Shown: positions 1-64,000 of the stretch, one piece after another
Layout: every line of letters begins with the position of its first letter
Position numbering within the stretch: position 1 is the stretch's first letter
IMG/VR virus record: IMGVR_UViG_3300046010_015054
Coordinates: 64,001-128,000 of that record
Reading direction: 5' to 3' (one strand)
Length of the DNA stretch: 64,000 nt
Source of the DNA: a virus
The notes under the pieces: generated by a model
Database searches by the model: none
Told to the model about the DNA's origin: nothing
The model's input: only the letters and a program-made list of their open reading frames with translations
Program-made: the position numbers and the translations under genes

Positions 1-370
1 CAAGGAAAGCAGACCCTTCTGTTTCGATCGTGATGATGATTTGCCTTTCATTTGCAAAGTGAGTTAGTTCGTTTACGAGTTTTGGATGCATAGTTGGAGA
101 ACCTCCAGTTAACATCATCTCCTTAATTTCAGGATTTTGATCGTAAATGTTAATAATATCCTGGAAAGTGTATTTACCTTTTTCAGGGTGGATACTTGTG
201 TACCAAGAATCACACCATCCACCTTCACCAAAGTAGCAGCGGTGGGTGCAACCCGTAGTGCGGACTGCAACAGTAGGGCGACCTGCTCGGCTACCCTCTG
301 ATTGCACACAAGTGTATAATTCTACAATTGGTAGAATTTTATTGTAGTCTTCTATTCTTCCTAGTGACAT
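1..370 (-). CDS. queE: 7-carboxy-7-deazaguanine synthase QueE (radical SAM), 3' end truncated by the window edge
   Basis: Not in the ORF track; manual translation from ATG at 370 gives MSLGRIEDYNKILPIVELYTCVQSEGSRAGRPTVAVRTTGCTHRCYFGEGGWCDSWYT...MLTGGSP...ITIETEG, with QueE motifs Q-EG--G-P--R--GC, CD, TGG-P and IET; adjacent to queD. Confidence 0.9.
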   Translation of the reverse strand, partial: MSLGRIEDYNKILPIVELYTCVQSEGSRAGRPTVAVRTTGCTHRCYFGEGGWCDSWYTSIHPEKGKYTFQDIINIYDQNPEIKEMMLTGGSPTMHPKLVNELTHFANERQIIITIETEGSAFL

Positions 371-372
371 AA

Positions 373-837
373 TTATCCTTTATAAAATGCTGTGTTTTTC
401 TCGTGTTCACGAAATTCAACTTGAACTACTTTAACACGACCATCTGTTTCTTCTTGAATAAATGTATTTAATTTGTTGTAGAAGTACTCTGCAAAACGCT
501 CTGCTCCTGTAGCTGGAATAATTCGTAGTTGAATTAGACCTTCGGTGTACATGTTATGGAAGTAAGAAAGGTATGGATCATCATCTGCAATAATTGTAGT
601 ATGATCAAGCATATAATCCATCCATGCTTTAGGGTTCATACCATCGATAGTACCTTTAGCACGCTTCATACCTCCGAAGTCCCATACCCAGTTACGCTGG
701 TCAAGTTCACCTTCGAACCATACTTTTAAACTTACTCCATAGCCATGAAGGAATCTACAATGTGTTCCTTCAGCTTTCCATTGGCGGAATACTGTTGAGT
801 AGCCATCAAATACTTTTGTTGACCTAAAACTACTCAT
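373..837 (-). CDS. queD: 6-carboxy-5,6,7,8-tetrahydropterin synthase QueD (PTPS family)
   Basis: HCRFLHGY, WVWDFG, LDHTT, AERFAE and EHEKN motifs of the PTPS/QueD family; in the que cluster. Confidence 0.9.
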   Translation of the reverse strand: MSSFRSTKVFDGYSTVFRQWKAEGTHCRFLHGYGVSLKVWFEGELDQRNWVWDFGGMKRAKGTIDGMNPKAWMDYMLDHTTIIADDDPYLSYFHNMYTEGLIQLRIIPATGAERFAEYFYNKLNTFIQEETDGRVKVVQVEFREHEKNTAFYKG

Positions 838-1085
838 TATTGATTGTAAAATTTAATCACATCATTCAAAGAACGAGCTCCTATAAAACGTGCTTTTTCT
901 TGTCCGTCTTCAACTAAAATAACAGTTGGAACACTTTTAATACCATAAGTAGTTGAGGCATTAGGTTCATAATCAATATTAACTTTTTTTACATTTACAC
1001 CTGCATTTGTTACTTGATCCATAATAGGACCAAAAGATTGACATGGACCGCACCATGGGGCTGAAAAATACCAAAGTTGTTTCAT
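837..1085 (-). CDS. trxA: Thioredoxin
   Basis: WCGPC active site and SVPT cis-Pro motif; 82 aa. Confidence 0.93.
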   Translation of the reverse strand: MKQLWYFSAPWCGPCQSFGPIMDQVTNAGVNVKKVNIDYEPNASTTYGIKSVPTVILVEDGQEKARFIGARSLNDVIKFYNQ

Positions 1086-1228
1086 TTTTTGTTTAAAAAT
1101 TGATAGTTAATAAAAAGAAACATAAAAGCAGCCGCCGTTAACCAACGACTCTCTGATGCTTCAAAAAGTGAGCTTGTTAAAAAACTCCAATGTCCATATT
1201 TCAAAAACCAAGTTTCGAATTTTTTCAT
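1082..1228 (-). CDS. Small hydrophobic hypothetical protein (48 aa)
   Basis: Manual ORF MKKFETWFLKYGHWSFLTSSLFEASESRWLTAAAFMFLFINYQFLNKK; ATGA overlaps with both neighbours and fills the gap exactly. Confidence 0.7.
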   Translation of the reverse strand: MKKFETWFLKYGHWSFLTSSLFEASESRWLTAAAFMFLFINYQFLNKK

Positions 1229-1527
1229 ACTAATTCTTCTAATATACCTACTATTTCACTAAATATAAGAACAAGAGCAGCTGAGGTCAAGTCGAATGGG
1301 ATAAGAATATAACCAGTTATACGGATACTTGATTTAATAAAGCTCATAATTTTATGCCATTTTTGATTAGGCATATGTTTAAAATCTTTAATTTTAGTAT
1401 CTATTTTCACGTTTTTTGTACTTTTTATTTTTCCGTATAACTCAGGATTAATAATACTATCATCATGGTTATATTTATCGGATTTAAAATAGGTGCCTCT
1501 ACGAGCTTCTGTTATTCCATCACTCAT
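1225..1527 (-). CDS. Hypothetical membrane protein
   Basis: Likely start MSDGITEARRG at 1527, coupled to the queC stop; hydrophobic C-terminus. Confidence 0.65.
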   Translation of the reverse strand: MSDGITEARRGTYFKSDKYNHDDSIINPELYGKIKSTKNVKIDTKIKDFKHMPNQKWHKIMSFIKSSIRITGYILIPFDLTSAALVLIFSEIVGILEELV

Positions 1528-2398
1528 GATTAGATAGTACTTTAGATACTTCATTTATTACATGTTCCCAAGTTACAGGACCGGTCTCGTCAGCATACTC
1601 TGCGGGATCGGGGCGACCCAGCTTAATAAACGCTTCAACTCGTTCAACAGATGATGCTGATTTGTAATCACTAAACCATACTAGCTCAGTCCATCCAGGT
1701 TGCGTTTCAATAATATGTTGAAGTGGTTTATAAGAGGTATTAGTGCGTTTATAAACTTCATTAAAGTCAACTCCTAGATTAGCACACAATTTCTCTCCAT
1801 CTTGCAAAATAGTAAATTTATCACCTTCAAGATATGGAGTCCAATATGAAACTAATTCACTATCCCAGTTACCTACTCGAAAGGCGAGGTCATCAGCGTC
1901 ACGAAACTCTTGACGACAATCAGGATAAATAGCGTGATCACCTGCGTGAATACCTAAAGCAATAGAACATTCTTCTTTTTTTTCAGTAGCAATAGACAAA
2001 GCAATTGCCTGAGTAATTGAACTGAAAATCTTGTTTCGATTGGGTACTACTGTAGCTTTCATGTTTTCTTCAGCATAGTGACCTTCTGGTACCTCGGCAC
2101 CACCTGTTACTAGGGCTGAGTTAAGTAAATCAACTAAACCATCAAGTTTAATTACTCGGTAATTTACTAATGGATACGATTCTTCAAATCCATTTGGAGC
2201 ATGATCATGATGGAATACTCTAGTAGGATTATCATTAATATAATTTACCAGTGATTGGGCTCGATCAAGCTCTACTTTATGTTTTTGACCATAGTCAAAC
2301 GATACTGCTGTTACAGTATCAAATTCGCTTAGCGCTCTAAGCAATAGTGTTGAGGAATCCATTCCTCCAGATAACGAAACTACAACGTGTTTTGCCAT
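1520..2398 (-). CDS. queC: 7-cyano-7-deazaguanine synthase QueC
   Basis: SLSGGMDSST PP-loop, FDYGQKH, TVVPNRN, HAGDHAIYPDCR; the C-terminal Zn-cysteine cluster appears absent (TNTSY...SASSVER). Confidence 0.95.
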   Translation of the reverse strand: MAKHVVVSLSGGMDSSTLLLRALSEFDTVTAVSFDYGQKHKVELDRAQSLVNYINDNPTRVFHHDHAPNGFEESYPLVNYRVIKLDGLVDLLNSALVTGGAEVPEGHYAEENMKATVVPNRNKIFSSITQAIALSIATEKKEECSIALGIHAGDHAIYPDCRQEFRDADDLAFRVGNWDSELVSYWTPYLEGDKFTILQDGEKLCANLGVDFNEVYKRTNTSYKPLQHIIETQPGWTELVWFSDYKSASSVERVEAFIKLGRPDPAEYADETGPVTWEHVINEVSKVLSNHE

Positions 2399-2452
2399 GT
2401 TTTGTATAAATATTTAATTTGCCATGTATTGTAAGCGTATAGGCAAACGCTT

Positions 2453-3241
2453 TTACAAATCGTTAATTTCACGAAACTTTAAAATGTTATAAGATAAAAG
2501 CTCATAATCAACTTGATCAGACAACATAAAGAAATAATCGTTCATGTTTGCTTTTGGTTTTTCAATTAAACCCGCATTTGTGTAACGCATGCCTTCTAGA
2601 GCAGCCATTACTGGGTTTGAAGTATCAATTGATTCGATAAATTGAAATCCATTATACCATCCAAATTCTTGTGGTACTTGACATCCTAATAAATGTACTC
2701 GATCGTTATTTTCAATTACTTTAGTTTCATATAGAGCTGAGATAACAGATAAACGTCCAAGTGCTTTACCTAGGTTTTTATTAGCGTGAGGTACTACATC
2801 ATTATAGTAAGAAGCGCCATATGAAAATGCAATTTTCTTGTAACCTAGATCTTTGTAGGTTTGATAGCAAGTAGCAGCTTCGTGAATAGTAGTTGCTTGA
2901 ACTACTGCTACTTTTTCTACCCCCATAGGTAGTTTAACTTGAGCCCATTTACGAGCGTTTACTACTGATTTGTCTCGATCTTGCCAAACATCAGGTACAA
3001 TAAATTCATTAGGGCGAAGTACACTAATCCAGTGTAGCAAACGATCCTCATCATAAGCATGTCCTAGCTCATGAAGTGAATTATCCATAATAACATAGCG
3101 ACCTTGTGCTACTGATGTTAAAAAATAATCTTGATAGCCTTGCTCTTGATCGAGCAAGTGGGGGAGGCAATAATCATAATCATTAAATAAACGACTATCT
3201 TCTAATAGACATAACGGAGTTTCGTGACTAACTTTTATCAT
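2453..3241 (-). CDS. dpdA: Divergent tRNA-guanine transglycosylase-like protein, probable DpdA-family 7-deazaguanine insertion enzyme (DpdA3-like)
   Basis: TGT-like motif order VIMDNS...IVPDV...VAVVQ...IAFS...VHLLG...SIDTSNP; directly upstream of queC; ATG at 3241 follows a host-type promoter. Confidence 0.65.
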   Translation of the reverse strand: MIKVSHETPLCLLEDSRLFNDYDYCLPHLLDQEQGYQDYFLTSVAQGRYVIMDNSLHELGHAYDEDRLLHWISVLRPNEFIVPDVWQDRDKSVVNARKWAQVKLPMGVEKVAVVQATTIHEAATCYQTYKDLGYKKIAFSYGASYYNDVVPHANKNLGKALGRLSVISALYETKVIENNDRVHLLGCQVPQEFGWYNGFQFIESIDTSNPVMAALEGMRYTNAGLIEKPKANMNDYFFMLSDQVDYELLSYNILKFREINDL

Positions 3242-3258
3242 TAAGAATTTATTTATCT

Positions 3259-3289
3259 TGAATTTACAACCAATTTTAAAAAAAAGCAA
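3259..3289 (-). promoter_or_regulatory. Bacteroidota sigma70-type promoter (TTG-N20-TAAATTCA) upstream of the dpdA-que cluster
   Basis: Resembles the -33 TTTG / -7 TAnnTTTG consensus, with the same 20-nt spacer as three other sites. Confidence 0.5.
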
Positions 3290-3314
3290 GGGAAAATTAT
3301 AAAAATTTTCCCTT
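3288..3314 (-). terminator. Intrinsic terminator hairpin
   Basis: AAGGGAAAATT / AATTTTCCCTT inverted repeat followed by a T-run on the minus strand, after gene 3340-3855. Confidence 0.6.
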
Positions 3315-3339
3315 CTTTCTAAAATATTTTTTATTTCAA

Positions 3340-3855
3340 TTAAGAATCTGAACCTGGTCCTGTGCCTGGGCTTTGTCCTTGATACCCAGTTGGGTATTGA
3401 TAGTAATAACCACGGCTTTGTAAATTAGTTTTAGCAGATGCTGTATTAGCTATTTCAACTCCAGTTACAATTTCAGCTAAAGCAATAAATTCAGCATCAT
3501 TAGCAGCTTGATCTTCTTGTGCAATCCAACCCCAACATGAAACTGTTGAAATTCTACCATCTGGAGAAGTATTTGCAAATACATCATTTCCACCTACAAT
3601 AATACCATATCCCGTAGCTCCGTCAATACTAGGACTAGGCCACCAACCTTCTGCAGTGCCTGAGTTTGCAATATAGGGGCTGCTATTTTGAGTGGTGATA
3701 GTCATAGAATCATTAGCTAAATTTGATCGACCACCATCAACTAGTAGTCTACTAACAGATCCAGTAACTACAAAAGTTGATGCAGGACGGTTAAAAGTGC
3801 CATATTCTGAAGGAATTTGGTAAAATTGTCTAACTGCTAAAGTTGTTATTGCCAT
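3340..3855 (-). CDS. Hypothetical protein, possibly virion-associated
   Basis: G/S/T/A-rich, low-Lys composition like the structural proteins; preceded by a late-motif variant (ATATGTAT). Confidence 0.6.
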   Translation of the reverse strand: MAITTLAVRQFYQIPSEYGTFNRPASTFVVTGSVSRLLVDGGRSNLANDSMTITTQNSSPYIANSGTAEGWWPSPSIDGATGYGIIVGGNDVFANTSPDGRISTVSCWGWIAQEDQAANDAEFIALAEIVTGVEIANTASAKTNLQSRGYYYQYPTGYQGQSPGTGPGSDS

Positions 3856-3916
3856 TTTTATTTATGGTATTTTGTTATACAATAATACATATTAGGATTT
3901 TTTAAAAGAATAATTC

Positions 3917-4162
3917 TTATCCTAAAAATTTTGTTATTTTAAAATGAGGATCTTCTTTATAATAAAACCAAAAACAAGCATTCCTTTCACTACAACTTTT
4001 TAAAGCAATTAAAGGACCTTTGCTAGAGTAAAATTCAGACAAGTCGTTAACAACTCGCTCAATTTGCCAGATTTTTCCGTGAATAGAAGTTCTAGAGATA
4101 CCTTGTTCAGAGATACCTTTAACTTTAATTTTGGATCCTTTAATTAACTTTTTTTTGCTCAA
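3917..4162 (-). CDS. Hypothetical protein
   Basis: 81-aa ORF with ATGA overlap with the upstream gene. Confidence 0.6.
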   Translation of the reverse strand: MSKKKLIKGSKIKVKGISEQGISRTSIHGKIWQIERVVNDLSEFYSSKGPLIALKSCSERNACFWFYYKEDPHFKITKFLG

Positions 4163-4356
4163 TTTTCTAAATTAGATAATTCAGTTTCAATTTGTACTTT
4201 TCTCTCACTTAACTCTTGGAAATAATCCTCTACTTTAATTTGTTTAGGATTTGCGGGGTGGTATTGATAGGCTTCATCTAATAGGCTAGCTACAGATAAA
4301 AGCTCATCAATAAGTTGTGTTTTCTTTTTGTCCTGTTCAGTTAGAAAATTTTCCAT
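4159..4356 (-). CDS. Hypothetical coiled-coil protein
   Basis: 65-aa ORF downstream of a host-type promoter. Confidence 0.65.
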   Translation of the reverse strand: MENFLTEQDKKKTQLIDELLSVASLLDEAYQYHPANPKQIKVEDYFQELSERKVQIETELSNLEN

Positions 4357-4375
4357 TTGTTTATTTTATTTTTAA

Positions 4376-4406
4376 TAAATATACTAAACATACTAGTTGG
4401 GGGCAA
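4376..4406 (-). promoter_or_regulatory. Bacteroidota sigma70-type promoter (TTG-N20-TATATTTA)
   Basis: -33/-7 elements with a 20-nt spacer in the intergenic gap. Confidence 0.55.
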
Positions 4407-4419
4407 GTTAAGTAAAAAA

Positions 4420-5208
4420 TTATTCTTTTAATCTGTAAAATTTTAGATATTTAGCTTTTAAAGATAACCATGGTCCTTCTCCTATAGGCCCTCCTCCACT
4501 ATGATAAGTGCCACCATTTAACCACACTACCCTATTATTAGGTGTATACCCGTTTATAGTTTTATATACAACATAATTATTTACCTTATATAGAGTCTCG
4601 TGAGGATAAAATTCAGCGCTAAATTTAATGGGTTTATCCCACGTTTTTCCACTTACACCCAACCAACTTGGATTATCAAATTTCCATTTTTTAGAATCAT
4701 AAGCAGTTCCATAGTGAATATTCCCAGCCATTGTAGCTTCTTCTTTCCATGAGGGCCAAATAAACTCAAATATATCAAATTCGGGCATTGCTGCTAATTC
4801 ATCAGTCGTCCAAAATGCTGGGAATTGTCCCTTATACCTTGGGATTTCAACCAACGCCTCAATTTTCCCGAATGCTGGTAAAGTAGTTGCTTTTCTCGTT
4901 ATAATCGCTCCTGCAATATAAGGAGTTTCCGTATTATCACTTCCAGTATTTACTGAATTCCAAAATTCAATTCCTTCAGAGGTTAATTTAATATTATTCT
5001 CGTTAAACTTACACGAGTGTTTCTTATTTATTTTTTCACCCCAAGGTGGGGTAAAACGAAAATCTTTTTTTAACTCATCAAAAGTAGTTTTAGTAAAATC
5101 CCATTCTTTAACTAGCTCAAAATTCTCATTATTGTCTTGTTTTTTAAGTCCTAAAAATGATTGAATTTGAAAATTTATTGCTCGCAATCTATTATCTAGC
5201 GTTGCCAT
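4420..5208 (-). CDS. Glycoside hydrolase family 16-like protein
   Basis: GKIEA...GQFPAFWT...EFDIFE matches GH16 (W)PAFW plus the catalytic E-x-D-x-x-E. Confidence 0.75.
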   Translation of the reverse strand: MATLDNRLRAINFQIQSFLGLKKQDNNENFELVKEWDFTKTTFDELKKDFRFTPPWGEKINKKHSCKFNENNIKLTSEGIEFWNSVNTGSDNTETPYIAGAIITRKATTLPAFGKIEALVEIPRYKGQFPAFWTTDELAAMPEFDIFEFIWPSWKEEATMAGNIHYGTAYDSKKWKFDNPSWLGVSGKTWDKPIKFSAEFYPHETLYKVNNYVVYKTINGYTPNNRVVWLNGGTYHSGGGPIGEGPWLSLKAKYLKFYRLKE

Positions 5209-5223
5209 GTATTGTAAAATGTT

Positions 5224-5625
5224 TTAAATTTTTTTAATGTAGGGTCTTTGAGCCCAATATTTTTCGTCTCCATAATAAGTACAAATCTCTTCTCCTACTT
5301 GTATATCTCTTATAGCTATAAATTGAAAAATTTGACTATCTAATGGATTGTGTTGCCATTTAGCATTAGGTGTATCTGAATGATTGTATATACAGCCAAA
5401 TCCAAGAGGAAGAACTTGTAGTTGAGGGTTTTCTATTGGATAAGCAAAAGCATAATCCATAAAAGCTTCAGGGTGAGAGTTAGATAATTTAGTAGGTACT
5501 TCTAATAAAGGACATTCTTCAATAACTTCATTAAGATATATAGGTGAAGTAGCAAATACTCCCCAACCTTTTTGATAGGTTTTTCTTATTTCTAATTTAT
5601 AAGGTCGTTTTAGATTTGAAATCAT
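5224..5625 (-). CDS. SET-domain protein (lysine methyltransferase fold)
   Basis: KGWGVFA, YNHSDTPNA and AIRDIQVGEEICTYYG SET signature motifs. Confidence 0.9.
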   Translation of the reverse strand: MISNLKRPYKLEIRKTYQKGWGVFATSPIYLNEVIEECPLLEVPTKLSNSHPEAFMDYAFAYPIENPQLQVLPLGFGCIYNHSDTPNAKWQHNPLDSQIFQFIAIRDIQVGEEICTYYGDEKYWAQRPYIKKI

Positions 5626-5637
5626 TTTACAAATAAA

Positions 5638-6054
5638 TTATTCGTAGAAATAATAAACTTTTTTATGTGCTTCAACGTAAATACCCATTTTAAATTTATT
5701 ATCAATAGTATTTGCAATCATTAAAACAGGAATATTTAAAGTTTCATTGTAAGCATTCATTACAACCATTTTCATTCCTTCTCGCTCTTCAATTGTGGTT
5801 GATTTTACTCGGTAAGTAATATTACCTGAGGTTACAAATCCTTCTCCGTTTACTACATCTAATGTAATATCCCAAACAGCACTGGTTGCTGCTAAATCGT
5901 GATTATCAAAAAATATTGTTTTTTGTTCTACCTGACTCCAAATCATTTCGGAGGTAGACATATAGTTAGTAACTTTATGCCATTTTAGAATTTGTTGCCC
6001 AAATGAACTAAATGATACTAATAAAAAAATAAATAAAACTAATATTTTTTTCAT
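5638..6054 (-). CDS. Hypothetical exported protein
   Basis: Sec signal peptide MKKILVLFIFLLVSFSSFG|Q (Bacteroidota-style Q after cleavage). Confidence 0.65.
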   Translation of the reverse strand: MKKILVLFIFLLVSFSSFGQQILKWHKVTNYMSTSEMIWSQVEQKTIFFDNHDLAATSAVWDITLDVVNGEGFVTSGNITYRVKSTTIEEREGMKMVVMNAYNETLNIPVLMIANTIDNKFKMGIYVEAHKKVYYFYE

Positions 6055-6056
6055 AA

Positions 6057-7139
6057 CTAATATTTTATAGTCAAATCATCATCTGATTTATTAAATTTTT
6101 GTTTAATTTTTAATTCTCGGGGGCTGAGTTGGGGTTGGGTTTGGATATTTTCTTTATATTCATTTACAAGCTCAACTAAACTTTCAGTAGGTTCAGCTAA
6201 AGTAACTTTTTTTTCTTCAGAAACATCACTTTTAATATCTTCTAAAATAATTTCTTCAGGAAAAATCTCAGGTTCATTATTAGAAACTTCTTGTACTGGG
6301 GTAGGTTCTGGGGTGGTTTGTTTTTTAAACCAATTAAATAACTTCATATCATTTTTATTTTTAGAATTTTCAAAAGCAAAATTAGCTGCTATAACTAATG
6401 CAATTGCTAAAGGATCAAATACAAATATTATAATTAATAATAACCAATTTATGATCCTATCCATGGCAACGCCCGTTAAGTTAGAAAGAAATTTTAAAGG
6501 TCCTAATTCACTTGCGGCTTCACCATTAGTTTTAACTTCTAATATTTGAGTTTCTAAACTAAATATAGAATCATTAACTATATTTAATTTATTTGTTAAA
6601 GCATCATCCGATTTATTAGCAGATTCAATTTGTTTAATAGATGCATTATTAGATCTAACTACTAAATTACCATTCTTATCTGTATATTGAGTAGTTGAAC
6701 CTTTAGATAATGTACCTTTTAATTCAGCTAATGATTGTTTTTCTTGGATAATATTATTACGATTATCTTCGTATAATTCTTTTTTAGTTTCTAATACTTC
6801 TATTTGTTGAGTAACAAAACCATCTTTATTTGCTGTTTCTTGATATGCTGCTGATAAAAAACCATAAATACCCATAGAAGTAATTAAAACAAGGATAGTA
6901 GCAGCTATTGTTAAATAAATTTTTAACATTAAAGGTAAAGTTTTTCTATACTGATAAAGTAAAGAAACAATAATTAGTTTAGCTATTTCTAGAGAAGTTG
7001 CCATAATAATTACAGCCAAACTAGCACCTGCGAAAAGTTTACTAAGGCCGCTTACTGAATAGAAAGCGGCCGAAGCAGAAACTGATAGTGCAGAAAGCGC
7101 TATTAAAAATGGAAATATTTTATTCTGTAGATTTTTCAT
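6057..7139 (-). CDS. Membrane protein with central coiled coil (phage hypothetical)
   Basis: Three N-terminal TM helices, coiled coil, C-terminal TM (IIFVFDPLAIAL). Confidence 0.75.
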   Translation of the reverse strand: MKNLQNKIFPFLIALSALSVSASAAFYSVSGLSKLFAGASLAVIIMATSLEIAKLIIVSLLYQYRKTLPLMLKIYLTIAATILVLITSMGIYGFLSAAYQETANKDGFVTQQIEVLETKKELYEDNRNNIIQEKQSLAELKGTLSKGSTTQYTDKNGNLVVRSNNASIKQIESANKSDDALTNKLNIVNDSIFSLETQILEVKTNGEAASELGPLKFLSNLTGVAMDRIINWLLLIIIFVFDPLAIALVIAANFAFENSKNKNDMKLFNWFKKQTTPEPTPVQEVSNNEPEIFPEEIILEDIKSDVSEEKKVTLAEPTESLVELVNEYKENIQTQPQLSPRELKIKQKFNKSDDDLTIKY

Positions 7140-7563
7140 CTTTTTTTCTTATACCTTTATGTTGATCTATTTTATCAAGAATCTCATTTAATAAAGATGC
7201 CTTAATAAAACCAGCCATAGATGCATTTTTAAGTGCACTTATGATTTGAAATATCATAAAAGGTACTACGATTACTTCACTAAGCCAAGCTGTTCCAGTA
7301 AAACCTTGTTCTACCATCAGGATACCTGTTAGAATAACTAACCAAGCAAAGGTATTTCTTAATACTTGTAAAGCTTTACGAGTTTGAAATCCTTCTCTTC
7401 TAGCACCTGCAATCATTCCAAATATGCCATCTAGAAACATAACTCCCACTACGGCTAAATACTGATCAGAATTAGCCATAGTTAGCTTCATAAAATAAGA
7501 ACACATAAAGGTTACACCTGCTGATAACGAAGTAATAGCCAGTAGTGGAAGGTTAAGTTTCAT
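7120..7563 (-). CDS. Putative holin
   Basis: Multi-TM protein with the LD--G...K pattern and basic C-terminus; adjacent to the endolysin. Confidence 0.55.
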   Translation of the reverse strand: MKLNLPLLAITSLSAGVTFMCSYFMKLTMANSDQYLAVVGVMFLDGIFGMIAGARREGFQTRKALQVLRNTFAWLVILTGILMVEQGFTGTAWLSEVIVVPFMIFQIISALKNASMAGFIKASLLNEILDKIDQHKGIRKKDEKSTE

Positions 7564-7571
7564 TATTGTTA

Positions 7572-8039
7572 TTATTTGTAAGGTTCGTAAACAGTTTTAC
7601 CTGCAGAATTTCTTACTGCACGTAAAATTTGTTTTCTTTGAGGACCACCTTTTTTATAAGATACGTGAACCCAATCTGGTGCTGTTTTAGTACCAAATTC
7701 CCAAATTAACTGATCAAAGTTTAAGTTTTCTTTGATGTAATTAAAGATTTCAGCATTAGATGGACCTTTATGCCCGTCCATATCAATATCAATTGCTTCA
7801 CCTTTTGAGTGTTGTGAAGTAGCTGAACCACCTACTGCTTTATTTAAAGCATCACTTCTATATCCTGAAGATAAGAAGATAGGTACTCCATAATGTTCTC
7901 TAATAGGTTGGAAAATATTTTGAGCTAATTCTTTAGCTGCTTCTAAATGAACTCCCTTTGGAGTATTATCAATACCTTTTCTTTTTGCGGTATCTGATTT
8001 GCTAAATTCAGCGACTGAAAGATTTTCGGATAACATCAT
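7572..8039 (-). CDS. Peptidase M15A-family endolysin
   Basis: SSGYRS--LN--VGG---SQH--GEAIDI and WVHVS Zn-peptidase motifs. Confidence 0.88.
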   Translation of the reverse strand: MMLSENLSVAEFSKSDTAKRKGIDNTPKGVHLEAAKELAQNIFQPIREHYGVPIFLSSGYRSDALNKAVGGSATSQHSKGEAIDIDMDGHKGPSNAEIFNYIKENLNFDQLIWEFGTKTAPDWVHVSYKKGGPQRKQILRAVRNSAGKTVYEPYK

Positions 8040-8041
8040 GA

Positions 8042-8209
8042 TTATTCTTCGGTTTTAGGGGTTTCTTCTTGTTTTACTTCAGTATCACTATCAATTTTAT
8101 CAATAGTATCTACTTTTTCTTTTAAGTTACCTAGCTCATCAGCTAATGTTTCATCTAATTTTGTTTTACCTAGTAAAAATTTCAAAATTGCATTAAAAAT
8201 ATCTTTCAT
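8042..8209 (-). CDS. Small hypothetical protein (55 aa)
   Basis: Manual ORF MKDIFNAILKFLLGKTKLDETLADELGNLKEK...EETPKTEE; TAATG coupling with the upstream gene. Confidence 0.65.
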   Translation of the reverse strand: MKDIFNAILKFLLGKTKLDETLADELGNLKEKVDTIDKIDSDTEVKQEETPKTEE

Positions 8210-8466
8210 TATCCTATTTCTTCTTCGTTAGACTTATCTTTTTTATTACCACCAAAAATTTTACCTGCTTCAGCAATACCGAAAGCACCAAGAGTGATGA
8301 TTACAAAAGAGTTAAAGATTGTATCACTGATAACGAGTTCTTGACCCATAATACCAGTTGCGACGTCTGCAAGAGCTGCAATACTCATTACTGAGAATGA
8401 CATAAAGCCAACGATAGTTTTTTCGTTGAAATCATTCTTGTCTTTAAAAATGTCACTAAATGCCAT
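8209..8466 (-). CDS. Small two-TM membrane protein (holin/antiholin-like)
   Basis: Two hydrophobic helices and a charged C-terminus; in the lysis module. Confidence 0.55.
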   Translation of the reverse strand: MAFSDIFKDKNDFNEKTIVGFMSFSVMSIAALADVATGIMGQELVISDTIFNSFVIITLGAFGIAEAGKIFGGNKKDKSNEEEIG

Positions 8467-8525
8467 AATTTTAAATTTAAAAGTTAATTTAATACAACTA
8501 TTATATAAAACATTTATTATAAATA

Positions 8526-9470
8526 TTACCTACTAAATCTAAAAGCTAGACCCGCATAAGTATATTGTATAATATCTGGGGTTCCTTTATTGTAAGAAGC
8601 CCAAGCATCTAAATCGTCTGTTGAATAAACATTTACTTTAGTACCACCAAATACTTTTACAGATTTAGTTAAGTTAATTCCTACCTCACCTCCTAAAGTA
8701 GTAAAGATTGTCCAAACTCCTCCTGCTGAATTAATTTCCATTAAAGGGTAGTTAGGATTACTAGCTGAGGTTAAATAACGATGGGCATGAGCAAATCCAT
8801 TACCTCCAAAAATAGTAATACTTCCATCTTTACTTACTGCAAAATTATAAGCTAAGACTAATTCAGCTGAATAAAGTGTAGCTCCAAATGTTTGGGTGTC
8901 TTCTATTGGAGTGGTTCGAGTACCTCTAATAGTGCCTTGAGTTAATATACCTCTAGTTTCCCAATGTTTATCAGGCGAATATGTTAAAGCTTGAGTACTA
9001 CCTTCTATGGCTTCAATAGATTCACTTCTTAAATCACTAAATGAATTTAAAGAACCTCTAGAAAAACTCATACCCCATCTTGATAAACCTTTAACAGGTG
9101 GTAGACTTGGTACTTGAATTTCTTTAATTACAGTATCAATTTTAACAATTGGTTGTTGATTCTTTATAATCGAATCTAATTCAGTTACTTTAGCACTTTT
9201 TTGACCTGCATAAATATGAAGTTCATTAAAACTAGAATCTAAAACAGCATATTCGGCTTTAGCAGAATCATACTCAGTTTTAATTTCGTTAAGTTTTGTT
9301 TTTTGCTTAGCAATAGTCTGGTTAAGATAAACAGCCTGTGACTTAAGCATAGTCACAGTTGTATCTTTACCTTTAATTAACTCGTAAGGATATCTAGTTT
9401 GAGCCGTCAGACTCGAGTTCAAAAGGAGTAGCGGAAGGAGAAACAGAATCGATGATAGCCTTGACTTCAT
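8526..9470 (-). CDS. Exported protein: signal peptide + coiled coil + C-terminal outer-membrane beta-barrel-like domain
   Basis: Signal peptide ending TA|Q, heptad region aa ~40-105, then amphipathic strands ending STDDLDA...YTYAGLAFRF. Confidence 0.6.
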   Translation of the reverse strand: MKSRLSSILFLLPLLLLNSSLTAQTRYPYELIKGKDTTVTMLKSQAVYLNQTIAKQKTKLNEIKTEYDSAKAEYAVLDSSFNELHIYAGQKSAKVTELDSIIKNQQPIVKIDTVIKEIQVPSLPPVKGLSRWGMSFSRGSLNSFSDLRSESIEAIEGSTQALTYSPDKHWETRGILTQGTIRGTRTTPIEDTQTFGATLYSAELVLAYNFAVSKDGSITIFGGNGFAHAHRYLTSASNPNYPLMEINSAGGVWTIFTTLGGEVGINLTKSVKVFGGTKVNVYSTDDLDAWASYNKGTPDIIQYTYAGLAFRFSR

Positions 9471-9729
9471 TTAGTTGTGTTGTTAAAATTAGTTTTTCTT
9501 CTTGCAACGTCTGGATTGACTCCTTCATTCCAACAACTTTTTCTGTAGTAGATTTATCAATAGCCTTAGCCATTTTAGTGGCTTGTTTCATTTGTTCCTG
9601 TGATTTTTGAAGTAGGAACTTAACTTCATCAACTTTAGGCTCATTTGGTTTTTGAGCCGTAACTGAAATTATAGTGGTAGCTAAAATAATAGATGCTACT
9701 CCTATAATGTAAGTTTTTTTAACGTCCAT
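9394..9729 (-). CDS. Membrane-anchored coiled-coil protein (i-spanin-like)
   Basis: N-terminal hydrophobic helix and long coiled coil; 77-nt overlap with the downstream gene. Confidence 0.5.
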   Translation of the reverse strand: MDVKKTYIIGVASIILATTIISVTAQKPNEPKVDEVKFLLQKSQEQMKQATKMAKAIDKSTTEKVVGMKESIQTLQEEKLILTTQLNEVKAIIDSVSPSATPFELESDGSN

Positions 9730-9980
9730 TATTTCATGATTTGAAGCATTTCAACCTTGCTTATCATGTAACCTAATGTAGAATCACTTCTACGAACGTG
9801 TTCAGTTAATAACTCAATTTTTTGGTCTTGACCAGCTACACGCTCGTCGTATTTACCGATCAAATCAGAATTGCTTAATTTGATATCGACGTATAAATAA
9901 CCTATAGCAACAATTACTAAAAACAGTAGACCTTTTGTAGGATCTTTTGAAAATTGTTCAAAAGTAATAGGTAGTTTCAT
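9729..9980 (-). CDS. Single-TM coiled-coil protein, lysis module
   Basis: GLLFLVIVAIGYLYV TM helix followed by heptads; preceded by the late motif. Confidence 0.6.
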   Translation of the reverse strand: MKLPITFEQFSKDPTKGLLFLVIVAIGYLYVDIKLSNSDLIGKYDERVAGQDQKIELLTEHVRRSDSTLGYMISKVEMLQIMK

Positions 9981-10009
9981 AATTTATGGGTTTATTATAA
10001 ATACAAAGA

Positions 10010-10025
10010 GGTGTCCGAAGACACC
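10010..10025 (-). terminator. Intrinsic terminator after nrdA
   Basis: GGUGUC-UUCG-GACACC hairpin (cUUCGg tetraloop) followed by UCUUUGU. Confidence 0.75.
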
Positions 10026-10052
10026 CCTAGTAAAAAAGAAATTTAAAATTAT

Positions 10053-11762
10053 CTACCCATCACAAGCAACACAATCTACAGTGCGAGATCCAAGATCTCC
10101 TTTAATTACTGAATCAGTGCGTAAGTAATAAAGTGTTTTGATTCCAAGCTTCCAAGCCTCCATATGTACCTGGTTAATCCATTTAGGTGAATCGGTTGGA
10201 TCAAATGAAAGATTAAGTGATTGGGTTTGGTCAAGATACTTTTGGCGAACTGCTGCTTGTTGAACTAAAGCTAACTGGTTAATTTCTGGGAAGGTTAAGA
10301 ATATTTCTTTTTCGTCTTCAGTTAGAATTTCATGAGATAAATTTTGTACTGAACCATTGTCAGCTAGAATTTGATCCCAAACTTTACTTACATTATGTCC
10401 TTTTTTCTTTAATAGTGCTTCAAGCTCAGGATTTTTAACAATAAAAGTTCCTTTGGCACCATTAAACACATAAACGTTTGCTGGTTGAGGTTCAATACCT
10501 GCTGAACAACTGCTAATACGAGAATTAGAAACTGTTGGTGCAATTGCTAGTAAGTGAGTATTTCTCATACCCGTACCTTTACACCAGAGTGGTTCACCAT
10601 ACTCTGTAGCCATTTTACGAGATGCGGCTTCTGCTTGTAATTTAATTTGGCTGAAAATAGTGTGAGTCCAAGCAGTAGAGGCAATTGAGTTAAATGGTAA
10701 ATTCTTTTGTTGTAAGAATGTATGCCATCCCATTACTCCTAAACCAAGTGCACGACCTTTTTTAGCATGTCTGTGTGAGCGAATCATAGATTCTTTACCA
10801 TTGGTTTTTTGGATGAATTCTTCCATTACACCATCAAGAAAATAGATTGCAGTTTCAACTACATCTGTATCTTTCCACTCATCATATTTAGCTAAGTTTA
10901 ATGAACTTAAACAACAAATAAATGAATGTTCTTCATCTGTGTGAAGTGTAATTTCAGTACAGATGTTAGTCATTGAAACATTTAAATTGTTCATTCTGTA
11001 TGCTAGTGGGTTGTCTTTATTGACATTATCACTAAACATAATGTAGGGTTCACCGGTTTCTACGCGTGATTTAAGTATTTCTAACCACAATGACATAGCC
11101 TCGCTGTCGCGATCATTTAAGCGCTTCATAAACGCATCATCAACAACTACACACTGATGTAGGTTAAGGCATTGTCTATTTGGGTCTCCTTTAGGTCTGC
11201 GAATCTGAAGAAACTCATGAATGTCTTTATGGCTGATATCTAAGTTTACGGATGCAGCTCCTCGTCTAACAGAACCTTGGTTAGTGGCAATGATAGTGGA
11301 GTCATAGATTTTAGCCCATGGTACAACTCCTTCTGACTTTCCATTTCCTGTGATATGAGCACCTCTTGGTCGAATGCGGCTAAGCGAGATTCCAACTCCT
11401 CCGCCGTAGGAAGTAAGGCGCATAAGTTCAGCGTTAGTAAGTCCAATTCCACGAACACTATCGGGCGTATCAATTCCAAAACAAGAGATAGGCAAACCAC
11501 GATCAGTACCGGTATTGCTAAGAACAGGGCTGGCAAGACCAATCCATCCATTCCAAATGTATTTAAAAAATTTATTTTCTAAGTCAGGACGATTTAAACG
11601 CATCGCCACAGCGTGTGCTACTCTTCTGTAAGCTTTTTTGGGTGTTTCACCTGGGAGTAAATAACCTTTTGAAATGGTACTGAGTGCTACCTCATCCATG
11701 TACTCAGGGTAGTCTTTCCCTTTTTCCCAAATAGAAAAATCTGCTACTAAATTATTATCCAT
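10053..11762 (-). CDS. nrdA: Ribonucleoside-diphosphate reductase class Ia alpha subunit (short, no ATP cone)
   Basis: PISCF, TNICTEI, LAIAPT, KTLYYLR and C-terminal CVAC. Confidence 0.96.
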   Translation of the reverse strand: MDNNLVADFSIWEKGKDYPEYMDEVALSTISKGYLLPGETPKKAYRRVAHAVAMRLNRPDLENKFFKYIWNGWIGLASPVLSNTGTDRGLPISCFGIDTPDSVRGIGLTNAELMRLTSYGGGVGISLSRIRPRGAHITGNGKSEGVVPWAKIYDSTIIATNQGSVRRGAASVNLDISHKDIHEFLQIRRPKGDPNRQCLNLHQCVVVDDAFMKRLNDRDSEAMSLWLEILKSRVETGEPYIMFSDNVNKDNPLAYRMNNLNVSMTNICTEITLHTDEEHSFICCLSSLNLAKYDEWKDTDVVETAIYFLDGVMEEFIQKTNGKESMIRSHRHAKKGRALGLGVMGWHTFLQQKNLPFNSIASTAWTHTIFSQIKLQAEAASRKMATEYGEPLWCKGTGMRNTHLLAIAPTVSNSRISSCSAGIEPQPANVYVFNGAKGTFIVKNPELEALLKKKGHNVSKVWDQILADNGSVQNLSHEILTEDEKEIFLTFPEINQLALVQQAAVRQKYLDQTQSLNLSFDPTDSPKWINQVHMEAWKLGIKTLYYLRTDSVIKGDLGSRTVDCVACDG

Positions 11763-11763
11763 T

Positions 11764-12360
11764 TTATTTTATTACGTTTCTACAATTACACTTATAATCA
11801 TTTAATTCTTTTGATACAGGTGCTACATTTTTAAAATAATAACACTCTTTGCGATTTCCAATCTTAAGTTCCTTATAATATCCTTTAGGGATAGCAGCAT
11901 TTGTAGGAACTCGAGCTGGTGTTTTATCATATTCTATTCGAATAAACACTTGAACTTGAGCTGTTTTTGCTTGTTCACGTTCATATATTTCTAACTTTTT
12001 CCAAACACCACGATTTAGACTTTGTTGTTGAAGGCTAGAATTGACATAAGTAAAAGTAGCGTATAGCATATCGCGATCACAATTAAGAGATGCCGCGGGA
12101 GCCATGTGTCCTTTGTCCCATTCATTTTCTTCATAGTCTTTATTATCTGATGTTTTAAGTCCTTTTTCAGTATAAAAATCCATTCCAGTACGAGATGCAG
12201 TACCATTTGGGCAAGCTACAGAGTATCTTACTGAACGAGGTCCTTCTAGTACTTCTGAATAGTTAATTATAAAGTAAGGGGTGTTCCAATATACACTATC
12301 TTTTAGTTGGGCTAAAAGAGTAAGTGGGAATAAAAGAGTAATTAAAAAATACTTTTTCAT
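11764..12360 (-). CDS. DNA/RNA non-specific endonuclease (NucA/EndoG-like beta-beta-alpha-Me) with signal peptide
   Basis: WDKGHMAPAA...TFTYVN...Q--LNRGVWKKLE; start MKKYFLITLLFPLTLLA|Q. Confidence 0.85.
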   Translation of the reverse strand: MKKYFLITLLFPLTLLAQLKDSVYWNTPYFIINYSEVLEGPRSVRYSVACPNGTASRTGMDFYTEKGLKTSDNKDYEENEWDKGHMAPAASLNCDRDMLYATFTYVNSSLQQQSLNRGVWKKLEIYEREQAKTAQVQVFIRIEYDKTPARVPTNAAIPKGYYKELKIGNRKECYYFKNVAPVSKELNDYKCNCRNVIK

Positions 12361-12404
12361 TTTAATGCGATTGAATAGTTTCAAAAAATGCTCTAATAAA
12401 TTTT

Positions 12405-13391
12405 TTAAAAAATGCTTTCATCCCACTGCATGTGTCCTTTAGAATAATTAGTAACACGACTAGCAAAGAAATCAGTGTGTTGTTTACCCGCAGATAAAGC
12501 ATCAAACCATTTCATACGTTCAACCGCTGTCATATCAATATTTGAAACGATTGGATTATAACCAAGATCACCAAGTTTGGTATTAACACGATTTTTGATA
12601 AAATTTTGAAGATCGTATTTTGAACATCCTTCAAGATCACCTAACTCATATACCTTATCAATAAAATCAAGTTCGAGTTTAAGAGATAATAAAGCTGCTT
12701 CATTAATTGCTGCTTCTAGTTCTTTTGTTTTGAGTTTTGGATTTTCTTTAATAAGAGTTCTAAATAACCAACATCCTGCTTCTGAGTGGAGAGACTCGTC
12801 TCTAATAGACCATTCAACAATTTGACCCACTCCCTTAAGCTTGTTTCGCATTTTAAAAGAGAGTAGTATGGCGAATGAAGAGAATAAGTTAACGCCCTCG
12901 GTAAAGGCTGAGAATATAGCCAATGATTTGGCAATTTCGTGGAAATCTTTTTCGCCATTAAAACTATCCCTAACAAGCATAAGATTTTCAATTTTAGCCA
13001 TCGTAGTTTCATCTTCGAGAAACTCTGAAAAATTATCAAGTCCGAGTGTTTCATTTAATAAAGAATAAGCTTCAGCGTGAATTGTTTCAAAAGCGCCAAA
13101 TGTTGTAGCCATCATAATAACTTCTGGTTTTCTAAACCATTTAGTTACTAACCCTGACCAATAATCATTTACAATAGTTTCTGTTTGGGCAAAACCTTTT
13201 AAGATAGAACCAATAATATTTTTTTCAGATTCATTAAGATTAGAGTTCCAGTCATTCAAATCAGACATCATTGGAACTTCAGTATGTAACCAGTGTGCCT
13301 GTTGTTGTTTAAGCCAATAATCATATGCTTCCGGATATTCGAAAGGTTTGTAGATAATTCTCTCATGCAACAGATTTGATTTCTTTGCCAT
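12405..13391 (-). CDS. nrdB: Ribonucleoside-diphosphate reductase class Ia beta subunit
   Basis: ETIHAEAY, EGVNLFSSF, RDESLH, DFFASRVTNY. Confidence 0.96.
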   Translation of the reverse strand: MAKKSNLLHERIIYKPFEYPEAYDYWLKQQQAHWLHTEVPMMSDLNDWNSNLNESEKNIIGSILKGFAQTETIVNDYWSGLVTKWFRKPEVIMMATTFGAFETIHAEAYSLLNETLGLDNFSEFLEDETTMAKIENLMLVRDSFNGEKDFHEIAKSLAIFSAFTEGVNLFSSFAILLSFKMRNKLKGVGQIVEWSIRDESLHSEAGCWLFRTLIKENPKLKTKELEAAINEAALLSLKLELDFIDKVYELGDLEGCSKYDLQNFIKNRVNTKLGDLGYNPIVSNIDMTAVERMKWFDALSAGKQHTDFFASRVTNYSKGHMQWDESIF

Positions 13392-13412
13392 AGTATTAGT
13401 TTTTTTAATAAA

Positions 13413-14768
13413 TTAGTTTATCTTGAGTAAAAAATCACTTATTTTACTCTTGTCGTCACTTGAAAATGAATCAAAACTTGTATTTTGTGTAGGACTTGGT
13501 GTGCTGTATGAATCAAGATCTGAAGATATTTCAAAGAATCCGGTAGAGGTATCAATTTTTGCCCCATATGTCAGGCCATCTATTCCATATCTATTTTTCA
13601 TAATGTGAAATCTACCTGTTCCATTTACTTTATCTTCTTTTTTTCTTGATAATGAAGCTGCGAAGTCAGTAATCATCATCTTATCATAGGAGCCAGCAGC
13701 CTTATCCCCCTCAATGATGTCATCCTTTGAACCTGCTCGGTTTACTTGTGATACACTCCATATTGGGAGATTAAGCTCTCTAGCTAATCCTTTTGTGCCA
13801 ACATAAATATCATCTATCTCTTCCTTACGTTCTTTACTATTACGTTTTGAACGAAGAAGGTCTACATAGTCAACAAGAATTAAATCTGGTTGGAATTCTA
13901 AATCAATACATTTTTTAATGTGTGATTCAAGAGTCGATATAGTTGCCTTACCTGTTGGAAATTCTTTAATAATTAATCGACCTGGGATTTGCTCAACAAC
14001 GTCTGAAACTTCTTTTTTATATTGAGTAATTTTATTAACTGGGATTTGGGTAAAGTAAGCGTCATAACGACGGCCTACATAATCTTCACCTAATTCAAGA
14101 GTGTAGTGGATTACATTAAAACCCATTTTAACAGCATGACCTCCTAGAGCAACTAATGCCCAAGATTTACCACCACCAGGGTTACCAAAAATAAGACCAA
14201 AATCACCACCACCTAAACCACCTTGAAGTAGTTCATTAAATTCTCCCCAAGGTGTGGGTACTGCAATTCTATGTTCTTCTCTGTATCGAGATTCAATATC
14301 TTTAGAGTATTCGTGACCTACATTTTTATCTTGACCGGCTTTCATAGCAGATTCAATCATAAATTTAATTGAATCATAATCACCGGCTTGTAGTAAGTCA
14401 ACAGATTGAAGTAAGGCTTTTTTCAACATCTGGTTTTTACAGAAAGTTGAAAATTCTTCTTCAATATAAGCTAAATCATCATTTAATGATTTGTATGCTT
14501 CTTTTAATTGTTCTTTAATAGAAATTTGGAGTACTTCATTTTGAACTTTTTTAAGTTCTACTTTTAGTACTTCCATTGTTGGAGTTGTGTGATACTTTTC
14601 ATAATACTTAAGTATCTCTTTTACAACCCATTTATGTGCTTGATTATCGAAATAATCTTCACTTAAAATATCATGAATGTTTATTAAAAACTCTTTATGA
14701 TTTAAAAGTGAAGCTAAAACCTTTATCTGAAAACCTGGACCATATGAATTTAAATTACTCAGAGTCAT
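13413..14768 (-). CDS. dnaB: Replicative DnaB-like helicase (gp41-like)
   Basis: GNPGGGKS Walker A, TLEL, ILVDYVDLL, SQVNR, KNRYG. Confidence 0.92.
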   Translation of the reverse strand: MTLSNLNSYGPGFQIKVLASLLNHKEFLINIHDILSEDYFDNQAHKWVVKEILKYYEKYHTTPTMEVLKVELKKVQNEVLQISIKEQLKEAYKSLNDDLAYIEEEFSTFCKNQMLKKALLQSVDLLQAGDYDSIKFMIESAMKAGQDKNVGHEYSKDIESRYREEHRIAVPTPWGEFNELLQGGLGGGDFGLIFGNPGGGKSWALVALGGHAVKMGFNVIHYTLELGEDYVGRRYDAYFTQIPVNKITQYKKEVSDVVEQIPGRLIIKEFPTGKATISTLESHIKKCIDLEFQPDLILVDYVDLLRSKRNSKERKEEIDDIYVGTKGLARELNLPIWSVSQVNRAGSKDDIIEGDKAAGSYDKMMITDFAASLSRKKEDKVNGTGRFHIMKNRYGIDGLTYGAKIDTSTGFFEISSDLDSYSTPSPTQNTSFDSFSSDDKSKISDFLLKIN

Positions 14769-14769
14769 T

Positions 14770-15804
14770 TTATTCGCTTATAATATCTTTAAAATTGCTT
14801 GTTAACCAATATTCAATGTTTTTAATTAAATGTCTTAAACCATCTTCATGGTAAAACTTTAAAAAAGCATTTTCATTCAATTTTGGTGTTTTATCTTTTA
14901 TTAAATTATCCAAAAAACATTTTTCTTTATCATCTAACATTGGATTAGCTAAATCCATTATTGTATAATTTTTTTCTAATTCATCTATACTTTGTATTAC
15001 ACGAGCATAAGTTACATGTTCTTTAAACTTATTTTCACAAATACTAAAGATGCCATCTAAATCTAATTCTTTTTCAGCTAATTCAGGAAATTTTTTTAGG
15101 ATACCTTTTTCACCTAAACCTTTAATTCCTTTAATCATATCTGAACTATCTCCCAATAATGTTTTATATAATATAAAATTCTTTGCGGGGATTCCAAATT
15201 TTTCTTTAATTGTTTCTTGAGTATAATAATCTTTTTCTATTGGTCTGTAAACAATAATGTTTTCAGTTACTAATTGAATAAAATCTTTATCACTAGAAAC
15301 AATAAAAACTTTAGAATTATATTTAGATTCTAATTTTTTAGATAAATGAGCAATGATATCATCTGCCTCGACTTTGGGCAGGGATACTACTTTAACAGGT
15401 AAACATTTTAAATAATGAATTAATCTTACAATTTGGTTTATTTTTGCTTCGTTTTCTTCTTCTAAACTATTAAAAACTTGCCAATTTGTAATTCGTCTAA
15501 TATTTCTATTAGATTTATAATCAGAATTTATATTTTTTCTGTTAGTAGCAGATCCCTGCCCGTCAAAAACAATATATATAGAAGTTGGCTGAATTTGATT
15601 TATTAAAGTTCCTAAAGAACGAATAAAACCCCCAAGACCTCCTACGTGAAGACCTTCTTCATTAACAAAATTTAACATTGCAAAGTTTCTAAAAAATAGA
15701 TTTAAACCATCTATCAAAAGAACTCTATCGTGCTTTTTAGGGAGTACTATTTCATTCTCCTCATCTAAATTGCTGAGGAGTTTTAATAAATCTTCTTTAT
15801 TCAT
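14770..15804 (-). CDS. 5'-3' exonuclease / flap endonuclease (T4 RNase H-like)
   Basis: LIDGLN, IVFDG, YKSNR, EADDIIA, SSDKDFIQL, LGDSSDMIKGIKGLG. Confidence 0.92.
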   Translation of the reverse strand: MNKEDLLKLLSNLDEENEIVLPKKHDRVLLIDGLNLFFRNFAMLNFVNEEGLHVGGLGGFIRSLGTLINQIQPTSIYIVFDGQGSATNRKNINSDYKSNRNIRRITNWQVFNSLEEENEAKINQIVRLIHYLKCLPVKVVSLPKVEADDIIAHLSKKLESKYNSKVFIVSSDKDFIQLVTENIIVYRPIEKDYYTQETIKEKFGIPAKNFILYKTLLGDSSDMIKGIKGLGEKGILKKFPELAEKELDLDGIFSICENKFKEHVTYARVIQSIDELEKNYTIMDLANPMLDDKEKCFLDNLIKDKTPKLNENAFLKFYHEDGLRHLIKNIEYWLTSNFKDIISE

Positions 15805-15805
15805 C

Positions 15806-16891
15806 TTATTCTGGTTCCTGAGAGAATTCTTGTGTTGGTTCAAAGTTGTCTAATTCTTCTACAACTTCAAAATCACCACCACCTAGAATTTTACTCCACT
15901 CTTTTGCGTGAGCATCCTTATAAGATTTTAATGCCTTATCACTATCATCAATAAAACCATGAGGAGTCATAATAATATTACCACGAGTAGTAATACCATT
16001 AATGTGGTTTTTATCAATTTGGATTTTAGTGCGTTTTGCAAATTCAACCTGCTTACCATCCTTAATTGCTTTAATTTTGGAGGTACCAGCATTAGAAACA
16101 TTACCAAACGTTACAACAAACGTGGCATCAAACCACATTGCGAAACCACCTTTGTTCATCAGTTTAGGTTGACTCATAGGTGTTTCAGCTTTTGCTGTCC
16201 ATACCTTATTGATACAAACTAATGTGTTAGTATGTTTAGATGATTCTTTACGAGATAATGTAATTTGTTGATTTACACCATTACCAAATTGAGTTGACAT
16301 CGCTCCTGCGTTCCATTCGTTGTTATTTTTATTAGAACGTACAGACAATTCACAAGGTACAGAACCAATTGAATCCCACAAGAACATTAAATCATAAGGT
16401 AGATTACCTTTTTTCTGCTCATCAAGTAAATCAAGAATAAATGCTGCTACGTCTTCAATTGTGTGAATAGTTTCGCGGTCAGCATATAAGAAAAATCCTT
16501 TATAATCTAGAATTTCTCCAGTTTCTTCATCTACTACCTCTTCGATTTGCAGACCCATTTGAGTAGCGTGTTCCCAACTCCATTTCATCTCGGTAATAAT
16601 GAATACTGGTAGAATACCTGCTTTTTGGGCATTAACTGCTGCTTCAATCAAAGCAGTAGTTTTACCAGTATCACTATGACCTCTCAAGAGAACAATGTGT
16701 CCGGTAGGAATACCGGGCACACTTGTTACTTCTTGATAAGCATTAGATAAAGGTACCCATTGTTGGGATTTAAATTTGACATTACCAAGTAAACCTTTTT
16801 TATTCTTAAATTTATCTAAGTCAAAATTTGCTTGGATTTCTGCCGTTACCGCAGCCGACAACGACTGGGTTGGTTTTTTACCTCTTGCCAT
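15806..16891 (-). CDS. recA: RecA/UvsX-like recombinase
   Basis: GIPTG, GHSDTGKTT Walker A, FLWDSIG Walker B, KGG, KNH. Confidence 0.88.
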   Translation of the reverse strand: MARGKKPTQSLSAAVTAEIQANFDLDKFKNKKGLLGNVKFKSQQWVPLSNAYQEVTSVPGIPTGHIVLLRGHSDTGKTTALIEAAVNAQKAGILPVFIITEMKWSWEHATQMGLQIEEVVDEETGEILDYKGFFLYADRETIHTIEDVAAFILDLLDEQKKGNLPYDLMFLWDSIGSVPCELSVRSNKNNNEWNAGAMSTQFGNGVNQQITLSRKESSKHTNTLVCINKVWTAKAETPMSQPKLMNKGGFAMWFDATFVVTFGNVSNAGTSKIKAIKDGKQVEFAKRTKIQIDKNHINGITTRGNIIMTPHGFIDDSDKALKSYKDAHAKEWSKILGGGDFEVVEELDNFEPTQEFSQEPE

Positions 16892-16894
16892 GTA

Positions 16895-17725
16895 TTATTC
16901 TAGATCAAAGGGAAGATCACTTTCAAACATCTGGTCAAACTTATCAGCTTTACTTTGTTTAATAGTTTTAGCTGAAGTGTTTAAACTATAATTTGTTTTA
17001 GGTGCTTCTTCTACTTCTGGTTCCTTTTCGTTATCAATGATATCACCTTCTTCAGCAGCATCTTCAGGTACGAGGAATTTAACAAGAGATTGTTTCATTT
17101 CTTCGTAAGACCACTTTTTGAAGACTTCTTCTGGGTTAGGTTGGGTATCTAACCATTGCTTAACTTCAGCAGCATCTTCAGATAATAGAGTTTGTTTAGT
17201 TTTAACTCTGATTGAAGATTTATTGTAGTTAGTACCGGTTACTTCGGGCCCAACAGTGTCAACTGTAAAATCACGACCTTCAGCTACGTCAGTGTAATCA
17301 CCAATATCATCATCATCAGCAATTGACATAAGTTCAAGGTACATTTCTTTACCAAACTGCCATAGACGTACTCCTTTATCTTCTTCTCCACGTACAACTA
17401 CAGGAGCAAAAACTCGCATTTTGGGATCAAGTTTTTTAGCTAAGCGCCAATTTTCTTTATCACTAGTTTGGCGTAGTTGTTTTGCTGTTTCAGCAATTGG
17501 GTCTTTGTCTCCAAAATTAAGAGGTGAAATCATTACTGGGCGATCGATGCCGTAGTAAAATAGAAGTTCTTTAAAAGGAGAATTAGGATTGTACTTTGAA
17601 GGTACAATACGAATTTGAACTTTGCCTACAGGTGGTTTCCAGAATAGATCTTTATTCCCACCCTTACTCTGTTCGGGTTTTTGCTGCATCGCAGCCATTT
17701 TTTGTTTGATGAAATTTAAATCCAT
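16895..17725 (-). CDS. Single-stranded DNA-binding protein (gp32-like)
   Basis: FWKP...IRIVP, DPI, GVRLWQFGK, D--EGRDF; acidic tail ending DLPFDLE. Confidence 0.82.
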   Translation of the reverse strand: MDLNFIKQKMAAMQQKPEQSKGGNKDLFWKPPVGKVQIRIVPSKYNPNSPFKELLFYYGIDRPVMISPLNFGDKDPIAETAKQLRQTSDKENWRLAKKLDPKMRVFAPVVVRGEEDKGVRLWQFGKEMYLELMSIADDDDIGDYTDVAEGRDFTVDTVGPEVTGTNYNKSSIRVKTKQTLLSEDAAEVKQWLDTQPNPEEVFKKWSYEEMKQSLVKFLVPEDAAEEGDIIDNEKEPEVEEAPKTNYSLNTSAKTIKQSKADKFDQMFESDLPFDLE

Positions 17726-17750
17726 AGTATGTAACTAATTAATTTGTAAC

Positions 17751-17781
17751 CAAATATACAAAACTTTTTTTAAACTGCCAA
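17751..17781 (-). promoter_or_regulatory. Bacteroidota sigma70-type promoter (TTG-N20-TATATTTG) upstream of ssb
   Basis: Perfect TAnnTTTG -7 box with a 20-nt spacer. Confidence 0.7.
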
Positions 17782-17782
17782 G

Positions 17783-18238
17783 TTAAAGTTCAATAATTTT
17801 ATAAATTTTTGTTCTTAACAGTCTTAACTCATTTTGTTGAGTTAAAAGTATGGTATTTTTATAGTGTTTCCAATCTATCTTATAACGAGGGTCAACTACT
17901 CCACCATTTAACTTTTTGATTAACTCATTAAGAGCATTAATTGTGTATAAAGTATTTGTTTCCTTTTTTCTATGAACTAATATAGTATTTAAAGGTATAC
18001 CAGCCAAATTAGCTAAATCAATATTATAAGTGATAACGTATTCATTATTGTCTTTTACTTCTAAGACAAAAATTTTATTATACAAAATGGAATACTTATA
18101 AGATAAGTCTGCTATAATATCATCTACGAGATGCTCCTGAGTAAAGGTGCAAAATAACTTATTATTCAAATCTATGGCTTTAAAATTAGTCTCACCATAA
18201 ATATCGTATTGCATATCAAAAATTGTAGCTAGTTCCAT
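17783..18238 (-). CDS. Hypothetical protein of the replication module
   Basis: 151-aa ORF overlapping the polA stop. Confidence 0.7.
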   Translation of the reverse strand: MELATIFDMQYDIYGETNFKAIDLNNKLFCTFTQEHLVDDIIADLSYKYSILYNKIFVLEVKDNNEYVITYNIDLANLAGIPLNTILVHRKKETNTLYTINALNELIKKLNGGVVDPRYKIDWKHYKNTILLTQQNELRLLRTKIYKIIEL

Positions 18239-19469
18239 TTTTTATTTTATAACTTAAGTTTTGTTTGATAATTATCTTACCGATTGCGCTTAATTCATCT
18301 TTTTCATTAGGATCAAAATCAAATAAAAAAGAATCATAAGTGTATAAGACAAGCTTTGTATTTTTTCCTTTTAAAATTCTAAAAAATTCCCACATTAAAT
18401 TAATATTATTGGAAGTTTCTAGATTTTGAATTACATAATTTAATAATTTTTGAGGATTCATATTTTCGAGTTTATCCTTATAAAATTTAAAACCCGAAAT
18501 AGGGCATTCAACATACCCCATATGTTGAAATGTATCCCATAAATTATCTATGTATATTATTATCTTTTTAAAAAATTCAAGATTTTGATATTGAGGTAGA
18601 ACCCCCCCGTATAATTGTTGTAGAGTTAATATTTTGGCTTCCTGCCTATCACATCTATAAACTTGTGCAAGATGACTATAAATGTCCTCACTATTAAAAT
18701 CATACCTAACTGCATGAGCCAAAAGAGTAGGATGATAAGCGCTAATGTCGAACTCAACAAATAAAGAATTCCTTGGGATAAAAGCTTCCCTACACCCATT
18801 TTCTTTGTTAAGTGCTGCATAATTTATTCCATTAAATGTGTTTGACGGGCGTGTTGTAAGTGTTTTAAAATTATACTTTGTAAAAACATAGGGTTCCGTT
18901 GTTTTGTGAAAATATTGATTATATAAATCTATATTAACGTGTAACCCGCTTTTTTCTATACCACAGAACACCCAACTAGCTTTTAAATTATAAAATTCAT
19001 TTACTGGGTTATCTATTAAATGTTCTAATTCTTCAAATAGTGCTTCGCAATATTCGTAATGTTTTACAATAGGTATAATTGTATTTACATCTGCTCTATG
19101 TTTATGTTTATCATAGATAAACTCATGAGCTGTTGTGTACTTTACCTCTATTTGATTAGGGAATGTTATGTCAAAACTTTGATTTAAAGGAAAATAGTGT
19201 AAAAATTCCTTTTTATCTTTAACATATATTTTTTCTAAACTCTTAATTAGTAAAAATACATCATCTTCAAATAACACACTAGATTCAGTGTGATAAATTG
19301 GAAGTAAATAACCCTTATAATCGTTTAAAGGACGAATATAAAGGGCGCAAATTGAATTTTGCGCCGGGTGTATAAAAGGATTATAGGGTATGATCTCAAT
19401 AAAAGCCTCTTTGCCGAGATTCTTTTTAAATTCCTTAAATTGTTCTTGAGATTCAACTAACCAAAACAT
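18216..19469 (-). CDS. polA: Short, divergent family A DNA polymerase
   Basis: TTRPS, motif A FDISAYHPTLLA, motif B RQEAKILTLQQLYG, motif C LYTYDSFLFD; only 417 aa. Confidence 0.75.
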   Translation of the reverse strand: MFWLVESQEQFKEFKKNLGKEAFIEIIPYNPFIHPAQNSICALYIRPLNDYKGYLLPIYHTESSVLFEDDVFLLIKSLEKIYVKDKKEFLHYFPLNQSFDITFPNQIEVKYTTAHEFIYDKHKHRADVNTIIPIVKHYEYCEALFEELEHLIDNPVNEFYNLKASWVFCGIEKSGLHVNIDLYNQYFHKTTEPYVFTKYNFKTLTTRPSNTFNGINYAALNKENGCREAFIPRNSLFVEFDISAYHPTLLAHAVRYDFNSEDIYSHLAQVYRCDRQEAKILTLQQLYGGVLPQYQNLEFFKKIIIYIDNLWDTFQHMGYVECPISGFKFYKDKLENMNPQKLLNYVIQNLETSNNINLMWEFFRILKGKNTKLVLYTYDSFLFDFDPNEKDELSAIGKIIIKQNLSYKIKNGTSYNF

Positions 19470-19492
19470 CTATATCATAACCTTTAGAGATA

Positions 19493-19524
19493 TAAAGATA
19501 TGACAAGAATTTTAATTAACCAAA
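19493..19524 (-). promoter_or_regulatory. Bacteroidota sigma70-type promoter (TTTG-N20-TATCTTTA) upstream of polA
   Basis: -33 TTTG and a -7-like box with a 20-nt spacer. Confidence 0.6.
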
Positions 19525-20145
19525 TTAACCTTTATAAAATTTAGTATAATCAAAATTTAAATATAAACCTAAACCTTTTACGCCATATTGTTTTTCAACA
19601 TTACCAGTAGTTCTAGCATTAGTTTTATAAACTTCTTCTTTTACACCGACTAATTGCCAAGGTAAAATAATAGCTAAAACCGATTGATATAAAAATTTAG
19701 TTTCTTTATTAATTAAAGAATTATAATCTCCTTGACTAATTTCAACATATCTTTCACCACTTAAAGTTTTATAAAAATATCTGTTAAATTGAGTATTTTT
19801 ATAATCTTGTTCTGTTGGTTTTGCAAAATAAAATTTTGGATAAATAGGTTGAGGTGTATTTGGATTTTGTTTAGTTACTATTGAGTAAGCGTAGTTTGGT
19901 TCTGTAAATCTAGCATCAATCACTAAATCATTATCAGCATTTGTTTGAGTTGGATCTAATGCAGTTTCACTAATTGGAATTAATGGAACTGAATTTGGGT
20001 CTTGTGGGTTTTTACCTGTAAATTTTTGATCTAAAGAAGTTTCATAGTAATTACCCACATATAATTCTTTTGTTATAGAATTAATAAATTCACCCCCATT
20101 TGTAAAGAGGTTAGTGCGAATTTGGGTTTTAGGATAATAGATCAT
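19525..20145 (-). CDS. Hypothetical protein, last gene of the baseplate operon
   Basis: 206 aa; ATGA-coupled to the hub gene. Confidence 0.65.
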   Translation of the reverse strand: MIYYPKTQIRTNLFTNGGEFINSITKELYVGNYYETSLDQKFTGKNPQDPNSVPLIPISETALDPTQTNADNDLVIDARFTEPNYAYSIVTKQNPNTPQPIYPKFYFAKPTEQDYKNTQFNRYFYKTLSGERYVEISQGDYNSLINKETKFLYQSVLAIILPWQLVGVKEEVYKTNARTTGNVEKQYGVKGLGLYLNFDYTKFYKG

Positions 20146-23054
20146 TTTCTAACAAATAATGCTCTTTCAGTAGTTCTTCTTCTTAAAAGACCCGGAAGTA
20201 CTTTTCCTCCTGCTTTACTATATTCTAAAATTTTATTAGCTGCGGCTGGTTTATTACCAGCTACAATTAGATTTTTTAATCCTGAATTTTTAGACCATCC
20301 TGCTCCTAAATTATAAGTAAATGATAAAAGAGCATCCCATTCATTTTGAGTAAAGGTAATCTGTTTACCACCTGTATTTTTAGGTAAAAAATTATTTTTT
20401 ACTGTAAATTGAAATCTTTGAAGGTCTACTCTTAATAAATTAACTGCTTCACTTTCAGTAACAACATCTGTAGAAGTTATAGCTCTACCTGCTCTTCTTG
20501 TTGTACCATAACCAATAGTCCAAACTCCAACAGAATCTTTATAAGCTTTTGATCTAAATCCTTCAAATTGTTTAATTAGATTAATAGCATTATTACTAAA
20601 AGATATATCTTGAACATTTTGTTCATTATTATTTACTTCTTGATAAGTAAATGGGGCAGCTTGTACCTTAGGTAATTCAGTTGCATTACCTGAAGTAGTG
20701 TATAATTGATTTTCTGTGGGTCTGTTTGGTGATTTGGGTACAAATAGAGTTTCTAATTCAGTAGTCCAAGTATTATTATTAACTTTATGTACAATATTTT
20801 TTAAAATATAACTTAAATTATCAGCATATCCTGCAGGTAAGAAATCAGATTGTACTTCAAATTGTTGAAGAATTTTCATACCTGAAATTCCATCAAGGGT
20901 TAAATTTAAATTGATAGGAATAGCAGGTAAAGTAGTACTTATAGCATTATTTTGAAGCGCTTCAATAGCATTATTATACTGAACTAAATTTTTAATTAAG
21001 TTCTTTTGAGTTTCATATACATCTGGATTCCATTTGTAAGTATTATAAGTTTCTATAATGTTTTTATCATAAGCTAAAGCTGCTTCTTCATAATTAGCCA
21101 ATAATTCATTAGCTTCAGGGTTATTTAAAGCATTATTTTTTTCTTTTTCAAATTCACTCAAGGCTTGAACAGATGATATACCTACAACAGGTGAAGGTTC
21201 AGTACTTGGTCCTGATTTTTGGGTGTTAGTGCTACTAGTAAGTTTTTCAGGAAATACTCTATCAATTAAACCTTCATTTAATTTACTAAATGCCGTAGCA
21301 TCCTCAGAGATACTAGCGCCATTAGCTTGAGCCCCAATTGCTACAGTTGACTGTAAATCATTATCTAGTTGAGTTTGAAAAGAGAAATCTCTAACAAAAC
21401 TACCTTCTTCTAAACCAAAATTGCTTTTAACCCCTAAAAGTCTAATAGGAGTATTTTCTACTTTTTTCTTAGTAGTATTTTGAATTAATTTATTTTGATC
21501 TGGGAATGTTCTACGCTCAATTATTTTAATAGTGTTAGTATCAGCATCAATGTATGGTTCTAGTTTATTTATGTAACCAAAAGATTCATTAATGCCATCA
21601 CAAATAGCTTTTAAAAAATCAAAATAATTTACTTTGTTATTATTATCTATTAATTCATCTAATTTACTTAATATAAATTCAAAATTAATATAAACATTCA
21701 TTAATAATCCAATAGGATAACTTAAAACTTCTCTATTAAACCCTACTTCAGCAGATGAATATAATTCTATAGGTACATTAGGATTAAATGTAGAATCTAT
21801 TTTTTTCATTATACAGATTCTTGGATCAGCCGCGAATTGAAGTCTATCTAAATAAAGAAAATTAGTTTGAGTATCAAAATCAAAATCAATATAAGGAGGA
21901 TATTCTGTTTCACTAACAAATTTATAATTTCCCTTATTATTATTAAATATTTGAGAATTCCATTGCAAAAATTTTAAAAAACTTCCTAATCTATAATAAA
22001 ATTGAAAATTATCTTGGTCATCTGAGAATTTAGCTGCATAACAATGTGCTACATTAGGTGTAGGGGTGAATTTTAAATTTAAATTAGGATTAGTTAAATA
22101 AATTCTCCACTGATTTTGTTCAGTATTTTCAGAGATATTAGTATTATTTTGCTTAATTAAAAATAAATGTTTACCTATAGCATGTTTATCTTTATGTCTC
22201 TGAAAGATGTCTACAGGTTGATTAGCATCTGTTCCTGTTGTTTGAGTTGTTGTATTTAAATTGTTAACTTTTAAACTTTCAATTAAATCGCCATAGGAAA
22301 TTAAATCAAGTGTGATATCATAATGTCCATCTTTATTAATAGCCCAACTATAATTTCTTACTCTACCAATCATAGCATCATAATTGGCACTATTAATTTT
22401 TCTTAATTCTAAAATTTTATTATGAACATCAAAATGACTTTTACCTTCTTGAAAAATAGAGTTTTGTAATGTTTTGGATATTTGACTTAAACTAGGATTT
22501 TCTTCATCTGTACCATTTTCCCAGTATAAAGTATTACCCCATTCAACAACAACAGAATATCCTAAACGTAAATAAAGTAAATCTAAAATTTCAAATTGTA
22601 CTTTATTATAAGCTTTTAATTGTATTTGTGCTTCTCTTAATGAACCATCATTTTTGTGTTTAACAATTAATGAAGAAACACCTGGAATTGGGTTAATACC
22701 AAATTCGGTACCACCTAGACCATAAGCAAAATTATTAATTAAAGAAGTATTATTTGTAACTCCAGAAAATATTTGATTAGGAGTAGTCCTAGTATCTGTT
22801 AATCCGGTATCTAATACAAAAGCTTTAGCTAAGTCTGAGCCTTTTAGATTTGCATCTTGTAACCAGCTGTATCTTTTTAGGTTTGTAGTTTGAGTATCGA
22901 TAACATTTACCATACTAGTAACTTTAATAAATCCTGTTTTAGCATTTTGCCAAACAAGATTTTCGTTACTTCTACCAGCTAAACCTAATTTTTGCTGTCT
23001 TTTTTTAATTTGATCGTTAACAAACTCATCAAAACTTTCTCCTATAAGGTTCAT
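20142..23054 (-). CDS. Baseplate hub-like protein with C-terminal GH24 phage lysozyme domain
   Basis: C-terminal LIKQFEGFRSKAYKDSVGVWTIGYG...DALLSFTYNLG...GLLRRR--E; hub-like LDGISG...H-V-NNTWTTELE; follows the LysM gene. Confidence 0.78.
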   Translation of the reverse strand: MNLIGESFDEFVNDQIKKRQQKLGLAGRSNENLVWQNAKTGFIKVTSMVNVIDTQTTNLKRYSWLQDANLKGSDLAKAFVLDTGLTDTRTTPNQIFSGVTNNTSLINNFAYGLGGTEFGINPIPGVSSLIVKHKNDGSLREAQIQLKAYNKVQFEILDLLYLRLGYSVVVEWGNTLYWENGTDEENPSLSQISKTLQNSIFQEGKSHFDVHNKILELRKINSANYDAMIGRVRNYSWAINKDGHYDITLDLISYGDLIESLKVNNLNTTTQTTGTDANQPVDIFQRHKDKHAIGKHLFLIKQNNTNISENTEQNQWRIYLTNPNLNLKFTPTPNVAHCYAAKFSDDQDNFQFYYRLGSFLKFLQWNSQIFNNNKGNYKFVSETEYPPYIDFDFDTQTNFLYLDRLQFAADPRICIMKKIDSTFNPNVPIELYSSAEVGFNREVLSYPIGLLMNVYINFEFILSKLDELIDNNNKVNYFDFLKAICDGINESFGYINKLEPYIDADTNTIKIIERRTFPDQNKLIQNTTKKKVENTPIRLLGVKSNFGLEEGSFVRDFSFQTQLDNDLQSTVAIGAQANGASISEDATAFSKLNEGLIDRVFPEKLTSSTNTQKSGPSTEPSPVVGISSVQALSEFEKEKNNALNNPEANELLANYEEAALAYDKNIIETYNTYKWNPDVYETQKNLIKNLVQYNNAIEALQNNAISTTLPAIPINLNLTLDGISGMKILQQFEVQSDFLPAGYADNLSYILKNIVHKVNNNTWTTELETLFVPKSPNRPTENQLYTTSGNATELPKVQAAPFTYQEVNNNEQNVQDISFSNNAINLIKQFEGFRSKAYKDSVGVWTIGYGTTRRAGRAITSTDVVTESEAVNLLRVDLQRFQFTVKNNFLPKNTGGKQITFTQNEWDALLSFTYNLGAGWSKNSGLKNLIVAGNKPAAANKILEYSKAGGKVLPGLLRRRTTERALFVRK

Positions 23055-23356
23055 TGGATCTCATTTAAGGTTTCAAACGCAGAAATAATAGCACTAGGAT
23101 TACTTGGAATTCTAATTTGAATTCCTTCAGGTGGAAACAATGAATTTTTAGGTAACTCAGCATTTGCAGCTGAGATAATCCACCAAAGTGAAGAATCTCC
23201 ATAATATTGTGATGCTAAAGTATCAAATCGATCCCCTTGAGTTGTATAAACATACACATCTGTTTGTTGTAAGGGAATTTCAGGATACAAAGTAGTTTTA
23301 TAATATCTGCTACCTGTATTGTCCTTTAGAATGGGTATATTTCTATATCTGTTCAT
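23051..23356 (-). CDS. LysM / tail-X-like baseplate protein
   Basis: TTQGDRFDTLASQYYGDSSLWWIISAAN...GIQIRIP. Confidence 0.85.
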   Translation of the reverse strand: MNRYRNIPILKDNTGSRYYKTTLYPEIPLQQTDVYVYTTQGDRFDTLASQYYGDSSLWWIISAANAELPKNSLFPPEGIQIRIPSNPSAIISAFETLNEIQ

Positions 23357-25374
23357 TAGGGTGCGGTAGTGTAATTATTATTAAATCCGTTTGATAAACT
23401 AATATATCTTTGTAAACCATAACCTTCTACTTTTGTAGGTGCTAATGTAGCATCTTGTTCTGTAGCTAAATTACCAAAATTAAGAATTTGAGTTCTTGGT
23501 AAGAAGCTTTGAATTGGAGTAAATCTAAATCCAGTTACTCTGATTAATTGTGATAATTCTTTAACACCTTCAGCTGCTTGAATCCTATCTTCATCCAAAC
23601 CTGTACCTAAAGTATTAATGCCTATTTCCCAAGTTGCATCTTGGGGCATTTCGTATGTAAATCCTCTTATTATTCCCACTGTCTCATAAAGATAACCACC
23701 AATCGTTAATTGGACAAGGTTACCTCTCATATATCCTGAATTTGAGTAATCTGGAGAGCAAACTGATGCTAGGTAATTTAGTTTTTTATACATTGGAATC
23801 AGTTCAGCACGTGATTGTGCGGCTACTGACCAACCTAATGATATATCACGTGTAAAACCCTGATAGGTGTAGAAGTTTTCACCACGACCTGTGTATTTAA
23901 ATGAATTCCATTCACTTGCATAGTTATCTGAAATACTATCTAAGAATGCTCTAAAGTGAATAAAAGTTTTGTTCTGAGGGTTATTGTTATCAATTACAGC
24001 TATTCTAAATTTAACTAAATCATTGACAGGAAAATCTGGCATGTTATTAGTTGCTACTGAGCTAGCTTTATAAAGTGGCAAAGCTGTAATCTTATCTAAA
24101 GGATTAGGTGAATCGTTATAATTTGCTTTATTTTTAGGAGTACCAGGATTTCCTAAATGTACTCTGGTTTCAATAGCTCCTGTTATATAATCTGGAGCTT
24201 CAGCGAGGTTATTATTATCTTTACCTAAAAGTTTTTTACCTTCAGGAGTTTCAATAATTGTTTTTCTAAAATCTTTTGGAAATTGACCACTTTTATTACC
24301 AATAGGTTCAGCGTTTAATATCTGGAATTGGTTAAAAGTAGTTGTTCCGTTTTGTTGAATAATATTAGTATTAGTTGCTGGAAATGTTCCTCCTTGTTTG
24401 TAAACATTTCTTTCACTTGTTAAAGTACCACCTGCTCCAAAAAGAGTATCATTTAATCTAATTGCAGAGATAAAAGCTGCGGGTAATCCTCCAGAGGCTA
24501 AAGCTGTAGCAGTATTAGCAGCATTAATACGAGCTATTGCTTTATTAACATTTTGTTGATATTCTAAACTTGCTCCTTGTTTATTATACCTAATAGGTTC
24601 GTCATCGTGTAATTTAACAGGTCCTGTTTTACCTAAAGTTAAAATTCCACCCTTAGCATAACTCCCATAAAAGTATGCTTTATCAGCCCCAATAGATCGA
24701 GCTAATGGGTTATTTATACCTGTTCTTTGATCACCAAATTTAATATTAGTTGTACCTACTCCTAAAGGAGCACCAGGACCTCCTCTATATGATAGAATAT
24801 TAGAAGGTAAATCAGCAATGTTATTAGGAACTAAGGAAGATTTACCTGCAAAAGGTAAATTTTCCATTTTAACCTGAAAAAGGTTAATTAATCTGTTATT
24901 ATTAGTAGTTTTTAAACTAAGAGCAGCTCCAGCTTTAGGATTTACAACATCTAAATAAGTTCTAAGAGATAAAGGTGATAAACCAGTTGGATCAATACCT
25001 TGTTTATTTAAATGACCCCCAAACGCAACAATACCTGCTTGAGCTAAAGTAGATAAAGGAGTATAAACTCCCTGATTTAAGATACCACCTGCTTGAGTTC
25101 TAACGTTAGAGTTAGATAATAAATTTTGTTTAGCGATAAATAAAAGACCATTAGGTGATTTTAAATCGAAAAACATTTTTGTTAACCTCTTTATATCTGT
25201 TAAAGAATTTTGAGGTGCTAAGTAACCATTACGCAATAAGAAATCCGGTGATTTAGGTGCTAACCCTACAGGAATTTCTTTCTGTATGTAGGGTTGCCCG
25301 CTATAACCACCACCGGGAGTATCTTTCCCGTACCTAATATCTTTTAGGTTCGTTGTAAGGTTAATTAATGGCAT
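23356..25374 (-). CDS. Baseplate / tail-tube initiator-like protein
   Basis: C-terminal FRAFL--ISD-Y---W-----GRGE-FY-Y-GF-R-ISL; lies between the tape measure and LysM genes. Confidence 0.65.
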   Translation of the reverse strand: MPLINLTTNLKDIRYGKDTPGGGYSGQPYIQKEIPVGLAPKSPDFLLRNGYLAPQNSLTDIKRLTKMFFDLKSPNGLLFIAKQNLLSNSNVRTQAGGILNQGVYTPLSTLAQAGIVAFGGHLNKQGIDPTGLSPLSLRTYLDVVNPKAGAALSLKTTNNNRLINLFQVKMENLPFAGKSSLVPNNIADLPSNILSYRGGPGAPLGVGTTNIKFGDQRTGINNPLARSIGADKAYFYGSYAKGGILTLGKTGPVKLHDDEPIRYNKQGASLEYQQNVNKAIARINAANTATALASGGLPAAFISAIRLNDTLFGAGGTLTSERNVYKQGGTFPATNTNIIQQNGTTTFNQFQILNAEPIGNKSGQFPKDFRKTIIETPEGKKLLGKDNNNLAEAPDYITGAIETRVHLGNPGTPKNKANYNDSPNPLDKITALPLYKASSVATNNMPDFPVNDLVKFRIAVIDNNNPQNKTFIHFRAFLDSISDNYASEWNSFKYTGRGENFYTYQGFTRDISLGWSVAAQSRAELIPMYKKLNYLASVCSPDYSNSGYMRGNLVQLTIGGYLYETVGIIRGFTYEMPQDATWEIGINTLGTGLDEDRIQAAEGVKELSQLIRVTGFRFTPIQSFLPRTQILNFGNLATEQDATLAPTKVEGYGLQRYISLSNGFNNNYTTAP

Positions 25375-25377
25375 ATA

Positions 25378-25584
25378 TTATCCTGGAGGATTGTCTAAAT
25401 ACTTAGGTGGGGTTATTCCATTTAAATCCAATTGTGATGGATTAGGAAATCCTGGGAATGGGGGAGTATTGTTGATTGAATACTCATAGTGTAATTTAGA
25501 TTGAGGATTTGCACTACCAATAGTTGGTGGGGTTAATCCTTTCAAACCTAAAGGAGATGAAGGTAAAAGTTTTAGTAGTCCCAT
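25378..25584 (-). CDS. Small Pro-rich hypothetical tail protein
   Basis: 68 aa ending SQLDLNGITPPKYLDNPPG; own late motif upstream. Confidence 0.7.
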   Translation of the reverse strand: MGLLKLLPSSPLGLKGLTPPTIGSANPQSKLHYEYSINNTPPFPGFPNPSQLDLNGITPPKYLDNPPG

Positions 25585-25607
25585 AGTTTTTTATTATAAA
25601 TATTGGA

Positions 25608-27677
25608 TTAATTAATTTTTACTGCTGATACTCTTAATGCTTCTCCAACTTTAGTTGAATCCATATAAACATTCGTATCTTTAGCAAGTAGTTGTCCTAG
25701 TAGATTTTTTACAGCAGCCATTTCTTGTACTAAAGGTCCCATATCCATTGAAACTGCACTTGAAACTGCAGCTTGTGATTTTCTTTTTCCTTCTAAATTA
25801 GTACCTGCTATAATAGTATCGTTATCGTTTAATTGAATTGAGCCTTCTGGGGATAGGATTGTTCTTTTACCATATCCAGGCTGTACCATATCATCTGCTA
25901 CTTGTGAGTTAGCACTTGAGATTAATGATAAAAGACCTCCTGCTACACCTGTAGCAGCAGCTAAACCAATACCAAATGGAATTTGAGATAATGAGGTATA
26001 GATACCAGCAATTGCAGTAACTACAGATTTGATAGCTAAAGGTGCCATTGCTGCAGCAACACCTACAATAATTGGAGATAAAGCAGCCATTTTTGAAACT
26101 AAAAATGATACTATATCAAGAATGGGAGCAAATGCTAAACCAATATCTCCAACTACACCCTGGATTTTAGTTAAGGTATTTTGGAAGTTTTCTGCTGCTG
26201 ATTGTGCTTTTAATTGCTCATATGCTTGTTCACCAAATTTTTCTCTTACAGCTTCAGCTCCAATTGTCATAACTTGTTGTTGATAAACCATTTGAGCCAT
26301 CTCTTCTCGAGACATACCCAAAGCTTCAGCAACAGCTTGTTGTTGGAATCGGTTACCTGTAGCAAATGTATCTATAATTTGTTGATTTTTACCAATTTCT
26401 TGGGTTAAACCAACCATATCATTCATTAAAGCTGCTTGTCTGGCTTGTTCAAGATTGATTTCTTGACCTATTAAAAGTTCAGCTTTTAATTCTTTGGTAA
26501 TTGAATCTTCAAAATTTAGAAGTGAACCTGCTATTTTATCAACTTCACCTAAACTTAAACCTAATTGTCTTGCTTCAGTTGCGGCTTCAGCAATAAGGCT
26601 GGGATTCATTCCTAAACTTACTACAATAGATTTAGAAGCAGATGCAATATCATTAAATACTTGTTTTAAAAGTATTCCTGTACCTTTTTGAGCGTTTAAA
26701 CCATCAACTGTCTTACTAACATTATCTAAAACATCTTCAGTGTTTTCACCTTGACTGCGTGCTAATAATGTTAATTGAGCTGCTTCTTTATTACCTAAAC
26801 CTAATCTTTGAGTTAAATTAGTAAAGGTTTCAAGTGTTTGACCACTTGTATTAACAATTGAACCTAATTCTTTTGATAAATCAACAAAAGATTTTGAAAG
26901 TTTAGCAGAATTAATAAAAGCATCACCAGTAGATGCAGCAACAACTTTTAATTCAGCTGAAAGTGCTAAGGATTCTGAGTAGCTTAAGCCTGCTTCTTTT
27001 CTAAATGAAGCCATTTGTGCCGAAGCATCAAACATTCCTTTAATAATAAATCCAATTGCACCCTCTATTAAGTTAGCAGTTGAAAATACATCTTTAAAAT
27101 TACCATTTAAAACCTTAGCAAGAGTACCAGTTTTATCAATAGTATTAGCTTGCTGTTGTAATAAACCTCTTCCTTTTTCAAGAAGAGACATACCTTTTAT
27201 TCTTTCAGTATTTTGCTTTTCTAAATCTTCAAGTTGTAATTCAGCTAATGCTTGTTGTTCTTTTAGTTCTGTAACTAATTCAGCATTTATTTCTACACCT
27301 TGTAATTCTAATGCCTGAATTCTACTTTGAACAGCAGCAATTGTTGCTTGTACTCTAATTTTTTCTTTGTCAAAATCAGCTTGTTTAGCTTGACCTGAAA
27401 TAATTTTTTGCTGTAAAGCTATTTGAGAATCTAAAGAGCCATTAATCTTTTTAAGACCATTAACAATATCTCTTTCGTATGATTTAGCTACACGTTGTCC
27501 TACTGAGCCTAAATTGTCAGTTTTATCAATAGCTTCTTGAATAGCGTCTTGGATGGTGAATCCTAACGAAGTAAAGGCATCTCTCAGAAAGGTTATGTTT
27601 TCACTAAACCTATCTGTGAACTGCTGCTGTGCGTTATTAGCGTCGTTAAACTGCTGTTGAGGATCTCCTTCTGCCAT
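25608..27677 (-). CDS. Tail tape measure protein
   Basis: 689-aa Ala/Gln-rich helical protein with a hydrophobic segment, directly downstream of the chaperone genes. Confidence 0.8.
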   Translation of the reverse strand: MAEGDPQQQFNDANNAQQQFTDRFSENITFLRDAFTSLGFTIQDAIQEAIDKTDNLGSVGQRVAKSYERDIVNGLKKINGSLDSQIALQQKIISGQAKQADFDKEKIRVQATIAAVQSRIQALELQGVEINAELVTELKEQQALAELQLEDLEKQNTERIKGMSLLEKGRGLLQQQANTIDKTGTLAKVLNGNFKDVFSTANLIEGAIGFIIKGMFDASAQMASFRKEAGLSYSESLALSAELKVVAASTGDAFINSAKLSKSFVDLSKELGSIVNTSGQTLETFTNLTQRLGLGNKEAAQLTLLARSQGENTEDVLDNVSKTVDGLNAQKGTGILLKQVFNDIASASKSIVVSLGMNPSLIAEAATEARQLGLSLGEVDKIAGSLLNFEDSITKELKAELLIGQEINLEQARQAALMNDMVGLTQEIGKNQQIIDTFATGNRFQQQAVAEALGMSREEMAQMVYQQQVMTIGAEAVREKFGEQAYEQLKAQSAAENFQNTLTKIQGVVGDIGLAFAPILDIVSFLVSKMAALSPIIVGVAAAMAPLAIKSVVTAIAGIYTSLSQIPFGIGLAAATGVAGGLLSLISSANSQVADDMVQPGYGKRTILSPEGSIQLNDNDTIIAGTNLEGKRKSQAAVSSAVSMDMGPLVQEMAAVKNLLGQLLAKDTNVYMDSTKVGEALRVSAVKIN

Positions 27678-27702
27678 TCAACATTTTATGATAAATATTG
27701 CA

Positions 27703-28003
27703 CTATTTAAAACTTGATTTAGATTTTTGAGGCATTGATTTCATAAATTGAGGAGTATTAACATTTCCTGAAGAATCCATAATATTAGTAGTATTACTAC
27801 CGGTTTTAGATTTATCAATTTCTTCTTTTTGTTTAGTATAATAATCCTGTATTTTATTAAAAGTAAATTTCCTTAGCCATGTAGGCATGTTGTAGATAGT
27901 TTCCCAAGAATACCCCCCATTTCCATGAAAAACAATTTCATGAATTTGAGTAAATAAATTAAATCTTATTTTGGGTGCTGTTTCAGAGGTCAGGCCAAAA
28001 AAA
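27703..28003 (-). CDS. Tail assembly chaperone C-terminal extension (G-T type), probably reached by frameshift
   Basis: Frame is open from the U7 run at 28003-27997 (FFGLTSETAPKIRFNLFTQIHEIVFHGNGGYSWETIYNMPTWLRKF...); first ATG only at 27888. Confidence 0.7.
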
Positions 28004-28705
28004 GCTAAGAGTAATTGGAATAGCGGCCTCCTGTCCGCTGTCCGTAGTAAATTTCAAATCAACATCGGGTTGAACTCGTGAAATATACTCTCTTAATGCT
28101 CTTGAATCTCTAGCTAATAAATTAGTATCAACAAAATCACGTATAGTTTTAGTATCACTACTACCATTTACAGAAGTAATAATATACTTTAAACGTGTTG
28201 ATAATTCTGGTGATAATTCTCTACCTAATTTTTTAAGACCTTCTAATTCCTGATTAATTTTTAACTCATCTGAATGGGTTAAAATTTTAAAAGTAATAGC
28301 AGTATTAGAAGCTGGTAGGGTAAATTGAAATTCGTTTTTGTATTGAACAATTAATGATTCATCAAAAGGCTTATTTTCTACCTGTGATAAATCAATAGTA
28401 TATTCTTTATTAGCATACTTAAACGTGTAATCAGCACCATAACCTAAAATTCTAGAAGCTACCATTAGTGCATTTTTATCACCAATGACAAGATCGTCAT
28501 AATTCATTTTAGTGACAATTAATGCTTTTAAAAGCTTGTCTAAAACAGTACCATTTTGAATATAAGACTGGTTGGTAAGGATATCTTCTTCCTTAGCAGT
28601 CATATATTTCATTTCAATTTTACCGGATGATAGAGGACTTTCTTCAGGATATAGTAAGCCTTTTGAAGGTAATTCAATAACCTCTGTTGGAAAACTTGTA
28701 TTCAT
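27983..28705 (-). CDS. Tail assembly chaperone / baseplate hub assembly protein (gp26-like)
   Basis: ELPSKGLLY, MTAKEEDIL, GDKNALM--RILGYG, ends FFWP; lies between tail tube and tape measure. Confidence 0.78.
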   Translation of the reverse strand: MNTSFPTEVIELPSKGLLYPEESPLSSGKIEMKYMTAKEEDILTNQSYIQNGTVLDKLLKALIVTKMNYDDLVIGDKNALMVASRILGYGADYTFKYANKEYTIDLSQVENKPFDESLIVQYKNEFQFTLPASNTAITFKILTHSDELKINQELEGLKKLGRELSPELSTRLKYIITSVNGSSDTKTIRDFVDTNLLARDSRALREYISRVQPDVDLKFTTDSGQEAAIPITLSFFWPDL

Positions 28706-28750
28706 ATAATTTTAATAACAATTTGCGAGTATACATATTAAAATAAAAAA

Positions 28751-28772
28751 GAGCTTGACCGAAGCCAAGCTC
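28751..28772 (-). terminator. Intrinsic terminator after the tail tube gene
   Basis: GAGCUUGGC-UUCG-GUCAAGCUC followed by UUUUUU. Confidence 0.85.
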
Positions 28773-28796
28773 TCTTTGTAAAGTATGTAAACTTTT

Positions 28797-29285
28797 TTAG
28801 AAGTTTAGTACACAATAATCCATACCTAACACTACAGTCAAGTTGGTAGCAACGTTATCAGTATCCCAGTTGTAGTCACCAAAAGTAGCTGATTTAATAA
28901 ATGCACCTTTGATTACCCATTCTGATACGATATCACCTACAGGGCCTAAGATATCAATTGTTACATCTTTCTTGTAGAAGTCAGAGTAACCATCTCTACC
29001 TGTTACTGATTCGTGGTGTAAACGAGTCCATTCCATTACAGCCTGAGCACCTGAAGGAGTGATTGGGTCAAATAATGTCATTGTGATATCGTTCCATCTT
29101 GTTTTGCCTTTGATTTTGCGATATACGTTGATATGATTAAGAACTGTCTCACTTTGATCGAATCCAACAGCCGAGATTGCTTTAATGATATATGATGGGA
29201 AACCATCTACATACATTATGAATCTGTTAGGAATTTTAGGTTCAAATGCTGTAAAAAATATTTCGTTCGGATCTAATACTGCCAT
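28797..29285 (-). CDS. gp19: Tail tube protein (T4 gp19-like)
   Basis: FEPK--NRF, G---W--ITMTLFDPI, YKKDV-I--LGP-G---EW--KGAF; follows the sheath gene. Confidence 0.88.
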   Translation of the reverse strand: MAVLDPNEIFFTAFEPKIPNRFIMYVDGFPSYIIKAISAVGFDQSETVLNHINVYRKIKGKTRWNDITMTLFDPITPSGAQAVMEWTRLHHESVTGRDGYSDFYKKDVTIDILGPVGDIVSEWVIKGAFIKSATFGDYNWDTDNVATNLTVVLGMDYCVLNF

Positions 29286-29330
29286 TTTATGTATTCTTTA
29301 TTTTATTATAAATATCAACTTTTTAAGCTT

Positions 29331-31148
29331 TTACCCTGGGAAAGTAGCTCCTGTTGGTAAGATGTTAAAGTCTAGGTAAATGAATTCAGCAGTCTTAGTT
29401 GGTTGTAGATAGATCTGACCAATTAATTGATTTCTATCGATTACGTCTGGAGTGTTATTGGAATCATCCATAATTACTCTAAACGCATATAAACCTTGAC
29501 GTTGTTGAACTGATTCTAGGTATGGGTTAACTTGGCTTAAGAATTGATTTCTTGTAGCAATTGTGTTTTGTTCGAACACTAAATTATTAGCTACTTGAGA
29601 AATGTAAGACTTAAGTGAAATTAATAATCTTCTAACATTTACACGATCAAGTGCAGATGCTTTTTTCTGTAGAGTTTTCTGACCATATACTACAACACCT
29701 ACGTTAGGGAATGTTGCAATTGGGTTTACATTACCGATGTAAAGATCATTACGTTGTGTTTGAGTTAGCTTTTGTTCAGCTCTTACAACTGTATCTAAAC
29801 CACCTCTGTTAATACCAGCGGGTGCAAACCAAGGATCTGATACACTATCGTTAAATGCATATACACCTGGGATTAATGTAGAAGCTGGGATCCAAACTAA
29901 CTGGCCAGTGCCTGGGTCTACTGTTTGTAACCAAGGCCAATAAGTAGCAGCATATGAGCTATTGTAAGTTGTTGCTGCTGTGATAGTTTGATTGGTTGAA
30001 GAACCATAAGCTACCAAATCAATTACTGCTACTGCATCTCCACGAGTTTGAACAGTGTTAATTAAAGCAGAAATTTGTGAAGTTGCATTATCTTTAGTTA
30101 AACCAGGAACTGTAATAACATTATAAACATATTCATCCTGATTCCCCATTAAGCCAATTGCAGTATCGTAGTCGTTATTATCTAAACCTTGAATATTGCC
30201 TGATGAGCTAATATTGTTATAGAATCTAGCAGCTCCTAAATTATCATAAAATAAATCACCATTTGCTCCACCAAATGCACCATTAGATGCTATTGGTAGA
30301 GAAGCACTCCAGCTTAAAGTTGTTGCGGGGTTAGTACCTACAGCGCCTGCATTATTAAAATAGAAAGGAGTTGGTGAATTTACTGCTGATATGTAAACAT
30401 ATCTTGAGTTGTTTGGATAATTACCTACAACTTCAATAAATGTGTCTGAACCAACTGTAGTAACTTTTTTATAAGTATCACCTATTACTTTCGAAATGTA
30501 ATTAGGTTGAGTTGGGTCTAATGAAAGGTTTGTCCAAGTTTCTAAAACACTAGGTTCAGTTGCTGTATCATTACCTTGTCTAATTAATAAACTAAATATA
30601 CCATTAGCAGGATCAACACTTGTAATTTGCCACCTAACATTATTTGCAGAGCCTGAAACTAAAGTACCATCACTGCCAGTTTGACCAAAGAAATTATTTG
30701 AACCTGATACATAATTATCCATTATATTACCTTCAGCAATAGTACTAAGAGTAAATGATGCTGTAAAGAAAGCAGCCTGACCGAAGTTAGGATCACTTGG
30801 AGCTATAATTGCACTATTTGAAATAAAGGTACCGGCAGAAGCAGTTGCTGAGGTCCATGCAGATGCAGAAGGTACTACTCTAGTTACTAATAAAGTATTT
30901 CCTCCGTTTTGGAAATAATTAAATGCAGCAATAGAAGTTAAGTAGCTATATTCTTGGCTACCACTCATAACAGTATTTCCGAACTTTGTAGTAAAGTCAG
31001 AAAATGAGGTAACTAAAGTAGGGATTTCTACGGGTCCTAAAACTGTAGGGCCAATAATTGCTGCGCCTACCTCTACAGGTTGTTGTGTTAGGAAAGACTG
31101 GTCGTTCTCTCTCGCTAAAACCCCAGGTGATAATAAAGTTTCTGCCAT
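29331..31148 (-). CDS. gp18: Contractile tail sheath protein (T4 gp18-like)
   Basis: SPGV--RE-D, YWPW, PWFAPAG--RG, NPI, GQKTLQ, RVNVRRLL, PTKTAEFI. Confidence 0.95.
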   Translation of the reverse strand: MAETLLSPGVLARENDQSFLTQQPVEVGAAIIGPTVLGPVEIPTLVTSFSDFTTKFGNTVMSGSQEYSYLTSIAAFNYFQNGGNTLLVTRVVPSASAWTSATASAGTFISNSAIIAPSDPNFGQAAFFTASFTLSTIAEGNIMDNYVSGSNNFFGQTGSDGTLVSGSANNVRWQITSVDPANGIFSLLIRQGNDTATEPSVLETWTNLSLDPTQPNYISKVIGDTYKKVTTVGSDTFIEVVGNYPNNSRYVYISAVNSPTPFYFNNAGAVGTNPATTLSWSASLPIASNGAFGGANGDLFYDNLGAARFYNNISSSGNIQGLDNNDYDTAIGLMGNQDEYVYNVITVPGLTKDNATSQISALINTVQTRGDAVAVIDLVAYGSSTNQTITAATTYNSSYAATYWPWLQTVDPGTGQLVWIPASTLIPGVYAFNDSVSDPWFAPAGINRGGLDTVVRAEQKLTQTQRNDLYIGNVNPIATFPNVGVVVYGQKTLQKKASALDRVNVRRLLISLKSYISQVANNLVFEQNTIATRNQFLSQVNPYLESVQQRQGLYAFRVIMDDSNNTPDVIDRNQLIGQIYLQPTKTAEFIYLDFNILPTGATFPG

Positions 31149-31243
31149 TTTAAATGTTATATTATGGTTTTTATTATAAATATTGTACTTTTCTTCAAAA
31201 ATACCTTACAAAACCAATTAATATAACACTTTAGCAAAAGTTT

Positions 31244-31492
31244 TTAGGATGTAAAGCTGCCTTCTTCTAAATTAAATTTCCCATCAGTACCATATTTTTC
31301 AACAAGTACTTTTTCAAATTCTTTTAATTTATCTTCGTAAATAGATATATTTTGTTTTATATTTTCTTTACTTTTTTGTAATAAAACAATCTGATATTCT
31401 ATTGTTCCTAGAGAATTTATTAGTTCAACATATTCGTTTTCTAATTGTCTTAAATTTTCTAGTTCTTCTTTATTTAAAAACTTTTTTTCCAT
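31244..31492 (-). CDS. Small coiled-coil hypothetical protein
   Basis: 82-aa heptad-rich ORF ending KYG---FNLEEGSF; late motif upstream. Confidence 0.7.
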   Translation of the reverse strand: MEKKFLNKEELENLRQLENEYVELINSLGTIEYQIVLLQKSKENIKQNISIYEDKLKEFEKVLVEKYGTDGKFNLEEGSFTS

Positions 31493-31504
31493 TTCGTATA
31501 AATA

Positions 31505-33787
31505 TTATTTTTTTAGTAAAGGTTTAATTTTAGACATAACTAATTGTGGGGTAATTGATTTTTGACAAATATGTTGTTTATCAGTTCCTTTCCAAATAGG
31601 ACACCAATCCCAATCACCTGCATCAAACACAAAATTTGGATTAGTCCAACACGGAAAACAATTATCTGTTGTTATACGTGTAACACGAGAAGTAAATTCG
31701 TGGTTTTTTTCTGCAAAACCATTAATCATAGCTGTATGTTTCCCGATTGTCCAGTTCAACCAAGATAGACCTGAACCTAATCCAATAAATAAATCCGCAT
31801 GATAAAGATAATTAACTACTTTATCTATAGAATGCCCATAGTGATTAATGGTACCTGGAATTGTAAATTCTTTTTGTGTAAGAGAAATTATAGTATAACC
31901 TTGTTGGTTAAGTAATTTAACTAAAGCACACCAATATTCATACTTCCATTCTTTACAACCTGCTGTAGCATTAGGACCTATTACAATATATTTTTGTTTA
32001 TAAGGTCTTTCACCTTTAGGTACATTAATACCATAATTTAATTCTTTAAATTCTAACCCTAAAATATCTGTTGCAGTTGCTTGCATTGGGATAGTATTAC
32101 ATTGACGAGGGTGATAATTTGGGCTTTTCCAACCCCCATTTTCGTCTCTAAACCATCCTAATTTATAATGAGTAATACATTCAACAGCTGTTCCTGGGTT
32201 GGTGAATTCTATGTTTTTGTAAGCTTCTAATCCTTGGAACCAATCATTATGGAATGTAGAAAGTATAACTTTACAATTATGTTTTTTAGCAAATTCAACA
32301 ACATAAGGAACCCAACCAATGGTATCACCTATTGCTTTAGATTCTACCGTAATTAAAACTTTTTGATTAGTTAAATCTAATCTACTTGCTTCTTTACCAT
32401 CAATTTTTATTACCCAAGGTACATAGTACTCTGTACTACATTCAACCCACATATTATTGTTAATGGTTTGTGAATGGTGTACTTTACCGGTTGCAGAATC
32501 AATAAATTCTATAAAATAACTTTTGTTAATATTTCCTAAAATTTCTACTTTAGGTTTATTTAAATAACTAATATTTATTTTATTTTTATCTTCTACTTGA
32601 TTATATTCATCTAAAAATTCTTGTAAAGTATTCCGACCAATTTCAGCTACTTTATCCCAATTAAAATTTTGATGGATAATTTCAGACTCTTTATGTGCAC
32701 GTTTATAATGATCTTGATAATTTACGTAAGCATCTCTCATTACACGAGCTAAATCTTCAAAATCAGGTTCATAATAAGAACCTTCTACAAATTTTCCTTT
32801 ATAATTTGGATCCTTGGCAGGTAATTCTCCCCATACTTTTACAGGTAATCCTTTACCTTCAGCAAATTCCATTTGACCAGAGCATGCTGAGTAAATAGCT
32901 GGAGTACCACAAGCCATAGCCTCAATTAAAGGTAAATTCCATCCTTCACTACGAGCACAAGATAAAAATACATGACCTGTTTTTAAGTATTGAATGTAAT
33001 CTTCTCTAGAAGGAAAATGTACTACTTTGATGCGAGGATCTTCTAAACCATAATGCTTTAATCTATCTTCAGTAGTTTTTAAACCATCATCTGCAAATGG
33101 GTTATCAACCGAAAGTATTAAATCAACTTTCTCATCTGGTTTGAATTCTTTAAGAAAGGTTTCAATTATTTCTTTTGTAGATTTTCTATATTCCCAACGC
33201 CCAAACATTACAAATTTAAACCTATTATCCAAATATTCTTCTGGGAGTAATAGGTAGGGTTCAATTTTAAAGATATTAGTGTCTACACCCTCAGGTACAA
33301 CTTTTACTTTTTCAGCAGGCATACCTTGCTTAATAGTACATTCAGCTTGCCATTTTGAAGGTACCCAAATTTGATCAAATTCTTTTAATTTATTAAAAAA
33401 ATTTTCAGGTTGTAAAGTAGATTCCCAAACATTATATGCAATTTTAGGACCTACGTAATTATCATAAAAATAATGATGACCCGTAGCTTCTAAAATAATA
33501 TTAACATTATGTTTAAAATTATTTTCATAATTTTTATATATAGGAGAATCTTGCCTTTCGTAATCTACAAAAAGTGTTTGTTCAACTAATAATTTTTTAT
33601 CTAAATCATTTAAATAAGGTTCATTATTATGAGGTTCATCTTTATAACCTTCCCAAGTTTTACCTGCAGGAAAATTTCTAACTTTTACATCAAGATGTTT
33701 AGATAAATGTCTAAAAAAATCTCTTGTATGATTAGCGTAACCTGTAGGGCCTATATAAGGTCCGTGTGCATAAACTTTTGGTTTCAT
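31505..33787 (-). CDS. Fusion: GT4 glycosyltransferase + Aah/TibC-like (BAHT) protein O-glycosyltransferase
   Basis: N-half TGY, RSEGWNLPLIEAMACG (GT4). C-half AIGDTIGWVPY, YIVIGPNATAGCKEW, FIGLGSGLSWLNW, CFPCW...WCP...C, like the Fe-binding Cys set of autotransporter heptosyltransferases. Confidence 0.85.
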   Translation of the reverse strand: MKPKVYAHGPYIGPTGYANHTRDFFRHLSKHLDVKVRNFPAGKTWEGYKDEPHNNEPYLNDLDKKLLVEQTLFVDYERQDSPIYKNYENNFKHNVNIILEATGHHYFYDNYVGPKIAYNVWESTLQPENFFNKLKEFDQIWVPSKWQAECTIKQGMPAEKVKVVPEGVDTNIFKIEPYLLLPEEYLDNRFKFVMFGRWEYRKSTKEIIETFLKEFKPDEKVDLILSVDNPFADDGLKTTEDRLKHYGLEDPRIKVVHFPSREDYIQYLKTGHVFLSCARSEGWNLPLIEAMACGTPAIYSACSGQMEFAEGKGLPVKVWGELPAKDPNYKGKFVEGSYYEPDFEDLARVMRDAYVNYQDHYKRAHKESEIIHQNFNWDKVAEIGRNTLQEFLDEYNQVEDKNKINISYLNKPKVEILGNINKSYFIEFIDSATGKVHHSQTINNNMWVECSTEYYVPWVIKIDGKEASRLDLTNQKVLITVESKAIGDTIGWVPYVVEFAKKHNCKVILSTFHNDWFQGLEAYKNIEFTNPGTAVECITHYKLGWFRDENGGWKSPNYHPRQCNTIPMQATATDILGLEFKELNYGINVPKGERPYKQKYIVIGPNATAGCKEWKYEYWCALVKLLNQQGYTIISLTQKEFTIPGTINHYGHSIDKVVNYLYHADLFIGLGSGLSWLNWTIGKHTAMINGFAEKNHEFTSRVTRITTDNCFPCWTNPNFVFDAGDWDWCPIWKGTDKQHICQKSITPQLVMSKIKPLLKK

Positions 33788-33788
33788 A

Positions 33789-34538
33789 TTATCTCATTAT
33801 TGAACAACCCCCATCTAGTCCTCTATATCCATCAAAACCATGATAAATAGGACAAATTGGAACTCCGTGATTTCTTAAATGCTGTCTGAGTAAAGTTTCA
33901 TTAACAAACATATCATAATAGTACTGGTAATATTCAGGGTTTACAAAGATTGTTCGTAACATTTCAGGAAAGACATTATGGTAGGTTTTCATAACATCAT
34001 ATCCCCCAACAGCAAAAGTATCATTAAGTTGATCAGCCATACCCCATCTATCAGGATATTCAAAAAAATTAACTGCTTCAGGGTTTACTTTAGTAATGTC
34101 TTCTAAGAAGATACAATTTTCAGCTACTCTATGTGTCCAAAGTAAATCATATCTTGTTTTTATTACCAAATCATATTTAATACCGGAATTTTCTAACAAA
34201 TCCCAAGATCGTTTTAAAGATAACCACATTCCCATTTGGGAATTTAAGCGTTGGTTATTTTGTCCTTTTAAATCTGTAGCATCAAACTTTATTGCTTTTT
34301 CAAATAAATGTTTTTTAGGCTGATACCAATCTAATAGATTTTTGTAAGTATTTTGATCAACATTATAAACACGTTGCAATTTACCTTCATTAAAAAAATC
34401 ATACTTGTAAAAATGTTTATCAACCCAAGCATGCATATACACATCAATATCATATCGATCTAAAAACCAACGTTTTAGTTCTTTAAAACCATGTTTGTAT
34501 CTACGTGGCTGACCACTAATTGTTAAAGCTATTTTCAT
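33789..34538 (-). CDS. Putative glycosyltransferase-like protein (MKIA-ISG-PR family), paralog 1
   Basis: MKIALTISGQPR, DVYMHAW, YDLVIKTRYDL, NDTFAVG, ETLL; clearly paralogous to the next gene. Confidence 0.5.
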   Translation of the reverse strand: MKIALTISGQPRRYKHGFKELKRWFLDRYDIDVYMHAWVDKHFYKYDFFNEGKLQRVYNVDQNTYKNLLDWYQPKKHLFEKAIKFDATDLKGQNNQRLNSQMGMWLSLKRSWDLLENSGIKYDLVIKTRYDLLWTHRVAENCIFLEDITKVNPEAVNFFEYPDRWGMADQLNDTFAVGGYDVMKTYHNVFPEMLRTIFVNPEYYQYYYDMFVNETLLRQHLRNHGVPICPIYHGFDGYRGLDGGCSIMR

Positions 34539-35299
34539 CGAATAATATGGGCATGAAAATGTTTGGTTAAACTTTCAACATAATTTACCTCTACATTATT
34601 TTTTAGCATTACATGCCATTTTAAAAGACTTTCAGCAACAGTTTTATCCGCTGTACTTGTGACAGTTTTTAACCATTCACCATAATCTGGGTCTATAAAA
34701 ATGTAGTTAAGTATATAACAAAAATAATCAGAATAAATTTCAGCAATATGAGGTCCACTAACTATAAATTGATCATCAATTTCAGATGTTCGTTGAGGGA
34801 ATCCATTAATATCTGGGTATTTAAAGCAATTATATTTGTTAGGATCTAATTGAGTAATGTCTTTTAGAAAGATACATTTAGGAGATACATACTTAGTAAA
34901 TTGAAGATCAAATCTATATCTAATAATATAATCATATTCAATACCGGATTCACGTACTAAATTATAACAAGCATGAATTGAATAAGCAGCACTTAAAATA
35001 TTATGTAATTTATAATTTAAATGAGATCCGCGAATATCGGTTTCATCAAACGGTATAGGTGTTTGAAATTCGTATGCTTTAGGTTTATATAATTTTAAAA
35101 TTTTATCATAATCACTTTGTGTAAAAGTGTATGTTTTTTTTTCTAAAAAATCATGTCCAGTTTCAAAGACTGATGTAGTATCATACCAAGTATGGATGTA
35201 AACATCACAATCATACTTGTTTAAGAACCATTTTTTTAGTTCTTTAAAACCTAAATCATAATTGCGGGGTAAACCGCTTATACAAATTGCTACTTTCAT
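34535..35299 (-). CDS. Putative glycosyltransferase-like protein (MKIA-ISG-PR family), paralog 2
   Basis: MKVAICISGLPR, DVYIHTW, YDYIIRYRFDL, DDQFIVSG, ESLL. Confidence 0.5.
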   Translation of the reverse strand: MKVAICISGLPRNYDLGFKELKKWFLNKYDCDVYIHTWYDTTSVFETGHDFLEKKTYTFTQSDYDKILKLYKPKAYEFQTPIPFDETDIRGSHLNYKLHNILSAAYSIHACYNLVRESGIEYDYIIRYRFDLQFTKYVSPKCIFLKDITQLDPNKYNCFKYPDINGFPQRTSEIDDQFIVSGPHIAEIYSDYFCYILNYIFIDPDYGEWLKTVTSTADKTVAESLLKWHVMLKNNVEVNYVESLTKHFHAHIIR

Positions 35300-35910
35300 T
35301 ATCTATAATGACCTCCTCCTAACCAAAGAACAAATGATTTACGAGTACCTTTAATTACAGGTGTAACTCTATGAAGCATAAATGATGGGAAAATAATAAC
35401 AGTACCCTTACCTTTAGGACCTGTTAAAGGCATTTGCCCACCATTCCAAATTTCTAAATTACCCCCTTCATATTCTTCAGGGCCAGAAAGTTGAACTGTA
35501 ACTGAGAGTTTTCTAAAAGGCATAAATCCTTGGCTACCTATATCCATATGCCAATCATAGTGACCTTTATTAGTACCATAGTATTCAGTATATTGAATTT
35601 GTTCTGGCATAAAGTTTAGATCAAAATGATACATTTCTTTATTAGCTTCATATGCCATTAAACCAATTTTATCGTAAATCCATTTTGTATTTTCTGAAAA
35701 TGGAATCCATTTAATACTGGAATTGCGAGCATCTAAATTTTCACCTTGATCTTGTCCACCTTGCTCAGTAACAGCTGTTTGGAATTGCATTTCGGCTACT
35801 TGAGATTCAATTTGAGATAACTCATCAGTAGTAAAACCTTCTTGAAACCAATAATAATTACATTGGTTTACGGGATTTTCTAAAGGGAATGTATAATTAA
35901 CATTCATCAT
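35299..35910 (-). CDS. 2OG-Fe(II) oxygenase (prolyl-hydroxylase / PKHD-like)
   Basis: YDWHMD (HxD), RKLSVTVQL, YEGG, IFPSFMLHRVTPV, GTRKS. Confidence 0.9.
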   Translation of the reverse strand: MMNVNYTFPLENPVNQCNYYWFQEGFTTDELSQIESQVAEMQFQTAVTEQGGQDQGENLDARNSSIKWIPFSENTKWIYDKIGLMAYEANKEMYHFDLNFMPEQIQYTEYYGTNKGHYDWHMDIGSQGFMPFRKLSVTVQLSGPEEYEGGNLEIWNGGQMPLTGPKGKGTVIIFPSFMLHRVTPVIKGTRKSFVLWLGGGHYR

Positions 35911-35921
35911 GATTTTTTAAA

Positions 35922-38273
35922 TTAAGGATTTGTAAAAGAAATTAAAATATATCGGGTTCCTTCGATTACAGGACGTCCCCCGTGTTTGTGAGTAATTTGA
36001 CCAGGATGAGCCATAGCATATCCTTTTCTTTGAGGTTGGATTGTTAATTTATAGCGAGGGATAAAAGTACCACCTCCTTTAAATTCATCATTTAACCTAA
36101 CATTTAATGTAATAGCTGAGCTATCGTGGTGAATATCTAAGCTACCTTGATTATTTGTATCATATTTAGCAATAAAGTTTTCACTTTTTGAAGTTTGCCA
36201 ATTATTACCTTCAAGTTCCCAAAACCAAATCCAAATAGGATAAACAAATTGTTCTAGAACTTTTTGATAGATTTTTTGCATCTTTAAACTTTCCATAGTT
36301 TGGTCTGTTGTAGGATAAAAAGTATGTCTATCAGTTTTCCATTCATTTTGTTCAGCTAAAGCTATTACTTCATCACAGAATTTTTCAGTAAATAATGGGA
36401 ATTCAATAATATTAGGACCAATTTCATCAGTCATAAGCTTATATTGTCCTTTTAAAATATAAGGATCAATATATTTTTTACACCACTCTTCCCAGTTACT
36501 ATCATCTAAAATTTCAATTATAGGTTTATTACCTTCAGTTACTCCTACACTTTTATCTTGTTCAAAATAATTAACTTTTGGAGCAGCTACTTTTAATTTA
36601 GGTAGATCAGCAAAATCTGCTAAAATATCTTGACGATGAGTCATACCAAAAGTAATTGATAAAAACTCATCTAAAGCAAATATTTTACTTTTATAACGAG
36701 GGATCCACTCTTCTACTAGCTTTTGAACACCTGAACGTGATAAAATGTAGGCGTGTGAGTTATATGAATAATCAGGCTCTACCCAATTTCTAAATCCTTC
36801 TATAGGTTTTTCTAAATCAGGTTTAAGAGCATTACGTCCTAAATAAATCATATCATATCCTTTATCTAAAAGAGATTTTATATTTTCCCAGTTTACTGGG
36901 AGTTGTTCTTTAAAATCTTCTTCTAGAATAAAAGTTATTTCTCTATCATATTCATAAGCATCAACCCAAGCATCAATATGAGCTAAGGCACATCCTACTT
37001 CTCCATCTGTTACTTCGCGATTCCACCAATGACAACTACTTTCGATTTTCCAATTTGGGTGTTTTTTAACACCAAATTTTACTAAATCTTTTTGTGTTAA
37101 AGTGCGATAATCAAAACCAGTTTTTACCCAGTAGTTATAAAAACCAGGCATAGATAATTTATCGCATTTATCTTTAATTTGCTGAGTTTCATTTAAAGCT
37201 ATAACGTAAAAATGATCTAAATTCATATTTAATTTTAATAATAAAGGTATCCAGTTTCTTATTGTTACATACCACCAGTCAAGTGAATATACGTAATTTT
37301 GTGCTAATTGCCAATTTATATTGTCATTTTCATTAAGAGCATTAAAACCATGTAATGTTTCTTTTAAACCACCCCATTCCCAAGTAATAGGTAATACTTG
37401 ATGGCCTAACATTTCTAAAGCTGTTAAGCAAAATGTTTCTTCATATGTTGAAGGATAGTACCAATATTGACTATCCGCCATTAATTTATATAATTCTTTT
37501 TCGGGTAATGTACCTAAAAATTCTACATCATCCAAACTATCTACCCATTCTTTATAATATTGATTATAATATTCTAAACCATATTCAGGAGTACAAATTT
37601 TTAAGCTAGAATCAGGGGCTTCTTGTTTAATTTGAGGCCAATCTTCTAATACTCTAGCTAAACCTCTTTCAGCATGAGATGAATAGATATATTGATTTTT
37701 ATTTTTTTGATATAATTGAGAAGTTGGTTTTGGGAAGATTAAACCTTTTATTGCTTGGGGTTCAGGAAAAGTTTTTATAATTTTGCTAGCATCAATACCA
37801 TAACCAATAATTTTAATTTTACTTTCGGTTTCTGGGTATTGTTGGAGCCAAATTTCTCTATGCCATTTAGTTAAGCATATAATATATTTAAGTTTAGGAT
37901 GGATTAATAATTCTCTATGATTAGGTATTTCTTCTCCATTCCACCAATTATAATAATCGGTATTACTAAGCCAAAATATAGAATTTTTATAATTAAAATC
38001 TTCAAATTCTTTTAAATAATGTATATAATTTATTCCAATAATAGTATCAACTGAAGATTCTTCTTGTTTAAATTGTTTAGTAGTTCTATATTTTACATTA
38101 TCAAAATCTCCAGGAATAACATTTCCAACTACCCAAATATAATATTCAGGGAGTTTGGCTAATTCTTGTGCTAAATAATAAGTGGTTTTTTCTGTACCTC
38201 CTAAACCGGTAGTTTCTATAGAAGAAGGACCCCAAGGAGTTTTGTGATAACCTGTGTATAAAACTATTTTCAT
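35922..38273 (-). CDS. Tri-domain fusion: GT4-like glycosyltransferase + GT25 (COLGALT-like) + PLOD-type lysyl-hydroxylase 2OG-Fe(II) domain
   Basis: GLGGTE...ERGL...YPSTYEETFCLTALE (GT-B); GEVGCALAH--AW...ILEED...YLGR...HAYILS--G (GT25); FPLFTEKFC...YPTTD...FIAKY---Q-SL--HHDSS--TLNV-LN--F-GGG...HPG--TH-H-G-P---GTRYI-ISF (PLOD C-terminus). Start set at MKIVLY, downstream of the terminator and late motif. Confidence 0.85.
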   Translation of the reverse strand: MKIVLYTGYHKTPWGPSSIETTGLGGTEKTTYYLAQELAKLPEYYIWVVGNVIPGDFDNVKYRTTKQFKQEESSVDTIIGINYIHYLKEFEDFNYKNSIFWLSNTDYYNWWNGEEIPNHRELLIHPKLKYIICLTKWHREIWLQQYPETESKIKIIGYGIDASKIIKTFPEPQAIKGLIFPKPTSQLYQKNKNQYIYSSHAERGLARVLEDWPQIKQEAPDSSLKICTPEYGLEYYNQYYKEWVDSLDDVEFLGTLPEKELYKLMADSQYWYYPSTYEETFCLTALEMLGHQVLPITWEWGGLKETLHGFNALNENDNINWQLAQNYVYSLDWWYVTIRNWIPLLLKLNMNLDHFYVIALNETQQIKDKCDKLSMPGFYNYWVKTGFDYRTLTQKDLVKFGVKKHPNWKIESSCHWWNREVTDGEVGCALAHIDAWVDAYEYDREITFILEEDFKEQLPVNWENIKSLLDKGYDMIYLGRNALKPDLEKPIEGFRNWVEPDYSYNSHAYILSRSGVQKLVEEWIPRYKSKIFALDEFLSITFGMTHRQDILADFADLPKLKVAAPKVNYFEQDKSVGVTEGNKPIIEILDDSNWEEWCKKYIDPYILKGQYKLMTDEIGPNIIEFPLFTEKFCDEVIALAEQNEWKTDRHTFYPTTDQTMESLKMQKIYQKVLEQFVYPIWIWFWELEGNNWQTSKSENFIAKYDTNNQGSLDIHHDSSAITLNVRLNDEFKGGGTFIPRYKLTIQPQRKGYAMAHPGQITHKHGGRPVIEGTRYILISFTNP

Positions 38274-38300
38274 AAACCTATATATAATATAAATATAAAA

Positions 38301-38321
38301 GGGGGACATTCAAAGTCCCCC
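38301..38321 (-). terminator. Intrinsic terminator after the collagen genes
   Basis: GGGGGAC-N7-GTCCCCC followed by TTTT on the minus strand. Confidence 0.8.
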
Positions 38322-38344
38322 TTATTAAAAATACTTATAAATTT

Positions 38345-41300
38345 TTAAACTAATTCTAGTTTTTCAAATTTAACATCAATTTTGCTATAGTCTACAGCAT
38401 AATAACCATTTTCAGCTATTACCACAGCGTCTTCAAATTGTGTTCCTAATAATTCTTGAGCCATTACACCAATATATCTAGTATTAGGATCATTAATGTA
38501 ATTATACTCGTAAATATTAATACCTAATTTAGATACACCTATTTTTACAATATTTTCTTTTAATCTAATATCTGATGTTTTTCTGTATTGAAGATAACCA
38601 TCGGCAAAATCTAATGTTTGTGAAAAATTTACTGTAAATAATTTAAAATTTACAGTTAAACCTATAGGTCCAGTACCTTCAGCCCCAATAAGACCTCTAG
38701 AACCAATAGGACCACGAGGGCCGATAGGACCTCTAGGACCTTGAGGACTAGAACCAACAGCACCAATAGGACCACGAGGACCAATATTACCAATAGGACC
38801 TTGAGGGCCTTGAATAGTACTAGCTGGGCCTCTATTGCCCCGAGGGCCTTGTACTCCTATAGGTCCTATAGGACCTTGTGGGCCCGGACCAATAGGACCA
38901 ATTATACCTCTAGGACCTTGGGGTGCAACGCCAATTGGGCCAATATTACCAATAGGACCAATTGGACCCCATGGACCACGAGGACCAATAGGACCTTGTA
39001 TGCCTTGTGGACCTTGTGGGCCCGGGCCTATAGGACCAATAATGCCAGTAGGTCCAATAGGACCTCTAGGACCAATGTTACCAATAGGGCCTTGAATGCC
39101 CTGTGGACCTTGTGGGCCAGGACCAATTGGACCAATATTACCAATAGGACCAATTGGACCCCATGGACCACGAGGACCAATAGGACCTTGTATGCCTTGT
39201 GGACCTTGTGGGCCCGGGCCTATAGGACCAATAATACCTTGAGGACCAATAGGACCTCTAGGGCCTACAATATCAGTTACATCTCCTGCAATGCCTTTAG
39301 GACCTTGAATGCCTGTAGGGCCTTGAATACCTTGTGGGCCTTGAGGACCAGGTCCAATAGGACCTATAATACCTTGGGGTCCTCTAGGACCAATAGGACC
39401 AATGTTACCAATAGGGCCTTGAATACCTTGTGGACCTTGAGGTCCAGGACCTATAGGGCCGATAATACCTTGAGGACCACGAGGACCAATGTTACCAATA
39501 GGGCCAATTGGGCCTATTATACCCCGTGGACCAATAGGACCAGGTCCAATATTACCAATAGTACCTTGTGGACCTATATTTCCAATTGGACCCTGAATAC
39601 CTTGAGGACCACGAGGTCCAATAGGTCCTTGTGGGCCTGGTCCAATAGGACCAATAATGCCAGTAGGTCCAATAGGACCCCAAGGACCTCGCGGACCAAT
39701 AGGGCCTATAATACCCTGAGGGCCTTGAGGACCAGGACCTATAGGGCCTATTATACCTTGAGGACCACGAGGACCAATAGGACCTTGAATATCATTTATA
39801 TCACCCGGAATACCTTTAGGACCTATAATACCTGTGGGGCCTTGAATGCCTTGTGGACCTTGTGGGCCAGGACCTATAGGACCTATAATACCCTGAGGTC
39901 CTCTAGGGCCAATAGGACCAATGTTACCAATAGGGCCTTGAATGCCCTGTGGACCTTGTGGGCCAGGACCTATAGGACCTATAATACCCTGAGGTCCTCT
40001 AGGGCCAATAGGACCAATGTTACCAATAGGACCTTGAATGCCCTGTGGACCTTGTGGGCCTGGGCCAATAGGGCCGATAATACCTTGAGGACCAATATTA
40101 CCCCGAGGACCTTGTATTCCTTGAGGGCCTTGAATACCCTGAGGTCCTTGTGGACCTGGGCCAATTGGACCTTGAATTCCAATAGGTCCAATAGGACCCC
40201 AAGGACCTCGTGGGCCAATAGGGCCTATAGTACCTTGAGGACCTTGTGGGCCCGGGCCTATAGGACCAATAATACCTTGAGGACCAATAGGACCACGAGG
40301 ACCTATAGCATCAGTTACATCTCCAGCAATACCTTTAGGACCTATAATACCTGTGGGGCCTTGAATGCCTTGTGGACCTTGAGGTCCGGGACCTATAGGA
40401 CCAATAATACCCTGAGGTCCCCGAGGACCAATAGGACCTTGTGTACCTTGCGGGCCTTGAATACCCTGAGGCCCTTGTGGGCCTGGACCAATTGGGCCTT
40501 GGATACCTAAAGGACCTCTAGGACCAATAGGACCAATGTTACCAATAGGACCTTGAATACCTCGCGGGCCTTGTGGACCCGGACCAATAGGACCTATAAT
40601 ACCTTGAGGACCACGAGGGCCAATAGGGCCTTGAAGATCACCAGTATCACCTGGGATACCTTTAGGACCTTGTATGCCTGTAGGTCCTTGGGTACCTTGC
40701 GGGCCTTGTGGACCTGGACCAATAGGACCGATAATACCTTGAGGTCCTCTAGGACCAATAGGCCCTTGAATACCTTGTGGACCCTGAATGCCCTGTGGGC
40801 CTTGAGGTCCAGGACCGATTGGACCCTGAATGCCTAAAGGTCCTCTAGGACCAATTGGGCCTATATTGCCAATAGGACCTTGAATACCTTGTGGACCTTG
40901 AGGTCCAGGGCCTATAGGACCAATAATACCTTGTGGACCTCTAGGACCAATAGGTCCCTGAGTACCTTGTGGGCCTTGTATGCCTTGTGGGCCTTGTGGT
41001 CCAGGTCCAATGGGGCCTTGAATTCCAATAGGTCCAATAGGACCCCATGGACCTATTAAACCACGAGGACCTTGAATACCTTGTGGGCCTTGTGGTCCTG
41101 GTCCAATAGGGCCTATAATACCTGTAGGACCTTGAATACCTTGAGGTCCTATTAAACCTCTTGGACCTTGTGGACCTTGTGGTCCTGGTCCAATAGGACC
41201 TATAATTCCTTGTGGTCCACGAGCGCCAATAGGACCTTGTATACCTTGTGGACCTTGTGGACCTTGTGGTCCTGGTCCAATAGGACCAATTATACCTCTT

Positions 41301-41707
41301 GGTCCTTGTAAGCCTTGTGGTCCTTGAGTACCTTGTGGACCTTGAATACCACGTGGACCTTGCGGTCCTTGATTGCCTCTAGGACCTTGTGTACCCCTAG
41401 GACCTTGTGGTCCTTGTAAATCAATTGGTGTTCCTGTTTTACTAGTAACAATTAAAGCTTCAGCAGGTGCATCAAATCGTAAAGCACCCGTTCTATTAGA
41501 AACAAGAACTGTATTAGGTACTACAAATCCAGCATTACTATTAATTTCAATACCTGTTGGTTTAATAGTAAATATATCAACACTACCACTTTGGACTGCT
41601 AAATCTCCTGTAACATTATTAAAAGTAAAATCTATAGCTTTACCATTTGAACTTTCAATAAATTCAAGGCTACCTGATTTAGGTATTATTTTAACATTTT
41701 TAGCCAT
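38345..41707 (-). CDS. Collagen-like fibre chain A with C-terminal peptidase S74-type intramolecular chaperone
   Basis: ~920 aa of Gly-X-Y with periodic GP doublets; C-terminal SDIRLKENI...IYEYNY...GVMAQE. Confidence 0.9.
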
Positions 41708-44620
41708 AGATTATTAAGGGTTATAAGCTGTTAATACTCCGGCTACATAATTAAATGAAGGGTTACCTCCACTAGTATTAAGAGCAAAAGTTGTAGTAAC
41801 TCCAGTTGGTGCATTATTACCTGCTGGGCCCTGAGGACCAATGGGGCCTTGAGGACCAATAGGACCAATAGGACCAATAGCGCCTGTAGCACCTGAAGGG
41901 CCAATAGGACCTTGTGGGCCAATGGGTCCAATGTTACCAATAGGACCTTGAGCACCAGATGCACCAACAGGACCAATAGGACCCTGAATACCTTGTGGGC
42001 CTATATTTCCAATAGGACCAGTTGGGCCAATAGGACCAATAGGACCTTGAGGACCAATAGGGCCTGTAGGACCGATAGGGCCAATAGGACCAATATTACC
42101 TTGAGGGCCTTGTGGTCCAATGGGGCCAATATTACCAATTGGACCTTGGGGGCCAATAGGACCTGTAGGGCCAATAGGACCAATAGGACCTTGTGCACCA
42201 ATAGGTCCGATAGGGCCAATAGGACCAATATTACCAATTGGACCTTGAGGACCAATAGGGCCTGTAGGACCAATTGGGCCAATAGGGCCAATATTACCTT
42301 GGGGACCTTGAGGACCTATAGGACCGATATTACCAATTGGACCTTGCACACCAATAGGACCTGTAGGACCAATAGGACCGATAGGACCCTGTGGGCCGAT
42401 AGGACCAATAGGGCCTTGGGGGCCTGGAGCTTGATTATCTCCTTTAGGTCCAATTGGGCCTTGAGCGCCAATAGGGCCTTGAGGGCCAATAGGACCAGTT
42501 GGACCGATTGGACCAATAGGACCCTGTGGACCAATAGGACCAATAGGACCTATGGGACCAATATTACCAATAGGACCTTGAGGGCCAATAGGACCAGTTG
42601 GGCCAATTGGACCGATTGGACCTTGAGGACCAATTGGACCAATGTTACCAATTGGACCGATTGGACCAATAGGACCTTGAGGACCAATAGGGCCTGTAGG
42701 ACCAATAGGGCCAATAGGACCTTGTGGACCAATGGGGCCAATATTACCAATTGGACCTTGAGGACCAATAGGACCAATAGGACCAATGGGGCCAGTAGGT
42801 CCTATAGGACCAATAGGACCTTGGTTACCTTGTGGACCTTGTGGACCAATTGGACCAATAGGACCAATAGGACCTTGAGGGCCAATAGGTCCAGTAGGAC
42901 CAATGGGGCCGATAGGACCTTGAGGACCAATAGGACCGATAGGACCAATGGGGCCAGGTGCTTGGTTGTCTCCTTTAGGACCAATAGGACCTTGTACTCC
43001 AATAGGACCTTGAGGACCAATTGGACCCGTAGGACCAATAGGACCGATAGGGCCTTGAGGACCAATTGGGCCAATAGGGCCAATAGGACCAATATTACCA
43101 ATTGGACCTTGAGGACCAATAGGACCTGTAGGACCGATAGGGCCAATAGGGCCTTGGGGTCCGATAGGACCAATAGGACCTATAGGACCAATATTACCAA
43201 TTGGACCTTGGGGGCCAATAGGACCTGTAGGACCGATAGGACCGATAGGACCTTGTGGGCCGATTGGACCAATAGGACCAATTGGGCCTTGAGCTCCAAT
43301 AGGACCTTGTGGACCTATAGGACCTGTAGGACCAATAGGACCGATAGGGCCTTGGTTTCCTTGAGGACCCTGTGGGCCAATAGGACCGATAGGACCGATA
43401 GGACCTTGTGGGCCGATTGGACCAGTTGGTCCGATAGGACCAATTGGACCTTGAGGGCCGATAGGTCCAATAGGACCTTGAGGACCAGGTGCTTGGTTAT
43501 CTCCTTTAGGTCCAATAGGACCTTGTACTCCAATAGGACCTTGTGGACCAATCGGGCCAGTAGGACCAATTGGGCCAATAGGACCCTGTGGGCCAATAGG
43601 ACCAATGGGACCAATAGGGCCTTGAGCTCCAATAGGACCTTGAGGACCAATTGGACCTGTAGGACCGATAGGACCTATAGGACCTTGAGGACCTTGAGGA
43701 CCAATAGGGCCAATAGGGCCTATAGGACCTATGGGACCTTGTGGACCGATCGGACCAGTTGGACCAATTGGACCAATAGGGCCTTGGGGGCCAATCGGAC
43801 CAATAGGACCGATAGGGCCCGGAGCTTGGTTGTCTCCTTTAGGTCCAATAGGACCTTGTGCACCTATAGGACCTTGTGGGCCAATAGGACCAGTTGGGCC
43901 AATTGGACCGATTGGACCTTGAGGACCGATAGGACCTATAGGACCAATTGGGCCTTGAGCTCCAATAGGACCTTGTGGACCTATAGGGCCAGTTGGGCCA
44001 ATTGGACCTATGGGACCTTGAGGACCAATTGGACCAATAGGACCGATGGGGCCGATAGGACCTATGGGACCTTGAGGGCCAATTGGACCAGTTGGACCAA
44101 TTGGACCAATAGGACCTTGTGGGCCGATAGGACCAATCGGACCGATAGGACCAATTGGACCAATAGGACCTTGAGGACCGATAGGACCCGTAGGACCAAT
44201 TGGGCCAATAGGGCCTTGGTTACCTATAGGACCTTGTGGACCAATTGGACCTTGAGGACCGATTGGACCTTGTGGGCCGATAGGACCTGTAGGACCGATA
44301 GGACCAATTGGGCCTTGAGCACCAATAGGACCCTGTGGACCAATGGGGCCAATTGGGCCTTGTGGGCCTTGAGGACCTGTAGGACCGATAGGACCAATTG
44401 GACCTTGAGGACCGATAGGGCCAATAGGGCCGATAGGACCCTGTGGGCCAATAGGACCAATAGGACCTGTAGGGCCGATAGGACCGATAGGGCCCTGAGG
44501 ACCAATAGGACCAATAGGGCCTATGGGACCTTGTGCTCCAATAGGGCCTTGTGGTCCAATAGGACCAATAGGACCTTGTGGGCCTTGTGGACCTTGAGGA
44601 CCAATTGGACCTTGAGGACC
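38680..44620. repeat. 9-bp-unit degenerate tandem repeats encoding collagen Gly-X-Y (two blocks, ~38680-41420 and ~41820-44620)
   Basis: ggaccaata / ggaccttga units with heavy synonymous variation; 11-triplet super-period. Confidence 0.95.
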
Positions 44621-44914
44621 ACCACCTGTTATGGTTCCAGCTGTACCTTCTACTTCTAAAGTATTTGTACCACTATTAAACCAAACTTGTCCTGGGATTG
44701 GTGAAGAAGGAGAGGATCCTACAACAGGTAATACAAAAGTAGCATTATTAGCAATGGCTAAACTGCCACTATCAATAGTAGCAATGTTAACAGAACCACT
44801 TTTGATTGTTAATTGACCCGCTGATGCAAAATCAAATTTAATTTCTTTACCTACAGCAGTATCTTGGAAATTTAAGCTACCTGATTTTGGTATTATCTGT
44901 ACGTTTTTTGCCAT
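41714..44914 (-). CDS. Collagen-like fibre chain B (no chaperone domain)
   Basis: ~935 aa of near-perfect Gly-Pro-(I/Q/T); N-terminus paralogous to chain A ([14 protein letters not shown]). Confidence 0.9.
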
Positions 44915-44936
44915 CTTTTATATATACTAATAAATA

Positions 44937-47900
44937 TTAGCCTTTTACGGGATATTCAACTATTAATTTCGGATCTACTTTTCTTTCTGCAAATACTACG
45001 TAATAAGCGTTTACTTCTCCACATTCACATGCTACCACGACTTGTTCAACTGACGCTGATAATACGTAGTGAGTACATGATTTTCCAATAGGTGTTAATT
45101 GTACTGATAGGCTATCATGGTATACTAAATCTTTCCAGTAATCAGGTAATGTAATTACTCCATCTCCTTCTACTTTACCTCTAATATACACACCAGTTTC
45201 TGGTCCCTCAAGCACTGAGTAGCGAAGTCTCCATCCTTCTTTTGAAGGGTGTGGTATATCAAAGTTTTTAACGTTACCATTGATTTCATTAAAGTTATTA
45301 ATATTAGAAGTTCCGGCACCATCAATATTACCAGTACCATCCATAGTAATGTTTCTAACATTACTAACATCAGTATTGTTCATATCAATGCCACCTTGAA
45401 CACTAATATCTCCGTTAACTCCTAATGTTGTGCCAGTAAATGTTAAGTTAGCTTCACCATTAATTAGACCAGCGGTACCAGTTGCGGTTAATACGTAGTT
45501 GTTAGTATTGTTGTTTATAGTAGCAGCGCCTGACGTACCTGATGAACCTGATGAGCCACTAGAACCGCTAGTACCACTAGAACCGGATGAACCTGATGAA
45601 CCGCTTGTACCTGAAGAGCCTGATGTACCACTAATGCCTATACCTGATGAACCTGAAGAACCTGATGTTCCTGAAGTGCCATTTACACCTGATAAACCTG
45701 AAGAACCAGATGTTCCAGAAGAGCCGCTTGAACCAGATGAGCCTGAGCTACCACTTGAGCCACTTGTACCTGATGAACCTGAAGTTCCTGATGAACCTGA
45801 AGTTCCTGATGAACCTGATGAGCCTGAACTGCCAGAAGATCCTGAACTGCCTGAAGTACCAGAGGAGCCTGAAGAACCACTAGTTCCTGATGAGCCTGAG
45901 CTACCTGAAGAGCCACTTGAACCTGATGTACCAGAAGAGCCTGAACTACCACTTGTGCCTGATGAGCCTGAGCTACCTGAAGATCCAGAAGAGCCACTAG
46001 TACCTGATGAACCTGAACTTCCTGACGTGCCTGATGAACCTGATGAGCCTGATGAGCCTGAAGTACCAGATGAGCCACTTGAGCCAGATGTTCCTGAAGA
46101 ACCTGAACTACCTGATGAACCTGATGAACCTGAAGTACCACTAGTTCCGTTTATACCTGATAAACCTGAAGAACCAGATGTTCCGCTTGAACCAGATGAG
46201 CCTGAGCTGCCACTTGTACCTGAAGAGCCTGAAGTTCCTGATGAACCACTAGTTCCTGAAGAGCCTGAACTACCTGAAGAACCAGAACTTCCACTAGTAC
46301 CTGATGTTCCGCTTGAACCTGAAGTACCTGATGAGCCTGAACTTCCACTTGAACCTGATGAACCTGAACTACCTGAAGTACCTGAAGTTCCTGAAGTACC
46401 ACTAGAACCAGATGTTCCTGATGAGCCTGAAGAACCAGAGCTGCCTGAAGATCCTGAAGTACCAGACGAACCTGAGCTTCCGCTAGTTCCTGATGAACCA
46501 CTAGAACCTGAGCTGCCTGATGAGCCTGATGTTCCTGAAGAACCACTTGTACCTGAAGTACCGGATGAACCACTTGAACCAGATGAACCTGAACTACCTG
46601 AAGTTCCTGATGTACCGTTAATACCACTTAAACCTGATGAGCCACTTGTACCAGATGAACCTGAGCTACCTGATGAGCCTGAAGAGCCACTAGTACCTGA
46701 AGTACCTGAACTGCCTGAAGTACCTGAACTACCGCTTGAACCTGATGAACCAGAGCTTCCGCTAGTTCCTGAGGTACCACTTGAACCTGATGTTCCTGAT
46801 GAACCACTTGAACCAGATGAACCTGAAGAGCCACTTGTACCTGAAGTACCAGATGAACCACTTGTTCCTGATGAGCCTGAAGAACCTGATGAACCAGAAG
46901 AACCACTTGTACCTGAAGTACCTGATGAACCACTAGTACCAGAAGTACCTGATGAACCTGAAGAGCCACTTGAGCCACTTGAACCAGAAGTTCCTGAAGA
47001 ACCTGAAGTACCTGAAGAACCTGAGCTACCACTTGTACCTGATGAGCCACTTGAACCTGAAGTTCCAGATGAGCCACTTGTTCCAGAAGTACCATTAATA
47101 CCACTTAAACCTGATGATCCAGATGTACCTGAGGTACCAGATGAACCTGATGATCCTGATGTGCCTGATGTTCCGCTTGAACCTGAAGTGCCTGATGTTC
47201 CTGATGAACCAGATGAACCAGAACTTCCACTAGTACCTGATGTACCGCTTGAGCCAGAAGTTCCTGATGAACCTGAGCTACCTGAAGATCCTGATGAGCC
47301 GCTAGTTCCTGAAGTTCCTGATGAACCGCTTGAACCTGATGTACCTGAAGAGCCACTTGAACCACTTGAACCGGAAGTACCACTTGTACCTGAAGTACCA
47401 TTTATACCTGAAAGGCCTGATGAACCAGATGTTCCTGAAGAACCTGAAGTTCCGCTAGTTCCTGATGAACCTGAGCTGCCTGATGTTCCTGATGAACCTG
47501 AAGTACCAGATGAGCCATCTGTACCACTAGTTCCTGATGAGCCACTAGAACCTGAACTACCACTTGAACCAGATGTTCCGCTTGAACCTGAAGTTCCGCT
47601 TGAACCTGAAGAGCCACTTGAACCACTAGTTCCTGAAGTACCAGATGAACCACTTGTTCCTGATGAACCTGAACTACCTGAACTGCCTGATGTACCGCTA
47701 GTACCTGAAGTTCCGTTTATACCGCTTAAACCTGAAGAACCTGATGTTCCTGAAGAGCCAGATGTACCTGAAGTACCTGAACTGCCTGATGAGCCCGAGC
47801 TACCACTTGTACCAGATGAACCATCTGTACCAGATGTACCACTTGAACCTGAAGAACCTGAAGTACCACTTGTACCACTTGTTCCTGAAGAACCTGAAGA

Positions 47901-50900
47901 TCCTGAAGTGCCGCTTGAACCTGAACTACCGCTTGAACCTGAAGAACCTGATGTTCCACTAGTACCTGAAGAGCCATCCGTACCTGAGGTACCTGATGAA
48001 CCAGATGAACCTGAAGTACCTGAAGTTCCGTTTATACCTGAAAGACCTGATGATCCTGAAGTACCTGAAGTACCTGAAGAACCACTAGTTCCACTTGAAC
48101 CTGATGAGCCTGAACTACCTGAGGTTCCACTTGTACCTGAAGATCCGTCTGTACCTGATGTACCTGATGAACCGCTTGTTCCTGATGAACCTGATGAACC
48201 TGATGTACCAGATGAACCTGAAGAACCACTTGTTCCTGATGAACCATCTGTACCTGAAGTACCTGAGCTACCTGAAGAACCTGAGCTACCTGAAGTGCCA
48301 GATGAACCATCTGTACCACTTGTACCCGAAGTACCTGAAGTACCATTAATACCACTTAAACCTGAAGATCCAGATGTACCTGAAGTGCCTGAACTTCCTG
48401 AAGTACCTGATGAGCCTGAGCTACCTGATGTTCCTGAAGATCCTGAAGTACCAGATGAGCCATCTGTACCAGATGTACCTGAGGAACCACTAGTTCCTGA
48501 TGAACCACTAGAACCTGAAGTTCCACTAGAGCCTGAACTACCTGAAGTACCACTTGAGCCATCTGTACCTGAAGTACCAGATGAACCAGATGATCCTGAG
48601 CTGCCTGAAGTACCAGATGAGCCATCTGTACCGCTTGTGCCTGAAGTACCTGAAGTACCATTAATACCACTTAAGCCAGAAGAACCACTTGTTCCTGAGC
48701 TACCTGAAGTACCACTTGTTCCTGAAGAACCTGAGCTACCACTTGTACCACTAGTTCCTGATGAACCATCTGTACCTGAGGTACCGCTTGAACCTGATGT
48801 TCCTGATGAGCCACTTGAACCCGAAGTTCCAGATGAACCAGAACTACCTGAAGTGCCTGAAGAACCATCTGTACCAGATGTTCCTGAAGATCCTGAACTA
48901 CCTGAGCTACCACTAGTGCCTGAAGTACCTGAGCTACCATCTGTACCACTTGAACCTGAAGTTCCAGAAGTACCACTTGTTCCGTTTATACCTGATAAAC
49001 CAGAAGAACCACTTGTTCCGCTTGTACCTGAAGAACCATCTGTACCACTTGTACCAGATGAACCAGATGTACCACTTGAGCCACTAGTTCCTGAAGATCC
49101 GTCTGTACCTGAAGTTCCTGAAGAACCGCTAGTACCTGATGAGCCTGAACTACCACTTGTGCCTGATGAGCCTGAACTACCTGATGTACCTGATGAACCA
49201 TCTGTGCCGCTTGTACCAGATGAACCTGAACTACCACTAGTACCTGAAGTACCTGAAGAACCATCTGTACCTGAAGTACCTGATGAACCACTTGTACCTG
49301 AAGTGCCATTTATACCTGAAAGACCTGAGCTACCTGATGTGCCACTAGTACCTGAAGTACCATCTGTACCACTTGTACCAGAAGTGCCACTTGTACCCGA
49401 AGAACCATCTGTACCTGAGGTGCCAGATGAACCATCTGTCCCTGAAGTTCCTGATGAACCTGAAGATCCAGATGTTCCTGATGAACCACTTGAACCAGAT
49501 GTACCTGAAGTACCTGAAGAGCCATCTGTACCTGAAGTACCGCTTGAACCATCAGTACCTGAAGTACCACTTGTGCCGGATTCACCTGAGGTTCCTGATG
49601 AACCACTTGTACCTGAGGTGCCGTTTATACCGGATAAACCTGAAGATCCGCTGGTTCCGCTTGTGCCTGAAGAACCATCTGTACCAGAAGTACCAGATGA
49701 GCCAGATGTTCCGGATTCACCACTTGTACCAGATGAACCATCTGTACCAGAAGTGCCTGAAGTACCTGATGTACCATTTATACCTGAAAGACCAGATGAA
49801 CCAGAGGTACCAGAAGAACCATCTGTACCCGAAGTACCAGAAGTGCCACTAGAACCATCTGTACCCGAAGTACCTGAAGAACCATCGGTACCACTTGTAC
49901 CTGATGAACCACTAGTACCTGAAGTACCATTAATACCACTTAATCCCGAACTTCCACTTGTTCCGCTTGTACCTGAAGATCCGTCTGTACCTGAAGTACC
50001 CGAAGAACCGCTTGTACCTGATTCACCGCTTGTACCCGAAGAGCCATCAGTTCCTGAAGTACCAGAAGTACCGCTTGTTCCGTTTATACCTGAAAGGCCT
50101 GAAGAGCCTGAAGTGCCAGATGAACCATCTGTACCAGATGTGCCTGATGAACCACTTGTGCCAGAAGTACCTGAAGAACCGTCTGTACCTGAAGTACCGC
50201 TTGAGCCATCAGTACCTGAGGTACCACTTGTACCTGAGGTTCCATTAATACCGCTTAAACCTGATGAACCTGATGTACCACTTGAACCATCTGTACCAGA
50301 TGTACCAGAAGAACCACTAGTTCCTGATGAACCAGATGTACCTGAACTACCATCTGTACCTGAAGTGCCACTTGAGCCATCAGTACCTGAAGTGCCACTT
50401 GTTCCGTTTATACCTGAAAGGCCTGAAGAGCCTGAAGTGCCACTTGTACCAGATGAACCATCTGTACCAGATGTGCCTGATGTTCCGCTTATACCTGAAC
50501 TACCATCTGTACCTGAAGTACCAGATGAACCATCTGTTCCTGAAGTTCCTGATGTGCCGCTTGTTCCGTTTATACCAGACAAACCAGAACTACCTGAAGT
50601 GCCACTTGAGCCATCAGTACCTGAAGTTCCTGATGAACCACTTGTACCACTTGTACCACTTGTGCCTGATGAGCCATCTGTACCTGATGTTCCTGAAGAA
50701 CCATCTGTACCACTTGTACCAGAGGTTCCATTAATTCCTGAAAGGCCTGAACTACCACTAGTACCTGAAGTGCCATCTGTACCACTTGTACCAGAAGTAC
50801 CACCTGTACCTGAAGTACCACTTGAACCATCTGTACCTGATGTACCTGAAGTACCATCTGTACCACTAGTTCCAGAAGTACCATTTATACCACTTAAACC

Positions 50901-52865
50901 TGAAGATCCGCTTGTTCCACTTGTACCAGATGAACCATCTGTACCAGAGGTACCAGAGGTACCAGAAGTGCCTGAAGAACCATCTGTTCCTGATGTTCCT
51001 GATGAACCATCTGTACCTGAGGTACCGCTTGTGCCCGAAGTACCATTTATACCACTTAAACCTGAAGAACCTGAGGTACCTGAAGTACCACCTGTACCAC
51101 TTGTACCAGAAGTACCACCGGTACCTGAAGTGCCACTTGTTCCTGAAGTTCCGGATTCACCACTTGAGCCTGATGTTCCAGATGTACCATTTACACCTGA
51201 TAATCCTGATGTGCCTGAGGTTCCTGAAGTACCTATACCTGAAGTTCCACTTGAACCACTTGTTCCAGAAGTGCCATCTATACCTGATGTACCTGAAGTA
51301 CCTGCTTCTCCTGAAGTGCCACTTGTACCCGAAGTACCATTAATCCCAGAAGTTCCTGATGAACCATCTGTACCTGAGGTACCACTAGTACCTGATTCTC
51401 CTGATGTGCCTGATGTTCCTGAAATTCCACTTGTACCTGAAGTACCAGATTCACCACTTGTTCCACTTGTACCAGATTCTCCAGAGGTACCTGAAGTACC
51501 AGACTCACCTGAAGTACCGGATGTACCTGAAATTCCTGATGTACCTGATGTACCCGAAGTACCTATACCAGAAGTGCCAGAAGTTCCTGATGAACCATCA
51601 GTACCTGAAGTGCCACTAGTACCTGATTCTCCTGATGTACCTGAAGTACCAGTTTCACCTGAAGTACCACTTGTGCCTGAAGTACCAGAAGATCCTGAGT
51701 CTCCTGAAGTGCCTCCTGTAATAGTTACTAATACTGCTGTACCTGATCCTGTTGATTCAACTTGTACACCACTACCAGTAAAGTAGAACGCACCGATATT
51801 GGTATCAACGAGTGAGCCCGTATAATAAATTGTAGTACCAATAGTAACGTTAACTTCTCCTGGATTACTGCCAGTTTCTGCAACTACACCTGATCCTGTA
51901 AAGTTAATTAGTGTAGCGTTTGTTGTTAAGACAAAATTTTCGTCTGAAATTGTAATAGCAGAACCTGCTCCTGAAGTACCTGAGGTACCGCTAGTACCAG
52001 TTTCACCTGAAGTACCACTTGTACCAGATGATCCTGAAGAGCCTATGCCTGAAGTACCTGAGGTACCACTTGTTCCTGAAGTTCCTTCACCTGATGTACC
52101 AGAAGTGCCACTTGTACCATTAATACCAGAAGTACCTGAAGTACCATCAGCACCCGAAGTACCACTTGTACCTGATGTGCCTACGCCTGAAGTGCCAGAT
52201 GAACCATCTGTACCTGAAGTACCACTTGTTCCTGATGTACCTACACCTGAAGTACCAGATGAACCATCTGTACCTGAAGTACCTGATGTGCCTGAAGAAC
52301 CGATACCTGAAGTACCGGAAGAACCATCTGTACCAGATGTTCCTGAAGTACCTGAAGAGCCTGTACCTGATGTACCTGAAGTACCATCTGTTCCAGATGT
52401 GCCGCTGGTACCTGATGTGCCTACACCTGAAGTACCTGAAGTGCCATCTGTACCTGAAGTACCTGATGTGCCTGAAGAACCGATACCTGAAGTACCACTT
52501 GTACCAGATGAACCATCTGTACCTGAAGTACCTGAAGAACCTATACCTGATGTACCTGAAGTACCACTTGTGCCTGAAGTTCCTGAAGAACCTGAAGAAC
52601 CTGAAGAACCAGAACCACCACCAGTACCAGTAATTGTAATAGTAGCACCATTTGAACCAGACGCTTCAACAAAAACCCCACTACCTGTAAAGTTTAATGT
52701 TGCAACATTTGATACAACTAATGAACTTGTGTAGTAAATATTAACTGCTCCACCTATACCGGAAGTACCTGAAGTACCTGAAGTGCCATCTGTGCCACTT
52801 CCTCCACCGGTTGACTGAAAACTCCCAATTGATATTTGGTCTAAAAATCTAGCGTTACTGGCCAT
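44937..52865 (-). CDS. Giant Ser/Thr/Gly (Gly-X-Y) repeat fibre protein with C-terminal chaperone-like domain, 2642 aa
   Basis: >2000 aa of SGT/SGS/DGS triplets; C-terminal KNFDIPHP...LRY--LEGPE-GVY-RG domain typical of phage fibre chaperones. Confidence 0.88.
45530..51710. repeat. 9-bp-unit degenerate tandem repeat encoding SGT/SGS triplets
   Basis: cctgaagta / cctgatgaa / ccacttgta units; SGLSGING nodes at regular intervals. Confidence 0.95.
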
Positions 52866-52912
52866 TTTATACTTTCAATTATTATATATGTAATAAATAT
52901 TTTTTATTTTTT

Positions 52913-53944
52913 CTAAATACCAAAATTTGTAGAATTATTTGTATTTGGTTCTATTCTTATTGTTGATAAATTAGGATCATCAGATGGTGCATTTGCAGAT
53001 CTAAATCTTGGATCTTGAGCATTATCTGCTGTTTCAGGAACATAAATTTCATTTGTATTTTTATCACTAATTTCCACATTAGGTAATAATTCAAATGGTG
53101 AAACATCAGTTTCAAGAGAAAAAATTAACTTACACTTATTATTAAATTTCTTTAAAGAAGCTAAGTCTTTTTGTACTGTGTCTGGGATTAGATATCCATA
53201 AAGTTTAATATCAAAAGAAGCACGAATTACTCTTTCGTCATTTTCTTTAATTTCAGTAGTTGTATTGAATTGATCAATACGAGCTTGAAACTGATATCTT
53301 GAAGGATTACCCCAGTATGAGTCTGAAGCGTATTCCATGGCTTCAACAATTTTATTTAATTGTTCCATGTAATAAGTATAAACTACACAAGAGTAGTTAA
53401 CAGTTACATAATCAGGAACTGTAACAGCATAAAATTGTTGTTCAGGAATTCTATTATTTAACACACCAAAATTTGAATAAAAATTTCGTGTATCATATTT
53501 TTTCTTCATTACAGCATATAAATTAGGATAATTTGCATCTAATTTATTAGCTATACTTCTATTTTTAATAATGTTATTTCTTTTAAACATTACCATAGGT
53601 GCCATAATAGCACCATTTTTATCCTTTAAATACCCATCTTTTAACATTGATTTCCATTTTTCAGGAGAACCATATATTACAGGAACTTCAATTCTGTTAC
53701 CATTTTGTATTACGTAAGGTTTAATTACATTTTGGAAATAATAAAGAATAGATTCATCTATATCTTGTAAACCTACAGTAAATGGTTTTACAGTATCACC
53801 TTCCCAACTTTGTTGAAGTGATCTGTTAGGCCCGTTAAAATTAGGATTTGCTAAATTAGGATCACCTAAAATAGCATTTTGCCCTGCATACTCATTGCTA
53901 AGTTGCTGTTGTGTTTTTGGAATAGGTTTTCTACTTTCGGGCAT
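52913..53944 (-). CDS. Tail terminator / sheath stabiliser (T4 gp15-like)
   Basis: VPVIYGSPEKW, P-YVTVNY, EQLNKIVE, F-IKL-GY; follows the neck genes. Confidence 0.7.
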   Translation of the reverse strand: MPESRKPIPKTQQQLSNEYAGQNAILGDPNLANPNFNGPNRSLQQSWEGDTVKPFTVGLQDIDESILYYFQNVIKPYVIQNGNRIEVPVIYGSPEKWKSMLKDGYLKDKNGAIMAPMVMFKRNNIIKNRSIANKLDANYPNLYAVMKKKYDTRNFYSNFGVLNNRIPEQQFYAVTVPDYVTVNYSCVVYTYYMEQLNKIVEAMEYASDSYWGNPSRYQFQARIDQFNTTTEIKENDERVIRASFDIKLYGYLIPDTVQKDLASLKKFNNKCKLIFSLETDVSPFELLPNVEISDKNTNEIYVPETADNAQDPRFRSANAPSDDPNLSTIRIEPNTNNSTNFGI

Positions 53945-54507
53945 TACATTCTTTCTAAAGTTATACTTACTTTATCAGCCGGTACATAGTGAGTTTGACA
54001 AGCTACAGCTACGTTATATCCAAAATTTCCTAAACCAGGATTAAATCCTGGGGGTTGGGTGTCATTTGGATAGTCTGGGTTTTTACCTAAGAAATATTGA
54101 GTTTCCCAAGCTCTATCTACTTCATAATATGAATTTTGATAATAAATTATGTCACCTGGTTGAGGTACATAATTAGCTCCATAGATGTTTCCAAAATCGT
54201 AATTTCTGTTAAAATCATAAAATTTTTCAAGTAAATCATCTCTTAAAAATTGGAAGATAGGTTTCCAAGAAAAGTCCACACCAAAATCACTAACAGGATT
54301 TTGTGATTCAGGTATATCAATAATACAATATAATAATACAGGACCTATATAAAATTTTTCTTGAGAAGCTTCGCCATAAATGTTTGAATTAGTTTGGCTA
54401 GGTCTATATTTGTAAAAAGCTGCTTGTTGAGATATAATATTACCCATCAACTCTCGGTTGATGTGTCTAAACATACTTATATCTCTTTTTTCTCCAAATA
54501 AAGCCAT
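53944..54507 (-). CDS. Neck / head-closure protein (gp14-like)
   Basis: NIYGE, FGV, P--GDIIYYQN-YYEV; downstream of the gp13-like gene. Confidence 0.65.
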   Translation of the reverse strand: MALFGEKRDISMFRHINRELMGNIISQQAAFYKYRPSQTNSNIYGEASQEKFYIGPVLLYCIIDIPESQNPVSDFGVDFSWKPIFQFLRDDLLEKFYDFNRNYDFGNIYGANYVPQPGDIIYYQNSYYEVDRAWETQYFLGKNPDYPNDTQPPGFNPGLGNFGYNVAVACQTHYVPADKVSITLERM

Positions 54508-55727
54508 TATCCTATATAAATTGTCATTGGAACATTATTTAATTCTGATTTAGCGAATTCTGCTTCATCTTTTCTTCTTTCAAGACGTGCTTTACGAGAA
54601 GTTTCATCAAAATATTCTCTTAAACGAGCTATTAATTTATCTTTTTCGTCTTTAGCAGCAGCAATTAAATCACCACCATTAAGTGTTACAGCTGCTCCTG
54701 GGATAGGGATTTGGGAATATTTATTTCTTACATATCCCAACATTTCTTTAGCTTGAGCTAAAGTATATTCAAATATCCAAGAACGACCTATAGAATTTAT
54801 TTGAGAATAAACTGGGTTATTGTAAGGCATGTTAGATACATTTGTAATATATCCTGAACCTGATGCTCCACTACCAGTTTGTATAGAGTCTAAATATCTT
54901 TCACTCTTAATAATATATTCAAACCAGAAATTTACTCCATCATCTGCTGGAGTAGGTACTGGGAATACTTTAAGTTTATTATTTATAAGTTCAAAGCTAT
55001 AAGCTGAGAATAAAATATCGTTTCCAAGTTCTACTTCTTGGATTGCTGCTACGTTGTATGATAAAGGTGTTACAAAGAAATTTGTACCGGCTCCATAACC
55101 AGCCACACCACCTAAACCACCAAAGAAAGAGCCCCAACCGGCACCTAAACCAATACCACCTCCGTAGTAATAGTCTGCAGATGCAGGTACACCTTGATAA
55201 AAAACTCTTTTAATTTCAAGCTCACTACCAGAAATACCTCGATCTTCAGCCCATTGATTTAAATCATATTCTTGTACACTACCTGTTAAAATAACAGATC
55301 CGCTATACCAAGTTACATTACCCCCGGTTCCGGCTTCAGCACCATATTGTTCTGAAACTCTAATAATATTACTATAGTTTGGGGTAATACTAGCATTTTG
55401 AAAAGTATCTGGTGCTTCTTCTAGGGTCATTCCCTCGAAGTTTACAAGATTCTCTCTAACTAAATAAGCATAAAGTTCATTACCATAAACTGTAACCGCC
55501 ATTTCAAAAGCAGTCCAAAAGTTTAAATCTTGTAATTCTACGTTTTCAATAGGCCATCCTAATCTTCTAGCACAGAAGTTTGTGACACTATTTGCATCAT
55601 TTTGGAATTGTACATCATTATCATAAAACCCAAAAGGGGTAGGAGAAGGATACACATTCGATTGTGAAGTGTATAAATTTAAAGATTCTGTGAAATTTGA
55701 GGAGCCACTATATATAGGGATATTCAT
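54507..55727 (-). CDS. Neck / head-tail adaptor protein (gp13-like)
   Basis: RRLGWP--NVEL, WIFEYTLAQAKEMLG-VR-KY--IP-PG--VTLNG-DL, P--IYIG. Confidence 0.85.
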   Translation of the reverse strand: MNIPIYSGSSNFTESLNLYTSQSNVYPSPTPFGFYDNDVQFQNDANSVTNFCARRLGWPIENVELQDLNFWTAFEMAVTVYGNELYAYLVRENLVNFEGMTLEEAPDTFQNASITPNYSNIIRVSEQYGAEAGTGGNVTWYSGSVILTGSVQEYDLNQWAEDRGISGSELEIKRVFYQGVPASADYYYGGGIGLGAGWGSFFGGLGGVAGYGAGTNFFVTPLSYNVAAIQEVELGNDILFSAYSFELINNKLKVFPVPTPADDGVNFWFEYIIKSERYLDSIQTGSGASGSGYITNVSNMPYNNPVYSQINSIGRSWIFEYTLAQAKEMLGYVRNKYSQIPIPGAAVTLNGGDLIAAAKDEKDKLIARLREYFDETSRKARLERRKDEAEFAKSELNNVPMTIYIG

Positions 55728-55769
55728 TCTGCCTTTTTGTTATAAATATCAAAAAGACAATAAATCAAA

Positions 55770-56492
55770 CTATTTTCTTGAAGTTCCTGATGTACCTAAT
55801 TGTACACCTATTTCTTTAGCCTCTTCATAGTAATTAATTAAATCCCCAACAATAGGATCTCTATGGTTTTGCTTTAAAGTAATAGCCTCTAAATTTTTAA
55901 TTTTTCTAGCTCCTTTATATAAGAATCTAAACCCAGAATCTTTTTTGTTTTTAAGGTCTACTTGAATATCGTCACCACAGATAATCATTTTAGATCGTAA
56001 ACCTATACGGGTTACAATCATTTCCATTTGCTCGTGGGTAACGTTTTGAGCTTCGTCTACAATAACAACACTATCAAGAAAAGTCCTACCGCGCATAAAA
56101 GATAAGGGTACAATTTCAAGAGATCCATCTTCGATAAGTTTTTCGACTTTGGTTTTATCATATAAGGCATACATGTTTTGGTAAATTGGTTGAATCCAGG
56201 GATCCATCTTTTCTCTTAGATCTCCTGGTAGAAAACCTATTTCTTCTTTTGAAACTGTTGGACGTGTAATGATAATTTTATCTACCTCTCTCATAAATAA
56301 TTTTTCGAGGGCAATTTGACACGCTAACAATGTTTTACCTGAACCGGCTGCTCCAGCTAATAATGTAACTGTACTTTGAAGTATTTTTGCTTTAGCTTCT
56401 TTTTGTTCTTGGTTTAATTCTATTTTAAATTTTATTGGGTTTTTTGGTTTACGTTTTTCTTTGAAAATATCTTCGTTAGATGTTGTATCCAT
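55770..56492 (-). CDS. phoH: PhoH-family ATPase
   Basis: GAAGSGKT, TRP, GFLPGD--EK, FMRGRTF, DEAQN, GD--QVD, HR. Confidence 0.95.
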   Translation of the reverse strand: MDTTSNEDIFKEKRKPKNPIKFKIELNQEQKEAKAKILQSTVTLLAGAAGSGKTLLACQIALEKLFMREVDKIIITRPTVSKEEIGFLPGDLREKMDPWIQPIYQNMYALYDKTKVEKLIEDGSLEIVPLSFMRGRTFLDSVVIVDEAQNVTHEQMEMIVTRIGLRSKMIICGDDIQVDLKNKKDSGFRFLYKGARKIKNLEAITLKQNHRDPIVGDLINYYEEAKEIGVQLGTSGTSRK

Positions 56493-57210
56493 TTTTAAAA
56501 TTTATTTTTACTAGCTTATCTAAACCAGCATTTACGTGCATTGTATCTTCTAAAACTAATTCAAAGTCAAAACGTTCATCCAAAGGTAGAACTAAATCAA
56601 CTTGAGACCCCCATCTAATTAATGAGAATCTTTCATTTTGGGCAAACACATCATATTGTTTGTTTGTAAAAGGAGCTATAACATTTACATCCTCATCTGC
56701 GATTTGTACTAAATGATATGAATAATCTAAAGATGGAACATAAATTTTGTTGTACATTCTTTCATTAAACTTTAAATAATCCATATTATTAGGATTAATT
56801 GCAGCATTAAGAATGTCTTTTTCAACCGCTAACATGGGTTTATTTGTGCTTTCAATTGGGTCTAACGGCTTATACGTTAATACTCCCCCATATGGTATGC
56901 GATTAATGTGAACGTCGTAGAACGACATAAAAATGCCTATAACTAAACTAGGTACGTTATAATCTTTATCACCTATAACATCCTGAAGTGTGTAGTTCAT
57001 ACCTTTAATTTCAACTACAGGCTCTGATGGGTCTGTAATAAATTTTTGGTAAAGAATTGTACCATCAGCAGGACTATAAAAATGTTCAAAATCTATATAG
57101 TTAGGACGTAACGGGTCTCTAAAGAAGAATACATTTGATAATTCTCCGATAGGTAGTTTAGATAGTTCTTCTACTTCACCATCTAACCAATCTTCTAAAT
57201 ATTGGGCCAT
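56476..57210 (-). CDS. psd: Phosphatidylserine-decarboxylase-like pyruvoyl enzyme, no membrane anchor
   Basis: FFRDP, SPADG, IFMS--DVH-NR-P and RWG|SQVDL autocleavage motif. Confidence 0.75.
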   Translation of the reverse strand: MAQYLEDWLDGEVEELSKLPIGELSNVFFFRDPLRPNYIDFEHFYSPADGTILYQKFITDPSEPVVEIKGMNYTLQDVIGDKDYNVPSLVIGIFMSFYDVHINRIPYGGVLTYKPLDPIESTNKPMLAVEKDILNAAINPNNMDYLKFNERMYNKIYVPSLDYSYHLVQIADEDVNVIAPFTNKQYDVFAQNERFSLIRWGSQVDLVLPLDERFDFELVLEDTMHVNAGLDKLVKINFKNGYNI

Positions 57211-58124
57211 TAAACTAAACTTTTAGTGTAATCTACGTAGTTAAGGTGCATTACCATACATGAAAGAAGAGCACCTGATTTCATATATTCTGAGATATTG
57301 AATATAATAGGCTCCATTCCCTCGTTAGCACAAATTTTTTCTAGTGATTCAATCTTATGTTTTTCACCATCATACAATTCGTCTGTACGCTTTAATTCAG
57401 AAATGTTAGATGCTGCGAGAACCATATTTCCTAATCTTACAGCGTTTGTAATACCACCATATGCGTCATCAATATCAATATCAATGACCTCAGTTACAGA
57501 TTCCATAGCTTTAATTTCTTTAGGAGTAAAGAGTTCAGTACAAACTAAAGTTTTATCTTTAGATAATGGGAAAATAGAACAATCTAAGTGATATAGATAT
57601 TCATCTACCATTTTAACGGGGATAATGTTCATATTAAATTGTTCAGCCATCCACTCATATGTTTTGATATCTGAACGAATTCCGTAACCACCAATGTAGA
57701 TATTATCGTGTAAGTATTTTAAATCTGCCTCGCCTTCCCATTTATGAGGACACATGTGAGTATTGTAACCCATTAAATCAAAAAATGGTTTACCTACTTT
57801 CTCTTCACCTTGTCTTGGTTCTGAGGTAAAGTTAGATAAGACTATATTGTTTGAATCTTTAATGTGGGGTAAATAAATGCCTAAATTAGCTACATATACT
57901 TGATCCTGGAAGTTACCAGCGCTTGGTAAAAGATAGGTTAAAGAAGCACCGGACATAAAATTATACAAGTCTAAAAATTGCTTGTAAGCTTTACCTCTAT
58001 TGATTTTTAAATCTTCAGCTTCTAGTTCTTGCATCCAAACATTGTTTGGATTCGAGGTATCGAGCGTAAACGGGAAATTCATTACATAACTTGGTACCTG
58101 CAATTGCGAGGGAGTTTCTTTCAT
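57210..58124 (-). CDS. Pentein-fold amidinotransferase / arginine deiminase-dihydrolase-like protein
   Basis: DQVYVAN, RQGE, EGEAD, YHLDC and KSGALLSC (catalytic Cys). Confidence 0.85.
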   Translation of the reverse strand: MKETPSQLQVPSYVMNFPFTLDTSNPNNVWMQELEAEDLKINRGKAYKQFLDLYNFMSGASLTYLLPSAGNFQDQVYVANLGIYLPHIKDSNNIVLSNFTSEPRQGEEKVGKPFFDLMGYNTHMCPHKWEGEADLKYLHDNIYIGGYGIRSDIKTYEWMAEQFNMNIIPVKMVDEYLYHLDCSIFPLSKDKTLVCTELFTPKEIKAMESVTEVIDIDIDDAYGGITNAVRLGNMVLAASNISELKRTDELYDGEKHKIESLEKICANEGMEPIIFNISEYMKSGALLSCMVMHLNYVDYTKSLV

Positions 58125-58193
58125 TATAATACTTTTAAGTTATACTTACTTAGTTCCCCTATAAATATAGTAAGGGTACTTAGAGTAGAAAAA

Positions 58194-58213
58194 GGCCTAG
58201 AAAATTCTAGGCC
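58194..58213 (-). terminator. Intrinsic terminator
   Basis: GGCCTAG / CTAGGCC inverted repeat followed by TTTTT on the minus strand. Confidence 0.75.
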
Positions 58214-58235
58214 CTTCTTTACAAATATTAAATTT

Positions 58236-59051
58236 TTATCCTATTCTACCAACAGTTAATATAACTGAAGGAACAGCAGGTCCTAAAGTAGGGGTTCCAT
58301 TATATAGAACAACAGCATTATTATCAGTGCCTGCCATTCTTAATTCATAATAATCTCCTGCTGAAGCTGAGAGATAAAAATTCCATGCAGCTACAGAGGA
58401 ATCATTAGATCCACCTCCTAAAGTAACTCCTGTATTACTATCATCAACATTATTTCCATTTTTTGCTAACCAAATATAAACTGTATTATTACTATTATTA
58501 GTTTTACTTAATTGAGCTGAAAATTGAAGATCATAGATTCCAGTATTAGCTATTTTAATTTGGGTTTTATCTGAGCCACTAATACTAATACCACTAGCAA
58601 AGTCTGTGGTACTATAAGACATTGAATAAACTGTATTAGTTACTGATAAAGATATAGATGCTGTATGATACGCTGATAGATAATAATTAGTAACCCCACT
58701 ACCACCTGAAGTTCCACTAGAACCTGATGTTCCTGAAGAACCTGAAGAACCAGATGTTCCACTTCCTGAAGTTCCACTAGTACCACTTGAACCGGACGTC
58801 CCTGAAATACCCGATGTTCCTGAAGTACCATTTATACCTGATGTACCTGAAGTGCCTGCAACTCCTGAAGTACCCGAAGAACCAGAAGTACCACTACCTG
58901 ATGTACCTGAGGTTCCACTAGTACCTGATGTTCCGGAAAGAAATTGTGAATATTCTACTTGTTTTGTGACACTATCTTGAACTACAACAAATAATTCATC
59001 TCCTACTAAAGGACCAGCTACAGGTAATTGAGATATAGGTAAATTAGGCAT
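58236..59051 (-). CDS. Virion decoration/fibre protein: short SGT repeat + C1q/BclA-CTD-like beta domain
   Basis: PISQLP N-terminal motif, ~25 SGT triplets, C-terminal I---TGIY-LQFSAQL...WL-KNG...AGDYYEL. Confidence 0.7.
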   Translation of the reverse strand: MPNLPISQLPVAGPLVGDELFVVVQDSVTKQVEYSQFLSGTSGTSGTSGTSGSGTSGSSGTSGVAGTSGTSGINGTSGTSGISGTSGSSGTSGTSGSGTSGSSGSSGTSGSSGTSGGSGVTNYYLSAYHTASISLSVTNTVYSMSYSTTDFASGISISGSDKTQIKIANTGIYDLQFSAQLSKTNNSNNTVYIWLAKNGNNVDDSNTGVTLGGGSNDSSVAAWNFYLSASAGDYYELRMAGTDNNAVVLYNGTPTLGPAVPSVILTVGRIG

Positions 59052-59053
59052 AA

Positions 59054-59299
59054 TTAAGTTATTATTATTTTGGAATTATCTTCTTGTAAAATATAAAATA
59101 AATTTTCTTGAAGCAAGAAATTTTCATCTTCGGTTAAATCAACATCTCCTTTATTTTGATACGTAATCCAATTTTGTCGAGCAATAGTTAATTCATATAA
59201 ATATTGATTATAATATTTTACCTGTTCATTTAAAGGTAATTTTTTTATATGTTCAAATTGAACAAATTGTGGCCATAATATTTCTTCAAAAATATTCAT
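59054..59299 (-). CDS. Small hypothetical virion protein
   Basis: Start at 59299 after the terminator and late motif; C-terminal FLLQEN--YILQED repeat. Confidence 0.65.
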   Translation of the reverse strand: MNIFEEILWPQFVQFEHIKKLPLNEQVKYYNQYLYELTIARQNWITYQNKGDVDLTEDENFLLQENLFYILQEDNSKIIIT

Positions 59300-59330
59300 A
59301 TAATATAAATATTGTAAAATGAAATAAGAA

Positions 59331-59350
59331 AGCCCCGCTTTCGCGGGGCT
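59331..59350 (-). terminator. Intrinsic terminator after the major capsid gene
   Basis: AGCCCCGC-GAAA-GCGGGGCU followed by UUCUUAUUU. Confidence 0.88.
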
Positions 59351-59373
59351 CTCCATTTCTATTCTAGGTTAGA

Positions 59374-61113
59374 TTAGAAGCTGGTTAAACCAGAAACGTA
59401 GATCTTACCATAGAATTCAGGACGTAACATCTTCTTAGCGTAGCGAGTCAAGAGACCTTTTCTTGGAGTGAAGGTTTCTGGATCGTAGATAAGAGGAGTC
59501 ATGATTAATGGAATGTAAGGAGCGAATACAGCACCAGCTTCCAAGAATTGAGTACCACGGAAGCCCATAAGAATTGTGTTTTCATTCATGTATGGGTTCT
59601 TGTATACAGTGTATCTGTTGTTGATAGCACCTGCTTTCTGTACACCAAAGGCGTAAGTCATTTTAGATACATCACCGTCAGAATTTGAAGCATATCCAGG
59701 GATAGATTCAAGAACTGTAGCTACAGTTGGAGAACATACTAAGAAGTTTGCACCACCACGAAGAGTTAACTGGTGAATCTTGTTAGATAACTTCTGCATC
59801 TTAGTACCAAGGGTTTGGAACCACTGGCCTTGAGTGTTGTAGTAACCACCGTTAGTAGCAGTTAACTGGCTAAAGTTATTAGTACCTGGATTGTAGAATT
59901 CGTTAGAAACTGCTGACCAGTACTCTGTACCTGCACCTGCGTCTTCAATTAACATGTCAAGGATTTCAAGGTCGATTTCAAGAGAAATGTACTCGCTCAT
60001 GATGTTAGTTAATTCAGCTTCGGCGTCAAGAGCTTGGTAAGCATTAAGGTCTTGTGCGAATTCTGGAGTCCATACTGCTTTTAACTTCTTGGTCTTAGCA
60101 ACAATTGCTTGTGACTGCATCTGGATGTTGATCTGTGGGATCGCGATTTGAGTTGCGTCAAGAGAGTTAGGAATGGCGTATGTGTTATCAGCTTCAAAGT
60201 CACCGATTTGGTATGGAGACATTGTAGTTGCCTTCTGGTAGAATACTTGGAAATTACCAGTAAGAGTACCAGCATTTAAAGCATTAACTGCAAGGTTTGC
60301 TAAAGCAGCTGAAGTTGTGAAGTAGAAACTAATAGTGTTAGCAGTGTAGTTGTAAGTAGTAAATGCTGGTAATAAGTTATCAGCAGTAAACGAACCTGAA
60401 ACAGGAACGAAACCTCTTACGGCATCTGGATCAAAGTTAGGAAGCTCTGTAGTAGCAGTAGCAACAGTTACTTTTAAGATTTGATTAGCAGCTGCTGAAG
60501 CTGATAATTCAGAATCAAAGTTTAACTGAGACCATAAAGAAGCAGAGGCCATAGATAATGAACCTGTACCTACTGATTCAGAGAACTGGTTGGTTGAGTA
60601 AGTAAACTTACCAGCACCATAAAGACCACCAGTGTTGTTTTCAGCTAAGTTGCTAACACCAGTAGAGAATGGATATTGTGCAGATCCAGTGTTTCCGTAA
60701 AGTGACTCACCAGCAGTAAATGGAGTTTTAGTATTACCATACTGGAAATCAAGGAAGAACACAAGGCCTGAAGGAAGGTTCATTGGCTGTACAGAAACGA
60801 ATTCTTTAGCAGCGATTTGACCAAATACCTTACGTACCAATGGAAGAGCTACACCAGCCCATTCAGCACCTGTACCTACTGTGAAGGCACCAGCACCGTT
60901 ACCTGAACCACCACCAGGGTTAGTTGAGGTTTCTACTACAAGCTGCTTAGCTTGGTTTTCAAGGATCATTGACATGTTGTTCTTGTCAGTCTCACTACCG
61001 AGACCTTCAAGTAAACCTGTCTTCTCCCACTTTGCAGCTAATTTAGCTGCGTCAGACTGAAGGTTTTTCCAACCAGCAGCTGATGACTCTAAAAGAGATT
61101 GAAGTTGTGACAT
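59374..61113 (-). CDS. gp23: Major capsid protein (T4 gp23-like)
   Basis: LPLVRKVF, VSVQPMNLPSGLVF, AKTKKLKAVWTPEFAQDL-AY--LDAEAEL, APYIPL, PRKGLLTRYA. Confidence 0.97.
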   Translation of the reverse strand: MSQLQSLLESSAAGWKNLQSDAAKLAAKWEKTGLLEGLGSETDKNNMSMILENQAKQLVVETSTNPGGGSGNGAGAFTVGTGAEWAGVALPLVRKVFGQIAAKEFVSVQPMNLPSGLVFFLDFQYGNTKTPFTAGESLYGNTGSAQYPFSTGVSNLAENNTGGLYGAGKFTYSTNQFSESVGTGSLSMASASLWSQLNFDSELSASAAANQILKVTVATATTELPNFDPDAVRGFVPVSGSFTADNLLPAFTTYNYTANTISFYFTTSAALANLAVNALNAGTLTGNFQVFYQKATTMSPYQIGDFEADNTYAIPNSLDATQIAIPQINIQMQSQAIVAKTKKLKAVWTPEFAQDLNAYQALDAEAELTNIMSEYISLEIDLEILDMLIEDAGAGTEYWSAVSNEFYNPGTNNFSQLTATNGGYYNTQGQWFQTLGTKMQKLSNKIHQLTLRGGANFLVCSPTVATVLESIPGYASNSDGDVSKMTYAFGVQKAGAINNRYTVYKNPYMNENTILMGFRGTQFLEAGAVFAPYIPLIMTPLIYDPETFTPRKGLLTRYAKKMLRPEFYGKIYVSGLTSF

Positions 61114-61134
61114 TTTGTTTATTGTTTTTTAAAA

Positions 61135-62388
61135 TTAAGATTTAATGATACCGGCAAGTTTCTGCCATCTCATAACTTGTTCTGTTGATTCAAGTATTGG
61201 TTGCTTATTGGTTGTTGGGGCAACACCAGCTGCTTTTGAAGCTAAACCTCTGATTGATTCATTAACAGGAGCTTTCTTTTCTTTAAGCTCGGTAGATAAT
61301 GTTTCAAATACAAGTTTAGTTTCTTTAACTGTTGCTGCTTTATCAAAAGCTTGCAATACTTTTATCTTTTGGTTTTCTGTAAGATTCTTTGCTCTGAAAA
61401 TCTTGTTAGTGTAAAGAAGTTTAGCATTTAAGAGTTTAACTTCATTTAAAGTTGAAGTTAATTCTTTAATGTTAGATTCCATTTCTTCTAAATCTTTTTC
61501 TTCTTTTCTAACATTAGAAGTAAAATTAGCAGGGAATACATCAGTTTTGTCAATAAATTTAAACATTTCATCATCGATTAAAGGACGACCTGCCGCAGCA
61601 TTATCCTTTACTCTTTTAATGAACATATTTACTTTATCCATTACATTCTCATCCATTGCTTCTTCCATCTTTTTCTTAGATTTTTCATAATCAGCGATAC
61701 CTTCTTCTTCAGCGGTGTCTTTTTTAATTTTACCACGCTTTCTAGAAGGAATATCACCTTTACCTCCGCCGTACATCTCATTCATAGTTTCTTCTTCAGC
61801 ATCCACTTCAATGTCCATATCCATTTCCATGTCATCTTCAGCTTCAAAGTTTTCACCGGCTTCAATTTCACCAGCTTTAACCATATCTTCGATTACGTCT
61901 TCAATAAGAGCTTTTAAATCTTCTTCGCTCATATCCTCTAGGTCGATTTCTTCTTCTTCGCCAGCTTCTTTACCTTTTTCGAATTCGTATTTTTCGTCGT
62001 CACCGACATACTTTTCTTCTTGGTCTTCAGCTTCGTTAAGTTGAGATTCTTCCTCGAGTTCTGCAAGGAGTTCTTCAAGATCCATCTCTTCTTCCATATC
62101 TGCTTCTCTCATCTTTTCGGTTTCCTTTTCAGGTTTATCATCGCCTTTAAGATCTTTACGCATCACTGGATTAGACATTTTCTCTTTGAGCTCCTCTTCT
62201 TCGTTGTACATCTCTTGACCTTCATAAGCTTCATCTTCGTCAAGTTCGGCAATTTTTGCCTTTAACTTTTCCGCAAGATAGGGAGCAAATGTTTCCTCAA
62301 GAGCTGCCTTGGCATTTGCGATGGCGGCTTCTTTTACAGCTTTAGCATCGGCAATGGCCTCGTTAAGTAGTTCTCTACTATTACTCAT
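61135..62388 (-). CDS. Prohead core / scaffolding protein (gp22-like)
   Basis: Very acidic coiled-coil protein between protease and capsid; LNAKLLY-NK, ends WQKLAGI. Confidence 0.85.
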   Translation of the reverse strand: MSNSRELLNEAIADAKAVKEAAIANAKAALEETFAPYLAEKLKAKIAELDEDEAYEGQEMYNEEEELKEKMSNPVMRKDLKGDDKPEKETEKMREADMEEEMDLEELLAELEEESQLNEAEDQEEKYVGDDEKYEFEKGKEAGEEEEIDLEDMSEEDLKALIEDVIEDMVKAGEIEAGENFEAEDDMEMDMDIEVDAEEETMNEMYGGGKGDIPSRKRGKIKKDTAEEEGIADYEKSKKKMEEAMDENVMDKVNMFIKRVKDNAAAGRPLIDDEMFKFIDKTDVFPANFTSNVRKEEKDLEEMESNIKELTSTLNEVKLLNAKLLYTNKIFRAKNLTENQKIKVLQAFDKAATVKETKLVFETLSTELKEKKAPVNESIRGLASKAAGVAPTTNKQPILESTEQVMRWQKLAGIIKS

Positions 62389-62527
62389 TGTCCACAAAAT
62401 TTGTTTGGGGGATACGTTTATTAAGAAACGTAATAAGGGTTATAATCACGGATGTCATATAAATTCATGACATATTACGATGATACGTATATCAAGATCT
62501 CTAAAAATCGCATCATATGAAAAAAAT

Positions 62528-62547
62528 GGCCTTCCCGAAGGAAGGCC
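62528..62547 (-). terminator. Intrinsic terminator after the prohead protease gene
   Basis: GGCCUUCC-UUCG-GGAAGGCC followed by AUUUUUUU. Confidence 0.85.
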
Positions 62548-62572
62548 GCCCAAGGTAGCGCCCGAGGGAGAT

Positions 62573-63181
62573 TTATAAAACGGGACAGGTCCCGTTCGCA
62601 CAAAGGATTTCAGTAAGTAATGAATTAACTTTTTGATATTTGTTAAACTTTACTTCTTCAATTCCTTCTTTAACTAAGTGCATGTATGAGCCTGGGTTAG
62701 ATGGTGTTGAAACAAAGTCCCAACAAATAAGATTAAAGTCATCTTGTACTTCCATCATACCACCTGACATAGGTTTTAGTGAACCCTCACCACGTGAAGA
62801 AACACCTACTACTACACCATTTTCAATAAGAGCTTTAAGGATATTTCCTGTTGCTGTAGGTAGGATTTCAATTTTACCCATAACTTCATCCCCATCCCAC
62901 CAAACTTCTCTAATAATGTGTGATACATTTTTAAGGTTGATAATTGAAGAATCTGGGTGGTCTAATTCACCAGTTGCTCTATTTTCTTTGACTATATCTT
63001 GATATTTGTCGATTTCTCTTTTCCAAATTTCAGGAGCATAGTATCTAGAGTTACCATTTTTAACACCAGCAGTAGCTAAAATACCCTCAACAAGAGGATT
63101 TCCAGCAGGTGTTTTAAGACCTTCAGTTAACTGAACTGGGTTAACTTTAAATAATTGGGTTTCAATTAAAACCTGTTTCAT
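62573..63181 (-). CDS. gp21: Prohead protease (T4 gp21-like)
   Basis: KNGNSRYY, GELDHP, VSH, GVSSRGEGS, WDFVSTPS. Confidence 0.95.
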   Translation of the reverse strand: MKQVLIETQLFKVNPVQLTEGLKTPAGNPLVEGILATAGVKNGNSRYYAPEIWKREIDKYQDIVKENRATGELDHPDSSIINLKNVSHIIREVWWDGDEVMGKIEILPTATGNILKALIENGVVVGVSSRGEGSLKPMSGGMMEVQDDFNLICWDFVSTPSNPGSYMHLVKEGIEEVKFNKYQKVNSLLTEILCANGTCPVL

Positions 63182-63852
63182 TTTTCTTCATTAATTTCTT
63201 TAGCGATTTCTAAGATAGATTCTTTTAAATCACCATATCCTGAAGATTTGTATTTTCCAGTTGCTTCTTTAGGAGTGCCTAAACCAGGAGCTTCGGTTTG
63301 ATATCCAATACCTTTAACACCGAATGCAGCATTTTTCATATAATAAAGACTATCTTTTGCCATGTTTTTTGCTACTATTCCTTTTAACTCGTCAACTGTC
63401 TTATCTTTATTTTTAGGATCTTTCATTTCAGCATAGTATCCTTCTAAGAAGGCTTCGCCGTAAATGTTATCAATATTTTTATAATCAGTATAATCGTATC
63501 CTGTTTCTTTATCTAAATCTTCTACTTCTTTAGAAACTTTTTTATTCTCAGCTTTAGTAGTTTGTTCATCTTTAGGTTTAGGAGCATCTACAGGATTTTC
63601 AGCTACAGAAAATTCTTCACTTAAGAAGTTGTTAAATGTATTAAATGGGTCGATTGCAGGTTTAGATACAAGACCACCAATCATAGTAGCTTCTGTAATA
63701 ATGCCTCTTTGTTTTAGGATAAGAGTAGTCTCACCAAATCCATAATGATTAGGAATTAGATTTGGGAATAATTTTTTGGCGTTTTTTAAGAACACATCTT
63801 TGTGCCCTTTGCCTTCTTTGATCAAATTATATTGATTTTGTAAACTTTTCAT
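63178..63852 (-). CDS. Hypothetical head-module protein
   Basis: 224 aa, ATGA-coupled on both sides. Confidence 0.7.
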   Translation of the reverse strand: MKSLQNQYNLIKEGKGHKDVFLKNAKKLFPNLIPNHYGFGETTLILKQRGIITEATMIGGLVSKPAIDPFNTFNNFLSEEFSVAENPVDAPKPKDEQTTKAENKKVSKEVEDLDKETGYDYTDYKNIDNIYGEAFLEGYYAEMKDPKNKDKTVDELKGIVAKNMAKDSLYYMKNAAFGVKGIGYQTEAPGLGTPKEATGKYKSSGYGDLKESILEIAKEINEEK

Positions 63853-64000
63853 TCTTCTGGCTTTAATATGTCCTTAATATCTTTCAAATAGTCTAAGACT
63901 AAGTCTGTTGGGGTAATAATGCTATAATTGGGACTTTTTTTATAATAAGCTAAAGTCTTTTTTTGAGCATCGCGTAACATAGGTTTTAATTCACTCATTT
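63849..64000 (-). CDS. Hypothetical protein, 5' end beyond the window
   Basis: Open frame ...LKPMLRDAQKKTLAYYKKSPNYSIITPTDLVLDYLKDIKDILKPEE*; stop overlaps the next ATG. Confidence 0.6.
   Translation of the reverse strand, partial: MSELKPMLRDAQKKTLAYYKKSPNYSIITPTDLVLDYLKDIKDILKPEE

Follow-up and report, generated by a model that had tools for sequence, protein, structure and literature searches.

A candidate collagen-modifying enzyme module among the virion genes of a large aquatic bacteriophage

In metazoans, the lysyl hydroxylases LH/PLOD1-3 and GLT25D1/COLGALT1 (PDB 6FXK, 9EVJ, 8ZGC) form a two-protein complex in the ER that acts on X-Lys-Gly sites in Gly-X-Y chains, with hydroxylation preceding addition of the sugar. 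Pro-poor or Thr-rich Gly-X-Y chains are also known from Bacillus anthracis BclA and from Riftia cuticle collagen, where O-glycans stabilise or coat the helix. Among viruses, mimivirus, a giant virus of amoebae, encodes L230 and R699 (PDB 6AX6, 9DYT; PMC5802723, PMC9546862), and the bifunctional L230, a lysyl hydroxylase joined to a glucosyltransferase, acts on the virus's own collagen-like proteins. Reviews describe prokaryotic and phage collagens as mostly without hydroxylation or glycosylation and viral lysine modification as peculiar to mimivirus (PMC8968730). In studies of aquatic myophages, the glycosyltransferases of fibre islands have been read as remodelling host LPS, and phage P4H-like genes have been called ‘cryptic’ (PMC7029224, PMC9301287). 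Our literature search found no paper describing modification of collagen fibres of this kind in bacteriophages.

The window analysed here, a stretch of 64,000 nucleotides from IMG/VR virus record IMGVR_UViG_3300046010_015054, belongs to a large aquatic bacteriophage and contains a collagen and enzyme module, all on the minus strand, between neck genes and the tail sheath (Table 1). Three giant Gly-X-Y genes (P0008, P0007, and P0006, in that order) are followed directly by five enzyme genes, and both groups lie at the ORF positions and inside the virion module where a preliminary description of this DNA had placed them. PhoH and a head-tail adaptor-like gene are found upstream of the fibres, and the tail sheath, tube, and hub genes downstream of the enzyme cassette. 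The hairpin that separates P0006 from the cassette, identified from a consensus scan only, may act as a partial terminator, so that the enzymes are expressed less than the fibres. The T4 late promoter TATAAATA showed no enrichment, with 15 matches where 11.7 would be expected and most of them on the wrong strand, and no promoter is claimed. A nucleotide search against cultured phages returned a single, irrelevant match.

Table 1. Positions of the fibre genes, enzyme domains, and flanking features in the window.
Feature	Coordinates	Strand	Details
Tail sheath gene	29331..31148	-	Downstream boundary of module
P0002, C-terminal TibC/Aah-type protein O-heptosyltransferase domain	31523..32521	-	TibC match, TIGR04414
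P0002, N-terminal GT4 domain	32528..33787	-	Homology search
P0003, DUF7796-like protein	33789..34538	-	Predicted GT-A fold, pLDDT 90
P0004, paralogue of P0003	34535..35299	-	Homology
P0005, 2OG-Fe(II) oxygenase, PKHD/YbiX/PiuC type	35299..35910	-	Intact HxD...H...R
P0001, C-terminal PLOD-type lysyl hydroxylase domain	35925..36512	-	H727, D729, H776, R786
P0001, middle GT25 domain	36525..37232	-	Related to catalytic GT2 domain of COLGALT1
P0001, N-terminal GT4 domain (GT-B, retaining type)	37275..38273	-	Fold match to MshA, PimA, and other GT4 enzymes
Hairpin and T tract	38299..38323	-	9 pairs, 6 G-C; between last collagen gene and enzyme cassette
P0006, collagen-like fibre, 1120 aa	38345..41707	-	282 triplets; C-terminal Peptidase_S74 intramolecular chaperone
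P0007, collagen-like fibre, 1066 aa	41714..44914	-	308 triplets, mostly G-P-I and G-P-Q
P0008, giant collagen-like fibre, 2642 aa	44937..52865	-	758 G-[TS]-S type triplets; Pfam Collagen
Head-tail adaptor / head-completion-like gene	54507..55727	-	Upstream boundary of module

The three fibre proteins carry long uninterrupted Gly-X-Y runs that are predicted to form a triple-helix repeat, with Pfam Collagen (PF01391) scores that, in ascending order, are 293, 392, and 906 bits (cut-off 27.2) and E-values of 1e-280 for P0008, 3e-120 for P0007, and 2.5e-89 for P0006; the fibres would be 0.25-0.65 µm long. P0008 is free of both proline and lysine and has a globular C-terminal domain. For P0006 and P0007, counting bore out the earlier observation that the sole lysines in either helix are four G-P-K-G sites per chain, namely K349, K458, K631, and K804 in P0006 (each within G-P-K-G-I-[PA]-G-D) and K359, K470, K647, and K824 in P0007 (each within G-P-K-G-D-N-Q-A-P, a motif whose four copies are also the only breaks in that helix). 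Every one of these lysines is located one to three triplets ahead of a helix break, at positions that match between the two chains. The phage's own collagens are low in lysine, at 1.4% of triplets versus 4.4% in a background sample.

The product of 35922-38273, P0001, had been described as a GT25 domain fused to a C-terminal domain with PLOD signature motifs. The fusion is confirmed and all of the quoted motifs are present, and to these we add an N-terminal GT4 domain absent from that description, making P0001 a three-domain fusion (GT4, COLGALT1-like GT25, PLOD-type lysyl hydroxylase) with catalytic residues present in every domain. Its true start is M13 (38273), as placed before; the alternative start at 38309, which would lengthen the ORF, falls on the terminator-like hairpin. 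When the hydroxylase domain was searched against the PDB with phmmer, LH3 (PLOD3) and L230 were retrieved at E-values of 9e-26 and 2e-25, with the next family, P4H, at 0.014. An AF2 model of the domain has a double-stranded beta-helix fold, with full-length LH3 as its top match (E 1e-25) and a TM score of 0.87 (target-normalised) against L230 (rmsd 1.7-1.8 Å, 205 columns, 34% identity). By sequence and by structure, PLOD3 and L230 are the only proteins with which the domain groups. The four residues listed in Table 1, the Fe2+ ligands His-x-Asp...His and the 2OG-binding Arg, align with their counterparts in LH3, which we take to be H667, D669, H719, and R729. Of 17 family members, 15 retain them, the other two being divergent proteins in which they are lost. 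LH3-type N-terminal GT and accessory domains were not found in P0001, the N-terminal two-thirds of which consists of GT4 and GT25.

The GT25 domain scores 30.1 bits against Pfam Glyco_transf_25 (cut-off 24), and COLGALT1 is its only match in the PDB, at an E-value of about 1e-13 (9e-14). P0001 has a single GT25 domain and not the two-domain GT1+GT2 architecture of COLGALT. Its E463-x-D465 is invariant and aligns with the E-D-D motif of COLGALT1, in which the counterparts Glu435 and Asp437 bind Mn (PMC12003778). The fusion to a hydroxylase domain suggests UDP-Gal as a candidate donor and hydroxylysine as a candidate acceptor. The E-x7-E motif of the GT4 domain (E291...E299) is likewise invariant across the family. 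More than 200 protein clusters join the hydroxylase to a COLGALT1-like domain whose metal site is intact, and hydroxylation would therefore be coupled to glycosylation. It is highly improbable that the cassette is a non-functional or vestigial remnant alongside unmodified fibres: the two divergent family members have indeed lost their hydroxylase catalytic residues, but here every domain keeps its catalytic residues, which are conserved among sequences as little as about 55% identical, and the five-gene cassette is syntenic across dozens of contigs (about 30).

The second multidomain enzyme, P0002 (gene span 31505-33787), consists of a GT4 domain fused to a TibC/Aah-type domain. It scores 206.1 bits against TIGR04414 (NCBIfam BAHT; E 7.7e-61), above the curated cut-off of 200, and matches TibC in the PDB at 2e-30; a protein O-glycosyltransferase had been noted here before. 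Its catalytic D488 and the iron-finger cysteines C710, C713, C729, and C741 are invariant in 44/44 phage homologues. The catalytic aspartate was assigned as the residue that differs between TibC chains 4RB4 and 4RAP, which we take to be D110 of TibC. None of the annotated genes of the window is autotransporter-like. A phage-encoded supply of ADP-heptose or UDP-Gal was considered and rejected: the genome contains no complete ADP-heptose pathway, no GmhA, and no epimerase, and its relative of rfaE domain II, a cytidylyltransferase-like ORF, is sub-threshold. The GT-A fold predicted for P0003 resembles the retaining GT6 and GT8 transferases and, by homology, is probably shared by P0004, the model having been made for P0003. 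The remaining gene, P0005, had been called prolyl-hydroxylase-like; this label does not hold, as its best matches are to the PKHD/YbiX/PiuC type (E 1.5e-8) while P4H reaches 0.019, so that nothing links it specifically with the P4H enzymes of collagen or of viruses. A gene of the P0005 type is also present in relatives without collagens, and a literature search on PiuC found nothing.

Related loci were collected in a scan with a 6-sequence hydroxylase alignment, a 27-sequence version having been rejected as too diverse. Within the clade of the three-domain fusion, counting those loci with at least 5 kb of upstream DNA, collagen genes lie directly upstream in 15/15. Among tail-sheath relatives, TibC-only loci have G-[TS]-S fibres without proline or Y-position lysine in seven of nine cases, and loci without these enzymes have no collagen in any of 18; both enzymes and collagens are also absent from Flavobacterium phage immuto, which among cultured phages is the nearest relative. 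Enzyme type thus tracks fibre type across contigs, and Fisher tests on these loci overstate independence because the loci are phylogenetically related. In collagens near a hydroxylase, lysine occupies the Y position 1135 times and the X position 28 times; other viral collagens, sampled for comparison, gave 196 and 73.

The same neighbourhoods bear on the explanation already applied to pelagimyophages, whose host-recognition-cluster glycosyltransferases have been read as acting on host surface glycans (PMC7029224). Were this so here, the enzymes would remodel LPS, O-chain, or capsule, e.g., against superinfection, and would adjoin the fibres by sharing a host-recognition island with them. GT4, GT25, and GT9 are classic LPS glycosyltransferase families, a consideration that counts against self-modification, and in some further sheath relatives this site is occupied by different enzyme cassettes, with no detectable collagens. 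We nevertheless regard this explanation as unlikely. The best characterised relatives of three of the domains (PLOD/L230, COLGALT1, and TibC) modify proteins, it is hard to see what LPS synthesis would need from a peptidyl-lysine hydroxylase joined to two glycosyltransferases, searches of the five cassette proteins gave no flippase, polymerase, or lipid-carrier family, and from locus to locus the enzyme type follows the fibre chemistry.

The expected co-occurrence of fusion enzyme and collagens, complete in the three-domain clade, does not extend to distant clades, where the link between hydroxylase and collagen is weaker and many homologues have no collagen within 10 kb. A collagen gene is upstream in 10/28 loci of the split GT25+hydroxylase clade (within 10 kb in 15/28) and in 3/8 loci with a stand-alone hydroxylase, and hydroxylase homologues on Thiotrichales chromosomes have no collagen nearby. 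In favour of the pairing, the cultured cyanophage S-8S53 encodes a GT25, LH3-type GT, and hydroxylase protein next to a G-Q-K-rich collagen tail fibre. When full records were searched for 30 hydroxylase loci without nearby collagen, seven had PF01391 matches, a count that speaks neither for nor against co-occurrence because all of the records are fragments (5-80% complete). In one relative with a dead hydroxylase domain, on a single partial contig, a G-P-K-G site is still present in the adjoining collagen, which does not support a strict dependence of G-P-K-G on the hydroxylase. The homologues without a collagen neighbour, together with the presence of just four lysines per chain, always beside helix interruptions and at matching positions in both chains, would also fit a hydroxylase whose product serves for covalent cross-links or as a hinge at the helix breaks, or whose main substrates are non-collagen virion proteins. 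Given how widely the hydroxylase is fused to a COLGALT1-like partner that keeps its metal site, we consider this improbable; nor was a lysyl-oxidase-like gene noticed among the genes examined.

The occurrence together of collagen fibres, enzymes closely related to the collagen-lysine enzymes of animals and giant viruses, and a bacterial protein-serine sugar transferase leads us to propose that the phage matures its own virion fibres in an animal-like manner. Homology, fold, and co-occurrence all support this proposal, already made in the preliminary description, and a self-contained module of this kind is the best reading and a probable one. The low lysine content of these collagens, the lack of a complete ADP-heptose pathway in the genome, and the weaker link to collagen in distant clades count against it. 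We infer the substrates, the sugars, the order of steps, and the purpose of the module as follows. In the first arm, P0001 would act in the host cytoplasm on new, unfolded chains of the Pro-rich P0006 and P0007. Its PLOD-type domain would hydroxylate the Y-position lysines of G-P-K-G using Fe2+, 2-oxoglutarate, and O2, the GT25 domain would add a hexose to the new hydroxyl (an inverting transfer, by analogy with COLGALT1), and the retaining-type GT4 domain would probably attach a second sugar, the three-domain fusion allowing all steps to be done before the triple helix closes. In the second arm, the TibC-like domain of P0002 would O-glycosylate Ser/Thr in P0008, the fibre of G-[TS]-S triplets without proline, with the P0002 GT4 domain, P0003, and P0004 probably lengthening the glycan. 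P0005 would act as a hydroxylase. These modifications may stabilise, hydrate, or shield the fibres or give them an adhesive coat.

If this is true, collagen fibres of great length are glycosylated by hundreds of phages not yet in culture and by at least one cyanophage that is, the annotation of such “auxiliary metabolic” genes needs changing, and a virion glycan layer could influence adsorption, stability, and grazing. Compact single-chain enzymes active in bacteria would become available for hydroxylated and glycosylated recombinant collagen, and a prokaryotic and viral ancestry of PLOD and COLGALT would be directly testable. A bolder version, which we hold tentatively and lean slightly against, is that phages run a complete animal-type collagen pathway in the bacterial cytoplasm, in which lysines are hydroxylated and then O-glycosylated stepwise, plus an orthogonal TibC-type arm for Ser/Thr collagens without proline, each matched to fibre chemistry, and that the widespread phage and bacterial PLOD-COLGALT modules are the source pool for giant viruses and animals.

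P0001 has the lysyl hydroxylase fold and Fe/2OG ligands of the metazoan LH/PLOD enzymes and the GT25 catalytic-domain fold and E-x-D Mn motif of COLGALT1, and its predicted site and order of modification are those of the metazoan pathway. It differs in being a single, cytoplasmic polypeptide and in having a GT4 (GT-B) domain where LH3 has an N-terminal GT with accessory domains and COLGALT1 a non-catalytic GT1. With mimivirus L230 it shares being virus-encoded and bifunctional and, as proposed here, acting on the virus's own collagen-like proteins; L230 has an LH3-type GT-A domain, whereas P0001 has GT25 and GT4 and would work in a bacterium. In cyanophage S-8S53 the protein has an LH3-type GT, and its middle domain is closer to L230 and R699 than that of P0001. 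P0002 shares the catalytic aspartate and four-cysteine iron finger of TibC/Aah (BAHT, TIGR04414; PDB 4RAP, 4RB4), from which it differs by its fusion to GT4 and by its proposed acceptor, a G-[TS]-S collagen-like fibre and not an autotransporter. BclA and Riftia cuticle collagen involve other enzymes in other organisms, without a lysine hydroxylation arm. Finally, in mycobacteriophages, whose virion glycosylation is the topic of work cited in PMC12363180, phage-encoded glycosyltransferases reportedly decorate the phages' own structural proteins, as proposed here, although their targets are said to be capsid and tail-tube C-termini, with no collagen, hydroxylase, or TibC-type enzyme involved.

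The best-supported reading of the fibre and enzyme genes between neck and tail sheath is that the phage would modify its fibres itself, in the cytoplasm of the host and ahead of assembly. The source record is 170,105 bp long and rated complete by CheckV, and the whole region is coded on the minus strand without exception. The nearest cultured phage is Flavobacterium phage vB_FspM_immuto, with 55% identity in the tail sheath, and its gene frame matches that of the window: PhoH, head completion, a variable fibre region, sheath, tube, and hub. GC content is 0.42-0.52 over the collagen genes versus about 0.30 before them, a rise expected because of the Gly and Pro codons. Chaperonin genes of the phage itself, GroEL-like (550 aa) and GroES-like (96 aa), lie outside the window (positions 54148-56094 of the whole record, G000:C1; L167:4149-6095).

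Features of the fibre and enzyme region, in order of transcription
Feature	Coordinates	Strand	Remarks
PhoH	55770-56492	-	first in transcription order
Head-tail adaptor-like gene	54507-55727	-	after PhoH
Two unknown ORFs		-	between the head-tail adaptor-like gene and the Gly-X-Y genes
P0008, giant Gly-X-Y gene	44937-52865	-	2642 aa, 758 triplets
P0007, giant Gly-X-Y gene	41714-44914	-	1066 aa, 308 triplets, G-P-I and G-P-Q predominant
P0006, giant Gly-X-Y gene	38345-41707	-	1120 aa, 282 triplets, Peptidase_S74 chaperone at C-terminus
Hairpin and T tract	38299-38323	-	strong; between the last collagen gene's stop and the enzyme cassette start
Five enzyme genes (P0001-P0005), then a small ORF		-	after the three Gly-X-Y genes
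P0001, GT4-GT25-hydroxylase fusion	35922-38273	-	part of the enzyme cassette
Tail sheath	29331-31148	-	then tail tube and baseplate hub

The helix of P0008 has Thr or Ser in the X position and Ser in Y, with zero Pro and zero Lys. The helices of P0006 and P0007 carry four lysines each (residues 349, 458, 631, and 804 in P0006; 359, 470, 647, and 824 in P0007), every one of them in a G-P-K-G, which bears out the Gly-X-Y genes and lysine sites as first described. Each of these sites belongs to a motif that also interrupts the Gly-X-Y register. Taking a rise per residue of 0.286 nm, the predicted helix length is about 0.26-0.65 µm. The lysine-plus-break motifs of P0006 and P0007 (window 38345-44914) lie at near-equal distances from homologous N-terminal domains, a matching spacing that is compatible with chains in register. 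The motif [VI]-D-[YF]-[YV]-x-P-x-[WY]-x-x-P, or a near variant of it, is found at the C-terminus of P0007 (window about 41714-41800) and in fibre ORFs of loci L104, L105, L113, L125, and L142, i.e., in fibres of differing chemistry, and may represent a shared knob for trimerisation or attachment.

P0001 contains Pfam domains of GT4 type (residues 119-323) and Glyco_transf_25 (366-466). In a comparison with all sequences of the PDB, the region 605-795 is similar to human LH3/PLOD3 (E 9e-26) and to the mimivirus L230 lysyl hydroxylase domain (E 2e-25), the next family being P4H at 0.014, and residues 398-557 retrieve COLGALT1 as their sole match (E about 1e-13). The preliminary description had proposed this relationship to PLOD, COLGALT, and L230; the searches agree with it, and all of the motifs quoted there were found. 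The AlphaFold2 model of P0001 (mean pLDDT 84) has LH3 as its best Foldseek match (E 1e-25). The C-terminal domain of the model can be superposed on L230 (TM 0.87, rmsd 1.7-1.8 Å over 205 columns), the middle domain matches COLGALT1 (228 columns, rmsd 3.0 Å), and the N-terminal domain resembles retaining GT4 enzymes, e.g., MshA and PimA. H727, D729, H776, and R786 correspond in the alignment to the LH3 residues that bind Fe and 2OG, and 15 of the 17 family members aligned retain them. Invariant in the family are the GT4 E-x7-E pair (E291, E299) and also E463 and D465, which align to the Glu-Asp-Asp Mn2+ site of COLGALT1, an unusual site shown to be catalytic (PMC12003778). The gene is taken to begin at M13 of the ORF because the family consensus begins there, and the hairpin overlaps the 36-base apparent 5' extension. 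Two divergent GT4-GT25-hydroxylase proteins (P0126 and P0127) have lost the catalytic residues of the hydroxylase (D to S, H to Y, R to Q) and retain the GT25 E-x-D motif despite this loss. The collagen 5' of one of them still carries G-P-K-G and then a helix break (L335:3-860 and L335:917-3250).

Residues 423-755 of P0002 are homologous to the TibC/Aah protein O-heptosyltransferases (TibC in PDB, E 2e-30) and score 206.1 bits against TIGR04414, whose curated cut-off is 200. In 44/44 phage homologues, D488, the catalytic aspartate, and the four cysteines of the iron finger are all invariant, and the N-terminal half of the protein is a GT4 domain. The sole signal of the paralogues P0003 and P0004 is a faint DUF7796; the AlphaFold2 model of P0003 (pLDDT 90) has a GT-A fold, nearest to retaining GT6 and GT8 transferases. 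P0005 is a 2OG-Fe(II) oxygenase with HxD...H...R intact. Its earlier label of prolyl-hydroxylase-like is valid at the superfamily level only, since its relatives are of PKHD/YbiX/PiuC type (E 1.5e-8) whereas true P4H reaches merely 0.019. The cassette thus totals 6 predicted glycosyltransferase domains and 2 oxygenases. The ADP-heptose pathway is incomplete in the phage genome, as GmhA and the epimerase were not found by whole-genome search. A 137-aa cytidylyltransferase-like ORF outside the window (G000:C1:7265-7654, minus strand) scores 96 bits against rfaE domain II (heptose-1-phosphate adenylyltransferase; cut-off 181.5). About 13-17 kb before the window start (G000:C1:about 46600-51400; L168:1136-5864) lie genes for a HAD_2 and NTP_transferase fusion (457 aa), a RuBisCO-like protein (411 aa), and two Methyltransf_24 proteins, a stretch that might be the source of an activated, modified sugar for fibre glycosylation.

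The GT4-GT25-hydroxylase architecture occurs in more than 200 protein clusters (90% identity), with contigs of 90-178 kb among the sources. A search with only the hydroxylase domain yields 2239 representative relatives at E <= 1e-3, 75 of them at E <= 1e-30; these relatives are stand-alone, GT25 fusions, or three-domain forms, and 386 IMG/VR contigs encode a relative. The five-gene cassette (fusion, P4H-like gene, 2-4 DUF paralogues, GT4-TibC) is syntenic in about 30 contigs, where same-strand collagen-like ORFs lie directly upstream in 15/15 loci whose upstream DNA extends for 5 kb or more and in 22/24 where it extends for 600 nt or more. The co-occurrence of fusion and collagens suggested in the preliminary description holds in the cassette clade. 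Collagens lie upstream in 10/28 loci (within 10 kb in 15/28) of the split clade with a separate GT4 and a fused GT25-hydroxylase, and at 3/8 stand-alone hydroxylase loci; beyond the window's clade, the association is loose. Stand-alone homologues, 43-49% identical, are also carried by Thiotrichales chromosomes and MAGs (Thiothrix, Thiolinea, Leucothrix, and Cocleimonas; e.g., L302, the Thiothrix fructosivorans chromosome), with zero collagen-like ORFs within 10 kb (L288, L291-L306). Across 62 distinct collagen ORFs near a hydroxylase, 1135 lysines occupy Y versus 28 in X, compared to 196 versus 73 in 77 viral collagen ORFs that were collected by a Gly-periodicity DNA pattern and had no hydroxylase in the fetched stretch (Fisher p = 1e-34, which overstates independence, as the loci are related). 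Lysine fills Y in 11.9% of triplets near the hydroxylase versus 4.4% in the comparison sample.

We also anchored the comparison on the tail sheath, restricting it to relatives whose sheath gene is preceded by 6 kb or more of sequence. Where a TibC-like gene was present and the hydroxylase absent, 7/9 loci had collagen-like ORFs, all of G-[TS]-S type with zero Pro and zero Y-position lysine; in the two exceptions the upstream flank was filled entirely by other enzyme genes. Two more TibC loci, with flanks of 5.5 and 6.0 kb and so left out of the count, have a Gly-periodic Ser/Thr-rich ORF truncated at the contig end. Sheath relatives lacking both genes had a collagen-like ORF in 0/18 loci (p = 4e-5), and immuto has neither modifying enzymes nor collagens, as the preliminary link between the enzymes and collagens would have it. 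In a contig from the unrelated pattern sample (L247), a GT4-TibC gene likewise accompanies a Ser/Thr-only collagen. Given both sets of co-occurrence results, the two enzyme arms track two fibre chemistries, and the window's phage combines the two arms with the two kinds of fibre. Six sheath relatives (L089, L092, L098, L109, L122, and L136) have differing 7-10 kb non-fibre cassettes, P0005-like oxygenase included, between fibre region and sheath, and the joining of fibres and modifying enzymes seems to be a general trait of the neck-to-sheath island.

A cultured counterpart is found in Synechococcus phage S-8S53 (OQ504982), whose 621-aa protein (L001:11908-13773) is annotated solely as "2OG-Fe(II) oxygenase family protein". 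It contains a COLGALT1-like GT25 domain (E 1.5e-20), an LH3-type glucosyltransferase domain (E 1.4e-34) that also matches mimivirus R699, and a lysyl hydroxylase domain. Its gene follows a P0005-like oxygenase and a 1452-aa tail fibre (L001:6000-10358) with a G-Q-K-G-rich collagen stretch and, by eye, an S74-like chaperone motif at the end. With the hydroxylase protein beside a collagen fibre, the prediction is therefore testable in a cultivable system.

In the first proposed arm, the hydroxylase domain of P0001 would turn the G-P-K-G lysines of P0006 and P0007 into hydroxylysine, on which its inverting GT25 would put a hexose and its retaining GT4 a second sugar. In the second, the TibC-like domain of P0002 would O-glycosylate Ser or Thr in P0008, and its GT4 domain, with the GT-A proteins P0003 and P0004, would lengthen the glycan. 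The hairpin 5' of the cassette could reduce enzyme expression relative to the fibres. Possible roles of the glycans are to stabilise the proline-free helix, to keep the fibres hydrated and resistant to proteases, or to render them sticky. Glycan-bearing collagens have precedents in Riftia cuticle collagen and B. anthracis BclA. Several points weaken the case for self-modification: the loose association beyond the window's clade, including the Thiotrichales homologues, the two divergent P0001-family members without catalytic hydroxylase residues, one beside a G-P-K-G collagen, the presence of only four lysines in each lysine-bearing collagen of the window, and the incomplete ADP-heptose pathway. 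The cassette's glycosyltransferase families are LPS families too, and in the literature such islands are interpreted as serving host O-chain remodelling (PMC7029224).

In line with the preliminary statement that such a pathway is not known to be characterised in a bacteriophage, full-text literature searches, with most subscription journals outside their coverage, retrieved no description of PLOD/COLGALT/L230-type enzymes in bacteriophages. For bacterial beta-hydroxylases, Iyer et al. (2010) predicted a role in modifying collagen-like proteins, but they assigned cyanophage dioxygenase arrays to secondary metabolism (PMC2938197). According to a 2022 review (PMC8968730), the collagens of prokaryotes and phages are for the most part not modified, mimivirus being the exception among viruses. 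Hydroxylation and glycosylation of collagen lysines by a virus is known from mimivirus; the module described here would extend it to bacteriophages, through a new three-domain architecture joined by a second arm of TibC type. The inverting and then retaining steps proposed for P0001 would parallel those in animals, where Glc-α1,2-Gal-β-Hyl is likewise built by an inverting and then a retaining step (PMC12003778).

Follow-up and report, generated by a model that had tools for sequence, protein, structure and literature searches.

Complement C1q, with its A, B and C chains, and type IV collagen are animal heterotrimeric collagens with matched interruptions. Among bacterial collagens, BclA carries GPT-rich repeats, as does the region described here. 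Streptococcus Scl1/2, Bacillus BclA and the EPclA-type fibres of E. coli prophages are described as single-gene homotrimers with PF01391 repeats between small trimerisation domains, and in the EPclA-type proteins the collagen forms a phage fibre shaft (PMC8968730, PMC3368898). The remark in the preliminary description of this locus that prokaryotic and phage collagens are generally homotrimers agrees with a review (PMC8968730), and the selection of chains by non-collagenous domains has also been reviewed (PMC8968730, PMC5353611). Peptidase S74 or intramolecular chaperone (ICA) domains (PF13884), found in endosialidase-type fibres and spikes and in MYRF, act as homotrimers and self-cleave (PMC6972908, PMC8326128). 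Mimivirus, a giant virus of amoebae, encodes collagens beside lysyl hydroxylase (LH)-type and collagen glycosyltransferase-type enzymes, represented by L230 (lysyl hydroxylase-glucosyltransferase) and R699 (PMC9546862, PMC5802723).

The window analyzed here, a 64,000-nucleotide stretch of DNA, is from an uncultured aquatic T4-like myovirus with a 170-kb genome. Among cultured phages, Flavobacterium phage vB_FspM_immuto comes closest in its tail sheath, with 55% identity. The window encodes two collagen-like chains, A and B. They share with C1q and type IV collagen an origin from separate paralogous genes, equal numbers of Gly units (307 versus 308), interruptions at matched positions with chain-specific lengths, non-collagenous end domains available for chain selection, and lysines in the X-Lys-Gly context with an LH/COLGALT-type enzyme alongside. 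They differ from these animal collagens in lacking sequence kinship beyond the generic Gly-X-Y repeat, in having strictly periodic marks (10-11 units) that differ by exactly one residue, in their unrelated end domains (a 98-aa β N-domain and a 29-aa C-domain), and in placing proline in the X position and therefore lacking the classical X-Pro-Gly hydroxylation pattern; moreover, the co-assembly of A and B is one that we infer.

The arrangement of PF01391 repeats between small end domains is common to A, B and the Scl, BclA and EPclA proteins. In contrast to those single-gene homotrimers, two paralogous chains here, and three elsewhere, co-evolve in register. The A and B helices are about ten times longer than that of Scl2, and a hydroxylase/glycosyltransferase cassette lies beside them. 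Chain A ends in an S74 module, as endosialidase-type proteins do, with SDIRLK placed precisely where the mature C-domain ends; however, this module is short (76 aa), optional, and follows a collagen helix rather than a triple β-helix. The enzymes beside the chains resemble those of mimivirus, but they belong to a bacteriophage and are joined in the order GT4-GT25-LH in one 784-aa protein.

Triplet register of chains A and B

The two chain genes and the domains of their products are arranged as follows.

38345-41707, minus strand: chain A gene (type-2 chain), 1120 aa; N-domain, helix, 29-aa C-domain and S74 module
41414-41707, minus strand: chain A N-terminal domain, aa 1-98
38663-41413, minus strand: chain A collagen helix, aa 99-1015, about 307 Gly units
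38576-38662, minus strand: chain A short C-terminal domain, aa 1016-1044, GLTVNF...GYLQYRKT
38348-38575, minus strand: chain A Peptidase S74/intramolecular chaperone module, aa 1045-1120, SDIRLKENI...
41714-44914, minus strand: chain B gene (type-1 chain), 1066 aa; N-domain, helix and 29-aa C-domain, without S74
44621-44914, minus strand: chain B N-terminal all-β domain, aa 1-98, starting with the family-wide MAKNVxIIPxSGSLxF
41804-44620, minus strand: chain B collagen helix, aa 99-1037, about 308 Gly units
41717-41803, minus strand: chain B short C-terminal domain, aa 1038-1066, GVTTTF...GVLTAYNP, a paralogue of that of chain A

Both helices match the collagen repeat profile PF01391 (293 bits for chain A and 392 bits for chain B, against a cut-off of 27.2). 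The helix of chain A contains 24 Gly-Pro doublets, one GVAPQ and four GPK breaks. That of chain B is uninterrupted Gly-X-Y with 25 Gly-Pro-Thr marks and four GPK-GDNQAP breaks. As described before, the helix breaks right after GPK in both chains, and GDNQAP occurs four times in chain B. The N-termini are paralogous (34 of 64 residues identical, 53% over 64 aa, E 2e-18), and weaker paralogy links the short post-helix segments (18/50, E 2e-8), as had been proposed. The N-domain of chain B is all-β in the predicted model (pLDDT 82.7); a Foldseek search of this model against the PDB gave no match at E <=0.001, the best being 7chu (Geobacillus virus E2 protein, E 0.27, TM 0.46). The N-domains of both chains matched no PHROG family, and no cultured phage carrying such a domain was found. 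The chain B N-domain probably serves as a virion anchor or a chain-selection domain.

Both open reading frames and the Lys codons lie where the preliminary description placed them, at 40663/40336/39817/39298 in A and 43840/43507/42976/42445 in B. The corresponding helix lysines are residues 349/458/631/804 of chain A, spaced by 109/173/173 aa, and 359/470/647/824 of chain B, spaced by 111/177/177 aa. They occupy Gly units 86/123/181/239 in A and 87/123/181/239 in B; the intervals are 37/59/59 units in both chains when each 6- or 7-residue unit is taken as two units, as in the earlier count. Gly-Pro doublets of chain A are positioned at units 16, 26, 36, 47, 58, 69, 80, 95, 106, 117, 131 ... 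269 and 284, with GVAPQ at 280, and the Gly-Pro-Thr marks of chain B at units 17, 27, 37, 48, 59, 70, 81, 95, 106, 117, 131 ... 269, 280 and 285. These parsed positions reproduce the marks reported at 9/20/31/42/53 units after each Lys. The spacing of mostly 10-11 units, which widens to 14-15 where a Lys break intervenes, fits the 11-unit period noted earlier. Altogether, 25 marks (Gly-Pro in A, Gly-Pro-Thr in B) and the four Lys breaks lie at matching units, and the interval strings of A and B differ at 3 of 24 positions. The helices comprise 917 versus 939 residues, and 307 versus 308 units. Their computed length of about 265 nm is close to the 270 nm estimated previously. The register of A and B in the window is confirmed and far beyond chance. 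It extends to the kind of module, since GPW is found in modules 3, 11, 16, 21 and 23 of chain A, and GN[QI] in exactly those five modules of chain B.

Mirrored spacing and modules in relatives

The register could be a mere relic of tandem duplication, its layout unchanged since. A and B are tandem paralogous genes, and synonymous sites in the window are near saturation between A and B as well as between the repeats inside each gene, so that the layout could be old and synonymous dating of the higher-order repeats is uninformative. However, orthologous chains in the related genomes L037/L041, L039 and L018 differ from those of the window in the number and spacing of marks, yet the two chains match within each genome. 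The Gly units of the relatives, which like all sequences compared are metagenome assemblies of repeats, were parsed by dynamic programming. L018 has 34 marks, whose 33 intervals are identical in both chains (10x10, 11, 11, 10x7, 9, 10, 9, 9, 10, 9x5, 8, 9, 9, 10). Chain A of L041 and chain B of L037 share the intervals 10, 11, 11, 11, 11, 12, 11, 11, 10, 10, 10, 10, 11, 11 over 15 marks, and the stretch common to both chains of L039 reads 11, 10, 10, 10, 10, 11, 11. The irregularities differ between genomes, yet agree between the chains of one genome: edit distances of mark patterns are 0-3 for cognate chains and 14-29 for non-cognate chains from other genomes.

At least eight further genomes follow the same rule with marks of other types. 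In the distant relatives L048, L058, L095, L084, L065, L066 and L025, 5-residue marks of chain 1 mirror 6-residue marks of chain 2, and among distant relatives the best pattern match is the cognate chain in 8 of 12 genomes. The difference is always one residue per mark (in L048, 32 versus 33 and 11 versus 12 aa). Counts of Gly units are conserved and residue counts are not, as unit-by-unit packing of glycines predicts; selection on side-by-side rods would be expected to equalize physical length instead. Furthermore, globular domains inserted into chain 2 of L022, L095 and L058 track the GPV-GDK motif of chain 1 in number and spacing.

In the tree, chain B of the window groups with chain B of L037 (support 96/88), and chain A with the A chains of L039 and L037 (97/89). 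This topology indicates that the A/B duplication predates the split of the genomes compared; an earlier tree with few taxa was borderline (A+B clade, AU p 0.056). Despite this orthology, the mark patterns of the window differ from those of L037/L041. Recent gene conversion as the source of the mirroring was rejected as unlikely, because the DNA identity of the A and B helices is only 65-71% (about 67%) in register, versus 56-65% in shifted alignments. Such repeat arrays readily change copy number, and chains of the family span 608 to 1430 aa, which also speaks against a frozen layout. We reject the duplication relic on the cross-genome patterns together with the orthology tree and consider it highly improbable. 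The preliminary description had proposed that A and B co-assemble, and had named the mirroring of indels between the chains of relatives as a test. Changes in length and spacing do recur in the partner chain, which refutes the simple relic; physical co-assembly is what these changes suggest.

Some changes are unmirrored. Chain A of L037 lacks one module found in chain B of L037 and in chain A of L041, and because the two modules are only 84% identical in DNA, assembly collapse is no easy excuse. Chain 2 of L048 is shorter by one 29-unit repeat, and the chains of L062 measure 480 and 761 aa. In the L059/L087 lineage, a search for mirrored marks found none and length changes independently. L090 (686 versus 964 aa) was set aside as a counter-example, because its long chain opens with the chain-2 pattern and closes with the chain-3 pattern, which identifies it as a recombinant or a misassembly.

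Charges and modules also co-vary across chains. Four module types of L018 occupy matching modules in both chains, and the only four acidic residues of its chain A (GDR) each lie two units past one of the only four lysines of chain B; this Lys-Asp pairing is found in 4/4 cases across chains versus 0/4 within a chain. In the L041 chain A and L037 chain B pair, GPK-GFT of A and GLP-GDQ/GAQ of B both occupy modules 4, 6 and 8, and charge pairs form in 5/5 cases across chains versus 3/5 within one. Each break of the window holds both Lys and Asp, so that its charge pairs do not discriminate mixed from self pairing. Scanning the three-chain relatives for a preferred offset between Lys(Y) and Asp/Glu(X) gave no clear pattern.

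Selection on overall length would suffice if A and B each formed homotrimeric fibres that can replace one another, such as fibres for different receptors, and that need only equal reach. Across 15 two-chain genomes, the collagen lengths of the two chains correlate (r 0.83; the difference averages 57 aa, versus 146 aa when permuted), and the distal domains of chain 2 vary widely, including S74, LamG-like, PA14-like and CBM-like types. Nevertheless, we regard this explanation as improbable, as length selection alone accounts neither for the identical irregular marks nor for the co-varying modules, and neither chain of the window has a recognisable receptor-binding head, the C-domains being 29 aa long.

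Neighbouring genes and probable lysine modification

The chain genes are flanked by the following features.

35299-35910, minus strand: 2OG-Fe(II) oxygenase (PF13640), PKHD/PiuC-like and distantly prolyl 4-hydroxylase-like, part of the conserved cassette
35922-38273, minus strand: fusion enzyme with a GT4-type glycosyltransferase, a COLGALT1-like GT25 and an LH3/PLOD/mimivirus L230-like lysyl hydroxylase domain
38299-38323, minus strand: intrinsic-terminator-like hairpin and T-run directly after the chain A stop codon
41708-41713, minus strand: 6-nt spacer separating the chain B stop codon from the chain A start codon, without a terminator
44915-44936, minus strand: AT-rich spacer upstream of chain B, 22 nt, containing ATATTTAT
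44937-52865, minus strand: upstream collagen-like protein, 2642 aa, of proline-free Gly-Thr/Ser-Ser with a C-terminal globular domain (PHROG 17490)

The 784-residue fusion enzyme has its true start at Met13 of the listed reading frame. Its LH domain matches LH3 (6fxk, E 9e-26, residues 605-795) and mimivirus L230 (6ax6, E 2e-25), and its GT25 domain matches COLGALT1 (9evj, E 7e-13, residues 398-557) and PF01755 (30 bits). No full-length LH/GT fusion was matched in 50,697 phage records, and no cultured phage with the full fusion was found. In all multi-chain relatives, the fusion enzyme gene is kept downstream of the chains. The gene of the proline-free 2642-aa protein is always upstream of them, and this protein is outside the A/B helix.

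All eight helix lysines of A and B are in the Y position, before Gly. Homology and gene order suggest that these X-Lys-Gly lysines are probable substrates of the fusion enzyme, and since its LH3/COLGALT1-like gene adjoins that of chain A, the lysines of G-P-K-G are the likeliest modification sites, ahead of the Thr and X-Pro-Gly sites named as candidates in the preliminary description. Because Arg shows the same Y bias, the position of Lys is compatible with LH targeting rather than diagnostic of it. The 6-nt spacer suggests that B and A form one transcription unit and would be transcribed together; the AT-rich spacer upstream of chain B is a possible late promoter, and the hairpin after chain A is the only terminator-like site in 38000-45200.

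Proposed mixed helix and the rival of paired homotrimers

We consider it reasonably probable, from the sequence comparisons, that A and B wind into one heterotrimeric triple helix as two subunit types of one virion fibre. The single mixed helix would contain about 308 Gly units and measure about 265 nm, with the chains paired unit by unit. Chain A would be one residue shorter at each of the 25 marks (G-P versus G-P-T), and this mismatch would produce a local bulge or stretch that may turn each mark into a built-in, possibly one-sided, hinge. Four further breaks would follow the Y-position lysines at the matching unit in both chains. With two chain types only, a one-residue difference cannot restore the canonical stagger unless the marks are locally non-helical. 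The short C-terminal domains, the N-terminal domains or both would select and register the chains. Three-gene relatives have one type-1 chain and two type-2-derived chains, all near-equal in length, which hints at one B to two A.

The main rival of the mixed helix is a pair of separate, laterally registered homotrimers, A3 formed via S74 and B3 via the short C-domain, which lie side by side or on one periodic partner and whose marks stay aligned through selection. By its composition, with Pro-rich X positions and Ile, Gln, Arg or Thr in Y, each chain looks capable of stable homotrimerisation. The single-chain relatives L005-L013, whose one chain carries S74, must be homotrimers, as are the described prokaryotic collagens (PMC8968730). 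Chain 2 of L022, L025 and L058 carries large globular inserts that chain 1 lacks, and such inserts would fit more readily as trimeric knobs of a separate rod that contact the GPV-GDK site on the other one.

The S74 module bears on the same question. As described earlier, it is present on chain A only: PF13884 matches residues 1045-1087 of chain A (27.6 bits, cut-off 22), and a search of chain B with this profile gave no match. The module starts with a Ser ... Lys catalytic motif (S1045-D-I-R-L-K1050), and if it cleaves before Ser1045, the 29-aa C-domain would become the mature C-terminus of chain A. No PDB sequence match or solved relative was found for the chain A C-domain with S74. Known S74 domains are homotrimeric (PMC6972908, PMC8326128) and only one chain type has the module, which argues against a single mixed trimer in this phage; with a 1:2 or 2:1 composition, no more than one or two S74 copies would be present per trimer, which favours A3 here. 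However, S74 is missing from most register-locked pairs. It is on the B-type chain in L039 (89.5% identical to the chain A module) and on neither chain in L018, L037 and L041, which have the same register lock. The suggestion that chain B relies on the chaperone of chain A is therefore not supported.

Two further observations count against paired homotrimers. Gly units rather than residues are conserved, so that straight rods would drift 6-12 nm out of step. Contact over the entire length is needed to explain the 33 identical irregular intervals and the triplet-level co-variation, including the Lys-Asp pairs that occur only between chains, and we know of no six-chain collagen bundle of this kind in phage fibres. 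On balance, we hold paired homotrimers to be rather unlikely.

Structure prediction of two A and one B C-termini reached a score of 0.45 (best control 0.01), with runs agreeing in at least 77% of contacts and partner pLDDT of at least 60. Of 80 solved complexes, 58 came up to that mark, as did 2 of 110 mismatched pairs; only 7 of the 80 did so with scores <=0.60, whereas both mismatches fell in this range. The prediction weakly supports the mixed helix. Generic collagen likeness may drive the score, and since a paralogue would probably pass too, the prediction cannot separate mixed from pure trimers.

More tentatively, the mixed helix may typify a family of aquatic myoviruses with obligate heterotrimeric fibres encoded by two or three genes. 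The mismatch at every 10th-11th triplet would then create in-phase, one-sided hinges, as a 10/3 collagen helix completes roughly one superhelical turn in 10-11 triplets. The fibre would be curved or coiled, with glycosylated hydroxylysines placed at matched helix levels by phage LH3/COLGALT1-like enzymes. We regard this extension as possible but doubtful. If true, natural collagens that are both mixed-chain and enzymatically modified would be known outside animals for the first time, and their pairing code could be read from co-varying repeats.

Natural heterotrimeric collagens have so far been documented only in animals, and the case of A and B is computational. A mixed helix specified by small end domains, independently of animal chaperones, would be an expressible model of how chains are selected and registered, and dozens of natural variants already reveal co-varying residues. 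The periodic one-residue mismatches would be a natural experiment on the tolerance of mixed helices to interruptions, with bearing on collagen IV and Gly-substitution diseases. The LH/COLGALT-like fusion beside the chains would extend collagen-type lysine modification to bacteriophages, and the fibre itself, about 265 nm long, would be of a new and widespread kind in fresh water, estuaries and the ocean.

Two collagen chains and the genes around them

The window spans bases 64001-128000 of its 170 kb source record, which is rated complete in IMG/VR. All window genes lie on the minus strand, among them those for PhoH and a contractile tail sheath (29331-31148), the closest cultured phage by sheath protein being Flavobacterium phage vB_FspM_immuto (55% identical).

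Collagen genes and associated genes of the window
44937-52865, minus: 'collagen' of 2642 aa with Gly-Thr/Ser-Ser triplets and no proline (PF01391, 906 bits)
41714-44914, minus: collagen chain B, 1066 aa
38345-41707, minus: collagen chain A, 1120 aa
35922-38273, minus: fusion of GT4-type glycosyltransferase, GT25 and lysyl hydroxylase (LH) domains (PDB matches for the last two)
33789-35299, minus: two ~250-aa paralogues (PHROG 13607, weak DUF7796)
31505-33787, minus: 760-aa GT4+GT9 protein

Chains A and B are both composed of a 98-aa N-terminal domain, a collagen domain of >900 aa (PF01391, 293 bits in A and 392 bits in B), and a 29-aa C-terminal domain. A 76-aa Peptidase_S74 module, starting at S1045-DIRLK, extends chain A only. 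The two genes look like a single transcription unit, since they are spaced by 6 nt and the sole terminator-like hairpin within 38000-45200 (38323-38299) lies directly 3' of chain A. The spacer ahead of chain B (44915-44936, minus strand) includes ATATTTAT, a putative late-promoter element. The giant protein upstream of it contains a recurring punctuation motif and a C-terminal globular domain with the sequence NFDIPHP (PHROG 17490). Its relatives range from a 150-aa protein formed by the C-domain only (L017 2404-2853) to frames of >3300 aa clipped by contig ends.

Mirrored unit spacing in the window and its relatives

When the helices are split at each glycine, the lysines fall in units 86, 123, 181, and 239 of chain A and 87, 123, 181, and 239 of chain B. 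The two-residue Gly-Pro units of A and the Gly-Pro-Thr units of B, here called marks, share identical unit numbers between units 95 and 269, and are offset by one unit upstream of the first Lys break. The intervals between marks are 10, 10, 11, 11, 11, 11, 15, 11, 11, 14, 11x4, 14, 11x4, 14, 11, 11, 15 in A and 10, 10, 11, 11, 11, 11, 14, 11, 11, 14, 11x4, 14, 11x4, 14, 11, 11, 11, 5 in B. The helices are of similar size in units (~307 in A, ~308 in B), yet differ in residues (917 and 939). All counts of the preliminary description, including lysine positions and codon coordinates, were correct.

Metagenomic relatives (L-numbered contigs) were gathered via a non-repetitive downstream gene and via the N-domain. 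They keep the order of a giant Gly-Ser/Thr protein, one to three chains bearing the family-wide N-domain (MAKNV chains), a glycosyltransferase-hydroxylase, and an oxygenase; the first slot is sometimes taken by a short protein bearing the giant protein's C-domain. In genomes with the same mark types, the spacing pattern varies from genome to genome, yet is mirrored inside each, as the preliminary description had proposed to check. The two chains of L018 have 34 marks with 33 irregular intervals, identical in both. Chain A of L041 and chain B of L037 share the string 10, 11, 11, 11, 11, 12, 11, 11, 10, 10, 10, 10, 11, 11, and the visible stretch of intervals matches between the chains of L039. 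Interval strings are 0-3 edits apart in cognate pairs, versus 14-29 in non-cognate ones.

The register might be a mere relic of duplication. In a tree of 38 N-domain sequences, chain B groups with L037 chain B (support 96/88), and chain A with the A chains of L039 and L037 (97/89). The duplication is therefore older than the divergence of these phages, after which both genes underwent changes in the number of their repeat modules. The DNA identity of A and B is 65-71% in register and 56-65% shifted, with synonymous sites near saturation, which rules out recent gene conversion as the means by which the layout was copied from gene to gene. Together, the genome-specific mirrored patterns, the N-domain tree, and the DNA divergence rule out the relic.

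The same mirroring is found in distant relatives, in which the marks have five residues in the B-like chain 1 (GTSPI, GSSPI) and six residues without a central glycine in the A-like chain 2 (GPAAPQ, GTDAGI, GxNAPI). Both chains of L048 read 10, 10, 3, 10, 3, 3, 10, 3 ..., both chains of L025 read 3, 10, 3, 10, 10, 3, 10, 10, 10, 3, and both chains of L065 have mark groups of 10, 18, and 8; L058, L095, L084, and L066 are mirrored likewise. The best match of chain 1 is its cognate chain 2 in 8 of 12 genomes, and the cognate is second best in two more. The collagen of chain 2 contains inserted CBM-like globular domains, four in L022, three in L095, and two in L058, and chain 1 carries the same numbers of GPV-GDK motifs at spacings matching the inserts (44/49/65, 29/49, and 49 units, respectively). 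The inserts are ~50 aa long, with the pattern PWDN..YQVG.VVFYD...YVC....N..PTN..YWTRL (L022 5956-9978; L058 2816-6007; L095 2963-6223). An in-frame stop in the second insert of L022 (7114-7116), after which the frame runs on for 954 aa, could stem from a sequencing error, mark a pseudogene, or be read through. In L025, chain 2 bears an insert resembling PA14 and ends in a C-terminal domain of ~270 aa. Across 15 genomes, the collagen of chain 1 and that of chain 2 are correlated in length (r 0.83), and paired chains differ by 57 aa on average versus 146 aa when permuted, both statistics ignoring phylogeny. Some changes are unmirrored, which argues against one mixed helix: chain A of L037 is one module short, chain 2 of L048 is without one 29-unit repeat, and the chains of L062 are badly mismatched. 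The L059/L087 lineage lacks mirrored marks, and its length changes are not coupled.

Chaperone module and probable modification enzymes

The preliminary description had chain B relying on the S74 chaperone of chain A, an idea that finds no support in the relatives and is rejected. In L039, the module is carried by the B-type chain (2-1783, plus strand) and is 89.5% identical to that of chain A (38348-38575); in both it is attached exactly after the short C-domain. Its DNA identity (82.5%) is close to that of the downstream enzyme gene (84%), indicating that the module was inherited with the genome, though it sits on the other chain type. L018, L037, and L041 have no S74 module on either chain. 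The register lock is evidently independent of S74.

The GT25 domain of the fusion enzyme is homologous to human COLGALT1 (E 7e-13), and its C-terminal domain to the lysyl hydroxylase LH3 (E 9e-26) and mimivirus L230 (E 2e-25). Conservation places the start at Met13 of the listed ORF (38273); the listed start (38309) falls within the terminator hairpin. A PKHD/PiuC-like 2OG oxygenase, the two PHROG 13607 paralogues, and the GT4+GT9 protein follow 3' of the fusion. Neither a full-length counterpart of the fusion nor the N-domain was found among 50,697 phage genome records. The cassette with the PHROG 13607 pair and the GT4+GT9 protein is kept in all multi-chain relatives, some of which have an extra gene of ~190-200 aa within it (L017 14564-15172, L015 4959-5516). 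Relatives L005-L013 (e.g. L006 10001-12358) keep the giant Gly-Ser protein and have a single MAKNV chain, whose N-domain is short (50 aa) and whose S74 module is long. They lack LH/GT enzymes in the 7-10 kb downstream; in this sample, the cassette accompanies multi-chain systems.

X-Lys-Gly is the substrate context of LH. The helix lysines of A and B, eight in total, all occur in this context, at matched units just ahead of the four breaks, which makes them the likeliest modification sites. The predicted target is thus probably lysine rather than the threonine or proline named in the preliminary description, although the Y-position bias is common to arginine as well and is no proof of LH targeting.

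One mixed helix or neighbouring rods

The number of Gly units is conserved between chain types and the number of residues is not, as the types differ by exactly one residue at each mark (2 versus 3, or 5 versus 6). If A and B formed separate straight rods side by side, the rods would fall 6-12 nm out of step. Equal units with unequal residues favour a single mixed helix, in which glycine packing demands unit-by-unit pairing. Against it, a one-residue difference between two chain types is, on stagger arithmetic, unable to restore canonical packing, and every mark would then have to be locally non-helical, as a bulge or a stretch. Such distortions would be plausible by analogy to animal collagen IV and C1q, whose chains differ at interruptions.

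Triplets that co-vary between the chains likewise favour one mixed helix. Chain A has GPW in modules 3, 11, 16, 21, and 23, and chain B has GN[QI] two units on in exactly those 5 of 24 modules, a coincidence with odds of ~1 in 42,000, which is not a real p-value because repeat duplication makes modules non-independent. Four module types occupy matching modules of the two L018 chains, and the only four acidic residues of its chain A each lie two units past the only four lysines of chain B. GPK-GFT of L041 chain A and GLP-GDQ/GAQ of L037 chain B coincide in modules 4, 6, and 8, the first and last of which thereby gain a Lys(Y)-Asp(X+1) pair present only across chains. Offsets of this kind are those at which adjacent strands in a triple helix make contact, as in KGE/KGD pairs.

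The best argument for an A3 homotrimer in this phage is the S74 module on chain A, of which a 1:2 or 2:1 helix would carry only one or two copies. In studied S74/ICA modules, a homotrimer performs the cleavage (PMC6972908, PMC8326128). A predicted complex of two A C-termini and one B C-terminus scored 0.45 (best control 0.01), with contact agreement of at least 77% between runs and partner pLDDT of at least 60. In calibration, 58 of 80 solved complexes attained the scoring mark, as did 2 of 110 mismatches; only 7 of the 80, but both mismatches, did so with a score of 0.60 or below. The prediction gives weak support and does not separate mixed from pure trimers.

In kind, A and B are nearest to the collagen-like fibre proteins of phages and bacteria, which are described as homotrimers (PMC8968730; PMC3368898). 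In the proposed way of working, the closest analogues are the animal heterotrimeric collagens C1q and type IV, with matched interruptions of unequal length. Homology of A and B to them is limited to the repeat.

Four relatives encode three tandem chains, orthologous from genome to genome and near-equal in parsed units (213/219/216, 171/176/170, 184/183/176, and 207/204/209).

Relatives with three tandem chains
L017 2878-9984: 780/789/788 aa
L035 3972-9976: 657/660/679 aa
L070 3715-9971: 686/688/691 aa
L093 1685-8768: 782/778/786 aa

In the N-domain tree, each set is one type-1 chain and two sister type-2-like chains, which looks like an ABC version of the system. The 964-aa chain of L090 (2867-5776; relatives L073, L093), whose interruptions begin chain-2-like and finish chain-3-like, is either a recombinant hybrid or a misassembly.

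We consider it very likely that A and B co-evolve and co-assemble in register. Of the explanations considered, one heterotrimeric triple helix fits best and is, in our judgement, fairly probable; the composition of the three-chain sets hints at a 1:2 stoichiometry in the two-gene phages.
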